Assembly: GCA_905178155.1 (NCBI GenBank)
Contig: CAJINV010000006.1
Coordinates: forward strand, 2,768,658-2,832,657
Direction of reading: 5' to 3'
Length of the DNA: 64,000 bases
Source: Amoebophrya sp. A120
Lineage: Eukaryota > Protista > Dinoflagellata
The notes beneath the pieces are model-generated. The model did not search any database, was not told where the DNA came from, and was given only the letters and a program-made list of their open reading frames with translations. The translations under genes and the position numbers were made by a program. Below are positions 1-64,000 of the stretch, piece after piece; position 1 is the stretch's first letter; the number at the start of each line of letters is the position of its first letter.

Positions 1-65
1 AGTCATGGAAAACCTGCATGACAAGTCTGGCATTTTTCCAGACCCAGACATTTTTACATTTGATA
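1..65. mobile_element. Introner family A (right end only)
   Basis: TTCCAGACCCAGACATTTTTACATTTGATA. Confidence 0.85.
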
Positions 66-3000
66 CTGCTGCTGCCTCCCGGGGGAACTCCACGACCCGG
101 AGCACGAGAATTATTTGAAAAGATCCGCCTATCGAATGCAAATATGTTTGGGTCTGAAAGGATGCAGGGCTTGTCATGCTTATCTGGCATGACTGAAAAG
201 TTTGTGATGCGTGTCCGAGAAGAGATCCTTGTGTTTGTCACGCAAAAACGCAGTTCGTCATGCGGAAAACGCAACACTAAGCCGCGCAAATATTTCTCAT
301 GCTTGGCTGCGCATTGCAGAGAATTCACTACTCACAGCTCGGCATTACAAGTTTCCAGAGCCAGACATATTTGCATGTGATACCGCCGCCGCCATGGCAA
401 AGAATTCGCAGGTCTACATCAACATCGTTCCCGGGAATTTTATGTCGTCAGAAATCCTGAACGCGTGCAGCCACCTGCTCGGCTGTTTAGTCATCCCGCT
501 TTTGTACACGCGGTTGTTTTATGCCTTGCAAATATGTCCTCTGGGTGTGAAAGATTGGGCGAGGTTGTCATGCAAATCGTGCATGACCCGCGATCTCTGT
601 GATGCATGCTCTAGCATCACAGCTTTTGCGAAGGCTTCCTCATGCCTGTCCTGCATGAGAGAAGTGCCCACCACCTCTCCGGCGGGTGGCAACATTCTGA
701 GTGCCTTTTGCTGTTCATGCAACACAGATTTTTGCATAGTCGTGAGTTAGCATCGCAAATCCCATTCTTCCCAGACCCAGAACGATATTTGCATTTGATA
801 AGTTTTCGATCATCAGAGAGTTCGAGAATTTCATGGAAAACAAGATGCCCAGCAGCGTCTTATCCTGTGCAAAAGTATCGTACTCGTACAACTGCAAGTT
901 TAGCATCACAAATCTTGTTTCCGGAAGGAAAATCTGCATTACAAATTTTATTTCTCATGCTGAGGAAATTTGTAATGCATTTATACGAGCACGATACTTT
1001 TACAATGCATATGTCTTTCAGAACTACAATGGCGCGGCCCACAACAATTTTCCTCCTCCACCCCCTTGGCAACAAGATTACTACAACGACTTTCTTGATC
1101 CCGCGTCCCCCGCCGCACAATCTGCCCACAATTTCTCCCTCATGCAGAACCTGGGAACCTTCGCGCTGGGGACGTTTCTTTTCACGGCTTTTATAATGTT
1201 TTTGAACAGTTGCGTTTACCACGCGTTGTTCTACGTGGTGCGAAGCAACCAAGCCATGCAGGTGCTGGACCACAGCGGAATTTATTGCCTAATCGCCGGG
1301 ACTATCAGATGCAAATATGGCTGGGTCTGGAAAGTTGTGATGCTAATATCCGAAAGATACGCAAACGGTATTGCGGAGTCGCGCATGACAAGTTTCTGTG
1401 TACTAGCTACGTCTAGCGTTAAGCGCATGACAAATTGCATTTTTACATAGCAAACAAGTGGCGTTGTAGCGCAACAAGCATGACAGACTTTTTTGCATTG
1501 CCGGCCGAGCATGACAGGCTTGCATTCTTCCAGACCCAGACAAATTTGCAATCCATAGGGACCTATTTTCCGATCATCGTCATTGGCTGCGACAACACGT
1601 ATAATGCAGTTGTGCCGGGGATGTGGTATACTAGTAGGTACTTCGACAGCAGTAGCAGCAGCAGTGCGACCAACGGAAATAATAACAGCTTCACCGGAAC
1701 CAATTCCACACCTTCCCCAACAGCACAGTACGGTCCACTGGTTCTCCTTTTGGTGTACTTGATTCTCACCTTCCTCGGTTTGACCATCTCGATTCAGTGC
1801 CACGCGAAAAAGTGGTACCCGAATTTTGTCGTAGTGATGTACGTCGTCATGGGGTTTCTCGGCGCACCGTACATGCTAACGACGTGCTTTGTCGGGCCGG
1901 CGGAGGAATGTGGGTGGAACAACAATCCGGCGCAAATGTACAACGGGAACTTGTCGAGTTTCAACCTCGTCCCCAGTGACGAAAACGTGAAATCTATGCT
2001 GTGTAAAAACGTCCCCACACCAGAGTCGAGATGGAGATTTTGCAACACAAACCTAGAGCTTTTGGGGGTCACGCATCACAAGTTGCAGTCCGTAGCGTAG
2101 TGCAGGTTCGCAAGGCCAGCTGCATCAAAAATCCATCTGCTCATCCCGGTCACAGCATTACAAATGCCGAAACACGATTGGAAATGCCTTTCATGGGGAA
2201 GCGCATTACAAGTGTTCCTGTCATTGCAAATCTGCATGACAACTCCGGGGTGGGTACGTTTTTACACAGGATAAAATCCCACTACTGGTGGGCGAAGGCG
2301 TTAATCGCGCTCGGCGGGGCGTTCTACCTGTTTATCAAAAGGAAAAATCCCCCCTCCCCATATCAAAAGGAAGTTTCTGCTGCTGGATTTGCGTAGACAA
2401 ATCAGGTTTGTATTGTAGAGAGGCATTGCGGGCAGATCTCCAGGCTAGATAGGGGCTTATGTGTCTAGTTGCTCAGCATGGCAAACGGCTCCCCTTTAGG
2501 CCCAGCAGCATGACAAATCGCCTCCATAATGGGGCGAAAGCTCCTGCCCTCGTCTTCTTGCAAGATGCATATGATTTGTGACCTCAAATCAGCAATACAA
2601 GTTTTCGGAGTCATACCTTTTCGATATGGGGAGGGGGGATTTTTCCTTTCAATACTGTTTGGCGTGTATTTTTTCCTGCAGCGGCAGTACCCCTTCTACC
2701 ACGTGATCTGGCACCTGTTCGTCTATGGCTTGTTCAGCTGTTACAATCTCAAGCGTTACAATAGAATATGGAAATCTGTGATGCAAGAAGTGCATGAGCT
2801 AACATACTGTCACAGAATTGCGCATGACAGGTTCTGGAGTCCTAAGCTGCAGTAGAATCTGCCGAAATTTCTATTGCAGAAAGTGGAACGCTCTGCGAGT
2901 CTGTCATGCTCATCACGCAAGACAAATCCCAGACTCTATTGTAACGTTTTAGATTCTAACGTTTGAGCAGGTCATATCGTCATCTTCGCGTTTTTGGCGC

Positions 3001-3131
3001 ACTACGGCGCCATTGAGGCGGTGGTGGAAGCGAGCATTGAGAAACAGAAAGCGCGCAGGTGGATACAGATTGTCCTGGCCGCGGGAAGGAAGGACTGGCA
3101 CGATGGCGCGGTGATCGCCGGGGGTGATTGA
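1..3131 (+). CDS. Hemolysin III / PAQR family membrane protein (5' end outside window), 8 introners
   Basis: Spliced translation contains EILNACSHLLG, SCVYHAL, VLDHSGIYCLIAGTYFP, MYVVMGFLG, GGAFYLFGVYFF and YHVIWHLFV, the HlyIII/PAQR signature motifs. TGA at 3129-3131. Confidence 0.9.
130..382. mobile_element. Introner family A (TIR TATCAAATGCAAAAATGTCTGGGTCTGGAA)
   Basis: Direct repeats CCGCC/CCGCC. Confidence 0.9.
520..800. mobile_element. Introner family A
   Basis: DR TGTTT/AGTTT. Confidence 0.88.
861..1011. mobile_element. Introner family B (TIR TATCCTGTGCAAAAGTATCGTACTCGTA)
   Basis: DR CGTCT/TGTCT. Confidence 0.9.
1303..1557. mobile_element. Introner family A
   Basis: DR GGGAC, restores IAGTYFP. 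Confidence 0.92.
1995..2273. mobile_element. Introner family C (TIR TATCCTGTGTAAAAACGTCCCCAC)
   Basis: DR AAATC. Confidence 0.9.
2333..2654. mobile_element. Introner family D (TIR TATCAAAAGGAAAAATCCCCCCTCCCCATATC)
   Basis: DR CTGTT. Confidence 0.92.
2724..2976. mobile_element. Introner family F (TIR TATGGCTTGYTCAG...TTACAAT)
   Basis: DR TCGTC. Confidence 0.9.
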
Positions 3132-4572
3132 GGACAGATCTAGAAGCTATACCGGCCTAAAACTCGTTGTTTTTCTACTTGGACTCATATCAGGACTACA
3201 CCGGGATAGTACTGTAGTTGGTGAAGAAGAAGATGATGAAAACCGAGCAGGAAGAACAGAGTTTATTTGGAGAAAAAGCTGCACGACCCTGCCAAAAAGC
3301 TGGAAATAAACAGCAAAATATCAAAGAAACGAAATGGGGGCTTGCAGCAGTCCTCGTGCTGTCATTGCAACGATGAAATGGGTCCGTGCGTTAGGTCCTT
3401 TTCATCACTCTCTGAATGAAACCTCGCGCTGCGGATTTTCCATAGGTCTGGTTCAAGTTTATCATCAAACACACAGAACTACTAGTTCTAGAGCGTAGCA
3501 GATTCAAATGTTACCTACACATAGCCCTTAAGTATCTGATCTCACGCCTTTTGCGGAGGTCGTACCACGACGCAGCGAGTAAAAAAGATGACCCGAAGAT
3601 CGGAATAAATATGTGTAATAGCGCTAGTTAGTTAGTGTTAAGCCAACATCCTACCTGTAGTTCCTAGCCAACAGTGATGCAGAGAGCTCGGCGCAAGAAG
3701 ATAAAAAAAAATCGCTGGGGAAAAAAGACCGTGAGACTTGCACCTTCACTGCCAGTCTCAACAGGCCATAGACATATATCTTCAGTTGGGTACATCATCA
3801 TCATCAAGCAGCACCCGCATCTACTCTGTCGCTCACCCCGCACTGTAGTTGTCCTGTAGTAGTTTCATCTCTTTTGACCCCGCTAAGTGTAATGGCGCAT
3901 AGCGGTTTTTTCATTTTCTGATTGACCGTCATCCTCACTTTTAGACTTACGTCGACAGTTTTTCCACAGGCGTGCCTTAATATCGTTTTTCTGCACGTGA
4001 CGCACAAAGAAGATATCAAGCTGCAGCATATAATTACTCCACGCATTTTGTTTCCTGAAACCCCGCACTGCGATGTCTGACTCTGGTTGGACGAGTTGGA
4101 TGGTGTTCTGCAGGACAGCACATGGGCCGCCGCACGGTTTCACAGCGAATCGGAAGCGAGAGTTGTCGGAAGGGAGCACGAAGTTGTTTGAAAAGCGGAT
4201 TACAGCACCACCACTTCGCCCCAGAAGATTGATCCCGAGGTGTAGAAGACTCCTCGTAATGATGTTGCCTCGAGTCACTCGAAGTGCTTTTTGGGCGTTA
4301 TTTTTGTTAAAGCATTTTTTAAAGATTAAAACAAAAAACTGTACTGAAATTTTGATTTGTACGTGTATGATTCACTTACTACTCGCTTGAGAAGAACAAG
4401 AAATACTGCGCTGTGCAGGATTAGGAGCAGGAACGCATATAATTTTTTGGCAGCAGGAACAAAGAAGACTACAAAACTACAAATTTACTTTTTACGAAAA
4501 CGAAGTTACTGCACAGGAGGCTATTAATTAACATCCAGAACCACGACGTCGGTCATTACATTAAAGCCTTGG

Positions 4573-4587
4573 CTTCGATAATAATAA
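4573..4587 (+). mobile_element. 15-bp 3' remnant of a (TAA)n-tailed non-LTR retroelement
   Basis: CTTCGATAATAATAA between 16-bp direct repeats TACATTAAAGCCTTGG (4557-4572, 4588-4603). Matches the 3' end of 29032-29940. Confidence 0.75.
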
Positions 4588-7477
4588 TACATTAAAGCCT
4601 TGGATGACTGTGATGGTGATATTCGAGCTAGACTCGAACTGTTGTGCTCAGGTAGAAGAGGAAGATTGTGACTGTGCTGGTCGCGCCGGGGAGAAGCAAT
4701 TGGATTGATGGTCTTACGGCTTTTGAAGGGGAGAGATACATAGATTAAACTTTTTGAACAGGACGAAGGGATGGATTTTTTAGAAGCTACTGCGGGAGGA
4801 GGTGGACAGCTCTTTGCACTCTACTTCAGGACAACAGCTCCACACTGTTGGGTTTGATGAACAAAATGGTAGGAACAGGTGCAGAGAAAAAGTGAAAGGT
4901 CGTGGAAAACAACAAAAGACAAATTACATAAAAGGCAAAATATGCAAGGAAATTGGTTTCCAGCAGTCGGGAGTTCCTCCTCACTGTCTTGTTCTTCGGG
5001 CTGTTCAATCCAATTGAGTACTTACCTCTGTTGAGCACGCGACGTGAGTAGACCTACTTTGCTGCAGAGTTACCTGCAAACCTGACCACGAAAGAGAGAG
5101 AGAGAAAAGGGTGCCGCAGCAGTGGAGTGCAGTGTTTCGTGCATTGGTATCAGAGAGAGGAGTTGAAGTTTTTCAAACGAGCACGTCTTTCAAATATAAG
5201 TAACTTGACTGCTTGCTGTTCGGCTCTGCATGGAGAGCCGAGGAGCGGTGCCGGGCGTCTTGCAGGGGGTGGGGCCGGGCGTCTTTGGTTGTGTCGTGTG
5301 CCCTTTTTTCGCGCTGCGCCGCGCCGGCTGCCTGGTCCATACGGTGTCAAGGGCAGGAGCGCCGCGCCAGCGGGCGCGCGAAGTACGCGCGAGGCCGGCG
5401 GAGTGTCAAAGGCGACTCTTCGACGCGGATACCTTGGCAGAAACAGGCGCCCCCTGCTAAGCGCGCCATCGAAAAGCAACGCAGGCGCCGGCCCGGAAGC
5501 CTCGCCCTCTCGCCGCAGCAGCGGCGCCCAGCCCCGGCGCCCGCGCTTGCTTGCGCGGCGCTTTTTCACGTGCCCCCGCTGCCCCCGCGCACGCATGGCC
5601 CGCTGCCCGCCCCGCCAGCGGGGCGGCCCAGCGGCAGGCCGCGGGCCCTCTGCGACTGACAGACTCTGGTGCTACTAACCCGGGCGCGCCGGGCGCTGCC
5701 ATGCGTGGCGTGCTTGGCGGCAGTTGTTAGGGTCCCGGCCGGCGCGCCGTATTGCGAGCGCGTTCGAGTTGTGTGAACCAATACGCAGTGCGCGCGCCGG
5801 GGCGAGTGAGGAAGGCCGCACAGAGCAGGGCGCCATGTTCGAGGCAGCCCTTACGTGTTATTCTCGAGGCCCTCGTAGAGCCGACGACGCTCGGAAGGAA
5901 GTACGCCGAAGAGGGGCAGGAAAGTAACAGGAGACAAGACCAGCGGAAAAACCACCGAAAAAGGGGACAGTCTCGCACCTTCCGCGTCGAGACTATGTCA
6001 AAGTGGGTTCGTTATTTATCTATGGCTTTACAGCTATTGCGATGCTCAACTATACACTGGGCTTGAGTGTGGAAGTCGCGTCTTGTTTTTTCTTCTGCAC
6101 CGGTTTCTGGATCTGATAATGAGAGCGACGGAGAGTGCTGGTTCAGGAGCAGAGAGAAGACTTTCTTGTACTTGGGCAGAAAGTATTTAAGTAGTTTGTG
6201 TGACGTTCACGTTCTGAGTGCACATCCGCGACGGGTGAGAAATGTGATGTACTGAGTGTGTATGTGGTACTCTGACGAGAAGAGCTGTGGGCGGCATATA
6301 TCTTATAATGCTTCAGAATCAACTTAAGTAGCTGCGAAGGGGCAGGCATGTTGCTTCTCCTTACGCGTGTTTCGCGGTTGACGTTGTGGCGTTTGTTGCA
6401 CAGCATGGGGCGAGCTGCCGCAATGTGGAGCGGGCCAGGGGGGGCGCGGGGTGAGTAACGCGCGACGCCCCCGGGTCATCGATCAGACTGTCGCGCGACT
6501 GCCGAGCATGGGGCCGCGCGGAAACTGGCCGAGCCGCCCCGACAAGAAAACGAATTGGGAACCGCCCCTACAGCAATAACGGAGGACGCAGCGCGCGCGT
6601 TGGCGGCCGCAGGCACTTGGCTCGGTATTTAAGAACGCTTGGCCTAGGTTGCCCCTCCGAAGCGCGCCACGGGCGCCGCACTACCGGCGCCGCGCGCGCG
6701 CCGTTCTTCCACCGGCCCGGCCGGCGCTGCTTTACCTTTGCCGGCCTTCGGGCTTGTCCGGCCGGAACGGGCCGCGCCGTGTTTTGGCTAGTGGCGCCGC
6801 GATTCGTTGACGGCCCCTCCATCTGTCCGGCCGGGACCCATCCCCGCCGGGAAAAGAATCAGGCGGAGGCGGAGGCGGGCGCCTGCGCCGCTCCGGCTCA
6901 GTCTTTGCAACTCATTTCCGCGCGAGTGGAGGGGGGTGGCGCCCCAGTTTCGCTTCGCTGCTGCCAATGTACCTATGCAAGTAAGGGGCCGGGAGTGTAT
7001 GGCACCGACCCAAGCAAAGGCAGTAGAGCTAGAGCACGTAGCAACCGCAGCACAGCTCATGCATGTTGCGGCAATGGCCGCGCCGGAACGTGTTCACTTT
7101 CTTCAGGTTCAGGCAACGGGGCGTGCAAACACGGTCCAGAGGAGGAACAACACAACAGGCAAAAACGAGAGGAGCCACTTCTGATGTCCGGAAAGAGCGC
7201 CCCGTCATTCTTGAGCGCCGTCTTCATCTTTGCCGTGAGTGGGCAGCGAGTGTTGGTGTGGAATTTGCCAAGAGGCAGGAACGCAGCATTATCAAATCTT
7301 GTTGAACGCAAAGCAGTGCATTTCTATTTGCGCATCAGCAGAACAAACCAGAGCTGTTGCCGGCGCGATTTCGCTCTTGTTATCGTTTAGTAATCCGAAA
7401 TACGCTATTGAGATCAAGCCATGCCCTCCTGTTTCTCTCCCTCGACGCGAAACAAAGGGAAACCGAACTGCGACACC

Positions 7478-10400
7478 ATGGCCGCCGGGCTCGACTCCAG
7501 CAAGTACAAAATGACCGTTCCTTCTTTCCTCTCCGACAACGTTCCGCCCATGGGGATTTACGAAACCCTCTACGCCTTCAAGGATTCGTTCGGCGCGTTC
7601 ATGGGCACGTATGACAGTGCGCACGTCCCCCTCGTTCTCATTTCTCATGCAAAATACTAAATCCACGCTTTGCTTCTTGGCACAGGTTTGCATGACAAGT
7701 TCTGGTAGTCCAAAAAGCACTACAGTCCAGTGCAAGTTTGTCATGCAAAACCGGCATTCTTGCTGAAGCTGATGCTTGTACTATTGCCTTTCATGCTATA
7801 CAAATGAGCGGAAGCAGGGGGAGCTGTGCACTGTTATAGCACGGAGGGAACCCACCCCTGGTCCCAGGGCTTTCCGCTGACGACCAAACTGACGGTATCC
7901 TGAGTAAAAACGATCCCACACGACCAGAGTCAAGTTGGGAAACCTGCAAGAAAAATACACAAGCTTTGGCTGTTTCGCATGACAAGTTTGGGCTCGCAAT
8001 GTAAGAATCGCGCTCAGCTAGTGCAGAAGCGTCACAAATCCAGCGCATTATGCTGATTCGAGCATCACAAATTCCAGAACACGACTAGAGAGTGCTTCTC
8101 GTCGGGCTCCGCATGATAAACAGTTGGAGCATGCCGACTTGCATGACAGCTAGGGGGTGGTGACGTTTTTACACAGGATGCATGGGCGACCCGGCTGACC
8201 CGGCGGACGGCCCGGAGTTGCCGTCCTCGGTGGAATATCCATTGCAAATGTATCGATTCTACTCGTAGTTACCTTGCAGAGTTTTACTTATGCCGAAAAT
8301 GATAAAACTGCTTTAGCATCTGAAAAGTCTGCATAACAAACTCCACTATCCTTTTTGAGGATGAACAAAGAAGTTGTAAAATGCAACTTCTACCACCTGT
8401 ATCTCTCTCGAACGAGTGTAGAAGTTGTGGTTGTGCGAAGACACGACTTGTTTTGCAATGCATATGAAAGTGACTTTCGAAGACCGGTTTTACCCGAAGG
8501 CCTGGGGCCACCCAGCGCTGCGGAAAACGATTGCGGACTACTACAACAAGTATTACGTGAACGACCCAAAGTGCAACGAGGGGTTGTCGGATGAGGAGAG
8601 GAAATTGAAGGAAACGTACTTGATATGGAACGAAGAAACTGTGTAGTATCGGGTGTCTTCGGGTGACAGCATGACAAATTTGTTCTGCATGACAAAGAAA
8701 TGCTGTCATGCACAGATAGTACGTGAAAACAAAACACCTTATAAAATAGGACGTCATGGCTGGCTAGCATGACAACTGTAACACTGTTGCATGTTTTGCA
8801 TGACAGACTTACACTTACCCAGTTTTTTTCTTCCATACCTGAACAAGACGCCGATTGATGAGGAGAACATCATGATTTTCGCCGGCGGCAGATATCGAAA
8901 GGAAAAATCCCCCCTCCCCATATCAAAACGGAATTTCTGATGCTGGATTTGTGTACACAAATCAGGTTTGTATTGCAGAGAGGCACTCCGGCCAAATCCC
9001 CAGGCTAGGTAGGGCCGTATGGGTCTAGTTGTTCAGCATGGCAAGTGGGTCACTTTTAGGGCCAACAGCATGGCAAATCGCTTCCCTAGTGGGGCGGAAG
9101 CTTCTGCCCTTGTCTTCTTGCAATACAAATGCGATTTGCGACCTCAAAGCAGCAACGCAAATTTTCAGAAACATACCTTTTCGATATGGGGAGGGGGGAT
9201 TTTTGCTTTTGATAGCAGACCGGGCATCTACACAGTGCTGGCTTTTTTGAAGAAGGATGTGGAAGTCAGGATCAGCAACATGGAGTGGCCCGCGTATCTG
9301 GATATTATGGAGGTATTTATAAGTAGCTTTGATGATGACTTTGTTTGCTTTGCTTGATTAGATGCGTTGTTGACGCATGTTTTTTATGATTTGCAAAACA
9401 GACACAGAGCATGAGAAACTGCACCACAATTGAAATCTCACATGCCACACACCGGTGATCTACTACATCGAAACATCAGGCCACGAACACTTCCTGGACC
9501 GTCGTCCCGTGCAACCTGGAAAACGAATTCCGCCCGACAAACGACCAGTACTACGAAATTAGGAAGACTTTGAACTACAAGAAAAAAATCTTCCCCATCA
9601 TCTCCAACCCCGGAAACCCCACCGGGCACGTCCGCTGCGGTGATGAGTTGATATGCACTACAATTTTTTTTTTTTCCTCGCACGTACAAAATGCATTGCT
9701 ATACAACTTGTCATGCTGATAACGATTGAAGGGGAGTTTTGTCATGCAGAAAAAGCATTTGCTTTTGGTACTTTGGTCGTGCACGGGAAATTGAAACTTT
9801 CTGTGGATAGTTGAAGCATTTGGTCCACACGTTGGCAGAGAAGAACGGCGAGGGTCTTTTGCTAGTATGCATGGCAAATATCATTTCTGCGTCTGGGAGC
9901 TCTAGAAACTTGCGTTGCTGATATTCGCATCGCAGAGCGTCTTAACAAATTTCATGGCATCACAAAAAAAAATCGCCAGTCGTGTTTTACGCATCACATA
10001 TCCTTCCTGTGCTTCAGGTCTCGCAACACAAATCCAGAGGAAATACCAGAGATACAACATATTTGCCCTGCATAACTGGACGAAGCGTACGAAATGTACC
10101 ACAACCCCGCGTATCAAATGCAACTATGCCTGGGTCTGGAAATTTGTGATGCAAAAATGTGCATGATGAAAACACTTCCTTATGCAGAACAGCATGACAA
10201 GTTTGCAGAGCACTTACTCATACGAACTCCGCATGAGAAACTGCGTTTTTGTATGACATGAGAGGCTGCCACTTTTGTTGGTCGTGCAATACAGAACTCA
10301 CAGGAATGCAGCACCAGCATTACAAGTTCCATCTTTCCAGATCCAGACATATTTGCAATGCATACCGCGGTCTCCGGCTTGGCCTACGCCGAGGATTTGG

Positions 10401-12111
10401 AAAACAGCAACCTGTTCTTCACCGGAGCTTGCACCAAGGGGTTGCAGTGTCCCGGGATTCGAATCGGGTGGATGATCGCGTCGAAGAAAAATATATGCAT
10501 TGCAAAAGTGTCGCACATTGACATTTGTCGTGCAGAATTAGGTAGAGGAAAAAGATGTGTCATGCAACAATGCAATTTGATACTAGGACGAGTGCGTGTT
10601 CGATCAACGTCTTTTGCAAAGGATAGAACATCGAAACTCTGTCCAACTTCTCCTCCTTCGGCATGGGCGGCGTCTCCCATCCAAGCCAGCACTACGCGGT
10701 GAAACTGTTCGAACCCGTCCGGGTGGCGCAAGCCAGGAAGGCCGTGCAGAAGCACTACGACTGGCAAAGGAAGCGGTACGGGGAGGCGTTCAAGGAACTG
10801 GGGCTGAAAATCCACACTGGTACTTACTGGACTCAATACAGAGTACAACTTATTTTTTGTGTCTAGTACTTGGTTTGCATGACAGAGGTCGTTTCGTTAT
10901 TAATGCGTAGCTCGTTATTTCGTTTGCTTAGTGAAAATGCGTTGTGAATTACTAGAACGAAAAAAAAAAAGGTAACGGCGGTTTCTACCACTGGCTGGAG
11001 CTTCCGGAGGGCATGTATCAACAGGAAAAATCCCCCCTCCCCATATCAAAACGAAACTTCTGATGCTGGCTTTTCTCGTACACAAATCCGATTTGTGTTG
11101 CAGTAAGGCAGCACAGCCAGATTTTCGGCCTAGGTGGGGGCGTTTGGGTCTAGTTGCTTAGCATTACAAACGGCTGTCCCCTAGGCGCAACAGCATACCA
11201 AACCGCTTCCATAATGGCGCGGCAGCCTCTGCGCTTGTCTTCTTGCAAGACAGACGCGACGCATGGTCTCAAATCAGCAACGCAAATCTTCGGAAACATA
11301 CCTTTTCGATATGGAGGGGAGGGGGGATTTTTCCTTACAATAGCATGGACTGCCGAGAACTGAACAAACGGCTATTCAAGAAGGGCGCCGCGATTCTCGA
11401 GGGGCCGATATCAAGATGAAAAATCCCCTCTCTCTGTATCGAAATATGAAGTTTCTGTTGCTGGATTTGCGTACACAAATAAGTTCTGTCTAGCAGCAGA
11501 GGACTGCAGTGAACTACTCCTCAGCCCGTTTAGGACAGTGAGGGTCTACTTCTAGCTGTCTAGCATGCCAAACGCCTGCCCTGTAGGCCCAACCGCATGA
11601 GAGCAAGTCCCTCGTCCCATAAGAAAGCGGCGCACCCCTCTGCGCTTGTCTCCTTGCAAGACAAAGCTGACTTGTGCTCACAAATCAGCATCACAGGTTT
11701 GGAGGGGGGATTTTTCCTCATGATAGCCGAACTGTGACATGGCCCGGCCGCATTCGAAGGACGAGAGTTACCAGAGCCCGTACCTGCGGTTCTTCCGGTT
11801 CTCTATCCAAGAAAAAAACGTTGTTAGTGTAAATTTGTGATGCGCAACATGCAAGTTGATTGCGTCTGTCATGCTTGGCATGCCTCTGAGAGTCCATTAA
11901 AGGGCGTTTTCCCGTACTATCTGCGCGTGACAGGTTTTTGCTGCCATGCCAGGCAAATTTGTAATGCTGTTCCTCCAAAAAAGTTGCACCTACAATGTTT
12001 TTTTCTTGGATATTCTCCTTCGGGCCGCTGTTGCCGGAAACTTTTGAAGAGGATGTGAAGATCTTTTCGGAAGTCTACAAGCAATACAAGAAAGACATCG
12101 GGATTGCGTAG
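7478..12111 (+). CDS. PLP-dependent aminotransferase class I/II, 12 introners + 2 GT-AG introns
   Basis: Spliced motifs WGHPALRKTIADYY, FAGGRPG, ISNPGNPTG, LLLDEAY, GACTKGLQCPGIRIGW (PLP lysine), GGFYHW, FFRFSFG. ATG 7478, TAG 12109-12111. Confidence 0.92.
7610..7838. mobile_element. Introner family E (TIR TATGACAGTGCACA)
   Basis: DR GCACG. Confidence 0.9.
7896..8179. mobile_element. Introner family C, right end and DR deleted
   Basis: Ends ACACAGGAT with no second GACGG. Confidence 0.75.
8236..8464. mobile_element. Introner, divergent B-like
   Basis: DR TGGAA/TGAAA. Confidence 0.85.
8624..8837. mobile_element. Introner family G (TIR TATSSAAGAAAAAAA-TGTG)
   Basis: DR CTTGA/CCTGA, close copy at 54629. 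Confidence 0.88.
8893..9214. mobile_element. Introner family D
   Basis: DR GCAGA. Confidence 0.92.
9313..9479 (+). other. Canonical GT-AG intron
   Basis: GAG|GTATTT...CATCAG|GCC, frame restored. Confidence 0.85.
9652..9809. mobile_element. Introner, unassigned/degenerate
   Basis: DR GTTGA. Confidence 0.85.
9866..10074. mobile_element. Introner, degenerate A-like
   Basis: DR GCTAG/ACTGG, restores LLLDEAY. Confidence 0.88.
10112..10364. mobile_element. Introner family A
   Basis: DR CCGCG. Confidence 0.9.
10494..10625. mobile_element. Introner, short B-like
   Basis: DR AAATA/GAACA. Confidence 0.82.
10820..10971 (+). other. Canonical GT-AG intron
   Basis: Restores HTGNGGFYHW. Confidence 0.85.
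11016..11342. mobile_element. Introner family D
   Basis: DR GCATG. Confidence 0.9.
11409..11725. mobile_element. Introner family D
   Basis: DR GCCGA. Confidence 0.9.
11804..12012. mobile_element. Introner family G
   Basis: DR TTCTC. Confidence 0.9.
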
Positions 12112-14913
12112 AAACAGTTTTTTTTTGTACAACCGAAGTAGACGCCGGAGTTTTTGTTTTGCGGAGACTAGTTGGAAAACCAGATAAGCGCAGCATTCCT
12201 CACTTGTAGTAAAGATGAGAACAAAACCAAATATAAGATGATAAAGTCCTCTGGGATTGAATTTGAAATTTTTGAACGAACAATTTTTGTCGAGAAAAAA
12301 AGAGGTCAGTCAGAATATTTGTAAGGACACGCTATCTGAGATAACTGAATCGCAATCAACGACGAGGAAAGAGCAACATACTTCTCAAAAGTAGTTGTTT
12401 ATTCAAGAAAGGCAAGCAAAGTCGTCTACTTTAGTGTGATGAAAATACGCAGACGACAAGAAAATCGCACGAGATTTGGATTCCTGTGATCGTACTTGAA
12501 CGGAAAACATGAAAACTCGCACGCGTCGCCTGGTGGCTTCATTTCCGTACGTCGCCAGTGCTGTAGTTGATGTTCATTAAACAAAATTTTTTGGAAGACG
12601 ACTTTTTTCGTTCATTTTTTTTCGGTCCAGGCAAAAACAAAAAGCAAGCTACTAACAACCGAGAGGCGGCTACCATCAAATTTTGCCAAATCAAACGCCG
12701 TGCGGACGTGCCACTCAAACTTTGTGTCAAATTTCAAAAACACGTACGAAAGCGAAGACCCCCATCGTAGGCCAAGTTACTCTGAATACGTTCAAAATTG
12801 AGTATACCATCTTATTGCGATCATGAAACAAGTAGATCTGCAATTTTTGGATTTGTTGCGCATGAAAAAGTGATTTCGATCTGCGATTTTTTGCCTTCAA
12901 ATTCCTGATTCCATCTAATGTGAACCACCAACACCATTTCAGGACCCTTCTCTCCATGATATTTACCACCCAAAGAAAGATAGGGATAAGGTAAGTGGAA
13001 GTGAAACTAGTTTCTACCATGAGCACTTTTTTTTTCCGCGACGAGGATCATTTCTAGCTTCACTGAAATATAATTTTCTTGATAGGGTATAGATCTACTT
13101 TCTTTGAGCTACTTCTCAATAGGTTGCATACGCTCGCGCTACGACTACGCATCTGTTATTTGAATTCGTGCACTGTATCTATCCCCACAGAATTTGAAAG
13201 TAAGTATAGCCAGTATTATTTCTACTTGCTTTGCCTGTTTGATCTATTTGATTGATTTTGAGACCTCCTTCACATTGAGAATTTATCCAAAAGTATTTTG
13301 CTGTGGTTTGAGTTTTCCTCGAAAACAAAACCAAAACACCGGCTCATGGCCTCGCCTCCCGGAGAGTACTAGCGGTCTAGAGCCAAGAACTTTTTCAAAG
13401 AAACTTTCTTCATCTACCCGAAGGGGAAACAGTAGTACCAGATTTCTTTTCCATCTCGCAAGCAGGGCAAGAGGAAGAACAGCAGCGGTGACATTAGAGA
13501 GCTACATATTCAACATCCTGAGAATACAGAAAGACAGCGACCTTGGTGCTCTTCCACACTTTTTCTTTTTCCGATAGAGACCGTCTACCTCGTGGTCTGC
13601 GAACGGCGAGCACGCCAGCTTTCTCCGACGGGGTACAATTGTGATGAAGAGGGCTGAACATTTAGGTCAGAAGCAAAACGCCGCTCATCAAACACGGTTT
13701 GGATTTGCCCTGCTTTGACCACCCGCGGCGGGAGAATTGCTAACTAAACGTCCTCACGAGCTGCGAATAAAATCGTATTGATATAATTCTTTTATGGTTT
13801 TTGTTTTTGATTTGTTCGTGATGCATGAGCATTTTTGAGTTCGATCTTTTACTTGAAGATGCGCCGTCGCATGACAAGTGGAAGCAAACAAGAAAGACAA
13901 CGCGATTGTGGTTTTGCATGAAAGATAATTTTTCTTTTTGCAACTGTAGTGGATGAAATTTTCATTTTCTCCCTCCGAAAGGTGTTTCGTGGCGCCAGCG
14001 AATGGACAAATGGTTCCGTTAGATTGTACGGACCATTTGTGTTGCCAGGGTCAGATTAACAGGGTATACAAGTGCAAGTCAATGGCAGACGAAGACAAAA
14101 CACTTCTACTTCATCAATATTACGCAATTCAGACGAGTCAAAAACGCAGAGAGATCATGCTGCTCGTTTGCATATGCTTACGGCGTAGTTGAGAAGATCA
14201 CGCGAAAAATTTTGTAGCTTTGTTGAATATTAAAGTTAAAGCCCCAAAAATGATAATAATTCTTCCGTATCGCAACAAAAAACTCGACCACAGACCCAAC
14301 AACCTCGTCGGCCAGTAATACAGACGAGGCGGAAAAGCTACCCCGAAAAGCAGCGTCCAGGCGACGACGACCCTGGGTAAGTACTTACTCCAACCCTGCC
14401 CAGCTAGGACCACTTCCGGATAATTCCTCTCCGCAACGGCCACGCCTTCCAGCTCCACGCTGCGGCCGGGTCGTTCAGCCCCAGAAGCAGTGCAAGAGGC
14501 ACCGGCACTCGGTTTCTGAAGGTATTTTTTGTGTGACTTGGCTGATGTGCATACGTATTTTGCACATCAGTGCAATAATATTCTTTCTTCGTGGGCGGAT
14601 TTGAATGAAACTACCTAATGGCTCCACCTGTTTTTGCATGTTCAGATTCAGACCAAGCAATTAGTCCATATTCATTATCTACTTGTCACCGTAAGTCACG
14701 TCTCCATGGGTAATGATCCTGCATTTAGTTCCCTCTCACATCATCACAGGTCTCTGCCCCACCCATACGTCAAATTCGCTGCTCTAACGAAACAGCGGTC
14801 CAGCAACACCTTCCGCCGATAAGTAGTACAACTACCCCATCTTCATCGTTAACGGTTGTATCCCAGTAGTAACATCAAACGACGACGACCCACCTCTCCC
14901 TCCACCCCAAAAC

Positions 14914-17900
14914 ATGTCCTCCCCCGATGTGGAAATGGTTGGCTCGCAGAGCTCGGCGAGTCTGGAGTCCGTGGATAACAAGGAAAAGCCCTACGCAAAC
15001 GGCAAATCCGCCGCGGGGTCCACCGGAGGGACAACGAATAACGTCTTGAGCAATAACTCCACCACGGATCAAATCAATAAACTATCAAGTGTAAAAATGT
15101 CTGGGTCTGGAAGAATGCAACTTGTCATGCTAAATCTGAAACAATCAAGAATCTGTGTTGCATGTAACCAAAAGTCGTCCAGTTTTGACCAAGTCGGGAG
15201 GGGGTTTCTCATGCAGGATAGGCATGAGAGAGGTCGCACAGAATCTGTCATGCTAGGTCCTGCATTCCAGACCTCATGGGTCATGGAAAAGCTGCATGAC
15301 AAGTCGCTCATTCTTCCAGACCCAGACATTTTTACATTTGATATAAACCCTCTCCCGACAATGCTGATAGCGGCGACGATAATCGTCCAGAGAAAAACAA
15401 AGACGATCGCGACAAGGAAAAGTCTTCACGAAAATCGAGGTATCAAATGTAAAAATGTCTGGGTCTGGAAGAATGCATCTTGTCATGCTAAATCTGAAGC
15501 ATGCAAAAATCTGTGTTGCAGGATATACCAAAAGTCGTCCAGTTTTGACCAAGTCGGGAGGCAGGTTCTCATGCAGGATAGGCATGAGAAAGATCGCACA
15601 GAATCTGTCATGCTAGGTCCTGCATTCCAGACCTCATGGGTCATGAAAAAGCTGCATGACAAATCGCGCACTCTTCCAGACCCAGACACTTTTACATTTG
15701 ATACGAGGAAACGGTCCCGCGACCGAGACAGGGACCGAAAAGGTGGACATCACAACCGGAAGAGCCGCTCTAGAGACAGGAAAAAACGGAAGAGTAGGAG
15801 TCGGGATCGGGATAGAAATAAATCGAGGAGGAAGTCGAGAAGTAGAAGACGAGATCGCGATAATAATCGCAGGTCGAAGAACCGCAATAACAAGTCCGGG
15901 GACGGGAACGATATACAGGATCACTACGAGAACGTTTTGAGTTTAAGGGACATACAAGCGGATAGAAGTACCAACGACAGACGAGGCGGGGATAGTCATA
16001 GAGACCACCGGGACAGAAACAGGTCGATGTTTCAGGGGTCGATTTCCGGCGGGTTTTCCCAACACTTAGAGTCCCACGGCTACCCATCGGATAACAAGCA
16101 GAACTCCGCCTTGCGACATCTCCCCAGCCGGGAAAACCGGTACTCCGATGAACACAGAACAACAAACAGGTCGAACGGGCATAATTACGACAGAGACCGG
16201 GATAGAAGCAGGGACGACACGCAACACCGTGGTTCCCGGCATGAGAAACGAGATCGGGACGGGAATGTGATGCCGATCACCTTATGCATTGCAAAAGTAT
16301 CGTACTCGTATTGCAGTCATGCATTACAAATCTTTTTCTTAAGGGAAATCCGCATTACAAATTTTCTTCCTCATGCTGAGGAAATTTGTCATGCATTTAT
16401 ACGAGTACGATACTTTTGCAGTTCATACACCTCTCTCCGGGACAATGTCATGCACAACGCGAACACAAGTCGGTTGAATATCGGGAACATTTTGCAACAA
16501 ACGAAGATGTACCAAATGCAAAAATGTCTTGGTCTGGAAGAGTGCATGTTTGTCATGCTTGTCTGGCATGACTCTTAAAGCTGTCATGCACGTTGCTCAC
16601 GAGCCGCATTTTTCTGTCATGCGGAGACGCAGTTTGTCATGCAGATTAGGCAACACCTACAAGCTCAGAAATTTGTCATGCTGAGCCAGTACTTGTGGCC
16701 TCCTCATGCTACGCCACTCAGCATCACAAGTTTCCGGACCCAGACACTTTTGCATTTGATAAGATGTTGAAGATGGAGCGGGAGCGGTTATCGAAACAGC
16801 AGGTCGACTACATCGAGATGATCGCGTTCAGGAATCTATCCTGAGTAAAAACGTCCCCACACCATGGTCATGATGGGAAGTCTGCAACACAAATCCTCAA
16901 GTTTTGGGAGTTCTGCATGACAAGTTTCCATCTGCAGTGTAGTGCTGGCTAGCAAGGAAAGCCGCATGAGTAAGCCATTTTCTCATCCTGTTTACAGCAT
17001 TCCAAATGCCAAAACACGACTGGAAATGCCTCTCATGGAGATGCGCATTACAAATGTTCCTGACATTGCGCATTTGCATGACAACTCTGGGGTGGGGACG
17101 TTTTTACACAGGATAGAATCCGGAAAACAACCGGAATAAAAACGACCCCACAATCGACAAGCAGGAGTACTACAAGTGCCAGGTCGGGGAGAAGCTCGGC
17201 GATAACGGGGAGTTTGAAGCCGTGGAGCAGTTAGGAACCGGCGTTTATTCCTCAGTGTTCAAGTGTAAGAAGGTCGGAAGAGATAGACACAGAAACAACC
17301 GAGACAACTATCGGGGGAATAACCGGAGATATGATGACTGGGAGGACGATCGAGATTTCGTAGCAGTGAAAATCATCCGGAACGTGCGGGCGATGCAAAA
17401 CCAGGCCATGCGGGATATCCTGAGTAAAAACGTCCCCACCCCAGAGTCAAGATGAGGACTTTGCAACACAAACCTAGAAGTTTTGGGAGTCACGCATGAC
17501 AAGTTCCAGTCCGTCATGTAGTGCAGGTTGGCAAGGATAGCCGCATCATAAATCCATCTGCTTATGCTGTTTCCAGCATCACAAATTCCTAAACACAGTT
17601 GGAAATGCCTATCATGGGGATGCGCGTCACAAATGTTCCTGTCATTGCACATCTGCATGACAACTCTGGGGTGGGGACGTTTTTACCCAGGATACGGGAA
17701 ATTGAGAGGATGATGCGGATGAGCTCGGAGGGACCGCGGGTGGACCGGTTTGGGTCACAGTTTCTGATGTATTTGCACGAAAACAAACACTTTCGCCATC
17801 ACGACCTGCAGGCCATGGTCTTCGACCTGATGCGGCACGACTTGAGGAAAGCCAGCGATGTATCTTGTGTAAAAACGTTCCCACCCCATAGTCAAGGTGG

Positions 17901-19714
17901 TGAATCTGCAACACAAATCTCCAAGTTTTGGGAGTTGTGCATGACAAGCTTCCATCTGCAGTGTAGTGCTGGTTAGCAAGGGAGGCCGCTTGAGAAGCGC
18001 GCTTGTTCATCCTGGTTACAGCATTACAAATTCCAACACACGACCGGACACGCCTCTCATGGAGATGCGCATTACACATGTTGCTGTCATTGCGCACTTG
18101 CATGACAGCCCTGGGATGGAGACGTTTTTACATATGATACGACCGATATCTGAAGGGCCAAAGCGACTCCGCGAAGGGCTTTCCCCTCAGCACCGTGGCG
18201 CTGTATTGATGTTTTGCCATCTATAATTCGAGAAAGAGACTTTTTTTTTGAGAATACTTGTTTTGTTTATCATTGTAATCAAATTTCTTCGAGTTGTATC
18301 ACTTGAAATTTGATATTTCAGCTTGTTCACACGCTACCATGTCCTTTGTCATATTCAAGAAACCCTAGCACGAACAAACCTATTGACTACTAAACTAAAA
18401 ACTACAGGTGGGGTATCCAGATTCTGTATGGGCTTCGCGCCCTGAAGCGACAGGGCATCATCCAAGCGGATTTATCCTGTGCAAAAGTATCGTACTCGTA
18501 TTAATTGCATTTATGCATTACAAATCTAATTCCTAAGGCAAATCCGCATATACAAATTTAATTTGTAATGCTGAGCCAATTTGTATTATACTAGTACGTT
18601 ACTTTTGCAATTCATAGGATTTGAAGCCGGACAACGTTCTCCTCACCCAGGACAACTCAGTAGCCAAAATCGCCGATTTCGGTGCGGCTATGGACGAGGA
18701 GAAGACCATTCGTGACCGCAACATCCAGCCGCGGTACTACCGCGCACCAGAGGTTTTCCTCGGCCAGCGGTACGATTGCGGCATCGACATGTGGAGTTTC
18801 GGGTGCACGCTGTACGAGCTCGCGAAGGGGAAAATCCTGTTCACCGGGGCATCGGATAACAAGATGATCCAGAAGATGATGGATTTGTGCGGTCGGTTCC
18901 CACTGGAAATGGTCTGTCACGCGTACTGTCAGAAGAAAAACAAGGAACTGCAGAAGGAGCGAGAACAGAACGGGCAGTCCTCCGGGTCCGGCTCCGTTAC
19001 ACCGGCTTTCGTTGTCGGCGACTACGCGCACGAGCACTTCGACAAGAAAACCGGGGATTTTCTGCTCCACGACGAAGAAGCGCTGCAGAATATCCTGCGT
19101 GAAAACGTCCCTCACCCGATAGTCAAGTTCGGGGATTTGGCTACACAAATCAACAAGTTTAGGCTGTTGCGCATGACAAACCTGGGATCTACTTCGTAGT
19201 GTCATGGTTTTAAGGTATAATTAGTGCAGCCGCATGACAAATCGACCCTCTCATCCTGATTGCAGCATGAGAAGCTGCAGCCAAACGGCATCGGATAATG
19301 CCCTTCAACATGTTGGGGTCGCGCATGAGAAACATTCGTAGGCATGCCGTTTTGCATTACAACTCTCGGCTGGGGACGTTTTTACACAGGATACAGAACG
19401 AGATGGGTGACAAATCGATGGACCAGCCGACCAAGGTGAAATTATTGTCCGAAAAAGCGACCAAAATGGCCACGGCGCACCTGCGGATGAAGGATTTTGT
19501 GAAATATTTGGAGTTGGACAAGTGCAACGTGAACAAGGACCAGGACCGGAACATTAAGGGCAGTAAGGAACAAGTCTCCGCGTTTTCGGACCTGTTGCAG
19601 AAGTGCCTGCAGCTGGACCCGAAGAAGCGGGTGAACGCTGAGGAGGCCGTGAAACACGAATTTTTCTCCTTGTGTTTGAACGGGGAACGGAGGAAGGAAT
19701 TCATGGGGAAATAA
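14914..19714 (+). CDS. PRPF4B: PRP4-like CMGC Ser/Thr kinase with RS/RD-rich N-terminus, 9 introners + 1 GT-AG intron
   Basis: RS-rich tract, YYKCQVGEKL, LGTGVYSSVFKC, VAVKIIRN, IIQADLKPDNVL, IADFG, RYYRAPEVFLG, IDMWSFGCTLYELAKGKILFTG, LQLDPKKRV. Confidence 0.8.
15083..15343. mobile_element. Introner family A
   Basis: DR TAAAC. Confidence 0.92.
15441..15703. mobile_element. Introner family A
   Basis: DR CGAGG, close copy of 15083 and 43799. Confidence 0.92.
16283..16427. mobile_element. Introner family B
   Basis: DR CACCT. Confidence 0.9.
16510..16761. mobile_element. Introner family A (starts TAC)
   Basis: DR AGATG. Confidence 0.9.
16837..17115. mobile_element. Introner family C
   Basis: DR GAATC. 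Confidence 0.92.
17416..17694. mobile_element. Introner family C
   Basis: DR CGGGA. Confidence 0.92.
17861..18139. mobile_element. Introner family C
   Basis: DR CGATG/CGACC. Confidence 0.88.
18203..18407 (+). other. Canonical GT-AG intron
   Basis: Restores VALWGIQIL. Confidence 0.85.
18473..18616. mobile_element. Introner family B
   Basis: DR GGATT, splits the kinase catalytic loop ADLKPDN. Confidence 0.92.
19091..19393. mobile_element. Introner family C
   Basis: DR CAGAA. Confidence 0.9.
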
Positions 19715-20238
19715 GGTCGTCGCTTTGTGATTGTGTTGTGTTGATTGATAGCTTGTGGCGCACCAGCAAGAAAAATGAACCGCGTTTGATGCCGGCGATC
19801 AAGAAGAGACAAGTAGTTGGATTAAACGAAGAAGAACGGCGATGAAATAAGCGGCATAGGTCGTCGTGCAAAATAAACGAATAACAAGCCAAGCTGTGTT
19901 TCGCAACAGTTTCTTCCTTCTTCTTGAACAAAAAGTGGCAACAAGAACGAGGACTTCCAGCAGCTGGGGAGAGTAGTAAACACTTCCTACCAACATCAAC
20001 ACACGACCATGAAGACGACCATGGACATCAAACTGTCTAGACAAAAATCCAGCGACAACATTAAATTTTGTTTTCACAAAGAAACTTCACCGCATGTGGG
20101 CACTTGCAGAGGATGAGGAGTCCTGCGCGGAAGAAGACTTCCGTCCGAAGACGAGGGGTAATGAATAGTCGCCCAGATGAGCGGAGTTCTTGTTTTCATC
20201 ACACTCCACTGCGTAGTTCGTCGCGCTTCGATGAGTAC

Positions 20239-20321
20239 TCACGCAACACAGATTTTTGCATCATTCAGATTTAGCATGACAAGTTCTAATCTTCCAGACC
20301 CAGACATTTTTACATTTGATA
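20239..20321. mobile_element. Truncated family A introner (right end) in a duplicated segment
   Basis: Right TIR only, followed by TCGGA. Confidence 0.8.
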
Positions 20322-20715
20322 TCGGAACATCTTCACCTCGGTTTCATTTTCAAAAGAACTTTTTTGAAGCATCAAAACTTGAGAGTATTAGTACCTACCA
20401 GGCTAGGGAACAACAACAAAGTGAAGGCTCCTTGGCTCGCTGTTTGTTCATTTTTGTGTTCGTACGAGAACATCAAACGTTGGTCCTGTAGCATTCATAG
20501 TGTGTCGTGTGGCTCGTGCGTCATCGGGTGGGTAACGTACTTGGAAGTAGGCCCGTACTATCAAAAGTGGATAAAAGTAAAAAGTCTCGCCCTTTCGTCG
20601 CTTCTTCTGCTCGATGAAGCAAGGTCGTTTACCTTCGTTTGAAAGCTGTAGGCTTAAGGCCTGTTTGAGGCCGTGGCCGGTGATCTTCGTATAGTCGTGC
20701 TGTCGTCTGGCTGAA

Positions 20716-20875
20716 GTAGTCCATATAATCGTGCAAGATTGCTTGTAGATGTACAAATTCCATCGTGAAGTACAAATTCCAGTAGTAGAAGTACAAATTC
20801 CATCGTGCAAGATTGCTAGTAGTAGTCCCATATAATCGTGAAGTACAGATTCCATCGTGCAAGATTGCTTGTAGG
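20716..20875. repeat. Scrambled short direct repeats
   Basis: Repeated units GAAGTACAAATTCCA, ATCGTGCAAGATTGCT and GTAGTCCATATAATCGTG. Confidence 0.7.
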
Positions 20876-21210
20876 CATTCTGGAACTGCTAGAACTGCTT
20901 GGTCAATACTGTCCGAGCTGCCAGCGGCCTTCTGCGTGCGTCACGACCTTCGTCCTTCGTGCTATTTCTTGCGGCCCATTTTCACAACTGCTGTTCGTCG
21001 TTAGCTCTACATCACCATGCTATCGTGAACTTGTTTGTCCATGTCATCCAGGAAAAGCTTGTTTTTTTTGCCGGGAGCAAAAAATAAGGCGCTGGAAAAA
21101 TAAGCTTCGAGTACTAGTAGTACTTACACAGCACACAGTAGTTTAATAGAGCCTGTCTTTATTTGATTGTTCATACATAAGTCATTGTTCTGACCGAAGA
21201 AGCCCAGAAA

Positions 21211-21631
21211 ATGCCTAAATCCACCACTCTCGCACTGCAACTGCTCGCGGCCCAGCTGGCCGAAGCCGTCGAGTCGTCGAAAACCCACGTTTGGGTGGGG
21301 GGCGAGAAGACCGGAAACGCCGTTCTTTTGCAGGTACAAATTTATGAGCGGAGTTCTTGTTTTCATCACACTCCACTGCGTAGTTCGTCGCGCTTCGATG
21401 AGTACACAAATCATTATCTCTAACGAGGACCGCAGATTTATCAACAACAACTTTTGGATTAAAAATCGGAATAAAAAAACATCAAGCATCTTCACGACCT
21501 TGGAGGCGAAAACGATAAACAAGCCCGAATCTTCCGGATCGGAACATCAGCATCACCTCGGTTTCATTTTCCAAAGAACTTTTTTGAAGCATCAAAACTT
21601 GAGAGTATTGGTTAGTACCCTACCAGGCTAG
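21211..21631 (+). pseudogene. Possible small gene or pseudogene, partly duplicated at 20177-20490
   Basis: ATG with hydrophobic N-terminus (MPKSTTLALQLLAAQLAEA), CAG|GTAC donor near 21334 and open frame downstream. No recognisable domain. Confidence 0.25.
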
Positions 21632-23454
21632 GGGATCTACACGAAGAACAGGTGAAGACTCGTTGGCGCCTCGCCGTTTGTTCATTCTTCTGTTCGTACG
21701 AGAACAACTGTATGGCCCTGTAGCACTTGTAGCGTGTCGTGTGGCGAGAACAACTCGTTGCCACGGGCTTCGTTTCGTCTCTCGAAGATGCAGATCGTCA
21801 AAACCTCTCTTGTTACAGGTTACAGCACATCTAACATTCTAATTTCCTCTCACACGCTCGGGAAGACGTTTTGTTGTCTTCCTGTTCAACAATCGAGAAG
21901 AAGAAGAAGATGTAGAAGAAGTTGCTGCAGGCCCGTGCACCAGTGTGCTGCGTCAGTTTGTTCATTTTGTTTGGTTTTTTGGGCTACAACAACATGAGAA
22001 ACTGAGAGCTTTCGACAACGGTTCAGTAATGATGAAGATTCACCATTTCGCTCTACCGTGAGCGTCTTTGAGCAGCGATTCTCATACAAGTCTCCTTTCC
22101 CCTATTGTTTTCGCGTGTGGTGTTTTTCAAGACAGAAAGAGCAATTTGTCATGCAGATTTGAAAAAGTTCAAAATGTGCGACGGTTTGCCGTTACGTTCT
22201 ACTTCTTCATTTTGTGTTGCACAAACTCGAGATGCTCTATTTCTTGTCGAAAAACCAGATAAATTTGCGCTGCTGGAATGCACGGCCACCGAATTTGTCA
22301 TGCAATACTCCAGAAACCAATCTAATTCGGTAAATAAGATAGTTGATGTGTATATCTAAAAGGACGTCCGTACAAGATCTCGAGCTTCGCACGCCTGGTT
22401 GGTGCTCGTAGCACCCTGTTTGCTCGAGAAAGTAAAGAGCAAAGCCAACAAATCTTCGTTGCACTTAGCACGGTATGCGTGAAGTCGGATCAAGTGCAGT
22501 TCTATTCTGACGACAATATTTGCAAGATGTTCTAATGCTACAAACTCATAACAGGACAACAGAGAATTAAGATAGTACGACAGCAACCGAGTGCAGGAAC
22601 TTGACACATGTGGCACATGTGGGCAGTTTTGCTTCTTGCACCGATCTCCCGTCGTAGTCGTATTCTTCCATACCGATTAGCGCCAAAGATAACTACAGGA
22701 GCCTACGGAACTACAGAAGAAACGGCGAATCAGGGTAGTTTTGGAAAGCAGAGAACGCAACTCGTTGCCACGGGTTTCGTTTCGTCTCTCGAAGATGCAG
22801 ATCGTCAAAACTTACTTCGTGAAATGACCGGGAACGGAAAACAAGTTGAATACTCAAGAAGTACTCACACTTTCATTTTTGAAGTCGTCAGAAAAAAAAC
22901 AGGAACCCCGGCGGTTCTCTTTCATCTGTAATGGCTTGGTATCTCCGATCAATGCACTGGTCTGCTTGCTAGTTCAGCCCCGCTAGTAAGTACTGCGAAA
23001 TCCACAGTACAAAGCAACGTGGGCTGCCGCGGCTGCTTTTCGTGTGAATGAAGTCGACGTTATTTTCTTGATTGCAGTCGTATTATCGTAAATTTGTTGC
23101 GCCCTCGTTACGCTTCGTATTGATTCTTCCCATGCTCGTAGAGGAATTTTGCAACTTCATCGCAACTTCTAAGAACGGCAGGCTCTTTTTTTTTCAGTGT
23201 TGGCGAGCATGCTATGCCACTAGGGTAACAACTAGTGGCTCGGGGGAAGTAGATACATCCGAAAGCGTTCTTGTAAAATAGAGCAGGACCGGCGGTTTCG
23301 GTTCCTGCTGCTAGAGCTGTTGGATCTACTAGACCTACTTCTAGTCGTTCCTGGTGCACCAGCCGCAACTCCTTCATATCGGTAGAAACAAGTTAAAGTT
23401 CAGCAAACCAGCACTAGTTCTTCTTCCAACTACTTCGAAAGACATCACCATCCC

Positions 23455-26400
23455 ATGGCGCTTGCAGGAACGTTTTCCTTGAAAAAATCGGCTCAGTCGC
23501 CCCTCATGAGGATCCTGACCCGGTGTTTCCTCACCTCCGGTTTCATCCTCTTTTTCCCGCTACAACCGGGTGCTGTTTTCGGGAAGGCGGTCGGGAAGGA
23601 ATCAGGCGCTAAGGAAGCGGTATTGCAGACGAAGCGAGCACAACATGCGATGAAGCGGAGAGGGAACATCAAGCTTCAAAAAAATGCCGCTCGCAGAAGT
23701 ACTACCAAATCCGCAGCGCCGACGCACTTTTGGGCGGGGAACGAGCAAAACGCGAAAAATTTGTTTTTGCAAACCGACCGGGCAATTGTACGTATTCCCG
23801 CCGTCGCGGCGCATCAGCAGACTGAAGAAACCAAGCGAATAAATCTTCGCCGCGATGGCAGCGAAACAAGCAGAAGGCCATCAACTACTGCTGCAAGCGC
23901 GTTTGTCGAAAAACACGAACAGCGCCGTCAGCCTAGTCTCGAGGACGCTGGGGATTTTCTGAGTGGAGTGGGAAACCGGGTCCAGGACGTGAAAGAGGGT
24001 TACAACACACTGAAAGGGCATTTGGACACTGTCGGGAACCACCTCAATACCGCGAAGGAGCATGTGCAGAACGCGACAGAAACCGTCCAGCACCACTACA
24101 ACGCGGCGAAGGAAAATTTCCAAAACGCGACAGAGACTGTCCAGCACCACTACAACGCGGCGAAGAAGCATTTCCAAAACGCGACAGAAACCGTCCAGCA
24201 CCCGTACAACGCGGCGAAGGACACAGTCAACGTCGGCTTGCACCACCTGAATAACGCGAAAAACAAACTCGGGGCGCTGCCGTCGGGGGACAGGGAGTAT
24301 AACGTGGGACAACAGTTTCAGCGGTTGGGCCGACACCTCAGGTATCGTGCGGGCTTCCACTGCGGCACGGACGTTATCACGGAGACGCTGAAGGTAGGAT
24401 TCCAGAGGAAGGATAAACTCCTGGTCGACTTTGACAACAGTCCGGAGAGTCCGTTTCGGCAGCTCAGTGAGTTTGTCGACGACTGCAGCCAGCCTCGGCA
24501 CTTCGAAGACGGGTCGGAGCCCACTTGCAACGCGAAGCTATCAACTGCAAAAATGTCTGGGTCTGGAAACTTGTGATGCTGCGTTGGGAATAGTGAATGC
24601 TCTGTAATGCACAGGCAAGCATGAGAAATATCTGCGCTTCTTTTTGTTGCGTTTTTCGCATGACAAACTGCATTTTTGCATGACAGGCAAAAGGCGGGTC
24701 TCTTCTTGGACACGCATCACAAACTTTTTGGTCATGCCAGACAAGCATGACAAACCTCGCAATCTTCCAGACCTCCCAGACACTTTTGCATTTGATAGAC
24801 GCGGTGGGACCAAAACTTCTGTCCGGAACTGCAGGCCGCGTGCGACGTGGAAGAGGAGGCGGAGGAGCACCAGCAGGCTGGAGCGCAGCAGGAGCAGCAG
24901 TATCAGAGGAAAAGATCCCCCCTCCCCATATCAAAACGAAATTTCTGATGCTGGATTTGCGTACACAAATCAAGTCTGTCTTGCAGTAAGGGACTGCAAG
25001 CCCATATCAAGCCTAAGTAGAAGGGTTTTGACGTAGGCGCGCAGCATGGCAAATGTGTACTCTGTAGGCCCCATAGCATCACAAACCGCCTGCATGATGC
25101 GGCGGAGTCGCTGGATTGTCTTTCTTGCAAGACAGACACGATTTCTGACCCCAAATCAGCATCACAAATTTCGAAGCGCCTGCGGAGGCTTGCCTTCCCA
25201 GTGATAATGGACAATGGCAATGTCGGTGCGGTTGTTTTAGCATCACAAATTTCGAAAAGTATACCTTTTCGATATGGGGAGGGGGCATTTTTCCTTGCTA
25301 GAAGCAGATCAAGAAGATTATGCCGAACTGCCAGTATTTGGATGACGATGACAAGGCCCTGCTGCTGGAACTGATGAGCGGTGACGAAGCCGGCTCGGGC
25401 GAGGAACTGACCGTGGCGGACCTGTACGCAGCCTGTGAAAAGAAGGAGAAAACGCCTCTGACCGACTTCACGCTCAGCAACAAGGAATTCCACATGTGCG
25501 GACGAAAGATGTGCGAGACGAAAATCCGCTGCGATACTGATGACCTCCAGCATTTCCAGAATTATCCAGGGCAAATATGTCTGGGCCTGGAAAAGTGGAA
25601 CTTGTAATGCGCGTCTTACATTTATGAAAAATCTGTGTTGCATGAGAAGCAAAAGAGAAGCTTCCTTTGTCATGCAAAAACGCAATTTGTAATGCGTCCT
25701 AGGCATTAGCAGGCGTCTCAAAAACTTGTCATGCTTGGCTGCCATTGGAAGCGCTTCAATCATGCGCGATTCAGCATCACAAGTTTCCAGACCCAGACAT
25801 ATTTGCACTCGATAAGAATTTGTGGGAGCTAATTCTCGGGATGAACATGACGGACAAGCTATTACAATGAAGAATGCCCCCACCCGCGAATTTGCAAAAG
25901 TTTGTCATGCAAAGTTTCCAAGTGAAAGCTTTTGGTCTTGCAGGAAAGGATTGCGAGCCTTTCTGATGCAGAATCTAGGTGCGTAAACTGCCTTGTGCAT
26001 CACAGATCCGGCTGCTGTTGGGCGCCTTCGCAACACAAATTCGACCTATTCAGCATGGAAAATTTGTGATGCTGAGATATGCAAGAAGGGAAATGTTTCT
26101 ATTGGAAATGTTTGCAATACAAATGCTGCCAAGTGTGGGGTGGGAGCATTTTTCATTGTAATACAAGCCGCGAGAATTTTTGTCCGAAGCGACCTTCAAA
26201 GAGCACCGGGGGAACAATGTTAACGGGGAAGTGCGGTCGCCCGAGCAGCAGAAATATGAACTGCAAAAGTATCGTACTGCTACTAGTAGTAATTGCAATA
26301 CTAATTAGCTCAGCATGACAAAGGGAATTTGTCATGCTGTTTTGCCTTGGTATGGAGATTTGTAATGCATGATTGCGATTACTACGAGTACGATACTTTT

Positions 26401-29400
26401 GCACAGGATAAGAAAGCGCTCACTGTGACGGAATTGGAAAACTACTGTGATTCGAACAGCTACTATGACAGTGCACAACTCGACGTCCCCCTTGTTCTCA
26501 TTTCTCATGCAAAACACCAATTCCACACTTTCCCGCCTGTCACTGTTTTGCATGACAAGTGCTGGTAGTAGCCCGAATAACACTACAGTCCAGTGCAAAT
26601 TTGTGATGCAAGACCGGCACTGTTGCTGATGCTTGTGCTGCCCTTCATGATATACAAAGGAGAGGGAGGGGGACGAGTTGTGCACTGTCATAGCTACTTG
26701 GATGTGGTCGACGGTGAAGACGGCACGCACTCTTTCCACGATTACTCGTTCTTGGAGGAAAATGAAAAAGCGTCCAGTGCAGTGGAGGTGTCGGGCAAAG
26801 ATTCCGGCCAGCAGCAGCAGGCTGGAGCGCAGCAGGAGCAGCAGACCAAGAAGATTATGCCGCACTGCCAGTACTTGGACGACGATGACAGGGCCCTGCT
26901 GGCGGAACTGATGATATGGAAAGAATAAAAGTGTTTACAGTTACACATTGTGTTCAAGGCCAAGCAATTATGCAGACAAGCTCTGTCAACATGCCGGATA
27001 TTATGCATAGGAACCTCGTTGTTATTCATACGTACTTTCCCTACTTATGATATCAGCATTGCAAGTTTTCTCTATCATACAGAGAAAAATTGTGTTGCTG
27101 AATTGACAACAAGTGTTGACTAACCGCAAACACTTTTTTTCTATGTTGGATAGATGAGCAGTGACGAGGCCGGCTCGGGCGAGGAACTGACCGTGGCGGA
27201 CCTGTACGCAGCCTGTGCAAAGGAGGCAAGCATGCGCTGGGCTCTGACCTCGAGTGACCCACGGGACTATCAAAATGAAAAATCCCCCCTCCCCATATCA
27301 AAAGGAAATTTCTGATGCTGGATTTGCGTACACAAATTACATTTGTCTTGCAGGAAAGCACTGCACGCAGACAGCAAGCCTAAGGGGGGGCCTCTTGGTG
27401 TAGGGGCCTAGCATGGCAGACGTCTGCCCTGTAGCCTTGCAGCATTACAAACCGCCTCCATATCGCGGCGGACTCTCTGGATTTGCCTTCTGGCAAGACA
27501 GACAGGATTTGTGGCCACAAATCTGCATTACAAATTTTCGGAAGGACATGTTTTCAATATGGGGAGGGGGGATTTTTCTTTGCAATAGGGACGAGAGTGA
27601 CTTCACGCTCACCGACGAGGAATTCTACTTTTGCGGGCGAAAGCTCTGTATCAAATGCAAAAATGTCTGGGTCTGGAAGAATGTAGACTTGTCATGCAGA
27701 TTTTCCATGACCCATGAGGTCTGGAATGCGGGACTTAGCATGACAGACTCTGCGAGGTCTCTGCCATGCCTATTCTGCATGAGAAACTCCGGCCCAACTT
27801 GGTCAAAAGTGGACAGCTTTATGGCACTCATGCAACACAGATTTTTGCATGCTTCAGATTTACCATGACAAGTTGCAATCTTCCAGACCCAGACACTTTT
27901 GCAATTCATACTCTGCGAGACGAAAATCCACTGCGCGAAGTACCCGCTTTTTCAGAATTTGTGGAAGCTAATTCTGGGGAAGAACAAAATGGATCCGTTC
28001 AAAACCAATTATGTGGCCGAAACGACATTCAAGCAGCACCTGGCGAACAAAAATGCCGAGCACGGAGCATGGGCGAACGTAAAAGATGAAGATCTCGCAA
28101 GTTATCATGCAAACGGTGGAATCAACTCAGTTTGGTACCGTGGAAAAGAACTGTACCTGCGGAATATTAAAGTGAAAAATGCCCCCACCCCCAAAGTCGC
28201 AAAAACTTGTGATGCAAAGTTTCCAAATGAAAACTTTTTGTCATGCATGAAAGAAGTATGAATCTTTCTGATGCAGAGCCTAGGCGTGTATCGCATCGCT
28301 TGCATGACAAGCGCCACTCTTGCTGGGGTCTTTTGCAATACAAATTTTTGCTATTCACGATTGGAAATCTGTGATGCTGATAGATGCAAGGGGGCGAGTG
28401 TTTCATTTGGAAAGGTTTGCAATACAAATGCTCCCAAGTTCGGGGGTGGGGGCATTTTTCATTTTGATACGGAACAATGTCACCGGATTTTCGCCTCCGT
28501 ATGCCAGAGAAAAAATCAAAATTTGGTACCGTGCAGTACAATGTCCTCGATATTAGGTGACACAAGAAAACTGCCGATATTTTTGAGATGAAATTTTGCA
28601 GTGCAGCAGACTTAGTACTCACACGCTTAGTACAAGAGCCCTTCGGCTAGTAGAATCCGGTCTTGTGTTGACTACCTTCCACAACCACGCTAGATCTGGT
28701 TATAATTGGATATCTTGAGGAGACGTAGAAGATCGTGCACAGGCGTTCTTGGTCCAGGCTTGGAATTATGCAACAATTAGATGTCAACATGCGTTTTATG
28801 TACTTAGTACCCGGTCCATTTTCTGCATTTTTCCTTATTTGTCGCATAATGAGCAGCAGAAAACGAAGCTGACCTTGACCGAGTTGGAGGACTACTGTGA
28901 AACGAAGGATTATGGGAGTGTCAGGATTGAAATCGTCACAGTTGAAAGAATTTGTCATGCATAAAATGCAGCCCACAAAGTGCCTGCCTTGCAGAATAGG
29001 CAAGTGAGGCAGATTGTAAGCCTGTTGAGGGACCTCCTGTGAAGGCCGTCGCCTGAGGAGATCTCCCGGTCGTAACGTGGGGAGAAGCAGGCCGCATGCT
29101 TATCAGGGCAAGCGGTTAGTAGATCTGGTAGGTTGAAAGAGTGGCCCCAGTGAATGAGGGCCGCCGCCTCTCATGATGTCACCTAGTAGACCATATATAC
29201 GCGCTGGCCTTGTTGTTCTGCGGAGAGCTAGCAGCAAGCAGCTCCCTGGCCCATGCGCTTGCGCTGCTGCGCAGGTCCGCAACAAAAAGGCACGCCGCCG
29301 CTGTGCTGTTTGTTGCCTGCCGCTCGGGTGCCGCAGCTGCACCTCGCGCGTCCGCGGGACGCGACCGGGCAGCAAGCCGAGTGGCACCGCCGACGAGCGC

Positions 29401-30932
29401 AGCTGCGCTACCGTTAGGGGAGCGCAGCCACCCAGATGGCTGGCCACCCCACCCTCCCGGATGCCGCCCCTTATCCGAGCTCGGCCAAGCCCATACCGAG
29501 AATTATAGCGCCGACCGTTGATAGTGCGCGGCCACCCGGTTGGTCGGTACTATGAAGAGCGCGCCACGACAGGCGAGCCCTGTGGCACCACTGAAACGGC
29601 CACACAGCAACACACTGGCGGCGCACAACCGCCCACGAGTTGAGCGCCCCCAGACATGCAAATGCTTGCTGTGGCTACGCAGTGCAATTCCAAATCGGAC
29701 GAAAATCAACGGCAGTCGTGGGGAGGTGTTGGTGTTCGCGAGGCACTACGTCCGACGCGCCTCCGAGCCGTGAGGGCACTCCTAGGGATAGGAGAGAGGG
29801 ACCGAAAGAGCACCTACTCCGGGTGCGAGAGATCCTGCCGTGACAGATCCTACGATGCACTGAGATCCAATGGGCCCCTTGTGCGTGCGATGTTTGTGCA
29901 CAGTGGTCGGCATCACCTGTGGCTTCGATAATAATAATAATAAGCCTGTTGAGGGGTAGAAACTGAGGTGCTAAAGTAGCATGACAAAAGGCGTCTTCCT
30001 TACCCAAACAGCGTTACAAACTGGATTTCGGTTCTACCCAAATTTGTCATGCGCCACTTGGAACCTGGGTTAGAACTTTCATCCATTTTATGCATTACAA
30101 ATTCTTTCAACTTTGTCGATTTCAATCCTGCCACATCCATAAGGATTACTATGCTAGTGGACATCCATTCGAAGAAGTCCCTCTCTTCAGCAGGCACGTA
30201 GTAGCTTCTGCATGACAAAAATAAATCTAGGCACGACCCACTGTACTACTGCTGTTTGGAGTTCTTGTGCTATAGGTTGTCACGCATCACTGCTTAGGGT
30301 TAGGGCGAAAAGGCAGCCGGCAGAATTTAAGTACTTCTTGCAATTTCATCCCATGGAAATTATGATAGACGCAGATGACGAGTTGCTGGTAGTGGGAGTT
30401 CGAGTTCTTGTCCACTTTCATACTTGCGCAGATGTGGTCGATGGCGAGTTCCCGATGTGGGCTATCACGAGAGCGTTTATGGAAAGAAAAAGACTGTGGT
30501 CAACATTTAGTGTGAGAAGTCTGTTTGCGATATTAATGCAGGGTTTTGCATGTAGTTGACAAGGACAAGCCCAACTGTCAGCACTGTTATAATATTGCAG
30601 TTGTTCTTTGTAATAGTAATGCTAATGCCCTGACGCCGACATCACAAACATGTACATGATAGCCCTTTGTCGATGGTGAATTCAGCACGCACCATCGGCG
30701 CATGAAGAGTCTTTTGTGTCATGCAGAGGAAATTTGCTGTTGCTGTAGCGTATGTTCATGCAAAAAATCCACACGAGCACAGTTCTTTTATGGCATACCG
30801 GGGGAGGAAGAACAACCATCATCCAGTGCGGTGGAGGTGTTTGGACCGTTCTACCCGACGGAAGAAACAATGCGAAAATTTTCGAAACGCAGAAAATGGC
30901 CAGCGTCGTCCCAACAAGTATTAGATGCTTGA
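23455..30932 (+). CDS. Putative secreted/surface protein with 18-aa tandem repeats and a duplicated Cys-containing domain, 14 introners
   Basis: Hydrophobic N-terminal segment. Frame stays open across all 14 junctions. Two copies of QQAGAQQEQQxKKIMPxCQYLDDDDxALLxELMSxDEAGSGEELTVADLYAAC...CGRKxCETKIxC...QNLWxLILG...ELExYC...DVVDGE...SSAVEV. The 3' end is uncertain. Confidence 0.7.
24052..24222 (+). repeat. About 3 x 54-bp coding tandem repeat (AKEHVQNATETVQHHYNA)
   Basis: Visible in both DNA and protein. Confidence 0.9.
24539..24797. mobile_element. Introner family A (reverse orientation of the 130-382 type)
   Basis: DR GAAGC/GACGC. Confidence 0.9.
24901..25302. mobile_element. Introner family D with internal insertion, ends AGA
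   Basis: DR AGCAG. Confidence 0.88.
25563..25814. mobile_element. Introner family A
   Basis: DR AGAAT. Confidence 0.92.
25860..26163. mobile_element. Introner family H (TIR TATTACAATGAAAAATGCCCCCACCC)
   Basis: DR CAAGC. Confidence 0.9.
26255..26410. mobile_element. Introner family B
   Basis: DR AGAAA. Confidence 0.9.
26464..26692. mobile_element. Introner family E
   Basis: DR GCTAC. Confidence 0.92.
26915..27152. mobile_element. Introner, degenerate G-like
   Basis: DR GATGA. Confidence 0.88.
27268..27587. mobile_element. Introner family D
   Basis: DR GGGAC. Confidence 0.9.
27649..27910. mobile_element. Introner family A (reverse orientation of the 15441 type)
   Basis: DR CTCTG. Confidence 0.92.
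28165..28469. mobile_element. Introner family H
   Basis: DR CGGAA. Confidence 0.9.
28500..28848. mobile_element. Old degenerate introner
   Basis: TATGC...GCATA with weak TIR. DR decayed (CTCCG/ATGAG) but removing ATA+5 restores the frame. Confidence 0.65.
28911..30141. mobile_element. Introner family I (TIR TATGGATGTGTCAGGATTGAAATCG) interrupted by a retroelement
   Basis: DR AGGAT. Both halves align with intact copies at 51285 and 56637. Confidence 0.88.
29032..29940 (+). mobile_element. 5'-truncated non-LTR retroelement (LINE 3' end or SINE) nested in an introner
   Basis: 15-bp TSD TAAGCCTGTTGAGGG (29017-29031, 29941-29955), (TAA)n tail, GC-rich body. Confidence 0.8.
30150..30422. mobile_element. 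Old introner, E-like TIR
   Basis: TATGCTAGTGGACA...TGTCCACTTTCATA, DR decayed ATTAC/CTTGC. Confidence 0.72.
30478..30797. mobile_element. Old introner, G-like TIR
   Basis: DR lost (GCGTT/CCGGG), ATA+5 restores the frame. Confidence 0.68.
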
Positions 30933-32262
30933 TGCAGAAGTACGAATGAAAGAATCTAAAGATAAATTAATAAGCGAGATGTCAATGTCATGGGTGTCGT
31001 GGACATTCTATTTATGTGCGCTAGTACCAAGAGCAGCAATCGAAAATCGACGACGGGCGGATCTAGCGCTGGTTACAGCACTTGTCGACGGAGCAAGCAC
31101 ACGCCTGCCACACTCTTCCGACCTGCGGGCGTGCGGAATAGTCCCGGACCGTTCCGAACTCGTCGACCCACAAGCGAAGGCACACTCTACGAAGACAGTG
31201 TCCATAGTCGCCCACACAGACGTAGGCACGACATTAGCCTGCGAAATGGAGAAAATGGGCAAAGGTATCCCGGTACTGGCGGCAAAGACCAACGGCGCGC
31301 ACCTCGAGACCGAGGAAAGAGAGGAAGAGCAGCGCTTTGCAGCCTACTGCAACAACGCGATAGTGCTTATGGATTCCATAGCGTCTTGGCCTCAAACGGC
31401 CAAGGTCTGCTTCCGGCTAGAAGACTACCGCAGGCTCTGGATCAAAACACGGGGCCCACTGCGCAGGGGTCTAGGGATTGTGCTCGCGCTGGTAGAAAGA
31501 ATCGAAGCGGTGCAAAAGCTCGGACACGTGGTAATAAAGCAGTGTAAGTACGACGCGGACGAAGACAGATCATGGGTGACTGCCACACCGCCCCCCGTGA
31601 TCTCTACCGGTCTGACGGTAGTGAATGTAGCTGACCACGACTGCTACGCTGACTGGCCCGCTTTTGACTATGGTGAAGATGCCTTCAAGTTCGAACCGGT
31701 ACAGCGTTGGCCGGAAATGAGCAGGCGCGAGCGCACGGAATTCCTCACAGCAGCATTGCTAGGCAACCAGGAGCAAGCGCAAAACCTGAGCGAGGCGGCC
31801 GCACACGGCGCACAGGCAAGCAGCGGCATACTAGCACGGGTGCAGGAAAAACAGGCCAAAGGGGAAGCTCAGCCATGGTGGGAAGAAAATGCCGATCAGA
31901 TAAAAAACAAATTCCACCCGCAAGGCTGGGACCACCTTGACGAGGACGCGCTCGCAAAGTCCCTTAGCAAGATGCTGGAGGTGGACGAACCACCTAGCGC
32001 GTCCAGCTCATCCTCCTCGAGCTCGGGGCCCCCAGGCACGAAAGGGACAAGGAAAAACCGCAAACGGGCGCGGAGCAACTCGGGGGACTGGGGTGAACTT
32101 CGAAGTCCGGAACCAGCGACGCCAGGAAACGACCCAGCACCCGAGCAGCAGGCGGCACAGGAAACGCAGGAGAGCCGGGAAGAGAGCCCCAAGATAGGGT
32201 CGCTTTTCCGCGACTCGCCGGGATCCAAGTTCAGACGAGGACCATGGAAGTCGCTTTTCTGA
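30925..32262 (+). CDS. Intronless 445-codon ORF of unknown function, possibly from a mobile element
   Basis: 1.3-kb uninterrupted ORF with no introners and no recognisable domain, followed by about 1 kb of non-coding DNA. Confidence 0.4.
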   Translation: MLDAEVRMKESKDKLISEMSMSWVSWTFYLCALVPRAAIENRRRADLALVTALVDGASTRLPHSSDLRACGIVPDRSELVDPQAKAHSTKTVSIVAHTDVGTTLACEMEKMGKGIPVLAAKTNGAHLETEEREEEQRFAAYCNNAIVLMDSIASWPQTAKVCFRLEDYRRLWIKTRGPLRRGLGIVLALVERIEAVQKLGHVVIKQCKYDADEDRSWVTATPPPVISTGLTVVNVADHDCYADWPAFDYGEDAFKFEPVQRWPEMSRRERTEFLTAALLGNQEQAQNLSEAAAHGAQASSGILARVQEKQAKGEAQPWWEENADQIKNKFHPQGWDHLDEDALAKSLSKMLEVDEPPSASSSSSSSSGPPGTKGTRKNRKRARSNSGDWGELRSPEPATPGNDPAPEQQAAQETQESREESPKIGSLFRDSPGSKFRRGPWKSLF

Positions 32263-33398
32263 GCAAGCAACTTGTTCTACTTCAAAAAGTAAACCTCTTC
32301 CAAAAAGCTACATCTTCAAAAAAGACACTACTTCTACCGCAAAACAGACACTACTTCTTCCACTTCATGAAACAGGGAAGCGATACTGTTTTACCAAGGA
32401 AAGCCAAAGAGCAAAAGAAAAACATAAGGCACCAGAAAGGGACCTACAAGCAGCCGGGCGCAGTTGTTCTGTTCGGCAAGAACGAGCGAAAAACCCAAAG
32501 GGCAAAGCCCAGGAGCGAAAACAAAAAATGCGTGTCAACGCACATGGCGCGCCCGTCCCTCCTACTCGTGTCAACTTTCCCCCTGGCGCAAGGTGGGACC
32601 TTGTCGCCAGGAGTTCTCCTTGTCTGCGCCGTCGCCAGTTCCTGCCGCGTGCTTACGGGTATCCCTGAGTGAGCGAATGGCCACAATTTGCATAATGCGC
32701 GGCTCCACGGCGTGGGGTTGTGCGTGGCAAAAAACGGACTACTTTACATGTGTTTTTGTATGGAGCACTCGTCCGCCCTTTTGCTTTAGCCGAAAAGGCG
32801 AATGGCAGCGATTTGAGGGCCGCTCGTTAGCTCTATGCGCTAGTACGCAAGTAGGCAAGTGAGTCGCGCTGTCTCCGGGGGGCGTTCCCTGGTCTCACTT
32901 TACAACCAAAAACTTAGCAGGGAAAGGATCCAAGTGCCGGATTGGGAGGTCAGTGCGTGCTTCTTCTGGCCAAGCTCGTCCAGAAGTAATCACTGACTGT
33001 GGGACGTCGTTCATGTATGTGCTGCGTCATGGTGCACGCAGTGGGTCCGGCGCTCGAGCTATAGTGACCGAGCCGTGGTGGAGCTTAAGTGCTCCCCGCG
33101 CCGGACCTAAAAAACAGGGCTTATTGCCTCGGCTCGGTCGCTGATCAGATCCGCCCTACGCTTATGCAGAATGCTACAGTGTGTGCGTTTTTGGTTCCCC
33201 CCTGAACGACGTGTGTGAGAGTGAGGCCCACACCCAAGTCCGAAAAAACCTAGCCTCATAACAGCCGCGCCCTTATGGTATAGATCAACTGTTCGTCATA
33301 GAGGATCGGCGTTCAGCTGCTCTCGGGCTGGAGGAGGGAGTAGCACGCAGCAGTCCGCTAAAGGGCACACTGCCAACATCATCATCAAGAGCACAAGG

Positions 33399-36300
33399 AT
33401 GAAGTACAGAACAAGGCTTAACGATGAAGTCGAACAGACATAATTATTTGAAACCTCGCACCCAGTGAGCATTTGCACTTGGACATTGGTAGGTGCATGC
33501 TGGCTCTTTTCTGCAGGATAGTGCCGAAGAGAGCAGAGAAGGCAGCCACGCGGGAACACTCCACCACAGCCACGTCGTCGCACGAGGAGGTGGAGGAGGA
33601 CGCGCGGCAGGCCCGGGAAGAGGAAAAGCGGGAGGCTGAGGAGAGGGCCAAGGATGCAGCCGATACGACCGCAAGTGGGCAACAAGGCACCGCGGAGTCC
33701 TACTTGCAGATGTTTTCGAAGCTGTTTCACAGACAGAATGCGAACGGGGATGATGATGATGATGACGATGACGATGACCAGGACGATGCCGACGCCGGTA
33801 TAATCTGACATTTCGTAGTACTAGTACAAGTCGTTCCAGCTGTAATAACTTCTCCGCACGGAAAAAATGAACTAGAGCGAGAAAGGGGCTTTTTGGTCTT
33901 TGAGGTTGAGCACCATAAGGGCAATTGTTAAAAACAAATTGGATGACCATCTTGATGATCTTCTGCACATTTTCCCAAATTTCTCTATCAAAAAACAGAT
34001 GACGATGTAGTTGATGACGACGAGGACGACGGCAAAGAACCTGTTCAGCCGGTGCACGTGGCCGACCTGGTCGGCTTTACGGACAAATCCTACGGTGCTG
34101 CGGGCTTTCGCGAGAATTTCTTCGAGGAGTTCAATGTTACTGTAAGACCCGATGAACCTGTTCCCAAAGACAAGGCGTTGGCCGTCTGGACCGCGCTTGA
34201 GGCCGGTCTGGAGGCAGACGGCGTCGATGTTCCGGAGGAGGGGCAGGATGGGAAAGACTGGCCAAACAACCTGTACCAAGTCTACCTCAATTACACGTCG
34301 TTGGTGCCGGCTTCCTCTTATGCACTGCAAAAGTATCGTACTCGTAGTAATCGCTATCGTGCATGACAAATATCCCTTTTTAGGTAGATTAGCATTACAA
34401 GTTTCATTTTTCTTCTTGAAAAAATTTGTGATGCAGTTTATACTAGTACGATGGATGCTTTTGCAATGCATTCCTCTGACAACGACAAGACGTGGCGGGA
34501 AACGGTGGCGAAAGGGAAATCTTATGAAATGCAAAAGTGTCTGGGTCTGGAAGAATGCAAGTTTGTCATGCTTGTCTGGCATGACTCTTAAATCTGTCAT
34601 GCACATCACCAAAGAGCCCCACACCACTTTGCTGTCATGCAGAGACGTAGTTTGTCATGCAGAATAGGCAACACCTAGAAGCTCAGAAACTTGTCATGCT
34701 GAGCCAGCAATTGTGGCCTCCTCATGATACGCCACACAGCATCACAAGTTTCCAGACCCAGACATTTTTACATTTGATAAATCTGCAATCAAGACGATGG
34801 GAAAACTGGTGTGCGCAGCGGGAGCGGATGAACCGGAGAAATTGACCGAGGACATGAAGCTGTTCTGTAGCAGCGGATCGTGGCGTCACCCAGCAACAAC
34901 CTCTGCTCCGGTGCGAGACCTCCGGCCGGTTGACGGGTGGGAGCTAAATGAAATTCAGAAGAACGACAATAAAGAGGACCAGGCCGGGAATGACAACCAA
35001 GAGGACCAGACCTCCCACGAGATGAACAAGGCGGAGTATGTGAAAAATGTGGAAAAGGGCGATGTGTCTTTCCTTGGAGTACAGGCCAAGTTCGGCAGGG
35101 ACGAGGATGACGACGATGATAACGCCGATGGTGATCGCAATTTCAACGATGATGAAGGTGGCGAGAAACGTTTCGTGCCGGCAGAGTCTGTATCAAATGC
35201 AAATATGTATGGGTCTGGAACAAGGTTGCAACTTGTGATGCTGTGTTTGGATTCTAAAAAGATTTGGTTTGCATGACCAACAAGAGGCGTCCTGTTTGTG
35301 CTACGCGGGGAGGGCATTTGTCATGCCGAATAGGCATCAGGAAGCCTTCTAAAAATCTGTGGTGCTAAGTCATGCATGACAGGCATCGCGGGTCATGCGA
35401 AACATGCAGGACAAACCGTGCACTCTTCCAGACCCAGACATTTTTGCAATCCATAGTCTCGTCGTCCTGAGAACTCGACTAGCACTACTACGACGACCAC
35501 CACCAGTTCTACGACCATCACCCGTATCGAGTTTTCTGGTTGTTTTTTTTTTCTGAATCTATAGCATGATCATCAGAGCCTGTTTGCAATAGATCACGCC
35601 TCAAGAATCGTCGATAAGTTGGGAGTCTTGGCCAAATAAGTACGTGCTGCTACATCTTCAAAACAGGTCACCTCTGGTTCCAGTGCACGGACCAAATCCG
35701 GATCTACCTGGATCTATCCACTGCAAATAGATACCGTTGGATGTTGTCTGGAAGGCGAAGGATGCGAACTTGTGATGCGCATTTTGCAGCATAAAAAAAG
35801 GTGTCATGAATAGAATGGAAACCAAAAAGTTGCAGTGCGCATTGACATTATTGGCCACCCGCTCGCCAGCAATGTGAAAGAGGGGCTTTGTCATGTGCCG
35901 GATTACACATGAAGACGAGACCTTCTCAGGACCTGTGATCATCATGCTGGGGCGTGCATGGTTGACCTCCTGGATGGTCATGCCAAAGCTGCATCACAAG
36001 CCTTTGCATCCTTCCAGATCTAGGTCGATGTTTGCAGTTGATACCACCAAGGAGCGACCAGCAGTACGACTACCAGCACAACCACGACTATGCTGTGGAA
36101 AAGCGTCGTCCCGATAGTTAAGAATAAAGATGGGGACTTTGCATGCTACACAAACCGACCAGCTTTTGGCTGTCGCGCATGACAAGCTCGTGCTCGCAGT
36201 GCAATCGTGTGTACGTATCTAGTGCACCACCAGGTGCATCACAATTCGATCGTCTTGCCCTGATTGTAGCGTGGCAAACTGCCAGACAGCATTAAGAAAT

Positions 36301-36450
36301 GCTTCTCTTGGGCGGGCTGCGCATGGGAAACATTCGAGGCTTGTAGATTTTTAGCATCACAACTTTTGTTGGATAGGGACGCTTTTACACTGGATACCAA
36401 CTAGCACGACAACCGAGGAAAAGCCGGTCGAGGAGCCCGAGGACGACTGA
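33399..36450 (+). CDS. Acidic, Thr-rich protein of unknown function (5' end uncertain), 5 introners + 3 GT-AG introns
   Basis: Continuous spliced frame MKIVPKRAEK...poly-D...WPNNLYQVYLNY...STSTTTTTT...EEKPVEEPEDD*. TGA 36448-36450. Confidence 0.6.
33404..33516 (+). other. Canonical GT-AG intron
   Basis: AA|GTAC...CTGCAG|G. Confidence 0.55.
33798..33998 (+). other. Canonical GT-AG intron
   Basis: Joins two acidic exons in frame. Confidence 0.75.
34319..34472. mobile_element. Introner family B (ends ATT)
   Basis: DR CCTCT. Confidence 0.88.
34523..34779. mobile_element. Introner family A
   Basis: DR AATCT. Confidence 0.9.
35191..35455. mobile_element. Introner family A
   Basis: DR GTCTG/GTCTC. 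Confidence 0.9.
35524..35666 (+). other. Canonical GT-AG intron
   Basis: C|GTATCG...AAACAG|GT, frame restored. Confidence 0.65.
35715..36043. mobile_element. Introner, degenerate A-like
   Basis: DR decayed GGATC/CCACC. Confidence 0.75.
36089..36396. mobile_element. Introner family C, degenerate
   Basis: DR ACGAC/CCAAC. Confidence 0.78.
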
Positions 36451-37442
36451 GGGGGACTATCAAGACAGCGACGCTTCTTGGACGGACGAGGTGACTGTTT
36501 GATTGCATGAGGACAATTTTTCTGCACCACAGATTTTTTACTGCAACACATACACAACTGGATTTTGTTCATTTTTTTACTTGATCTATTTTGATTTTAC
36601 ATTGCAATATACATTTGCTCTACTGTTTGACGCTACTTTTTCATGTTAACATTTGGATTTGAAATTCCAGTTCTCAATTGCAAGGTCATTCATTTATTTC
36701 ACTTTTGAATTTCTCTTTCTTGTGACATTAAGTATAACTTGTTGTATTCTTTCACGTTGTATGATCATGATCATCCAGGCCGTCGTCGAGGAGCCTATCA
36801 ATTCTACGCAAAAAAATTCCTGTACAAAGATGAAAGTTGACGTAAAATAAGTTCATTGGATGAGGAGACCTCCGTGTGACTGCTTGTAAATGTTTTTGGG
36901 AAAAAATAGATGATACTGTACACACATTCATAAGTTTTGCTGGAAAGAAAGAATAAGAGCCCAACGCTAGTACTCAAAGTTGCTTGGGAAAAAGACGAGC
37001 CGTCGGCAACAGCAGCTGCAGATTTTGGTGTCCGTTTTCTTCAGATGTGATCGCGTGTTTCATCAGGAACAAAAGCGCAACCGATGTTTGCAGTGGTTGA
37101 AGAAGGTCTTCCAGCGGTGCAGATACAGTTATACTCAGCATGCTCAGGAGGCCGCAAATTAGTAAACAAAGACAAGAACTCGTTTTCCTCTCGCCGTGGC
37201 TCTGAAACAAGACAATCTGCTTGTGTTGACAGGAGGATGACGGCTTTCAACAAGATCTTTTACGAACATCAATTATGTCGTGAATGCGCATAATCTATTC
37301 CAAAATAGTACCTGTGTCAGAGGTCGCTTATACGCCTGTGTGTCTTGACGCAGGTCGCGTTTAAGATTTCTTGCACTCATTGCCATTTTTAGAGACGAAC
37401 CTGATTTGATTCTTTCACCCAAGAGCAGAGAAAAAAGCGAAA

Positions 37443-38353
37443 ATGTCCCCCTCTCCCTCGAATAAACGCGAGGACGCAGCGTCTTCTGTAAATCTGACGA
37501 AGGTCACCTCGAAACTGCAAGTTGAAGGTGAGAAAACGTCTTCTATCGAGGTGCACAGTCTTCCCTTCCACATTGAATACGACGGTCCTGCACCCGTGTC
37601 CGCGTACTTTATTCAGGAGAAGGATAAAGAAGTGGGTAGTTGTACTAGTGCAGCGCCTGCCACTGGAGCTGCTTCAGATGGCAAATCTTCAAAAAACCCG
37701 AAGAAAATCGCCTCGTTCCGTGGCCGGGAACTGAAAGGGGAGGAGTTTTCTTTTTCGGGAGGTGCAGCAAACACGAAAAACGATAAAGCATCTTCTCCCG
37801 GCGCACAATATCACAAGGAAAAATCCCCCCTCCCCATATCAAAAGGAAGTTTCTGATGCTGGATTTGCGTATACAAATCAGGTCTGTCTTGCAGTAGAGG
37901 AAAGCAGGCTCCTGCCAAGCCTGAGTAGAGAGCTTGTGGCCTAGGCGCTTAGCATGAGACACGTCTACGCTGTAGGCCCAACAGCATCACAAACCGCCTG
38001 CATAATGCGGCAGAGCCTGTGGAGTTGTCTTCTTGCAAGACAGACGTGATTTGTGGTCTCAAATCAGCAAGACAAATTTTCGCAAACATACCTTTTCGAT
38101 ATGGGGAGGGGGGATTTTTCCCCTCAATACACAAGTGCAAGAACTTCCAGGATCTTCCACGAACAACACAAGCGCAGCTGCTTTTGTCATGCGGAAAATG
38201 AAAAACGAGGACACCGAGGAGCTGGAGTGGCGGTTGAGTGACCGCGTGTCGGACATAACCGTCTGGAATGCGGGGCGAGAAATTTCGGAGGCAGATGAGT
38301 TTCCGCAGTTGATGCAATGGATGAACATTATTGCGCCGGCACTGCACACCTAA
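37443..38353 (+). CDS. RNASEH2C: Ribonuclease H2 subunit C, 1 introner
   Basis: VHSLPFHIEYDGPAPVSAYF, ASFRGRELKG, ITVWN and C-terminal WMNIIAPALH. Confidence 0.85.
37809..38129. mobile_element. Introner family D
   Basis: DR CACAA. Confidence 0.92.
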
Positions 38354-38987
38354 CGATCACCTAAACAGTCTTTTTTCCGGGTCCTCGAGAATGGTGATTC
38401 TATGGACGAGTACGCGCTGCGCTATGGATATGGTGCAGCTATCTATCTTTTAGGAACACGCCTCGTCAGAACTGCGAGGTGGACCACTCGAGCGATGGTA
38501 CACGACGAGGTAATTATTACCTGAAGACCACACCAGACAACTGTAGTAGGTACATAGGTGCTGTGTGCTGAAAGAGCTTCGTCCATAAAAAAGATCTTGA
38601 GGCACGTACAACTGCAACAACAGACAAATATCGAAGTCGATGTTCTTGTTCCCTTCGGCACTTTGATCACTATCGTTGGGTTTCGATCGAAAGGGTAGAG
38701 AGGTAAAACGAGAACAGCTGGACCCTGGATGCACTAAGTAGAGACTGCGGACGCACCACGACCAGAAAGCCCCCCGTAGATGAGCTGTCGTTTGCGTGCG
38801 CTGTCGTGGCAAAACATGTGTATGCTTCTTACATGAATTCGGGTGAGTGAGACTACTTAGAGGGGACAAAGGAGTGGTCGAAAAATCCGCTTTCACGTTG
38901 ACCAGGTTTGGGCATTAAAATGGATGAGTCTGAAGATTCCAAGAATTGTTCTATCTTTGACAAGAAACGGTCGTGAAACAAAAAATC

Positions 38988-41111
38988 ATGTCGGCATCGT
39001 CAACACACCAGACACAAGCGATGGCGGGCGAAGGGCAACGGTTTAGAAGGGCAGATGAAAGCGGTGTTCGGGAATTAGCCGCACCTCCTGCCCCTGCGTT
39101 GAAGCGAAGCAGGGCCGCAATTTCGAAGAAACATCTGAAAACCTTCAGACCACTCGTCAATCCCCCGTCTACATCATCCAGAATTGCAAGCGCCACCATT
39201 TGCCGTATGTTGTTAACACCACCTTTCGCAATTAAACGACGGAAAAAGCTTCTTCTCACCCTCCCCCTCTGTGCGAGTTTGATCCGGTCAGCCGGCCGGA
39301 TTCCGCACAAGGACTACGAATACGGGCAGCAGCAACGGGCGGTGAAGACCACGGTCGTAGGGACGAGTGCTAGTTCTAGTGCTAGTGCTATTTCCACTTC
39401 CGCTGGCGCAAATCAAGGACACCAGCAACAAAACACTCCGCCGCAATTTGTAACCGCCAAGGCCACGTCGGTCGTTCCTCCCCGCCCGCTGAAGAGGTCC
39501 AACCTCGACCGCATCGCGATCAATCCGTCGGCTGGACTGATGTCCAGCAGTAATTATCGGGCGTCCTCTCCGTCTGGGTCGCAGTTCACTCTGGATGAGT
39601 TTGAATTGGAAAACTGGGAAGACGAGTTGCGGGAAGAGGTTTCTTTCCTAGAAAAGCTGAAACTGAACAAAGCCGACGACAAATGGAAGTGCACCAGTAC
39701 CAACGACGCCTTCATCAAGAGCAGCGAGAAGCGGAATTTTGGCGGGAACTACGCCCACAAGGGGGAGGCGACGGAAACGAGTAAAAAGGGGATTTTTCAA
39801 ACCGCGGCCAGCTACGCGGGAAAAGTCGCGGGGGCGGCAGGGACGTTTCAGGTATTTTTTACTTGAATTTTGTAACATGCGTGGTATGCATAGCTACACG
39901 GTGAACTTTTTTGTCATGCGTGGTCTGGTATTGGTATTCCTGATCCGACTGAGTATCGGGTGCAGCTAGTAGTTTCTTTCACACATTTTAGAAGGCGATC
40001 TTCAGTTGTGATGCTGATGCCAATTGAACAATTATCCGCAAATTAGGTCGTCTTCGCTGCTATCCGGCAAGCGGTCGGATCGATCTTGTCGCACGCGGCG
40101 GCGTATGCATTGCAAATACGTCTGGATCTGGATTTGTGTTGCGGGATCTGAAGGACAAGAAGATCTGTAATGCATGAGTACTTACGTCGCCTGGGCATTT
40201 TTTTTGTCATTCTGGAAGCCATTTTCGTTTGTCATGCATTCTACGAATGAACCCGCAATAAAAGCGTCGGAAAACTTATGATGCTGTTATGTGGTACAAG
40301 CGGCTAGTACTCTGCGGTGCGAGGATCAGCAACAGAAATTTCCAGACCCCGAGAAATTTGCTCTGCATACGGCAGCGCAGGTCCCGGTACCGATGAACTT
40401 GTGGAAGACGTTGTTTATCTTCTACCGCGAAATGGGCGAGGACGATTGGATATGAAATGCAAATATCGATATCCCAGGATGTCTGGAAACTTGTGTTGCT
40501 GACACATGTATTGCAGACTGGCCGCTTGTACGACTTAACAGCATGAGAAACTTTCCCGCGCAGCATTTCTTGAGGATTTCATGCGTTTTTAGCATGACAA
40601 ACTACGTCTACGACTACCACATCCAGCACGAGAAATCAACAGTCAGTCGACCTTCAATCGCATTCCTGCATTACAGATTTCTGTTGTCCTTGAGGTTCCG
40701 CATCACAAATCCGGACAACATTCAGGGACATTTGCAATGCATACTGGATGTACATGCCGCGGATTGGGTTTGCATATGGATTGCAAAAGTGTCTGGGTCT
40801 GGAAGATTGCAACTTGTAATGCTATCTTTGGATTCCAAAAAAATCTTTGTCTTGCATGACCTGCAACAGGACTCCAGGTTGTGTTACGCGGAGAGGGCAT
40901 TTCTGATGCGGAATAGGCATTAGGAATCCCTCTACCGAAAATCTGTGTTGCTAGATTATGCATTAGAGGCATCAATCAACATACAAAATATGCATGACAA
41001 GTCTGCATTCTCTCAGACCCAGACATTTTTGCATTTGATATTGCAGCGTTAGATACGACGGTGAACCGGATCAATCGGTACTATCACACGTCCGAGACGA
41101 TCTTCGGGTAG
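38988..41111 (+). CDS. Protein of unknown function, 1 GT-AG intron + 3 introners
   Basis: Long first exon. Spliced frame ...GTFQ|VVFAAIRQAVG...PMNLWKTLFIFYREMGEDDWMYMPRIGFAALDTTVNRINRYYHTSETIFG*. Confidence 0.6.
39852..40046 (+). other. Canonical GT-AG intron
   Basis: CAG|GTATTT...AATTAG|GTC. Confidence 0.7.
40104..40369. mobile_element. Introner family A, degenerate
   Basis: DR CGGCG/CGGCA. Confidence 0.85.
40451..40743. mobile_element. Introner family A, degenerate
   Basis: DR TTGGA/CTGGA. Confidence 0.85.
40775..41040. mobile_element. Introner family A
   Basis: DR TTGCA. Confidence 0.9.
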
Positions 41112-41941
41112 CAAGGATAGAAGGGAAGAAAAGCAGCTTCCTGCTGTACATGCTGCTGGGTTCTTTTGCTACTGCTTGGCGACGTGTACTATCACAGACT
41201 GGCAGGAGAACCATTCTATCGTCGACCGCTCCTGTCGTTCGCACTGTAAACACATCATATGAGATGGAGATCTGCTTCTAGTAGTCCAAGAAACAATGTG
41301 ATGGGAACAGAATTATGATCAGCGGGGAAGATGATGAGGATGAGGATGGCCACGTAAAGGGCCGGCCTGGGCAGAGGCGGTGTTCTGAATAAAGTACAAC
41401 TGCAATGAATTGCTGTATTTCATAATTCGAGGCACAACAACTGCTTCTGCTACAGCCTGTCGACGCTCTTCGTGATTGATACAATTTTTGATTATCAGCC
41501 AGTTTCGGTATCGGTTACCAGATCATCGCTCGTGTAGACTGCATGGGTTTATTTCGTACTTGGAATTATATGATTCATTTCGCTTTCGGTCGCAGCACCA
41601 GTCTGTCCATTTTAACCGTCGGGTTTTCCTCCTCGTAGCCGTGTGCTAGGTAGCCCGTATAATGTTGGTTTTGGATCTCTTGTTCCTACGCAACCAAAAA
41701 TCGAATGTGTATGCGCAATGTCGTTGGTCAAAAAATTGCGTAACTTTCATGCGTTTCGAAGATATCCATGCAGCTCTAAAACGGATTGTTAGAGTGCTGT
41801 GATTGTTTTATCAAACCAAGTTCGTTTTTTGGATTCAATATGTTCGCTGGTGGTTCGTTTGAGTAAATAAATCGCTTTGCGCTGTCCTCGAAAACCCAGA
41901 GGACCTCCAGTGCTGGAAGTATAGATGAAGTAAAGCAAGAA

Positions 41942-44900
41942 ATGTCCCGACGTTCATCTGCGGTGACAATGAAGCCTCCATCGATGTCCCGCCACACGAC
42001 CGGCAGCAAGGTCTTGGCGACTTTCTGTGTGGCATTGTGTCATCTCGAAAGTTCGATCGTGCAGCCAGTAGACGCCACCGCCGCGAATTCGCCCACAGAA
42101 AACGTGCCGACAGTGCCGACGGCCCAACATGCAGCCTCCCACTACGTTTTTGAGAAGAAAATCGCGATCGTCAGCTTGGAAATGGCCGAAAGCGCAAGAG
42201 CGAAGCCCGCGGCTACAGCGAGAAACGGGCAGGACATCAATGCTGCTCGCCTAGTACGGCCAACGTTTGCCACACTCGGCTTGTTTCGCAATCGGACCAG
42301 TTCAAGCACGGGTGCACCATCATCTTCCAAGTGGCCGTCCAGCGCAACAGTGTCTCAGCAGAACCATGGGATCATGACGAAAGACGGCACTACTTCAAGT
42401 GAAATAATTCCCAGCATAAAGGTCTTCGGTAGCACCACAACAACTGCGAAGAGAGAAGCGATTCGAGTCGTGAACTTCTCGGCGGAACTGAAAAATTGCG
42501 AAAAACTGCTGCTCATGCAGGACAATGTTGGCAAAGACCAAGACGACAGTAAAGTGGCGCTGCCGAGCGAGCAAGCGATATCGGCGAGCGTTTCAACGAA
42601 AGTACTAGACCAATGCGAAAAGGACCTGGAAGCTGCGTTGCGGGAAGATGGGGACCATGATGCACCACAGGACGAGACCTCTTCCTCTAGTACTGTTACG
42701 AGCACAGCAGGAAAAAGAACGCCGAAATCTTCGAAAATCCTCATCTTCACAAACTGTACAGCGGACGTCTTCCCTAGAAAGGAAGACCACCTGAAGAGCA
42801 GTGAGGTCTTCAAAAAAGGCGCAGGAGGAGATGGCACTAAACATATAACCAGCGACAACAAGCACCAGCGAGATTTGCTGTACGAGCTCGTGACGAAGAG
42901 TACGTTCGGGGCCGGAGCGGGAAGAGCAGGTCTGGGCAAGACATCATCTTCAACCTCCCCCGACAATAGCAATAAGGGCGAAAAAGTCGCGTCATCAGAA
43001 AACCTTGAAGTCGTTCTGTTCATCGGGCAAAAGACGACCAAGAAGTACTTCGATAGTACTAGTACACAAGTAGAACCACATGCTGGTGCAAGCGGAAAAC
43101 AAGTAGAACAGGCATCATCGTCCTCATCAGCATCTTCAGTACACAGAGCAGCGCCAGTAGGTCATCTCGAACAACTCACCGTCCACCCGTTTTATGGTCT
43201 GAAAAATCTTCTCAGATTGATTGAGGAAAGTTCAAGAGCAACATCCGGCACAGCTGCATCAATGATTATGTCACCGTCAAAACCACAACCGGCCCCAGGA
43301 CAAGAAACCAGTGAGGTGGACGTTGAAAGTAGTAGAACAACGGAACAAGCAGGAGCTGTAGAGAAGACCACTAGTGAAGAAGAAACCCAAACTCTCTCCA
43401 CGATCTGGTATAATGACAACCCGCTTTCATTCTCGTCCGAAAGGGCCAAAACTCTTTTGGACCCAACCTTCGTCTTCCTGGCTCTCTGGGCGACGTTTGT
43501 GGTGTACTGCGGCGCGTGGGTAGCGTGCGAACGAGGCGTGTATCGGAATGTACTAGGACCTGGGTTGGAGGAGGTGTTGAATGACGAAAGATCATGCTGG
43601 GGGAAATGGAAGCGTAGGAACGCCAGTAGGGAGGGAGGTCCAGATGACGACTTTACTAGAAATAACCGGTCGTTATACAATAAACATGGCAGGAATAGTA
43701 GAGAAGACCAGGAGCATTTTTTCCTAACAGACGACGAGGCAGATATCGATTCTGACGCATCAGACGAGCTCGCCGCGGAGGAAACGGTGACGTTCAGCTA
43801 TCAAATGTAAAAATGTCTGGGTCTGGAAGAATGCAACTTGTCATGCTAAATCTGAAGCATACAAAAATCTGTGTTGCATGATTACCAAAAGTCGTCCAGT
43901 TTTGACCAAGTCGGGAGGAAGTTTCTCATGCAGGATAGGCATGAGAGAGATCGCACAGAATCTGTCATGCTAGGTCCTGCATAGCAGACCTCATTGGTCA
44001 TGGAAAAGCTGCATGACAAATCGCGCATTCTTCCGCAGACCCAGACACTTTTGCATTTGATATCAGCTTCAACGTCGCGATTTTCTTTTTTCTTACCGCG
44101 AGTCTGCTCCTCACCATGCTCTTTTTTGTGATCAAATACATCCGCACCGGGATCGTATGCAAGAAAAAAACAGTGTATTAGTGTAACTCTGTGATGCAGA
44201 AAATGCAAAACTGTTACACTTGTCATGCTGGATCTGCGTCATAGGCTACTTTCATACGTGTTTCCACATACTAGTCGCGCGTGACAGGTTTTCCCTGTAA
44301 TGCAAAACGAATCTGTGATGCTGCTCTTCCTACAAAGTGACACTTACTTACACAGTTTTTTTCCTGGATAGATCGTTCTTTTCTACTGCGTCGGGGTGTT
44401 GCAAGCGAGTCACAGTTTGCTCAGGAGGAAAACGAAAATTTTGCTTTGGAAAATCGCCAAGGAAGTGGACAAGTTCAACAAATGGAGGAAAAATTTCGTC
44501 AAGAAATTTTTCAATAACTACCAAAACCAGCAGAAGTCCTTTCTGATCCAGCCCACCCCATCCGCGTTATGGATTGCAAATTTGTCTTTGGAACGTTTGT
44601 CATGCACATTTTGCATGACCCATGATGACTGTGATGCATGCCCTAGCATGACAGGTTTTGTGAGGGCTTCCTAATGCTTCTACCGCATGAGAAATGTTGC
44701 CCTCCCCGCCTAGGATCAGCTACTGGACTCCTCGTCTTGCTGCCCATGCAATACAGATTTTTTGTAGAAGCGACAAACAGCATCACAAGTTGCATTCTTC
44801 CAGACATCCAGGGATATTTGCACCCCATCCGCGTCCGCCTTCGATAACTTCGACGAAACGCCAATCGACGAGCCGAGCTTCGTATCAAATGCAAATATGT

Positions 44901-47900
44901 TTGGATCTGGAAACTACCTGTAATGCTGAATGGCCATGAGTGAGTTTGCCTGTAAGAGCAGTGTAGCATGGCAAATTTTTCAGACGCTTTTTCATGCTTA
45001 GCGCGCATTACAAACTGCGATTTTTCGTGACGAAACTGCGGCGCAGCTTTTAGTGCTTTTATGCAATACATATTTTTCTGAAATCCTGCGCACGCAATAC
45101 AAGTGCCACTTTCCCACACCCAGACGTATTTGCAATGCATACTTCGATGAGAACGCGGTTGGGGTCTCCGTCGGCGCGGAACAGATCATGATGACCCCGA
45201 ACGACGACTATGCAAGAAAAAAAGTGTGTAAGTGTAACTCTGTCATGCAGAACATGCAACAGAGTCACACCTGTCATGCCAGACAAGCATGAAGTCCTCT
45301 TTTTACTTGTGTTTTCCCTTACAAACCACGCATGACAGTTTTTCTTTGTCATGTCGAGCAAATTTGTCATGCTGTCAGCCAAAGAAACTTACACTTACAC
45401 ACTTTTTTTCTTGGATAACGACTCGCCGGACGATAGTATTGCGCTGATGCGGAAAAAGCAAAACTTGCAACTGTTCAAAGAGCAACAGAGCCCGAAGCCG
45501 AGCACGCTGAGCCAGATAAGCAGTCTATCCTGAGCAAAAATGTCCCCACCCCATAGTTAAGTTGGGATCTCTGCAACACAGATCCAGGAGCTTTGGACGC
45601 CACGCATGACAAGTTGCAGCCCGTAGTGTAGTGCAGCTTAGCAAGGGCAGCCGCATTACAAATCGAGATACGTATCCTGTTTACAGCATTACAAATTCCA
45701 AAGCACGACTGGAAATGCCCATCATAGGGATGCGCATCACAAATGTTCTTGTCATTGCAAATCTGCATGACAACTCTGGGGTGGGGATGTTTTTACATAG
45801 GATCCAGGCACTTCCGAGGGGAAAACTCGCCGCTGAAAAATTGCTCAACACCGCTGAATATCAAATGTAAAAATGTCTGGGTCTGGAAACTTGTGATGCT
45901 GAATTGCGCATGATTGAAGCGCTTCCAATGGCAGCCAAGCATGACAAGTTTTTGAGAGGTCAGCTGATGCCTAGCGCGCATTACAAATTGCGTTTTCGCA
46001 TGACAAAGAAAGCCTCTGTTTTGCTGGTCATGCAACACAGATTTTCCAGGAATGCATGACACGCATTACAAGTTCCAATTTTCCAGACCCAGACATTTTT
46101 GCATTTGATACTCAACAAGAACTCACCTCTGAAAAACAGCAAGCCCGGAACGCCAGTTGGACTAGGAGGTCAACATCTACTGATGTTGAAAAATAACAAC
46201 TCGTCCCGTAATAAAAATCGAGGAGCTGCTCCTGCTACGCCTTCATCAGCTTCTGCAAGAACCAGAACTGGTACACGAAGAAGGAGCTGCGGATCGGCCA
46301 GTTTGAATATAACACCGTTGTGGCGGAGGGAAAACCAGTCTTTACCCAAAGCGGCTTTTTATTTCATTGTTGGAAAAAGGATTCCGTTTTTCTCCACCCG
46401 ACAGTGCTTCGACTTCTGTTGCCTCGACTTGCTCGCGTTGGTGCCCGGATTGGTGGTTTGCCTGTCTTACTTGGTCACCTCGGGGGAATGGGAGACAATT
46501 TTCGGTAGTAAGCATCAAGCGGAGCCGGGGACGTCGTCCACGTCGAGCTCGAACAACATAGGTTTCCCTTCAGCCTCCACCACAGCAATGTTGAAAACTC
46601 CGTCTTCCATCCTTTTAGAAGCGCTTTCCCAGAACTTGATGGGTTTCTTCGTTTGCGTACATTTACAGAAAATCGCCAGGATACCGTCTTTGAAGCTCGG
46701 CGTGCAATTCCTCACCATCATGTTCTTTTTCGACATCTTCTGGGTGTTCGGCTCGAGTTCCCTTTTCAACGGCAAATCTGTGATGCTGGAGGTCGCTACC
46801 GGCGGAAACAGCGATGGGGAGGATACTATCAAATGCAAATATGTCTGGGGCTGGAAGAATGGAAGTTTGTCATGCTTGTCTGACATCACTCTCAAGTCTG
46901 TCATGCCAATTACCCAAAGGCCCTACTTTTCTGTCATGCAGAAGCTCGTCACTTTCACTTTGTCATGCAGAAAAGCCAAGACTGTAGCACCTCCAAAACT
47001 TGTCATGCTTGCCAGTCAATTGAGGCGTCCTCGTCTTTCTCAACCAGCATCACAAGTTTCCAGACCCAGACACTTTTGCAGTTGATAGATACCACCGCGA
47101 AACCCTTACCCATGCTCATGCACATGCCAAACTTGCTGAGTGTCTGCTTCTATGCATTGCAAATATGTCTGGGTCTGGAAGAATGCCAGACCTGTCATGC
47201 AGGATATCCATGACCCATGAGGTCCGGTATGTAGAACCTAGCATGACAGATTCTGTGAGATCTTTCTGATGCCCATACTACATGAGAAAGCTCCTGCTCT
47301 CAAGTTGGCAACACAGTTTTTTTCCTGATTTCAGATCTAGCATGACAAGTTGCAATCTTCCAGCAGACCGAGACATATTTGCAATGCATAGTTTCGCGCT
47401 TTTTTGGAACGGGAACCGGTTTGCCGTTGCGGAGGAAGAAATCCCGATGATATTGAGGAACAATCCAGGCTTTCACGAACAGTTACAAACCGATGCGAAG
47501 CTGGTTTTCGGAGAAAACTTCGATCTGACAGAGTACGTGGTGTCGCAAACGACACAGTCTTCGTCGTTACACCGGGGCCACATGCTGGGGCTCGGCGACA
47601 TCGCTTTACCGGGGTTTCTGTTGAGCTTTTGCCTCGCGGTAGATCTGAAAGCAAGGATTTTGGCGAAGGAAAAGCGAGCGTTCGAACTGCACAGTACTAC
47701 GCAAGATGGTGGATTGGGCCTCAAGATGACAGCTGCTCTGGCGGATAGGAGAAATGGCACTACTAGCGACGAGCTCGTACAATTACACCTACAGCAACAT
47801 CAGCAGGAACCGGAACTAAAAGTTCTAGAAAACAACAAGTCCCCTAATCTGTTCTTTCCGACCCTATTCTGCTACTTCCTCGGGCTCTGCTGCGCAAATT

Positions 47901-48577
47901 TCGCGGTGGCTTTCTTCGAATTTGGGCAGCCGGCATTGCTGTACTTGGTGCCCGCGGTCGTGGGGGCGAGCGTTTACCAGCTGTGGAATAAAGTGGGGGG
48001 AGGAGAGCGACAACGACGAGGTCAAGGACAAGTACTACAAGCTGTAATGCAAGACACGGAACGCCAGGATCAGGAATTGTCGTTCAAATCCGTTTGGGAA
48101 GGTTCTCTGCTGCAGCCGGAAGAGGAGGAAGACGAGGAAGAAATTGATGCAGAAGTAGAAACCAAAGAACAAAACTCCATCTCTGTAGACGACGACAGCC
48201 AAACCCATAGCCGTGAGTATAGTCAGGAGGGCGACCAAGGCGGCCAGCAATTTCGCAGTTACGCGGCGACACCGGGAGGGACTTCTACTACGACGCGCGT
48301 CATCGGGAACACTATTAAAGGGTCTCCACCGCCCACTCCTTCCGCCCGATCGCCAAAGCGGAAGAACAAATCGATAAAGAAGCGGAAAAATGCGGCATAT
48401 CCGCAACAGAAACAGCAAAACTACCTCCGCATCAGTCCGGAGAAGGTGAACGACGGATTTTTGAAAGAAGAATTTCAGTCGCAGGTTGATCTGTACCCAG
48501 CGGCCGCGGAGGAGAACGAGCTACATGCCTTACCTCAGAGCAGACTGAAGGATGAGCAGCCTGCTGTGTGTTTGTGA
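41942..48577 (+). CDS. Signal peptide peptidase-like GxGD intramembrane aspartyl protease (A22B), 9 introners
   Basis: FFDIFWVFGS...SVMLEVA, PLPML, MLGLGDIALPG and GQPALLYLVP motifs with multiple TM segments. Confidence 0.9.
43799..44062. mobile_element. Introner family A
   Basis: DR TCAGC. Confidence 0.92.
44156..44370. mobile_element. Introner family G
   Basis: DR GATCG. Confidence 0.9.
44568..44829. mobile_element. Introner family A with extended 14-bp flank duplication
   Basis: CACCCCATCCGCGT at 44554-44567 and 44821-44834. Confidence 0.82.
44883..45141. mobile_element. Introner family A
   Basis: DR CTTCG. Confidence 0.9.
45209..45417. mobile_element. Introner family G
   Basis: DR ACGAC. 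Confidence 0.9.
45526..45804. mobile_element. Introner family C (ends ATC)
   Basis: DR CAGTC/CAGGC. Confidence 0.85.
45859..46110. mobile_element. Introner family A (reverse orientation of the 25563 type)
   Basis: DR CTGAA/CTCAA. Confidence 0.9.
46827..47087. mobile_element. Introner family A
   Basis: DR GATAC. Confidence 0.9.
47151..47390. mobile_element. Introner family A
   Basis: DR GCTTC/GTTTC. Confidence 0.9.
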
Positions 48578-49230
48578 GCTGGAACTTCTAGTAGTACTTC
48601 CACTGGTCGTAATAAAGTATCCGTTTGGAGAAACGTATAATGAAACTCAGTTTCTGTCACTGGCGATCTCGCGGCACATGTTGCGACGTGATGTTGATGA
48701 CTATGACAATTTCATCTAAAAGCCTAGTGCTGCGGGACCATGTGCTGTGTGTGTGTGTGATAGCTGCAAATTATCGATGAAAATGAAGGAAAGAAGTAAA
48801 AGGCAACCACCTGGACTTTCTTTTACTGCTGTGTTCCACCGAATGAAGCATTATCCACGATGCCAGTGTAGTCGATCTTGTCTCCACCAGCACTGCTGTT
48901 CGAAAGCTGGGCAGTTGCTTTCATTCTGCTTTTCGCTTGTTGCCCGATTTTCACCCGCAGCGACGCATCTCATGAAAACGAAGACCATGAGAAGTATTTT
49001 TAAAAGAAGGAATCTACTCTAATTCTATCTGTACCGCTTGAGAAGTGGTTCGCGTTTTCTGTCAAGGATCGAAATTCTTCAACATCATGACTTCCCCCAC
49101 AGAGCTGTCCTTTAGCAATATTACTTCTTTTTGAAGAGCAGACTACTCAAAGGAATAAATCTTCACCGGAGCTGTTGTACAACACAGATTTCTACTCGAA
49201 GCAAAAAGAAGCTTCGCCAGGCAAGAAATC

Positions 49231-52045
49231 ATGGTAACGCACGACAATTCGTCGGACAAGCACGCCAAATGGCGCCAACGCTACATGGAGTCCAATTCCT
49301 CGGAGCACACCCGTATCAAGTGCAAATATGTCTGGCTCTGGAAACTTGTGATGCATGTCACTGAATAACAACCACACTGTAATGCACCGCCAAGCATGAC
49401 AGATTTCCCTGTGACTCTGTGTTGCGTATTCCGCATGAGAAACATCGTTTTTGCATAACAGACAAGAGGAGGTGTTCGTGGCCACGCAATACAGAGTTCA
49501 GAGTCATGCCAAACTAGCATGAGAAGTATCGCAATTTTCCAGACCCAGACATATTTGCAATGCATAACCCGGTCGCAGTTGCGAAACGAACTTTTCCAAG
49601 AAGTCGCGAACAATAGGAAGCAGATGCTACAGCAAGCTAGGGAACGGGCGCGGGGTGGTGGAGGTGGAGCAGCCGCAGCTGCTACAACGACTCTCGGTGG
49701 ATCATTTATTTCCACCAAGGCACCGGCGTTCGGTGCAGCTGCAGGTGCGTCACCAGCTGCTCCACCCGGCTTCGGAACATCAAACATCGGCAGCGTTTCA
49801 AACGGAAACGATCCAGATCCACCTTTCAGCGGGGGCAGTAGTAGTTTCAGCACGCATAACGCTTTCGCTGGCGCGACTGCGAGCGGAATGACGTTTGCAC
49901 CGTTCGGAAGTGCTGGCACTTTTGCTCCTGCTGCAACCACGGGCGCAGCTGCTGCACCAGTAGGCGCAGCTTTCAACACTTTTACCGCAAAAAATCATCA
50001 AAGCAACACACAGCACCAGCAATCGGTAGAAGTTTTCGCACTCCACCCGAGCCCGCCTCCCCCATCGACCTCTACTTTCCAGTTAAAGCAAGATTTTCAG
50101 AAAGAGGTTCAAACGCTGTGCCCGGGCTACATTTGGACCCCCGCGGACGAGAAGCATTTTTTGGAAAGTGTTTTACCAGATCTCGAGCACGCGATCGAGG
50201 AGGACGAGTGTTGGAAGCTGGAAGAGCAACAAGAATTACGCCGGAATCACGAAGAGTTTCTGATCAAAGAGCACGAGAGGGAGCAGGAGCTACTGTATAT
50301 TCAGGATCAGCTAGCCGCGGAGGAGATGGAACTTCTAGAACAGGCGGACTCATTATCAACTGCAAATATGTCTGGGTCTGGAAGAGTGCGAGATTTGTCT
50401 TGCTCGGCTAGCAAGACTCTCACGTCTGTCATGCACGTTACCCAAAAGCCCCATTTTTCTGTGATGCAGAAACGCAGTTGTCATGCAGAATAGAAGGCAA
50501 CACCTAGAAGCTCAGACGAAACTTGTCATGTTGAGCCATCACTTCTGGCCATTTCATGCTACGCAACTCAGCATTACAAGTTCCCAGACCCAGACATATT
50601 TGCAATGCATACTCATGGGTAGGGGACGATGATGAAATAACCGGCGAAGATGATGCAGAAGAGCAGGAATTCATCCCCTATCAAACAAAAAAAGTTCGTC
50701 ACGAACACTCATCCGCATTTTTGCAATGCAAAATTTTCTGTCATGCGTAAAAATGCATCACAGCCAAACTTCATAAGGGATGTCCCTAGTGTTTCTGCAA
50801 TACAAAGAAAAGCTGTGATGCTGAAAAAATTTGTAATGCAAAACCTGCAAGGTAGTGACTGCGACAAACTTTTTTCTCTCCATATTCCCTGCCCGGTTTG
50901 CAACGTCGGAAACATGGTGATCCGTACTGGGAGTTGTGCGCCGAGCTTGAATATCAAATGTACAAATGTCTGGGTCTGGAAGGATCCGAACTTGTGATGC
51001 GCATTTTCGAACACAGAAAAATCTCTCATGCATAGGTAAGTAGCAAAAGCTGCCCCCTTTCTGTCACCAAAATGTGGGATTTCTCATGCGGGTTCGGCAT
51101 TGCGGAAGCTTCTCGAAACCTGTGATGCTAGAGCTTCCATGCCAGACCTTCTGTGTCATGCAAAAACAGCATGAATCTTCCAGACCCAGACACTTTTACA
51201 TTTGATATTGAATTTAGAGTTCAAAGCGGTCACGCCACTGGAAGGAGAAATTATGACGAGCAAGAATAAAGAGGGTAGTTCCTGTATGGATGTGTCAGAG
51301 TTGAAATCGACAAAGTTGAAATAACTTGTAATGCATAAAATCGATACCAGTTGCAAGGCCAATTTCCAAGCAGCGCATGACAAATTTGAGTAGAGCCGAA
51401 ATCCAGTTTGTAATGCTGTTTGGGTAAGGAAGACGCCTTGTGTCATGCTACTTTATCAGCTCTATTTCTACCCCTAAACAGGCTTGCAATCTGCCTCCCT
51501 TGCCTACTCTGCAAGACAGGCATTCTCTGCTTTGCGTTTTATGCATGACAAATCATTTCAACTTTGTCGATTTCAAACCTGACACTTCCATATCCTGGTG
51601 GCTGCATTGTGCGGAGAAGAAGAACAGAAGGAATAGAGCACAAAACCTAGTACCAAATGCCGCTGTATTAACCCTTTCTGTTCCGGAAGTAGATGAGAGC
51701 AGCGCGGCCACACCTTGCAGCTTACGAACGCACGGGATGTGCATTGACCATTTGGCAAATCTGGTTGGCGGAGGTGGAAGCAATGCAACTGGCACACTTG
51801 AAGAAGAACCGTCGAAAAAAACACAACTGCGTGAACTGATTCGGGACCAACTGCAGGACGCGATTTTGCAGCACAGGAGGTACTGCGCAAACAACTACGG
51901 TGGAATCACTTCGAACGGTGCTAAAGCTGACTCTTCTGGTGCTTCGTTCCAATACGAGCCCGCCAACCAGCCACCAATGTTTGCACCCATGGCACAATTG
52001 TATCGCTGCGATCCTGCGATTGGATACAAACAGCTGGTGTTTTGA
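49231..52045 (+). CDS. RPAIN: RPA-interacting protein-like, 5 introners
   Basis: Basic N-terminal helix (RSQLRNELFQEVANNRKQML), acidic middle, IPCPVC, QLQDAILQHRRYC and C-terminal LYRCD...QLVF fit the RPAIN domain layout. Confidence 0.6.
49314..49566. mobile_element. Introner family A
   Basis: DR ACCCG. Confidence 0.9.
50354..50611. mobile_element. Introner family A
   Basis: DR CTCAT. Confidence 0.9.
50679..50884. mobile_element. Introner, G-like
   Basis: DR TCCCC/TTCCC, restores IPCPVC. Confidence 0.85.
50952..51207. mobile_element. Introner family A
   Basis: DR TTGAA. Confidence 0.9.
51285..51592. mobile_element. Introner family I (reverse orientation of 56637)
   Basis: DR TCCTG. Confidence 0.9.
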
Positions 52046-52600
52046 ATAGAATACATGTACGCGAGCGACAAAGATTGAAACTAGATTTGGAAAAAGTATA
52101 CATAACTGGACAAGCGACATCAAATTGGTAATCTACTCCTCTGCAAGTGAGAGCTGTTTCGCGAGTAGGACCGTTTACCGTACCAACTCTGAGATGGTGC
52201 TGTTGTGTTCGAATTTAGTTAACAAAATGCGATCAACATGTGAAGAACGAAGAGGAAGGTGTTTTTGAAGCACACTGGAGGGTGTGGTGAATTATGTTCT
52301 GCCGAGCGATATTTTTTTTTCCCGAGAAGTCTCGGACTTTCTCTTTCATTCATGAATTGTACCCGAAGATGAACCTGCTTCCAGTGCCTACTCGACAGAT
52401 GAATCTGTTCTACCTATCAAAAGGATTTATACTGGGAGCCGATATGCCTTCCGGGTTGTAACTTGTTTGTCTAGCGGCTATAGTGTCATAAAGTCAAGAG
52501 TGTAGATACTAGAGCTTTCGCTTTATTACGACCATCAGACTTTACTCGTATCTCTTTTTCGTCTATCTTCTCCCCAATAAGTTGTGAAGTAGTTTCCACT

Positions 52601-53801
52601 ATGGAGCCCCCAATTAGTACAACAACAGCTCCAACATCCTCTGATACCGCTATTTTTTCCTCCACAGCCTCTTACCTTTTTTCCAGTAACCCCTCTGCCC
52701 TGCACATCGGGCTCTCAGTCTTCGTGGCTACCTTGGTCCTCTGGATCCTAGTCTCATTCAATATGGGAAACTCCAGTGTTGCCGACTTGATAAAAAAGGA
52801 CGGTGGAAGTCCGAGTAAACAGGAACCCCAGCCTGAGCAAAGTGGCGAACAGGAAAGGCCACCGAAAAAGCAGTTTCCAGTGCCGGAAGAGGGGTCCAGG
52901 GATCCGAATTACGAATGGACCTTTCAGACGTTAAGGGACTACGACGGGGACAAGAACCGCATGTACATAGGGGTCTGCGGACTGGTGTTTGACGTACAAG
53001 AGAGCGACAACTTTAGGCCGGATTTTGGTACTCAATCTACATATCCCGTCAGTAGTGCTGCCAGTTTGGGGTAATTTTGCATGAAGTTTATATGTTGTCA
53101 TTCCTGTTTTACTCGTAGGCCCACACTTCACTCCACGACATAATCCTGAGTTGGGAATCGATCGAGATCACCTCAATGTAGCTTGAAATCAATTCTGTCA
53201 AGAACACGATTTCCAAAAATCAGGTTACGGCAAGCTTTGGGGCGGAAGGGACGCGACGTACTCACTGGCAATGTTGAGTTTAAAACCGGACGACGCGGCA
53301 AAACTGGACTGGAATATCCCACAGAAAAAAGCAGGCAGGGCAGATTTGTATGTAATGCAAAAATAAATATGCAGAAAAATCTGTCATGGGCAACGCCATA
53401 GCATGCTGTTTAGGACATGCAAGACAGATTGTTTTGTGTATTTATTTTTGCATTACAAATAATCATGTCTGACCTGCCTAGTGCTTTTTTCTGTGTGATA
53501 TGGAAGCTAGAGGACTTACCCGATGGGAACAAGGAGAGTATGGCTTTTTCTTCTCTTCGTATTTAGTACTAGTATACTTACACCTGCTGTATAAAAATGA
53601 ACTCTTGATGCACATGCAAGTAGAACACTCTTAGCTTGAAAACGAAAAAACCAAACTTCCTCAGGTTTAAAGTCGTGGCTGGATCACTTCAAGAAGAAGT
53701 ACACAATAGTCGGGAAGCTCGCAGAATACGACGGCTGGGACTTTTCACCCCTGGATGCCTTCGCAAAAGCACCGGCGGAAGATGCTGCTGCGGCTTCGTG
53801 A
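52601..53801 (+). CDS. Cytochrome b5-like heme/steroid-binding (MAPR) membrane protein, 2 GT-AG introns + 1 introner
   Basis: N-terminal TM segment, LRDYDG, MYIGVCGLVFDV, GYGKLWGGRDATYSLA, SLKSWLDHFKKKYTIVGKL. TGA 53799-53801. Confidence 0.9.
53028..53223 (+). other. Canonical GT-AG intron
   Basis: Restores DFGYGKLW. Confidence 0.9.
53315..53500. mobile_element. Introner family J (TIR TATCMCACAGAAAAAAGCA)
   Basis: DR TGGAA. Confidence 0.9.
53538..53664 (+). other. Canonical GT-AG intron
   Basis: Restores KESLKSW. Confidence 0.9.
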
Positions 53802-54473
53802 AAGGACGAGGATTTTTTTGCGACGATGCTCGTCGGAAAGGACAACAACAGCAACAACTCCACTCGCTTTATTGCAAAACGACAATCGCGCTATTGAAAA
53901 ACTGGATTATGATCCACATAGTCGCTAGACCACACTGTTGCAGCGTCATGGTGTCAAACATGTAAAGAAATTTTTCAAAAGCCCAAAAACACTTCACGCA
54001 TGATTCTCTTTCTAACTATGTGGAATCGACGCGACCGGGACGGCGTTCGAAGAGTGTTCTCAGGCGGAAAGCTACATCACGAGTGTCAAGAACAACCGGA
54101 CATCAATTATGGCTCCGCTGCAGAAGGGCAGTGATTTATTGTCAAGAGTGCTGAAGAGAATCTACCTTGTGCCGTTTCCTACTAGTGGCGAAGCGGAGCT
54201 TCCCTTTGTCGTGCTTGCGTTGAGAGGTTGTACAGCCATTCATTGTGAATGTGAAGGCACAGATCAAGTCATTGTACTACTCCGTCTCCTGATGAAGATC
54301 AGCTCTTCGACAACGAGAATTAGTGTTTCATTTTAAGCGGGAGAAAAAGTCCTATATGCGCCAAGCTGAACAGAACTGCATATCCAACAACTTTTGAGAG
54401 AAGCAATCAAGTTGTTCATAAAAAATGGATCTAGCTACACGACACCATCGCTGCCGACGGATAATATCATCTC

Positions 54474-57400
54474 ATGCGGCAATATCTGCCGCAGCGCTCG
54501 CTGCTTGGATTTGACAGCAAGGCTGCTTCGCCAACTAGCACGTCTACCGGTGGTCCGCAAGCGAAACCGCAGAACCGCATCTCTTCCTCAAGTGTAGTTC
54601 ATCTCACCACAAGTCAGACTAGCCGACATATGGAACGAAAAAACTGTGTTAGTGCAGGTGTCTTGGGGTGACAGCATGACAAATTTGTGCTGCATGACAA
54701 AGAAATCCTGTCATGCACATACTAGTACGGGAAAACATCTATGAAATAGGACTTCATGGCTGGCTAGCATGACAAGTGGAACTGTGTTGCATGCTTTGCA
54801 TGACAGACTTACACCTACACAGTTTTTCTCTTGCATACGACAGAGCTCCGCTTCCATCCCTGTAGAGCTGCTACGGGACGGGATTTTATTGTCAAAAACT
54901 TTCCGGAGCTGGGCACGCTTGCGGTTGCTGAGTAGACACCACGAACAGGAGAAGCACGACGATCTTTCTGGACTACTAGGACTGTTGTCTTCAGAAGAAG
55001 ACGAAGTTCAACATCCGGTAGAAGGAAAAAATCTCGACGAGGCATCAAATAGAGCGATGGCCGCAGCTGCCAACGGAATTATAGGCGGCACAGTTGGCGT
55101 CCCCGCAGTAGATGATGTCTCACCGGTGAGTGAGATTCTGGAGGAGAGCATGGAACAAGGAACAGAAGGCCATGTCGTCTTTCCGCCGAGGGAACAAGAA
55201 GAACATTTTACCGGAGATGTTGAACTAGGACCTGTTGTTGAGGCCACAACTACGAAGAGGACCTCCCAAGAGAACAACAAGACCTCACTAACATCAGAGG
55301 AACCAACGCAACAAGAATCTTCTTGGATCCAGGCCAAGCCCAGTTTCAGCAGTACGAGAGGGATTGTCCCGCAGTTGTTATCTGGCCAGGTGGCAGGACG
55401 AGCTCAGCAAGCGCAGGGGGCGAGTAAAAATGGATTGCAGCATGATGGGGGAACTTCTCAGCTTCGTGGTGGTGCAGACTCGTCGTCTCCCGGGGACACC
55501 ATCTCTTCTTCCGCGACGCCCACGCAAACCGTGAACATTCTGCCAGATCATGGGGGTAACGACGGGACACAACTACCATCTGCAGTAGTAGGAACTGGAA
55601 CAGCTACACAAAGTATCCTTCCACCTAGTGGCACAAACACAGCTGGGCAAGCAGCAACAGTCGCTGAAAACCCAGAGGACCCTTTGAAAAATGTTTCAGA
55701 AGAAGCCAAAGCAGGAGGATCTGTCTTGACCACAAGTCTCGACGCTGCTGCCCAGGTAGAAGTATCATCAGCAACTACACAGCAGGTTGCATCTGGAGGT
55801 GACTTCTACAACTTCCCTGGTGGCCGCGCTACTACTTCCACCCCAGAGCAGGCCGCAGGAGCAGGTGGAACTAGCACCGCTCCGCGCGGCGTCCTGATAC
55901 TCAATGCGGACCGGACGCCCAGTACTGCGGAGAATTTCCAGAGCAACGACGAGAACGTAGAGGGTGAACCTGTCAGGAACAGAAGAAGATCCAGCAGTGG
56001 CAGCAGGGTGGTGCATTTCAAAAACAGCCCGACGGTAATGCCGGATGTTTCGCGTGGAGGGGACCATCAAGCGGTTGGCAGCAGCGTAAACACTGGTGCA
56101 CAGCAAAGCGAAGTGAAGCAGTCGTCTGCTAGTACTTCTAGTAGTGGTGCGCCGGGCAGCACATCGAACCTCCGGCGGGAAATCGAGCAAAACGCGTATG
56201 CGCTGTTGAACAAACCGAATGGGACAAGGTCGAGCATCTCAATGACGAGCGCTGGTGCACCAGGAGGAAGTTATCAAATGCAAAAATGTCTGGGTCTGGA
56301 AGGATTCCAATTTGTGATGCGAATTCTACATCATGAGAAATTCTGTCATGCATGGCCAGCAAAAGGCCCCGTTTCTTGTTACCGGAAGAGGGGATTTGTC
56401 ACGCGCATTAGGCATTGGGAGGCCTGCTCGAAATCTGTGATGCTAGGGCTTGCATGCCAGACAATCCGGGTCAGGCAAACCTGCATGACAAATCTCGAAG
56501 TCTTCCAGACCCAGACATTTTTGCATTTGATAGAAGTAATTCTATCACCAAGCCCAAACGGAAATTCCAGGTGGAGAAGCCAACGAATAGTACAAGTGAA
56601 GAACGACAGGCCGAGATGAACACTGCAAGCGCCGGCTACGGATGTGTCAGGAGCGAAGTGGCAAAGTCGAAAAATTTGTGATGCATAAAATTTAGGGCAC
56701 TGGAGGCCTGTATTGGGGAGCAGGCAAATGAGACCTCCGATTGTAAGCCTGTTTAGGGGTATGCAATGTGCTGCCAGAGTAGCATGACAGGAGCAGTCTT
56801 CTTTGCCCAAACAGCATGACAGACTGGATTTGAGTGCTCTCGAAATTTGTCATGCGTCACTTACAAACTGAGGCTGCAACTGGTATCGATTTTATGCAAC
56901 GCAAATTTTTCTTTTTTGTCAATTTCGATTCTGACACTTCCATACCGGCTCGACTTCCAGCGCCCCTTCCACCGCCAACGCCAGCAGGAGCAGCAGTTTG
57001 GGCGGGGTTGGTGTTAGTAGAACAAAAACTGCGGGTGGTCGTAGTGGTCCAGAAGGCGAAGCTATGGGGCGAAATAATTTGCAGGTACCATCATCTTCAA
57101 GCGCGGCTTCTTCCACGCAGAAAGCGCGACCCCCTCCATCGTCGCGATCAGAAGCTGCGCAGGCTACCTTTGATTCCAGGGTGACAGAAAATTATTACGA
57201 CAAGTTTCAAGGAGAAGAAGCAGTAGAATCACAGCCACTGCACACTTTTCTCTCGGATGAATTGCGAGGTAATAACGTCGGGAGCAAATTTTCCTCGTCT
57301 CAACAGCAGCAACTTTTGCAGCACCAAGCCGCACCAGGACCGGACCTCCCGACGACCTTCATCGGGCCCAACATGCTTCCGTTGAGAATCGTCGGCGGGG

Positions 57401-60400
57401 TCAGCCCGAAGCTACAAATGTCCACGACCAGGAGAAGCAGCAGCAGTGCCTCCAATTCGCCATCCAAAGTCCTCGTTTCCCAGCACTCGCACATCTCCGC
57501 CTTCCATTTACAAAAGGAAAGCGCCATACTTTCGATCGAAAATAACTTGATGCCCAGGCGGAGTACTAGAGGGGGTAGTTTCAATACTTCCGGAGATCAA
57601 CGTGGGTACTACATGGACGATGCCAGCTACCGTGCCGATTCCTCCCCGTCTTCCAAGTTGCAACTTCCGGCGAAACGCATGTCCATCCACGAAGAGCTGC
57701 AATCCGTGGCCTCTTCCCATCCGAACTCCCCGACCCGGCGCCGCGCAGTTTCGCAGAGCAGCGGCGGTGGGCGGAGTGGGACCCAGTCCGCGAGCCAAAG
57801 TCCGAAACGCGAGCCGAATTTTATCAAGAAAGCGACCGAGGCGTGGCGGCACAGACTGCTAGCGGCCGAAGCCGAAGAACCGAAATACTACCACGAGGAC
57901 CTAAAATTGAAAACGCGGAACATGTCTTTTGACAACAACAGTATGATCCGTCCCTCGCTGTTGCGCGAACCGGAGCGGCGGAGTTCCGCGATGGCAGATA
58001 TCCGAGCCAGGGTGAATATGACAGTGCACAACCCCCCCTCGTTCTTATTTCTCATGCAAAATACCAAATCCACGGTTTCCCTCCTGTCACTATTATGCAT
58101 GACAAGTTCTGGCAGCCCAAATAGCACTACACTCCAGTGCAAGACTGTCATGCAAAAGCGGGACTTCTGCTGCTGCATGTATTGCCGTTCATGCTATACA
58201 AATGAGGGGGAGGGGGAGTTGTGCACTGCCATAGTGAAAAGGAAGAAATTACACGACGAGGCACTGATCGCGCAGATGGGCGGGCGAGGGTCGTTCATGC
58301 CATTGTTTCCCGGCGACAACTATGCGAATGACAGGAGCAGTAGTCCTATGCTGTGCAAAAGTATCGTACTCGTACTAATTGCAGTCGCGCATTACAAATC
58401 TGATTTCCAAGGTCAATCAGCATGACAAATTTCATTTTTCATGCTGAGGAAATTTGTCATGCGGTTTCTACTAGTACGATATTTTTGCAATGCATAAGTC
58501 CTCCACCTGGCGCGGGAGTAGACGACCTGGCCGCCCGAGGAGGTGGGACTGGTATAACGTCCACTCGAGGAGCCGCGTCTACTTCTTCGAGAAGCCCCAC
58601 GACGACCGGAGTCGGTGTGCAACCTCTATCCGCGGATAACCGAGTTGGTTTGAACTCCAGCACGAATGTCTTGCTCCCATCAGAAAGCGACGCAACCATC
58701 GCGGAACAGATGCGGCAATACCAGCAAGTTTTGGAGAATAACAAACTGAATTTACAACTGCAGAGTCAGCAGCAGCAGGTCGCCGGCGTGGTGCAACGGG
58801 GGCAGCAGCAGCAGGTACTATTGCAGCAGCAGCCGCCAGTCATATTTCCGAACAGCGCGCGCTCAACATATTCCTCTTCCGGAATCTACTCTAGCCGGAC
58901 ACCGGCAGGAACTACAGGTGGCGGAACCAGAGGCGTTTCGGTGGGAGCAGTACCAGCAGCGCGCAGTTTGAATACTTCCAGCGTCGTTGATTCGTCTTTA
59001 TTGCAAGCGAGTTACGACCATGCCTCGAAATACTATACCCCAACCGCGGCGTCATCAGCCAGGGCGAGAAGTGGGGGACGGGTTGGCTCTAATGCGACGG
59101 GGATGCGGAATAGCGGGGCACGAGCGAGTAGCAATATGGAACAGGTAATGTGTAATAGCGACATTGTTTTAAATTCTGCTCCGTTTAGATAGTTCAGCAA
59201 AACTTGCGTCTGTACAGGTTGCACGCAGAAAAGAGGAAAGTGCGAGCACTGTGTCAGGAGCACGCAAAACAGCATTTCGCCGTTTGGGCTTCCGAAGTAG
59301 ATAGAGCTGCAACATGTACACGAGGAAAGATATTAGATCGCTGTGGCATAAGAAGACACTTCTATGGTTGGCCTGCATGACAAATGTACTTGCTCTATGT
59401 ATTTTCTGCATTACAGATTTCATACTTTCAAATTTTTCTTTTCCCATAGGTCCTCCTGCAAGCCTTGGACCAAGACCCTGCCGTCGCTGCATCCTTCCTC
59501 CGCGAAGCGCAGGGGAATTCTTCCTCGACCACCCCCCTCGACCAGAAGAAGCTGAACCTGATCCAAGCCCAGATGGCGAAGAACCAGGGCACGCAGAAGT
59601 TCAGACAGGCGCTATCATATGTAAAAACGTACCTACCCCATAGTCAAGATGGGGAATCGGCTAGACAAATCCACAAGCTTTGGCTGTTTCGCATGACAAA
59701 TTTGGACGCGTAGTGTAGTGCTGTTTGAGCTAGTTCAGCAGCATTACAGATCTAGTCTCTCATGCTGATTGGAGCATGACAAATTTCAAAACACCATTAG
59801 AAAATGCTTCTCATGGGGCTCCGTATGAGAAACATTTTAAGCATGCAGATTTGCATGACAGCTATGCTGTGGGGACGTTTTTACACAGGATAAGCGCTGC
59901 AAGGCATTTTGAGAAACCGGTTTCAACTCGTGGTGCGGCGGTTTTACCAGTTCTCTTCCCGCTTCGCGAACGCGAATTGGACGCAATTGCAAACGTTCAT
60001 CAACCAACAAAATGAGGAGTTGACCGTGACGAAATCTCTGAGGAATAACTATCAAAAGGAAAATTCCCTCTCCCCATATCAAAAGGAAGTTTCTGATGCT
60101 GGATTTGTGTACACAAATCAGGTCTGTCTTGCAGTAGAGGACTGCAAGCCCATGCCAAGCCTAAGTAGAAGGGTTTTGACGTAGGCGCGTAGCATGGCAA
60201 ATGTGTACTCTGTAGGCCCCATAGCATCACAAGCCGCCTGCATAATGCGGCGGAGTCGCTGGATTGGCCTTCTTGCAATACAAAGACGATGCGCGTCCAC
60301 AAATCAGCATGTTGACAAATCTTCAGAAGCATCCCTTTTTGGTACAAGGAGGGGGGATTTTTCCTCACGATAATAATGACTTGATTCTGTTCGACCAGTC

Positions 60401-63400
60401 GAAATCGCAGCTTCTCCGTATGACCTGCTCAAACGCTACAAGCATGACAGACTCGCACAGCGTTCCACTTTCTGCAATACAAAGCTCGCCAGATTTTTCC
60501 ATTGCGGATCTTCCGAAGAACTCCAGAACTTGTCATGCGCAATCCTGTGGGAGTAGGGTAGATCATGCTGCTCTTCTTGCATCACAGATTTCCGTATTCT
60601 ATGGTGACCGATTTGAGATTTTTGTAACAGTTGAGCAGGTTATACTCAGGCAGATCTTCCTCCTCACTTTTATCAAAAACATCATGCAGTACGCCCGACG
60701 AAACAGCTTTGCCTACGCGTTTCTGGAAAGGCTAAAGTGGAACAATTTTCTGCTGAAAAAAACCTCCAAACTACAAACGGAAAACTTGAAATTGCAACAC
60801 AAACTGAAGAAGGAGCGAATATCAAATGCAAAAATGCCTGGGTCTGGAAGAGCCAAACTTGCGATGCTGCATTTGGATGCTAAAAAAGCCTGTATTGCAT
60901 GACCAGCAAGAGGATTCAAATTTGGCTACGCGGAGAGGGCATTTGTCATGCTGGATGCGCGGAGATAAGTGCTCAAAAAATTTGTGATGCTATGGCATAC
61001 ATCACAGACATCATGGATCATGGAAAATGTGCATGACAAAGTTGTGCTCTTCCAGACCCAGATATTTTTGCATTTGATAGCGAACGACTGTGGACAACTA
61101 CCTCTCCCAAGTGGATCAGATTGATTCGAAAATCAACAGCTACTTAGCGCAGGACGAAATGCGCTCGACCTTTGCGCACAAATTCGTGTTTCTGCTCGAC
61201 AAAGTGCTCATGCGGAACAAAAACGCGATGGTCTCCTTCGCGTTTGAAAGGCTTTCGTTGAACAACAATTTTTTCCCGGAAGCGACGAAAGCGATGCGGA
61301 GTAGGACGGCCATGTTGAATTCGAATAACACCGCCAGGGGCGCCGGTATCAAAAGGAAAAATTCCCCCTCCCCATATCAAAACGAAGTTTCTGATGCAGG
61401 ATTTGCGTACACAAATCAGATCTGTCTTGCTGGACAGAAATGCAGGCCCATACTAAGCCTAAGTAGAGAGGTTTTGGCCTGGGCGACTAGCATGAGGAAC
61501 GTCCGTGCTGTAGGCCCATCAGCATCACAAACCGCCTGCACAATGCTGCGGAGCTTGTGGAGTTGCCTTCTTGCAAGACAGACGTGATTTGTGGTCTCAA
61601 ATCAGCAACGCAAATGTTCGGAAACATACCTCTTCGATATGGGGAGGGGGGATTTTTCCTCATAATAGCCGGGGCAGCTTCTTCTTTCATGACCGCAACT
61701 ACTTCCGGCGCAGGTGCTGGCGGTGCCGTTCCTTCTAGAGCCACAAGTCCTCCTCCCAATATTTTCGAGAGGACAGGATCAACATCTCCTCCATCGCGAT
61801 ACTCCTCCTCCGCCAAACAAATTACTACAAACCACCAACAGCAGTTCCAATCCAAATACCAGCAATTGGAAATCCAAGCGGCGAATCTGATGAAGATCCG
61901 GTTGAAATACTGCGTGTATTGCAATGAAAAATTCCCCCAACGACCCAGAACCTGGAAGCATCTGTATTGCAAACCTTTCCAAATGAAACACTCGCCGTCT
62001 TGCGTATCTTAGCATCACAAATTTTCCATGCTTAAATAATAGCTCCAATTTGTGTTGCAAAGGAGCCCAACAGTAGCCGGGTCTGTTATGCAAAAGATGC
62101 CTTGCGCACCTAGATTCTGCATCAGAAAGGCTCGTAGTCCTGTCATGCCAGACAAAAATCTTTCATTTGGAAACTCTGCATGAGAAACTTTTGTAAATTG
62201 CGGGGTGGGGGCATTTTTCATTCTGATAGCGTGCGGAGTGATTTCCAGGTGTTCGGGAAGGACTTTCAAACCACAGTGGCGGAGGTGACGGCCGCGGGAG
62301 GGGGTACAATTACCATCGGAACTACTGAAACAAATAAAGACCACAGCAATCAGAGCGGCAGTGCTGCCACGTCGAGGGGTAAAACAAATAGCAGCAGCGC
62401 AGGAGGAGGTGCTTTGACCTGGAACATGCGGCTGACAATCGGGTGTTTGGAAATGCTCATGTACGTGTTGACAACGCTGTTGAAGTCAAAACTACGGTTC
62501 GGCGTGAACCAGCTTTTGAAAAACGCGGTCAGTGGTGGGATAGGAGCGCCGGGGAGCACTATGATGATGATGTCTAATACAACAAGCCGAAGGGAGGTCA
62601 TGAACCACGCGGGCCAACAGCAATATGGCGATGAATTCGAAATGCTAGAAGAGGAGTTGCTAGAAGATGTGACCAGCGCCGCTGAAATGAAAAACAAAAA
62701 CCACCACAGAAAAAATCTCTCCCCCACGACCTCCCCCCCTGGCCGGAGTAGGAGCCCAGCTATAAAAATGCGAGCGCAGGGCAATAGTGGAATTGCCTCT
62801 ACTCAGTTGGGCACCCTTACTCCGGGGAAAAAAGAGCTCCAGCCCCCGCCAGGCTTGCAGATTGAGAAACTCGCACTGCACGTTGGGGCGTCGAAGACGA
62901 ACGAAGAGATTGAAATGTCGGAGAACCTTATCGCAAGGAAAAACTGTTTCACTGTAAACTTGTAATGCAGAAAATGCATCTTAGAAGTGTTTGTCTTGCT
63001 ACACATGCAAGACAATGGGTTTTAGCCGTGTTTTCCCTTAGGAACCTTGCATGGCAAATCTTTTCTGTCATACGGAACAAACTTGTGATGCAAAACTTGC
63101 AAAATCCTTACAGGGAAACACTTTTTTCGTGTGATAAGCCTGAATTTAGTGCGGAATTCCATGAACTTTCGGAACTCTTTCGACGGAGTGCATGTCCCAC
63201 CAGCGGAGGTATTAAATTCAACAAGCAATCCCAACTTCTTCCCTGCAGCACAACAAGACACTTCACTTCCCTTTTTTGAAGACCTCCGCTCTCCACCAGT
63301 CCAACACCGCGAAATGAACAAAACTGCAGCCACGATTACAGCCGTCACCAGCCCGCCGGGACAAACACAAACAAATTCCTACCGGCGGCAGTATGAGCAG

Positions 63401-64000
63401 AAACGGGGCGCGGCGCTGGCGAAGTTGAGTTATGGCTTGCTCAGACGATACAATCTCAAACGTTGCATATATAGGATCTGGAATTTGATGTCTTGCATGA
63501 ACAGCATCAGTACAATACAGAGACTTGGGCTTTTCGCAATACAAATTTCATCAGATTCTCGTGAGGTTTGGAGCTCCGAAACTTGTCATGCGCGCTCCTT
63601 TGGGTGTAGGCCAGATGTTGCGCATTTTGCAACACAAATTCCAGATTCTATTGTAACGTTTGAGATTTTAACACCTGAGCGGGTTATATGAGTCCAACAA
63701 GGGTTCTGAACCGCAACAGCCCGACTTCTCCGGGGAAGATTGAAATTACAGACGGAGACTTTGGCTACGGCAGGCCTAGTGCGGCGGCGAATGAAGGGGT
63801 TGTGGACGATGCGGATGAAATAATCGAAGAGGAATTTCTCATGGAGGAGAGCACACTTGAGCCAGAACTGCAGGCGAAATTCGCCGCGCTGCGAAATGCT
63901 GGGAACAACACAGTAACCAAGCCCGGCACAGCAACAGCATCAGGACCTGCAACCGTGGGCTCAGGTAGTTTAGGCAGAATTCAAATAAAACCACCGTCGC
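54474..64000 (+). CDS. Very large Ser/Thr/Gln-rich protein with helical C-terminal segments (runs off window), 13 introners + 1 GT-AG intron
   Basis: Frame preserved across all junctions. No recognisable catalytic domain. Confidence 0.7.
54629..54837. mobile_element. Introner family G
   Basis: DR CGACA. Confidence 0.9.
56272..56532. mobile_element. Introner family A
   Basis: DR GAAGT. Confidence 0.92.
56637..56944. mobile_element. Introner family I (starts TAC)
   Basis: DR CCGGC. Confidence 0.88.
58017..58233. mobile_element. Introner family E
   Basis: DR GTGAA. Confidence 0.9.
58347..58496. mobile_element. Introner family B
   Basis: DR AGTCC. Confidence 0.9.
59145..59449 (+). other. Canonical GT-AG intron with introner-like relic motifs
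   Basis: CAG|GTAATG...CCATAG|GTC, in the frame required by the next exon. Confidence 0.75.
59613..59892. mobile_element. Introner family C
   Basis: DR GGCGC/AGCGC. Confidence 0.88.
60050..60372. mobile_element. Introner family D
   Basis: DR ATAAC/ATAAT. Confidence 0.9.
60419..60644. mobile_element. Introner family F (reverse orientation)
   Basis: DR CTCCG/CTCAG. Confidence 0.85.
60820..61079. mobile_element. Introner family A
   Basis: DR GCGAA. Confidence 0.9.
61347..61667. mobile_element. Introner family D
   Basis: DR GCCGG. Confidence 0.92.
61917..62228. mobile_element. Introner family H (reverse orientation of 25860)
   Basis: DR GCGTG. Confidence 0.9.
62929..63136. mobile_element. 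Introner family G
   Basis: DR AACCT/AGCCT. Confidence 0.85.
63431..63688. mobile_element. Introner family F
   Basis: DR TGAGT. Confidence 0.9.

Follow-up and report, generated by a model that had tools for sequence, protein, structure and literature searches.

A single cut four bases into the target-site duplication fits every informative introner in a 64-kb stretch of Amoebophrya sp. A120

The 64,000-nt stretch analyzed here (the window), whose annotated proteins bear the source name Amoebophrya sp. A120, is crowded with introners lying between short direct repeats (Table 1), 54 of the 79 pairs being perfect and 25 imperfect. This raises the question of where in the repeat, and by what, these elements are cut out. 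A sequence-only reading had noticed that differences between the two copies were mostly synonymous in the host frame, and had proposed either that the junction floats, so that both copies contribute to the mRNA, or that the intronic copy is constrained for recognition while the exonic copy drifts.

Table 1. Features of the window (positions in the window; coordinates of introns with imperfect repeats, given as left/right copy, assume a cut after repeat base 4)
Feature	Coordinates	Strand	Details
79 MITE-like introners, TAT...ATA	125..63693	+	132-1231 bp, median 261, 5-bp direct repeats
Intron, TGTTT/AGTTT, position 1	519..804	+	Right copy reads as stop, so at least 1 left base kept
Intron, CGTCT/TGTCT, position 1 synonymous	860..1015	+	
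Intron, GACGG/CATGG, position 1 synonymous, position 3 T/M	7895..8184	+	P0002 T, so at least 3 left bases
Intron, TGGAA/TGAAA, position 3 E/K	8235..8468	+	P0002 E; homologue strings most often E or D
Intron, CTTGA/CCTGA, position 2 synonymous	8623..8841	+	
Intron, GCTAG/ACTGG, positions 1 and 4 both synonymous	9865..10078	+	
Intron, AAATA/GAACA, positions 1 and 4 both synonymous	10493..10629	+	
Intron, CGATG/CGACC, position 4 synonymous, position 5 G/R	17860..18143	+	P0124 R, so at most 4 left bases
Intron, GAAGC/GACGC, position 3 K/T	24538..24801	+	P0001 K
Intron, CTCCG/ATGAG, three non-synonymous	28499..28852	+	P0001 PP, so 4 or 5 left bases
Intron, ATTAC/CTTGC, positions 1 and 4 non-synonymous	30149..30426	+	P0001 DY, so 4 or 5 left bases
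Intron, GCGTT/CCGGG	30477..30801	+	P0001 AW; hybrid codon only from cut after base 4
Intron, GTCTG/GTCTC, position 5 G/R	35190..35459	+	P0001 R, so at most 4 left bases
Intron, GGATC/CCACC, two synonymous, one D/H	35714..36047	+	P0001 D
Intron, ACGAC/CCAAC, position 1 T/P, position 3 synonymous	36088..36400	+	P0001 T
Intron, CGGCG/CGGCA, position 5 synonymous	40103..40373	+	
Intron, TTGGA/CTGGA, position 1 synonymous	40450..40747	+	
Intron, CAGTC/CAGGC, position 4 S/R	45525..45808	+	DNA sequence
Intron, CTGAA/CTCAA, position 3 synonymous	45858..46114	+	
Intron, GCTTC/GTTTC, position 2 synonymous	47150..47394	+	RNA-contig piece begins at 47393; position 2 taken as left base
Intron, TCCCC/TTCCC, position 2 synonymous	50678..50888	+	
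Intron, GGCGC/AGCGC, position 1	59612..59896	+	Left base in RNA joint; joint in 3/4 runs
Intron, ATAAC/ATAAT, position 5	60049..60376	+	Right base in RNA joint, 3/4 runs; L032 empty site has left 5-mer
Intron, CTCCG/CTCAG, position 4	60418..60648	+	Joint 60417 to 60649, left base, 3/4 runs; right-copy base derived per L032
Intron, AACCT/AGCCT, position 2 N/S	62928..63140	+	Left base in RNA joint, 4/4 runs
Canonical GT-AG intron	59145..59449	+	Spliced from same contig as introners; one of nine comparison canonical introns
Class I/II aminotransferase P0002, PF00155	7412..12109	+	12 introners
Protein kinase P0124, PF00069	14914..19712	+	9 introners
P0001, 1232 aa	23455..36450	+	19 introners; no Pfam family at cut-off; search of representative proteins gave only itself and two weak matches
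Gene with signal peptide peptidase domain PF04258	41942..48576	+	9 introners

The introners of strain A120 have been described as elements of about 240 nt that form hairpins, with inverted repeats of TAT, seven variable bases and A's, and direct repeats of 3-5 nt; about 30,000 such introns make up 17% of the assembly (Farhat et al., 2021; PMC7789003, including its section 11). The window elements are these published A120-type introners. Their terminal repeats likewise consist of TAT (77 of 79 elements), seven variable bases and at least three A (A frequency 0.91-0.95 at positions +12 to +14 among 278 pooled introners), and their direct repeats fall within the published range. The hairpins are strong (median z -6.1 for 77 elements) and close at TAT/ATA with a terminal pair probability of 0.73-0.83. 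A total of 366 pooled elements had a neighbor over 80% of their length, the nearest relative lying in the same orientation to its gene in 199 cases and in the opposite one in 167. In a second assembly, a repeat-blind detector found perfect 5-bp repeats at 252 of 339 elements, compared to at most two at shifted offsets. No target preference of the insertions was seen, and Rfam had no match in the window. The mismatch between repeats, set against nearest-neighbor divergence, proved too coarse as a clock of element age.

Comparison with the orthologous L032 locus demonstrates that the repeat is a true target-site duplication (TSD), as the definition of a MITE demands. The orthologue has a single 5-mer where four window elements are inserted, and so does the window at three L032 insertion sites. 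Presence or absence thus differs at seven of the eight sites compared, one element being shared. Purifying selection acts on the orthologous gene (omega 0.155).

As the sequence-only reading had anticipated, mismatched repeats allow the exact cut to be mapped. Sixteen of the 25 imperfect repeats were informative (five from RNA contigs, ten from annotated proteins and one from a stop codon), and all 16 fit a cut after repeat base 4 and no other. The contigs, X1-X4, come from one sample and were taken as RNA by guess. The left-copy bases that they retain number at least 1 at 59613, at most 4 at 60050, 4-5 at 60419, 2-5 at 62929 and at least 2 at 47151, the last limit resting on contig piece ends among the joints listed. 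The ten protein sites (with the hybrid W at 30478 among them) and the stop at 520 set limits that share only the value 4, although the annotated proteins are gene-model products that may derive from the same RNA. Joins at 30478 and 17861 are in frame in these proteins even though both bases flanking the cut differ. Were each site's cut its own, all 16 would fit one cut by chance with a probability of 0.00125; the five RNA sites alone would do so with P = 0.39.

X1-X4 show nine joints in all, one per intron. Gaps of 197 nt over four elements and of 1029 nt over six elements and one GT-AG intron in X1 correspond to removal of each element plus 5 nt. At four mismatched sites, one joint per site was seen in the four RNA-type runs (13 site-run observations), rare variants and minor isoforms being lost in contigs. 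In the raw RNA runs X7 and X8, 3 and 156 reads matched, on element sequence. One fixed cut after repeat base 4 therefore fits every informative site, and left bases 1-4 and right base 5 stay in the message; a floating junction is not supported as the main mode. The intron accordingly reads N-TAT...ATA-NNNN, in which the first base and the last four are free, and every position of the repeat is represented once in the exon and once in the intron, for which the neutral expectation is about 40% synonymous differences.

At the mapped cut, the donor dinucleotides of 278 introners were GT (82), AT (77), CT (68) and TT (51), while all 16 dinucleotides were found as acceptors, with AG in 24 and the GT-AG pair in 6. 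Most of these introners thus lack the GT/GC...AG ends of U2-type introns, and the X1-X4 joints demonstrate removal at non-GT-AG borders, as reported for A120-type introners. Position +1 and positions -4 to -1 accept any letter without consensus; a drift of +1 toward G (7 vs. 4, P = 0.55) was not significant. All nine canonical introns start with GTA, followed by T (6), C (2) or A (1), and the N-TAT of 97% of introners stands in the same register as these GTAY donors. The donor consensus beyond +1 is therefore common to introners and canonical introns, as judged from the nine canonical introns. The two element ends are not conserved alike: none of the 278 introners varied at +2, against 6 at the mirror position -5, and 7 varied at +4, against 1 at the mirror position -7 (Fisher P = 0.005). 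T at +2 and A at -7 are the least variable of the end bases. The latter is found in 277 of 278 introners and in 7 of 9 canonical introns, a weak hint given their A-rich ends.

Given the GTAY register and the nearly invariant +2 T and -7 A, we propose that introners, which are non-coding transposon copies, are removed from RNA together with one copy's worth of the TSD at this fixed cut, likely by a relaxed U2-type spliceosome that would read TAT and measure from ATA at the base of the hairpin (probability about 0.75). N-TAT would be read as the donor, as its register with canonical donors suggests, A at -7 is a candidate branch point at a fixed seven bases from the 3' cut, and the terminal hairpin may bring the intron ends together. 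Because the terminal inverted repeats give TAT and ATA in either orientation, and because 1 + 4 free bases equal the 5-bp duplication, any insertion into an exon would be removed without a scar. The fixed cut likely accounts for the removal of tens of thousands of introns without the usual end signals. We offer more tentatively, and at clearly less than even odds, the view that the A120 spliceosome is U1-less, ignores both terminal dinucleotides, reads U+2/A+3, uses the A at -7 as branch point and places its cut by distance, so that every insertion, whichever its orientation, is born a perfect intron and minor paired sliding would leave an excess of synonymous mismatches. If true, the distance rule, matched to the inverted repeat and the 5-bp duplication, would account for the genome-wide invasion.

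Instead of a spliceosome, an endonuclease-ligase that takes the hairpin base as its reference point could make the same fixed cut, as proposed for the nonconventional introns of euglenids. This is the most serious alternative, though we consider it unlikely. The lack of terminal dinucleotide preference and the strong hairpin closing at TAT/ATA are consistent with such an enzyme; the fixed spacers are similar to those of the Euglena code, in which 3 and 5-6 bases are free according to the cited part of PMC12501133, and U1 was not detected in A120 according to section 10 of PMC7789003. The latter source, however, reports nearly all spliceosomal proteins in A120. In addition, the cut sets TAT in register with canonical GTAY donors, and pairing alone would not yield the asymmetric conservation of the two arms.

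The proposed relaxed spliceosome with one fixed cut leaves the repeat mismatches to be accounted for. The five example mismatches quoted in the sequence-only reading are present and synonymous in the host frame, and its neutral expectation of roughly 40% is close to our null of 0.38-0.41 (omega 0.2-0.05). Its count of 15 synonymous among 22 substitutions at 19 junctions is exact once the sites at 7896, 28500, 30150, 30478, 35715 and 36089 are dropped as decayed. These six sites, however, are spliced in frame in P0001 or P0002 and thus belong in the count; they carry 4 synonymous mismatches among 15, and all 25 imperfect sites give 19 of 37 (51%; P = 0.065-0.13, or 0.009 when a wider omega mix is simulated). 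Mechanical inflation by dropping the six worst sites was rejected by simulation, in which the fraction barely moves (0.342 to 0.347); dropping them has its effect because five of the six lie in one gene. In a post hoc split, the window without P0001 gives 16 of 22 (P = 0.0035 vs. 0.42), and P0001 itself 3 of 15.

In the second assembly, 21 of the 339 elements, with at most two of five repeat bases matching, were set aside and 318 were framed, of which 199 had a frame margin of at least 4 (68 of 69 correct in cross-validation of the frame caller). With the cut after base 4 assumed, 25 of 46 mismatches were synonymous (P = 0.02-0.05). Seven of the 21 low-match elements passed the frame filter and were added as a check, which gave 31 of 70. 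The detector recovers 66 of the 79 window elements, 5 of the 13 missed being mismatched, and the loci were drawn by exact family-end match, so that this sample leans toward young elements. Pooled, the two sets give 44 of 83 (P = 0.004-0.02), or 50 of 107 with the seven low-match elements (P = 0.09; bootstrap interval 0.37-0.57). The excess is thus modest (47-53% observed; pooled P about 0.01 to 0.09) and unsettled. A model-free 4-fold/0-fold ratio was 2.37 (1.39-4.05), and its interval spans the null (about 1.7-1.9).

All five positions carry mismatches, as had been noted (21, 17, 14, 19 and 12 at positions 1-5, pooled; chi-square P = 0.52), and the synonymous excess is highest at positions 1-2 (25 of 38 vs. 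19 of 45; P = 0.047, post hoc). Ordered and disordered protein contexts did not separate (27 of 46 vs. 17 of 37; P = 0.28), and neither GC/AT polarity (18 vs. 21) nor codon commonness told the changed copy apart. In the three cases polarized by the orthologue, the intronic copy changed in two, both times synonymously; at 520 the intronic copy must be the changed one, as the right copy reads as a stop. A fit puts the intronic copy's rate of change at 0.2-0.4 times that of synonymous sites (omega 0.2-0.05; intervals 0.03-0.91). The intronic copy probably evolves below the synonymous rate, unless part of the excess is sampling noise. A copy strongly constrained for recognition is not supported, given the lack of consensus and the in-frame joins at 30478 and 17861, and what survives of that idea is the weak form expressed by the fitted rate.

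The floating junction survives as a rather improbable paired, low-frequency sliding, in which the main cut falls after base 4, both cuts shift together and selection purges intronic-copy mutations that change an amino acid. It would fit the pooled 44 of 83 against 0.40, the 16 of 22 outside P0001 and the two polarized synonymous changes, and its minor forms would be invisible in contigs. Against it stand the single joint per site, the position of the excess far from the cut, the would-be stop in the intronic copy at 520 and the weakening of the excess when low-match sites are included; were both copies fully visible, a fraction of 0.66-0.89 would be expected at omega values up to 0.2, which the data reject (P at most 0.011); at 0.3 they do not. 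More doubtful still as the source of the excess is recombination or gene conversion with element-free alleles, which would put functional, mostly synonymous allelic differences into one flank, exonic or not. It would fit the common presence/absence differences between close relatives, and divergence is low in a tract around the shared element (5 of 180 vs. 31 of 375; P = 0.016, post hoc). This comparison, however, covers one orthologous locus, and neither the mismatched copies at 60419 nor the L032 element near 792 had such a tract beside them.

Short direct repeats and a hairpin are a known setting for reverse-transcriptase template switching, but it is very improbable that the junctions are such artifacts, given that retention of an element would introduce a stop or frameshift in 75 of 79 cases while the one orthologous gene compared evolves under purifying selection, long ORFs span up to 14 elements, the joint at 60419 has one base of homology and element interiors have zero depth in the RNA-type runs, so that neither the joint homology nor the dispensable removal expected of an artifact was found. 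Equally improbable is excision from DNA in the manner of ciliate internal eliminated sequences, as the DNA-like X5 contigs pass from exon into element with no differences and element-less contigs also lack a GT-AG intron, although the elements are TA-bounded, hairpin-forming and transposon-derived and only part of the X5 joints were among those listed.

The elements themselves were already published; what is new is their exact border. The cited parts of PMC7789003 report RNA-supported non-canonical borders without a dinucleotide signature, describe splice sites as variable relative to the hairpin with the border unknown (Fig. 3 legend) and put a distance of 1-5 nt between repeats and splice sites (Fig. 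S23 legend); its main text is without the word "synonymous." In contrast, we found one cut position at 16 of 16 sites, a 5-bp TSD confirmed by empty sites and a signature offset inward by one base (+2 T, +3 A, -7 A). We read the difference in cut position as a correction of the published description and not as evidence that the window elements are something else. No later mapping of the A120 introner border was found in the literature searched. The N-TAT...ATA-N4 rule reduces the apparent diversity of borders to one code, corrects annotated intron borders, names the bases +2, +3 and -7, and bears on whether a spliceosome works without G at +1 and without AG; the synonymous bias is a smaller result than this fixed cut.

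Euglenid nonconventional introns are similarly MITE-like, with hairpin-joined ends, slidable direct repeats and fixed free spacers, and their borders were also mapped from non-slidable cases (Milanowski et al., 2014, PMC3935182; Nomura et al., 2025, PMC12501133). Their rule, N3-CDG...CHG-N5-6 followed by a purine that opens the next exon, differs from N1-TAT...ATA-N4 followed by any base, and the cited parts of that work suggest a non-spliceosomal machine and claim no GT-donor register. In Fritillaria borealis, non-canonical introns, also transposon-derived with terminal inverted repeats and TSDs, are reportedly removed by a U2-type spliceosome with changed specificity (cited parts of PMC11282704; bioRxiv 10.1101/2025.08.15.670264). 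They prefer certain terminal dinucleotides (AG-AC, AG-AT, penultimate A), whereas +1 and -4 to -1 are free here. Introners of Micromonas and Aureococcus, as summarized in PMC11282704, likewise are MITEs removed scar-free with one TSD copy, but they rely on splice sites that are canonical or nearly so, the element bringing one of them and the TSD supplying the AG, whereas AG stands at -2/-1 in 24 of the 278 introners here.

Short elements break up the annotated genes of the window, all of which lie on the + strand. Each element begins with TAT, ends with ATA and has inverted ends, with a 5-bp direct repeat outside. Removal of each element with one copy of its repeat yields long open frames spanning up to 14 elements. 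The ends fit the published description of the introners of Amoebophrya sp. A120 (PMC7789003, section 11), and the elements themselves are already known. Three of the proteins encoded in the window have database entries with Amoebophrya sp. A120 as their source. The final tally is 79 elements, 54 with perfect and 25 with imperfect repeats; they fold as hairpins closed by TAT/ATA, and related copies are present in both orientations.

Removal occurs at the RNA level. In the RNA-type contigs (four runs of one sample), every element between 58500 and 64000 is skipped, as is one GT-AG intron, and no alternative junction form was found among the nine joints. We denote by k the count of left-copy bases retained in the message. 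Sixteen of the 25 imperfect sites were informative, and the sole k common to all of them is 4. A fixed cut after repeat base 4 is thus well supported. The sequence-only reading had proposed that mismatches would map the cut; the floating junction that it also considered is not supported as the main mode. With independent cuts per site, a single k fits all 16 sites in 0.125% of draws; for the five RNA sites by themselves, the figure is 39%. The conclusion of a fixed cut therefore depends largely on the gene models, for which transcript alignments were the basis according to the available text of the source paper (PMC7789003). The base read at mismatched repeats, in RNA-type contigs (five sites) and gene models together, fits one cut position.

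Late additions to the list of elements, and constraints on the cut at informative imperfect repeats (window positions)
Feature	Position	Strand	k	Evidence or remark
Introner	2724-2976	+		Late addition to the 79
Introner	63431-63688	+		Late addition to the 79; joint in RNA-type contigs
Repeat site	59613		≥1	RNA-type contig joint
Repeat site	60050		≤4	RNA-type contig joint
Repeat site	60419		4-5	RNA-type contig joint
Repeat site	62929		2-5	RNA-type contig joint
Repeat site	47151		≥2	Start of contig piece
Repeat sites	7896, 8236, 24539		≥3	Annotated proteins
Repeat sites	28500, 30150		≥4	Annotated proteins
Repeat site	35715		≥2	Annotated protein
Repeat site	36089		≥1	Annotated protein
Repeat sites	17861, 35191		≤4	Annotated proteins
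Repeat site	30478		4	Annotated protein; tryptophan codon encoded by neither copy alone
Repeat site	520			Right copy would read as stop

The splice border of these introners is left variable or unknown in the available text of PMC7789003, and no cut position is given in the available parts of PMC12130899, PMC11282704 and PMC11453091. No later border mapping was found in the literature searched, whose coverage mostly excluded subscription papers. Excerpts of PMC3935182, PMC12501133, PMC12621601 and bioRxiv 10.1101/2025.08.15.670264 provided comparators.

With the cut at k = 4, we tabulated intron anatomy on 278 elements. Every letter occurs at +1 and at -4 to -1; donors are GT (82), AT (77), CT (68) and TT (51), and all 16 acceptor pairs occur, with GT-AG in only 6/278. 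The terminal bases are free, which explains the earlier absence of a dinucleotide signature. The window also has nine canonical introns, which begin with GTAT (6), GTAC (2) or GTAA (1), in the same register as N-TAT. Tolerance is unequal between the arms (P 0.005): +2 varies in 0 elements and its partner -5 in 6, while +4 varies in 7 (mostly to C) and -7 in 1. Most of the canonical 3' ends (e.g., 10960-10971 and 33987-33998) are rich in A and not in pyrimidines, and position -7 is an A in 7/9.

Removal is likely by a putative U2-type spliceosome. The absence of U1 from A120 was reported previously (PMC7789003, section 10), and a spliceosome without U1 would read U+2/A+3, may branch at the candidate A-7 and would cut at a fixed distance. 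Chief among the rival explanations is a nuclease measuring from the hairpin, as is suggested for Euglena in the available text of PMC12501133. The spliceosomal scheme would draw on the roles of U6 and U5 in splicing and on short, fixed branch-to-acceptor distances.

The sequence-only reading had counted 15/22 substitutions as synonymous at 19 junctions. This is reproduced exactly after six sites are dropped, and its five quoted examples are right; the full set with these six, which hold 4/15, is 19/37. The six sites are real introns, because they are joined in frame in the annotated proteins P0001 or P0002 (an aminotransferase). Given a mutation spectrum derived from 218 element bodies, 27% of neutral changes in these repeat contexts are synonymous, and under the null, in which one neutral intronic base is paired with one exonic base, the expected share is 0.38-0.41 at omega (the selection ratio for protein changes) of 0.2-0.05, in agreement with the roughly 40% expected earlier. 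At the orthologous locus, omega is 0.155 across 296 codons and 0.064 in the conserved part. Against this null, 19/37 is not significant (P 0.065-0.13). Two results favor a real excess: the synonymous fraction is 16/22 outside P0001 vs. 3/15 inside it, and P falls to 0.009 when the simulated omega mix is wider.

A pattern scan of one other assembly provided a second sample of 149 loci (375 kb). The detector, which is blind to repeats, found 66/79 elements in the window, with 66/69 calls exact. In the second sample it identified 339 elements, 252 with perfect repeats; among the 199 with a confident frame, 25/46 substitutions are synonymous. Pooled with the window, the share is 44/83 (P 0.004-0.02), and the fitted rate of the intronic copy is 0.2-0.4 times the synonymous rate. 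Addition of seven low-match elements, some of which may be false pairs that bias the share downward, gives 50/107 (P 0.09). The model-free 4-fold/0-fold ratio is compatible with the null, and splitting by ordered vs. disordered protein context revealed nothing clear for the synonymous share. The synonymous bias claimed earlier is partly confirmed; the excess is modest and unsettled. A frozen intronic copy, or coding by both copies, predicts 0.66-0.89, which is rejected for omega ≤0.2 but not at 0.3. The excess may reflect minor paired sliding of cuts, conversion from empty alleles, or noise. Post hoc, the pooled share is 25/38 at repeat positions 1-2 vs. 19/45 at positions 3-5, and in 19/25 of the synonymous cases at positions 1-2 the more frequent codon is that of the left copy.

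The orthologous locus in the second assembly, L032, corresponds to window 59945-62330. Four of the window elements are missing from it, and three that only it carries are completely in view. Wherever one of the two is empty, the site is a single 5-mer, and the repeat is therefore a target duplication. Comparison with L032 polarizes three changes, all of them synonymous: the one at 60050 is in the exonic base, and those at 60419 and in the element near 792 of L032 are in the intronic base. The one shared element (window 60820-61079) differs at 9/260 bases, with dS 0.30. This similarity is not evidence of constraint, because the flanks are also unusually alike (5/180 vs. 31/375); a tract of conversion or introgression may account for the likeness, as may constraint. 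Of the eight insertion sites that could be compared, seven are occupied in only one of the two relatives, whose exons are ~93% identical, and intron turnover between them is very fast.

Several elements of the second assembly depart from the 5-bp repeat. Among L050:2829-3108, L025:1975-2302, L003:2123-2341 and L114:76-330, the repeat is a perfect 8-mer in one element, the 5-mer with three additional bases in two, and 4 or 7 bp long in the remaining one; their coding status is uncertain. Under a 1+4 ruler, the 8-bp or 5+3-base repeats would each add one codon.

Raw RNA runs under the same species label, aligned to 45583-46243 and 59464-60124, matched through a diverged element family alone and contained none of the window's exons. 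The intergenic stretch 5200-7000 is very GC-rich (up to 80%), unlike the remaining window. Element right ends without left ends are found at 20235-20321 (truncated between genes) and 1-65 (cut by the window edge). A 2.6-kb stretch absent from P0001 (30890-33526) contains a 445-codon open frame, which had no Pfam match; its right end resembles that of an element with four bases after it, and its left end is without TAT. The 1231-bp introner at 28911-30141, which appears to contain another insertion nested within it and flanked by a short repeat, is still taken out in frame in P0001. Its right repeat overlaps the left repeat of the element at 30150 (30142-30149), and the exon between the two is 3 bases at the mapped cut, with the P0001 frame kept. 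P0001 also contains an internal duplication (24870-26900), in which the unit at ~26820 is without the element of 24901 and has a single copy of its 5-mer.

Follow-up and report, generated by a model that had tools for sequence, protein, structure and literature searches.

Introners of Amoebophrya sp. A120 were described by Farhat et al. (2021; PMC7789003), in the available text of that paper, as forming many families with short direct repeats and inverted repeats of TAT, seven nucleotides and AAA. RNA-supported non-canonical introns were reported there, a hairpin was proposed, the splice sites were called variable relative to it, and the splicing of the tens of thousands of non-canonical introns in A120 was left as an open question. 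The same text credits A120 with 83 of 89 spliceosomal proteins and with U2, U4, U5 and U6, whereas U1 was not found, nor was a cognate transposase. The available text of Gozashti (2025) assigns introners to diverse TIR transposons. In the text and supplement legends of Farhat et al. (2021), "orientation" refers to gene orientation only, and in the sources available we came across neither reversibility nor a fixed register for Amoebophrya, although Fig. 3 and S19-S25 of that paper may show either.

Three systems in other lineages offer comparisons, each as given in the accessible portions of the sources. Introner-like elements of Polarella glacialis and Aureococcus anophagefferens form introns either way (Roy et al., 10.1101/2020.10.14.339549); like the elements analysed here they are transposons with target duplications, forming introns in both orientations with some orientation bias. 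Their GT/GC/GA and AG-type sites are either carried along or recruited, so that particular targets (GHNN, AGGH and others) are needed, whereas the present elements lack near-canonical sites and their five target positions are unbiased. Euglenid nonconventional introns (Nomura et al., 2025, PMC12501133; review PMC11282704), for which a separate nuclease and ligase system is suspected, share with the present elements a palindromic triplet close to each end, unequal spacers of fixed length, terminal pairing, frequent direct repeats and a suspected MITE origin. They differ in having CAG/CTG with spacers of 3 and 5-6, versus TAT/ATA with spacers of 1 and 4 here, and in favouring a purine after the 3' cut; the lineages are unrelated. 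In Fritillaria borealis, too, non-canonical introns derive from MITEs and bear inverted repeats and target duplications; they are removed by an adapted spliceosome (review PMC11282704). AG-AC/AG-AT ends are prevalent and exonic TAC is preferred in that species, whereas here both terminal dinucleotides are largely free.

The window analysed here is a 64,000-nt stretch of A120 contig CAJINV010000006.1, and its elements are the published A120 introners (Table 1): organism and elements are those of Farhat et al. (2021), in the text available. The host assignment follows from an exon translation that matches a named A120 protein with 98% identity along its length. Position tables of the window elements match the A120 description (TAT, 7 variable nt, at least three A), and the non-canonical ends, repeat copies and removal from RNA by which A120 introners are defined were all found. 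The ends consist of a TAT...ATA inverted repeat and a 5-nt target duplication; terminal inverted repeats, short length and many copies are MITE traits. Among 79 window elements, the bordering direct repeats are equal at 5/5 letters in 54 and at 4/5 in 16, counts that come from an element scan which itself favoured copies with matching 5-nt repeats. Four window elements are absent from the orthologous locus L028, which has one 5-mer at each site; reciprocally, three L028 elements are absent from the window, with a single 5-mer each, and one element is common to both. Insertion occurred with a 5-nt duplication, and the elements are short inverted-repeat transposon copies. None of the five target positions is biased in base (p 0.22-0.84). 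An Rfam search of the window and a viral_contigs search each gave 0 matches. Statistics draw on the window and on 140 loci from a single related assembly (842 kb, overlaps included), picked by one end motif; 573 elements were scanned, 156 without a strand call were dropped and 417 were used, with strand propagated from the locus in 149.

Table 1. Coordinates of introners, introns and host genes in the window.
Feature	Position	Strand	Observation
Introner, family 0, orientation 1	15441..15703	+	TAT...ATA, repeat CGAGG on both sides
Inferred intron of 15441	15440-15707	+	Joint skips 268 nt; only copy readable as GT..AG
Introner, family 0 (largest family), opposite orientation	27649..27910	+	Repeat CTCTG
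Inferred intron of 27649	27648-27914	+	GT..CT; joint skips 267 nt, X1/X4 contigs
Introner, imperfect repeat CGATG/CGACC	17861..18139	+	Intron 17860-18143
Old introner, repeat 1/5 letters, stem mostly gone	28500..28848	+	RNA joint 28498 to 28853
Seven introners in one 1475-codon ORF (signal peptide peptidase family)	44568..47390	+	
Five introners in one 527-codon ORF, 51285 among them	49314..51592	+	Contig pieces, exact arithmetic
Family 0 copy, reverse of 24539	130..382	+	Alignment; ORF only
Family 0 copy, repeat GAAGC/GACGC	24539..24797	+	Alignment; RNA evidence limited to an X1 piece ending at 24536
Family 0 copy, reverse of 45859	25563..25814	+	Alignment; ORF only
310-nt family copy, reverse of 61917	25860..26163	+	Alignment; ORF only
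Reverse of 51285, 5' end TAC	56637..56944	+	Alignment; ORF only
Reverse of 60419	2724..2976	+	Alignment; ORF only
Introner, absent from orthologous L028	60419..60644	+	One 5-mer copy in L028
Introner, absent from L028	61917..62228	+	One 5-mer copy in L028
Aminotransferase gene, 12 introners	7610..12012	+	Annotated A120 protein
Canonical intron GTATTG...TACAG, for comparison	18203..18407	+	205-nt gap implied by contig pieces

An earlier note, made from the letters alone, had proposed that one element works as an intron in either orientation and had cited six opposite pairs, 27649 with 15441 first; its element coordinates are exact. All six pairs align only in reverse (ends trimmed 30 nt each), with scores of 243, 221, 284, 185, 290 and 160 versus forward scores of 18-31 and a shuffle maximum of 24 (n=400), and the first pair has 90% mean column identity after reversal, flanks counted. 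All 12 cited elements lie, as claimed, in + strand genes, inside ORFs of 413-1475 codons, and the strand is backed independently by Pfam matches on + exons of two host genes and by annotated A120 protein P0001. The sequence before 14995, which we take to be a template-switch-like adapter, also supports the + strand. That every copy keeps the frame is true if the element plus one 5-nt repeat (L+5) is removed, and false for the element alone. Element lengths modulo 3 are distributed 29/27/23 among the 79, stops occur in all three + frames of 10/12 cited elements, and L+5 removal gives the longest + ORF for 11/12 cited elements (130 was not discriminated) and for 64/79 overall. Both orientations are present in 11/11 families with at least six copies, with an orientation bias in two of the 17 families tested (8:29, p=0.0008; 29:12, p=0.012). 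A 2016 study by Huff and co-workers is said to have found introner-like elements of either orientation in Polarella glacialis or Aureococcus anophagefferens.

The element and 5 nt are removed in both orientations of one family. Family 0 is lost in RNA at six copies each way, by L+5 each time, and RNA joints or contigs exist for both orientations, so that splicing of a single orientation, which the note had named as its refutation, is not what family 0 shows. The 15441 joint is carried by 354 raw X7 reads and X1/X4 contigs and the 27649 joint by X1/X4 contigs; raw reads cover one orientation of family 0 only, and the other is represented by contigs of one sample, taken as RNA by guess, as they contain no canonical introns. 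L+5 is skipped at 13/13 element joints among those listed (the first joint table gave 15 of 38 joints, 25563 and 25860 not among them), and a further 12 elements fit L+5 removal by exact arithmetic across five contig gaps; removal of 45859 and 51285 comes from such arithmetic. One cDNA contig is without any of the seven introners of 44568..47390, which include family 0 both ways (46827 one way; 44568, 44883, 45859 and 47151 the other). In the 527-codon ORF, 49314 is opposite in orientation to 50354 and 50952. Read counts were 6 for X8 and 0 for X7 and X9 on 43700-51700. Among the cited elements, 130, 2724, 56637, 60419 and 61917 lie beyond the stretches to which RNA was aligned, and none of the five has a joint. 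In the aminotransferase gene the annotated protein fits L+5 removal at 12/12 introners, and no other tried length.

The cut is likely asymmetric: in every copy it would leave 1 nt of intron ahead of the 5' TAY and 4 nt beyond the 3' ATA. The exact register comes from one junction, 17861, where the joint from 17859 to 18144 (277 X7 reads plus contigs) pins the cut without slide at -1 relative to TAT and +4 relative to ATA, and it is bounded at seven others: at -1/+4 or 0/+5 for 28500 and 45526, after repeat position 3 for 45859 and 24539, after position 2 for 47151 and, from the annotated protein, after position 3 for 7896 and 8236. The mirror register fits 0/8 informative junctions, which represent about four independent family-orientation classes. 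Within each family the informative copies share one orientation, so -1/+4 in the opposite orientation is an extrapolation for that family. As a register test, codon likelihood at repeat mismatches gave 4/9 and 11/19, and orthologs were sought for two loci that hold informative copies, without a match. The 28500 element was discovered through its RNA joint, the motif scan having missed it; single-junction homology proved unreliable there, the protein's internal repeat favouring a different register from the RNA.

Neither GT, AG nor an intact direct repeat is needed. G occupies the first intron base in 65/215 cases versus 29% in flanks, and AG ends the intron in 17/215 versus 16.5 expected; selection for G at +1 or for terminal AG was rejected, neither being above background. 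A GY..AG reading is possible for 1/79 elements (15441), so the elements do not qualify as introns with a GT/GC donor and an AG acceptor. The direct repeats, which in the note's inference the stem brings together, are not the working part at 28500, still spliced in the same register with one of five letters left. Across the 417 elements neither YTRAY/CTRAY nor T and C are commoner on the sense side, and the conventional branch and acceptor signals that each orientation might have carried are not enriched in the elements tested. An A at -7 gained no support as a U2-type branch (YTRAY context at 114 sense versus 127 mirror ends, n=417); G stands at -7 in three copies, all known from DNA only. The claim that no oriented donor, branch point or acceptor is needed stands for canonical GT/AG and for an interior branch motif or tract, and is not supported for an oriented signal inside the ends; because the inverted repeat gives the same 5' and 3' ends either way, reversibility cannot exclude signals within them.

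The inverted ends probably carry such a short polar signal, alike in both orientations. Among the 417 oriented elements the third base is altered at the 5' end in 15 versus 3 at the mirror position (p=0.0075), and the last A at the 3' end in 8 versus 1 for the first T (p=0.039), small counts chosen from 30 positions, in which three variant copies are one sub-lineage. At a given element end the variant pattern reverses when the transcript runs the other way (Fisher p=0.015). In the strict set the first-base test alone reaches significance (7 against 0, p=0.016), the third base giving 7 against 2 (p=0.18). The 5' triplet is TAT in 400 and TAC in 14. Element positions +2 to +4 (TAT/TAC) resemble the host's canonical donors: GTAY occurs in 5/5 RNA- or protein-supported canonical introns of the window, and in 20/39 predicted donors (background 9%), or 20/26 of GTA donors, a set called from frame and codon score only and containing one or more introners that had been missed. 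The likeness is limited to three bases, since intron positions +5 and +6 vary.

We see about an even chance that these transposon introns are removed both ways with fixed -1/+4 cuts by the host's modified spliceosome, the candidate reader, using short signals within the mirrored ends. A single register would make every intron N-TAY...ATN-NNNN; since the two offsets (1+4) add up to the length of the duplication, any site would regain its sequence from before the insertion. The 5' arm may act as a donor with a free first base (canonical donors here are G-TAY), the paired ends would draw the two sites together, and the 3' cut would be measured from ATA, not located by AG. A fuller statement, which we place slightly short of an even chance as a whole, is that A120 has a second splicing code, N-UAY...AUN-NNNN, supplied by paired transposon ends without recourse to G+1, AG or an oriented branch motif; the element would be a scarless intron wherever in an exon and whichever way round it sits, and the code, run by a spliceosome without a detected U1, would parallel that of Euglena in an unrelated lineage.

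The same cis code might instead be read by a non-spliceosomal nuclease and ligase, acting on the paired ends and cleaving at set distances from them, a reading that we consider unlikely though far from negligible. The architecture resembles the Euglena code N3CDG...CH'GN5-6|R in its palindromic triplet, fixed unequal spacing and pairing, euglenid introns leave as circles (review PMC11282704, accessible portion), and the elements are without G+1, AG or branch context in a host where U1 was not found; however, the rest of the spliceosome is present (Farhat et al., 2021, available text), canonical donors use TAC, the 5' variant that is tolerated, and the first 3' exon base has no purine preference (191/331 versus 55% in flanks).

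The earlier note's own model, a symmetric stem sufficient without any base-specific signal, appears improbable. The stem it called for is indeed predicted on folding the pre-mRNAs in both orientations (z -9.0 and -8.3), with at least 10 of the first 20 end positions paired in 68/78 elements, the interior has no polarity and all tested families are reversible. However, 28500 is spliced with 5/20 end pairs predicted and its direct repeat dispensable, sense and antisense folds are indistinguishable (p 0.27-0.98), and on the transcribed strand G.U does not exceed A.C (204 vs 206, strict; 325 vs 328, propagated), which gives no trace of selection on the stem at the RNA level in a test weakened by inherited mismatches. 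The end triplets are also polar, and TAC, which makes a C.A mismatch, is commoner than the variant that makes a U.G pair, opposite to what a stem alone predicts.

We regard it as very improbable that the two orientations rely on separate sets of donor, branch and acceptor, conventional or cryptic, perhaps with a mirrored cut hidden in a perfect repeat. The register data leave room for mirroring within one family, two families are biased and 15441 reads as GT..AG, but that reading is unique among the 79, branch motif and pyrimidine bias are absent, and the mirror register is excluded at all eight informative junctions. Almost no credence is due to the idea that the joints are DNA alleles or strains without insertions: an empty site looks just like a perfectly spliced product, two exon letters of X7 differ from those of the window, four elements are missing from L028 and the DNA-like run X5 has joints (15 of 235 listed, swamped by repeat artefacts), but X1/X4 have no other letters at those two places and lack canonical introns too, X5 pieces cross borders between exon and element at a depth of 40-46 without any alternative letter, and most elements carry stops in all frames, so that 79 unspliced copies would ruin nearly every gene.

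Relative to the available text of Farhat et al. (2021), the new points are reversibility, the fixed -1/+4 register in place of variable splice sites, the dispensable repeat, the polar end triplets, the likeness to GTAY donors and the reciprocal empty sites. If the single register is true, the reported diversity of splice dinucleotides would reduce to one rule, with random target letters at fixed offsets, and would allow corrected gene models and exact mutations for testing. It would also account for the low cost at which exons can become saturated with a transposon.

The window holds 79 catalogued introners (21,253 of 64,000 bases), short inverted-repeat transposon copies nearly all of which start with TAT, end with ATA and have inverted ends and a flanking 5-nt direct repeat, its letters equal at 5/5 positions in 54 elements and 4/5 in 16. 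The ends fit TAT + 7 nt + AAA, the motif described for A120 introners in the literature, and a named Amoebophrya sp. A120 protein is 98% identical to one exon translation. The automatic scan found no elements in 30 kb of shuffled sequence. ORFs of at least 200 codons on the + strand hold 70 of the 79 elements and make up 59% of the spliced sequence, a distribution that suggests a preference for exons.

With their ends trimmed, all six pairs described in the earlier note as reverse complements, such as 15441 and 27649 (elements are named by start coordinate), align in reverse only. The accompanying claim that they keep the frame is valid when the element and one repeat are removed, which leaves all 12 elements within long + strand ORFs, and wrong for element lengths alone. 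The + strand was confirmed for three genes by kinase and signal-peptide-peptidase domains on + exons and by annotated A120 protein P0001. The host gene of 27649 had no domain check; its strand comes from ORF length (843 codons + vs 200 -) and the register at 28500.

RNA evidence demonstrated removal. The 15 of 38 joints listed for 14600-29000 comprise 13 element joints, one canonical intron and one repeat artefact, and the skip is exactly the element plus one repeat at all 13. The joint of 15441 is carried by 354 raw reads (X7) and that of 27649 by contigs of X1 and X4, which represent one sample. Across 43700-51700, X1 contig pieces, not raw reads, fit the loss of 12 further elements to the base in five gaps, four of which are sums of 2-4 elements. 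A single 1475-codon ORF is matched by one contig without its element copies of both orientations. Based on the listed joints and X1 contig gaps, family 0, the largest, is removed in both orientations (one way 15083, 15441, 16510, 46827, 50354 and 50952; the other 27649, 44568, 44883, 45859, 47151 and 49314), as had been anticipated.

Genes and atypical elements of the window
Coordinates	Feature	Observations
7412-12111	Aminotransferase gene	68-69% aligned identity to two prokaryote-type metagenome proteins; one close match named archaeal
14827-19714	Kinase gene	RS-rich N-terminus; 9 introners; deeply covered; Pfam confirms protein kinase domain only; resembles splicing kinase PRP4
20237-20321	Solitary 3' element half	In transcribed tail of kinase gene; X4 piece extends to 20266; no joint here among joints listed
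23386-30559	843-codon ORF	14 introners; internal repeats; covered by X1/X4 contigs, almost no X7 reads
24901-25302	Introner	AGA end, not ATA; ~80-nt insert flanked by 18-nt duplication
28911-30141	Introner	~900-nt insert, 15-nt duplication at its borders, TAA run at end; insert resembles a truncated non-LTR retroelement; internal protein repeat restored when all 1231 nt and adjoining element 30150-30422 are removed

Pooling the window with 140 loci of a related assembly, picked by one end motif, gave 573 distinct elements, with strand called for 268 from their own ORF (strict set) and for 417 after propagation within loci. Each of the 11 families that have at least six copies is represented in both orientations (83:67 in family 0). 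Two of 17 clusters tested lean: a 322-nt family (8:29; 9/9 one way in the window) and one family-0 cluster (29:12). Locus L028, orthologous to window 59.9-62.3 kb, lacks four window elements, has three missing from the window and shares one. Every empty site in this comparison carries one 5-mer, indicating that the direct repeat is a target duplication; gain is the simpler reading of the differences, with loss possible at single sites. In the pooled sample, 29/57 mismatches between repeat copies are synonymous, where random changes would give 23%, and junctions show a bias towards phase 0 (118/268).

The earlier proposal that no oriented donor, branch point or acceptor is needed survives for GT, AG and an interior branch motif and is not supported for the terminal triplets, which are polar. 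G is not enriched at the first intron base (65/215), AG ends 17/215 introns (16.5 expected), and GY..AG is readable in only one of the 79 window elements, 15441. There is no base bias at target positions in the pooled sample, nor sense bias of branch-like motifs or interior composition among the 417 oriented elements. Among these 417, the third base is altered 15 times at the 5' end vs 3 at its mirror, and the last A 8 times vs 1 for the first T; the strict set gives 7:2 (p = 0.18) and 7:0 (p = 0.016). In family 0 the variant pattern at a given physical end of the element reverses when the transcript runs the other way (p = 0.015). Since the nearest relatives of most variant copies are TAT...ATA (one sub-lineage of three excepted), most variants are independent changes. 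TAC, the tolerated 5' variant, pairs more weakly than its rarer mirror and is also second commonest among 39 canonical donors predicted without using the compared positions (GTAT 14, GTAC 6, GTAA 5, GTAG 1); all five supported canonical introns have a GTAY donor. The terminal triplets are probably needed as a signal.

A perfect repeat conceals the exact junction. At 17861, where the repeat is mismatched at positions 4 and 5, the joint (277 reads) cannot slide and the intron runs from 1 nt before TAT to 4 nt after ATA. Joints at 28500 and 45526 are compatible with this register or one base further. RNA contigs place the cut after repeat position 3 at 45859 and 24539 and 2 at 47151, and the annotated protein places it after 3 at 7896 and 8236. 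The mirror register fits none of the eight informative junctions, which are all of one orientation within any single family; we infer the same register across orientations. Element 28500, found via its RNA joint, retains 1/5 repeat letters and 5/20 predicted end pairs, with TAT and ATA in place. Its splicing contradicts the idea of the direct repeats as a working part: the repeat makes excision scarless, yet does not define it, because 28500 is cut with the repeat decayed and both triplets kept.

The cis code itself, apart from the machinery, is likely. For the machinery, our leading proposal, at about even odds, is one in which the host spliceosome would accept N-UAY as a donor whatever its first base, paired arms would bring the element ends into line, and the 3' cut would be placed by measuring from AUA. 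The main rival, a separate Euglena-like system using the same cis code, is unlikely; the tested Euglena splicing code is similar in shape (Nomura et al. 2025, PMC12501133). More doubtful still is the stem alone as determinant: a stem is predicted whichever way an element lies, as inverted repeats in general would give, and G.U and A.C mismatches on the transcribed strand are equal (204:206, a test weakened by inherited mismatches) and thus do not point to selection for pairing in the RNA. Empty alleles as the source of the joints are made less likely by pieces of the DNA-like run X5, which cross exon-element borders unchanged.

For A120, Farhat et al. (2021, PMC7789003) describe introner elements together with the repeats they carry, propose a hairpin model, call splice sites variable and report U1 as not found. 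Either-orientation introners with near-canonical sites are described for Polarella, and by citation for Aureococcus, in a preprint (Roy et al., 10.1101/2020.10.14.339549). The "orientation" passages of the A120 genome paper and supplement (most places listed) and passages of two introner surveys are silent on reversibility and register, and our literature search, outside subscription papers and figures, found no statement on either in Amoebophrya. We conclude that these elements are a real feature of a known class. One of their properties has apparently not been reported before, and the splicing rule they suggest can be put to the test.

What the first reader, a model, noticed from the sequence alone, without database searches (positions are those of the whole stretch)
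24870..30850. A duplicated protein domain shows filled and empty sites, so the 5-bp repeat is a TSD
Seen: domain copy 1 has introners at AGCAG (24901) and AGAAT (25563) where copy 2 reads through with one repeat (GAGCAGCAGACCAAG near 26835, CAGAATTTGTGG near 27953). Copy 2 has introners at GATGA (26915) and CTCTG (27649) where copy 1 is continuous. Inference: all were gained by insertion after the domain duplication, so intron gain is fast relative to the divergence of these still highly similar exons.
Basis: partly seen in the sequence, partly recalled or inferred. Interest (0 to 1): 0.75.

Follow-up and report, generated by a model that had tools for sequence, protein, structure and literature searches.

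The report
Transposon introns in a duplicated domain
In a gene of the marine parasite Amoebophrya, two copies of one protein region carry small inverted-repeat inserts at mostly different places, each flanked by a 5-base repeat that is present only once in the other copy, so the repeat is most likely an insertion scar of an already known class of transposon-like introns, but the copies are too old and too unevenly similar to show that these introns were gained fast.

Summary
The window is Amoebophrya sp. A120 (gene GSA120T00020723001). All 4 named sites are filled in one copy and continuous in the other; the empty site equals the repeat at 3 of 4 (CTCTG faces ATGTG). The two copies hold 13 TAT...ATA elements, not 4. 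Across the window, 39 of 53 elements chosen on inverted repeats alone have an exact 5-base repeat, none of 3, 4 or 6-10 bases. RNA-type contigs and the annotated protein remove element plus 5 bases. A 5-bp target-site duplication is well supported and largely in print. But the copies are old: dS 0.58 outside one 55-codon tract at 0.09, probably homogenised later. One intron position is shared by both copies, three copy-2 elements are decayed enough to predate the duplication, and the GATGA element looks older than its tract. Gain after duplication is likely for most elements, not shown for all. A by-product: decayed repeats fit one splice register (1 base before, 4 after the element) whatever the repeat sequence.

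The parts
23455..36450 (+). Host gene GSA120T00020723001 (CAD7953874.1), 1232 aa, no known family; 21 junctions against the annotated protein
   Evidence: Pfam and NCBIfam give only sub-threshold hits
24871..26796 (+). Domain copy 1 (aa 385-570), 5 elements, all with 5/5 repeats
26815..30845 (+). Domain copy 2 (aa 577-807), 8 elements, 3 with decayed repeats
24871..25442 (+). Highly similar 55-codon tract, copy 1 side (94% nt, dS 0.09); partner 26815-27222
24539..24797 (+). Element upstream of the duplication, repeat GAAGC/GACGC (4/5)
24901..25302 (+). Element, repeat AGCAG; ends AGA; 81-base internal insertion; empty site 26840-26844
   Evidence: removal shown by the annotated protein only
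25563..25814 (+). Element, repeat AGAAT; empty site 27954-27958
   Evidence: contig joint 25557>25815; hairpin z -6.1
25860..26163 (+). Element, repeat CAAGC; in a segment that does not align between copies
26255..26410 (+). Element, repeat AGAAA; empty site 28858-28862 (a fifth exact filled/empty pair, the fourth with an identical empty site)
26464..26692 (+). Element, repeat GCTAC, young-looking; same position as 30150 in copy 2
26915..27152 (+). Element, repeat GATGA; decayed (69% to nearest relative in the window, 11 gaps); empty site 25373-25377
   Evidence: removal shown by the annotated protein only
27268..27587 (+). Element, repeat GGGAC; in a copy-2-specific segment
27649..27910 (+). 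Element, repeat CTCTG; empty site ATGTG 25509-25513
28165..28469 (+). Element, repeat CGGAA; empty site GGGAA in copy 1
28500..28848 (+). Old element, repeat decayed (CTCCG/ATGAG), still skipped; empty site CCGAG in copy 1
28911..30141 (+). Element, repeat AGGAT, with a 909-base nested insert (29032-29940) that has an (AAT)n tail and a 15-base duplication
30146..30148 (+). Inferred 3-base exon between two elements
   Evidence: the contig joint 28912>30427 gives the same letters as two separate removals
30150..30422 (+). Old element, repeat decayed (ATTAC/CTTGC); same position as 26464 in copy 1
30478..30797 (+). Old element, repeat decayed (GCGTT/CCGGG); fixes the cut after repeat position 4
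   Evidence: contig joint 30476>30802 with no ambiguity

Best explanation
The two copies of this protein region carry 13 short TAT...ATA inverted-repeat elements of the known Amoebophrya A120 introner class, each flanked by a 5-base repeat that is single at the matching empty site and so is most likely a target-site duplication, and most of them were likely inserted after an old duplication whose first 55 codons were probably homogenised later. Steps: (1, inferred) a DDE transposase or integrase-like enzyme acting in trans cuts the target with a 5-base stagger and inserts a non-autonomous element in either orientation; repair duplicates the 5 bases. (2, shown) the transcript loses exactly element plus 5 bases, restoring the original coding sequence, in both orientations and also when the repeat has decayed or 0.9 kb has been nested inside. 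(3, shown for the informative junctions, inferred as a rule) the cut lies 1 base before the 5' TAT and 4 bases after the 3' ATA, so the intron begins N-TAT and ends in four arbitrary target bases. (4, inferred) the spliceosome reads the element's ends, not GT-AG: TAT stands at +2 to +4 as in the host's ordinary GTAT donors, and the first A of ATA, at -7, may be the branch point. (5, inferred) short gene conversion or unequal crossing-over made the 5' tract young-looking, so exon identity does not date the insertions.
For: Fixed repeat length: 39 of 53 elements, none at 3, 4, 6-10. Empty sites: of 9 alignable intron positions 8 are filled in one copy only, with no extra bases in the other; 4 of these 8 equal the repeat exactly. 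Removal: 10 contig joints cover 11 of the 14 elements in 24539-30797 in both X3 and X4 (15 of 49 joints were listed); a model built by removing all 14 equals the annotated protein for 818 residues. Register: all 26 resolved element junctions of 31 in two annotated proteins allow a cut after repeat position 4, and 4 is the only value common to the 7 restrictive ones; all 9 predominant A120 non-canonical end pairs in Table S4 of PMC7789003 have T at +2; all 3 ordinary GT-AG introns met start GTAT and have A at -7. Both orientations: 27649 against 15083/15441 and 26255 against 16283/18473 are opposite and all removed. Independent insertion: same-family elements in the two copies are not each other's nearest relatives. 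Timing: perfect-repeat clock; dS heterogeneity.
Against: No orthologue or allele polarises any site. One position is filled in both copies (chance about 0.05). Three copy-2 elements have 8 of 15 repeat bases mismatched (95% interval 0.27-0.79), as much as or more than the synonymous difference between copies (0.40). Only one junction (30478) fixes the register by itself; contigs X3/X4 are only guessed to be RNA and may not be independent of the annotation. Joints for 24539, 24901 and 26915 were not among those listed. No transposase was identified here, and PMC7789003 found none in A120. Element ages rest on relatives in 64 kb only.
Confidence: 0.78

Rival explanations
1. One reading: one recent duplication, every element gained afterwards, so gain is fast relative to exon divergence.
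For: The first 55 codons are 94% identical (dS 0.09) and hold two single-copy elements; the 24901 element is 87-89% identical to one at 60050, compatible with insertion after that tract formed.
Against: The other 101 codons have dS 0.58 and large indels; heterogeneity p 0.002-0.003. The GATGA element has about 11 gaps against its relatives where most of them differ by 2-4, and a weak hairpin (z -2.1 against -6.1). Shared position 26464/30150; three decayed elements.
Confidence: 0.1
2. Turnover: the old elements (28500, 30150, 30478, perhaps 26915) predate the duplication; copy 1 arose from, or was overwritten by, a spliced cDNA or lost them by slippage between the repeats, and was then re-invaded, once at the same position.
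For: All 3 decayed-repeat elements and the decayed GATGA element lie in copy 2, while all 5 in copy 1 look young; their repeat decay (0.53) is at or above the copy divergence; the shared position holds a young element in copy 1 and an old one in copy 2 whose ends resemble it.
Against: The asymmetry is not significant (p 0.10-0.20). A profile of the 26464 family (3 members) finds no match in 30150, and its best local score is to another family. This cannot explain the perfect-repeat elements.
Confidence: 0.25
3. The 5-base repeat is not an insertion scar but a splicing signal kept by selection, or the product of reverse splicing of an excised intron RNA.
For: Removal takes exactly one repeat's length with the element; no transposase is known in A120 (PMC7789003).
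Against: The repeat has any sequence; elements with 2/5 or 3/5 repeats are still skipped; reverse splicing would not add 5 bases nor give both orientations (the expectation is from general knowledge).
Confidence: 0.07

Closest known systems
Amoebophrya A120 introner elements (Farhat et al. 2021, PMC7789003; sections 10-12 read whole, other passages, supplement passages and part 3 of 5; figures not seen)
   Same: Same genome and class: ends start with TAT followed by an A-run, inverted repeats, direct repeats at the borders, non-canonical ends; the Fig. S19 legend already says 'Direct repeats of 5 bp'.
   Different: That paper gives 3-5 nt repeats and variable splice positions, and argues against general transposase mobilisation. 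Here the repeat is uniformly 5 bases, empty paralogous sites are shown, and one splice register fits.
A120 introner families of Gozashti et al. 2025 (PMC12130899; passages, and 41 of 58 A120 rows of supplementary file 8)
   Same: Most families are classed as TIR DNA elements; family 38 is noted as 'Ginger, 5-bp TSD, TA/TA Termini'; family 19 has 5 by manual inspection.
   Different: The automated values in the column I read as TSD length run from 2 to 6 or are missing, with several different splice-site mechanisms called; the window suggests one length and one register for all TAT families. I did not map my elements to their family numbers.
Polarella glacialis introner class 12 (Roy et al., bioRxiv 10.1101/2020.10.14.339549; passages)
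   Same: 5-base TSD; with an NNAGG target the donor is the last TSD base plus the first element base and the acceptor is TSD positions 3-4: the same register.
   Different: Class 12 needs AG and G in the target to make canonical sites; the A120 elements use that register with any target sequence.
Micromonas and Aureococcus introners; Fritillaria and euglenid non-canonical introns (review PMC11282704 and PMC9860276; passages)
   Same: MITE-like TIR elements with a TSD, removed so that the coding sequence is restored.
   Different: The algal ones carry or co-opt canonical splice sites; Fritillaria has preferred AG-AC/AG-AT ends; euglenid ones use other conserved stem positions.

Membership tests
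Amoebophrya A120 introner elements | Lies in the A120 genome | tested here: met
   Two window exons match A120 proteins at 100%
Amoebophrya A120 introner elements | Terminal inverted repeat starting TAT, A-run about 10 bases in | tested here: met
   24901 has a decayed 3' end (AGA)
Amoebophrya A120 introner elements | Direct repeat of 3-5 nt at the borders | tested here: met
   5/5 in 10 of 13 elements in the duplication; 39 of 53 in the window
Amoebophrya A120 introner elements | Repeated elsewhere in the genome | tested here: met
   9 of 13 have a relative at 78-89% in the window; 26915 and 30478 match one family profile weakly; 28500 and 30150 have no clear relative
Amoebophrya A120 introner elements | Removed from the transcript, mostly at non-GT-AG ends | tested here: met
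   Contig joints for 11 of 14 elements; all 14 absent from the annotated protein; none of the 14 reads GT-AG at the fitted register
Non-autonomous TIR DNA transposon (MITE) | Fixed-length target-site duplication with a single copy at the empty site | tested here: met
   (paralogous empty sites, not alleles)
Non-autonomous TIR DNA transposon (MITE) | Insertion in either orientation | tested here: met
Non-autonomous TIR DNA transposon (MITE) | Cognate autonomous element with a transposase | tested here: inconclusive
   The only long ORF inside inverted repeats (30925-32262) has no Pfam, NCBIfam or PDB match; the whole genome is not held
Ginger transposons | Integrase-like transposase; TG...CA ends (recalled) | tested here: not met
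   Ends are TA...TA and no transposase was found; PMC12130899 also says family 38 lacks Ginger termini. Works like an integrase-type element at most
Spliceosomal intron | Lariat with a branch A; dependence on U2, U5, U6 | not testable with these tools
   Only indirect: T at +2 and A at -7 shared with the 3 ordinary introns

The most novel reading that the evidence does not exclude
A120's 'variable' non-canonical intron ends are one rule: every TAT...ATA element makes a 5-base duplication and is cut out at a fixed distance from its own ends (1 base before, 4 after) regardless of target sequence, by a spliceosome that needs only +2 U and a branch A at -7. Any insertion into coding DNA is then a ready-made intron, each element is removed on its own (a 3-base exon lies between two), and genes turn such introns over, with loss and re-gain at the same site.
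Probability: 0.5. Interest if true: 0.65.

Novelty: new member of a known kind. Interest (0 to 1): 0.36.

Why it matters
The class, its 5-base repeats and their reading as target-site duplications are in print for this very genome, so the headline is confirmation: a within-gene filled/empty test that the five literature searches did not show for Amoebophrya. It strengthens DNA transposition against the 2021 paper's doubt. The rate claim fails as stated and is a caution: repeated domains can be homogenised in patches, so their identity does not date introns. The useful lead is the fixed splice register, which makes the open question of how A120 splices about 65% non-canonical introns with no detected U1 directly testable from existing RNA reads at elements whose two repeats differ.

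Tried and rejected
Whole genome: none held, so element ages rest on the window. Orthologues: two word-index searches and one full HMMER search returned only the A120 protein itself; the Atlas gave no usable hit for the domain; a blank is not evidence of absence. No RNA holder is listed on record; X3 and X4 are guesses. X10 (raw RNA reads, same species label) laid 207 reads, all partial and nearly all on one element family, none on exons; X9 did not cover exon 1: no strain comparison was possible. Read-level joints for 24539, 24901 and 26915 were not obtained. Idea that the same family order in both copies (24901/27268, 25563/27649, 25860/28165) means duplicated or locally hopped elements: rejected, each has a closer relative elsewhere in the window. 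Idea that 26464 and 30150 are one ancestral element: inconclusive (end similarity z 3-5 against shuffles, no profile match). Canonical GT-AG removal of the 24901 element: no in-frame GT/GC-AG option. One search used a wrong start and a poor global alignment; dS values come from the 8 gap-free blocks (156 codons; unaligned segments left out). In one search the automatic orientation of families B and F and one boundary (60050) were wrong; those divergences were dropped. Host protein function: no family above threshold. The Atlas look-up of the 445-aa ORF did not complete. Place and sequence look-ups of earlier findings were empty.
Full report
Identity. An exon of the region matches one protein among 90 candidates, at 100%: Amoebophrya sp. 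A120 GSA120T00020723001 / CAD7953874.1, 1232 aa. A neighbouring kinase exon also matches an A120 protein. The element ends (TAT, then an A-run) are those described for A120 introners in PMC7789003, section 11. The host protein has no family hit above threshold and no relative was found.

Observation. The four named elements have exact 5-base flanking repeats, and the other copy is continuous and of the same length at each. Three empty sites equal the repeat; CTCTG faces ATGTG. The duplication spans aa 385-570 (24871-26796) and aa 577-807 (26815-30845) of one gene and holds 13 elements, 5 in copy 1 and 8 in copy 2. Ten lie in alignable blocks, at 9 positions: 8 filled in one copy only, 1 filled in both (26464 and 30150). 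Three lie in segments that do not align. Of the 8 single-copy sites, 4 have an identical empty 5-mer (AGCAG, AGAAT, AGAAA, GATGA), and the rest differ at 1 to 4 bases.

Is the repeat a target-site duplication? Of 53 elements selected in the window on inverted-repeat match alone, 39 have an exact 5-base repeat and none an exact repeat of 3, 4 or 6-10 bases; the match rate is 0.87-0.92 in the five positions and 0.13-0.30 beside them; the 5-mer has any sequence. Elements of one family occur in both orientations relative to the gene. Same-family elements in the two copies are not sisters: 24901 is nearest to 60050 (87%), 25860 to 61917 (84%), 25563 to 45859 (89%), 27649 to 43799 (87%). Fixed length, free sequence, single copy at the empty site and both orientations are what insertion with a staggered cut predicts (established knowledge of DDE transposons). 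The enzyme is not identified.

Removal. Contigs of X3 and X4 (guessed RNA) skip element plus 5 bases at 25563, 25860, 26255, 26464, 27268, 27649, 28165, 28500 and 30478, and skip 28911 and 30150 together (15 of 49 joints listed). Removing all 14 elements in 24539-30797 in this way gives an open frame identical to the annotated protein for 818 residues. The contigs may be the data behind that annotation, so the two are not counted as independent. Elements with 2/5 or 3/5 repeats and one with a 0.9-kb nested insert are still skipped, so neither the repeat nor the interior is required.

Splice register. Perfect repeats hide the cut; decayed ones show it. Against two annotated proteins, 31 junctions were mapped: 26 resolved elements, 3 ordinary GT-AG introns, 2 unresolved. 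All 26 allow a cut after repeat position 4; 7 restrict the range, and 4 is their only common value; 30478 fixes it alone, also in the contigs. The intron is then one target base, the element, and four target bases. It predicts first dinucleotides GT, AT, CT or TT and free last ones; all 9 predominant A120 non-canonical pairs in Table S4 of PMC7789003 are of that form. The 3 ordinary introns all start GTAT and have A at -7, as the elements do. My inference is that the element's TAT mimics donor positions +2 to +4 and the acceptor is set by distance from the element's end; a branch at the -7 A is a guess. Polarella class 12 uses the same register but needs an NNAGG target. Two separate removals around a 3-base exon (30146-30148) give the same letters as the 1514-base skip.

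Timing. On 156 gap-free codons dS is 0.36 overall, 0.09 (bootstrap 0-0.23) in the first 55 and 0.58 (0.34-0.97) in the other 101; Fisher p 0.003, breakpoint permutation p 0.002. The copies are therefore old, with a tract that was likely homogenised later; inside it the differences are patchy (0 of 29, 7 of 70, 3 of 66 bases). Ten of 13 elements have perfect repeats (0 of 50 bases differ; upper bound 0.058). Eight perfect repeats outside the tract would be expected with probability 2e-5 (1e-3 at the low dS bound) if as old as the duplication and unselected, so these were likely gained afterwards, and long afterwards. For the two sites in the tract the clock says nothing (0.3-0.6). The 24901 element is compatible with insertion after the tract formed. 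The GATGA element is not obviously so: 69% to its nearest relative in the window with 11 gaps, an insertion in one arm, hairpin z -2.1 against -6.1 for 25563, and few contigs at 88% or more over it, though the low depth is also seen over 25860 and a young copy of an unsampled subfamily is not excluded. Elements 28500, 30150 and 30478 have 8 of 15 repeat bases mismatched and may predate the duplication, in which case copy 1 lost them. Their confinement to copy 2 is not significant (p 0.10-0.20), and the shared position has about 0.05 chance under uniform insertion.

What is known. PMC7789003 describes the class in this genome, with 3-5 nt repeats, a figure legend showing 5 bp, ongoing spread, and no transposase in A120. 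The review PMC11282704 calls the repeats TSDs. PMC12130899 lists 58 A120 families, mostly TIR DNA, and notes '5-bp TSD, TA/TA Termini' for family 38 (41 of 58 rows seen). PMC9860276 uses an intron-less orthologue for another species. Searches for Amoebophrya with introner, target site duplication, or non-canonical introns and splicing listed 12, 4 and 5 papers; in the passages I read none shows paralogous empty sites or a single register for A120. Figures were not available.

Verdict. Observation confirmed. TSD reading supported and mostly in print. 'All gained after the duplication' is likely for 8-9 of 13 elements and open for the rest. 'Fast relative to still similar exons' is not supported. 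Interest 0.36; the fixed-register reading would deserve 0.65 if it holds genome-wide.

Noticed in passing
window 30880-33524: A 2645-base annotated intron of the same gene has decayed inverted arms (30889-30917 and 33486-33514), obeys the +4 rule at its 3' end, and holds a 445-codon open frame (30925-32262) with no Pfam, NCBIfam or PDB match; a nested insert or a candidate long element.
   Followed up: partly
window 29017-29955: A 909-base GC-rich insert with an (AAT)n tail and a 15-base duplication, retroposon-like, nested in a 307-base element; contigs of other copies lack it and it is multi-copy in the runs.
   Followed up: partly
window 25156-25253: 81-base insertion inside the 24901 element, bracketed by a repeat of about 17 bases.
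   Followed up: no
window 24025-24221: Three 54-base (18-residue) tandem repeats in exon 1 of the host gene; the protein starts with a hydrophobic stretch that may be a signal or anchor (by eye).
   Followed up: no
window 28049-28164: About 40 codons present in copy 2 only, bounded by similar short sequences; may be a deletion between microhomologies in copy 1.
   Followed up: no
window 14827-19700: Kinase gene (P0002, 781 aa; looks like PRP4 kinase, recalled) with 9 elements and 1 ordinary intron; one element has a CGAGG repeat and so reads GT-AG at the fitted register.
   Followed up: partly
whole window: About 64 elements, one per kb, in at least 8 families by eye; the closest pair (15441 and 43799) is about 95% identical.
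   Followed up: partly
run X10 on window 27826-27910: Raw RNA reads under the same species label hold a relative of the 27649 family at about 85-95% with other flanks, but no exon reads: the family may be shared with another strain.
   Followed up: no
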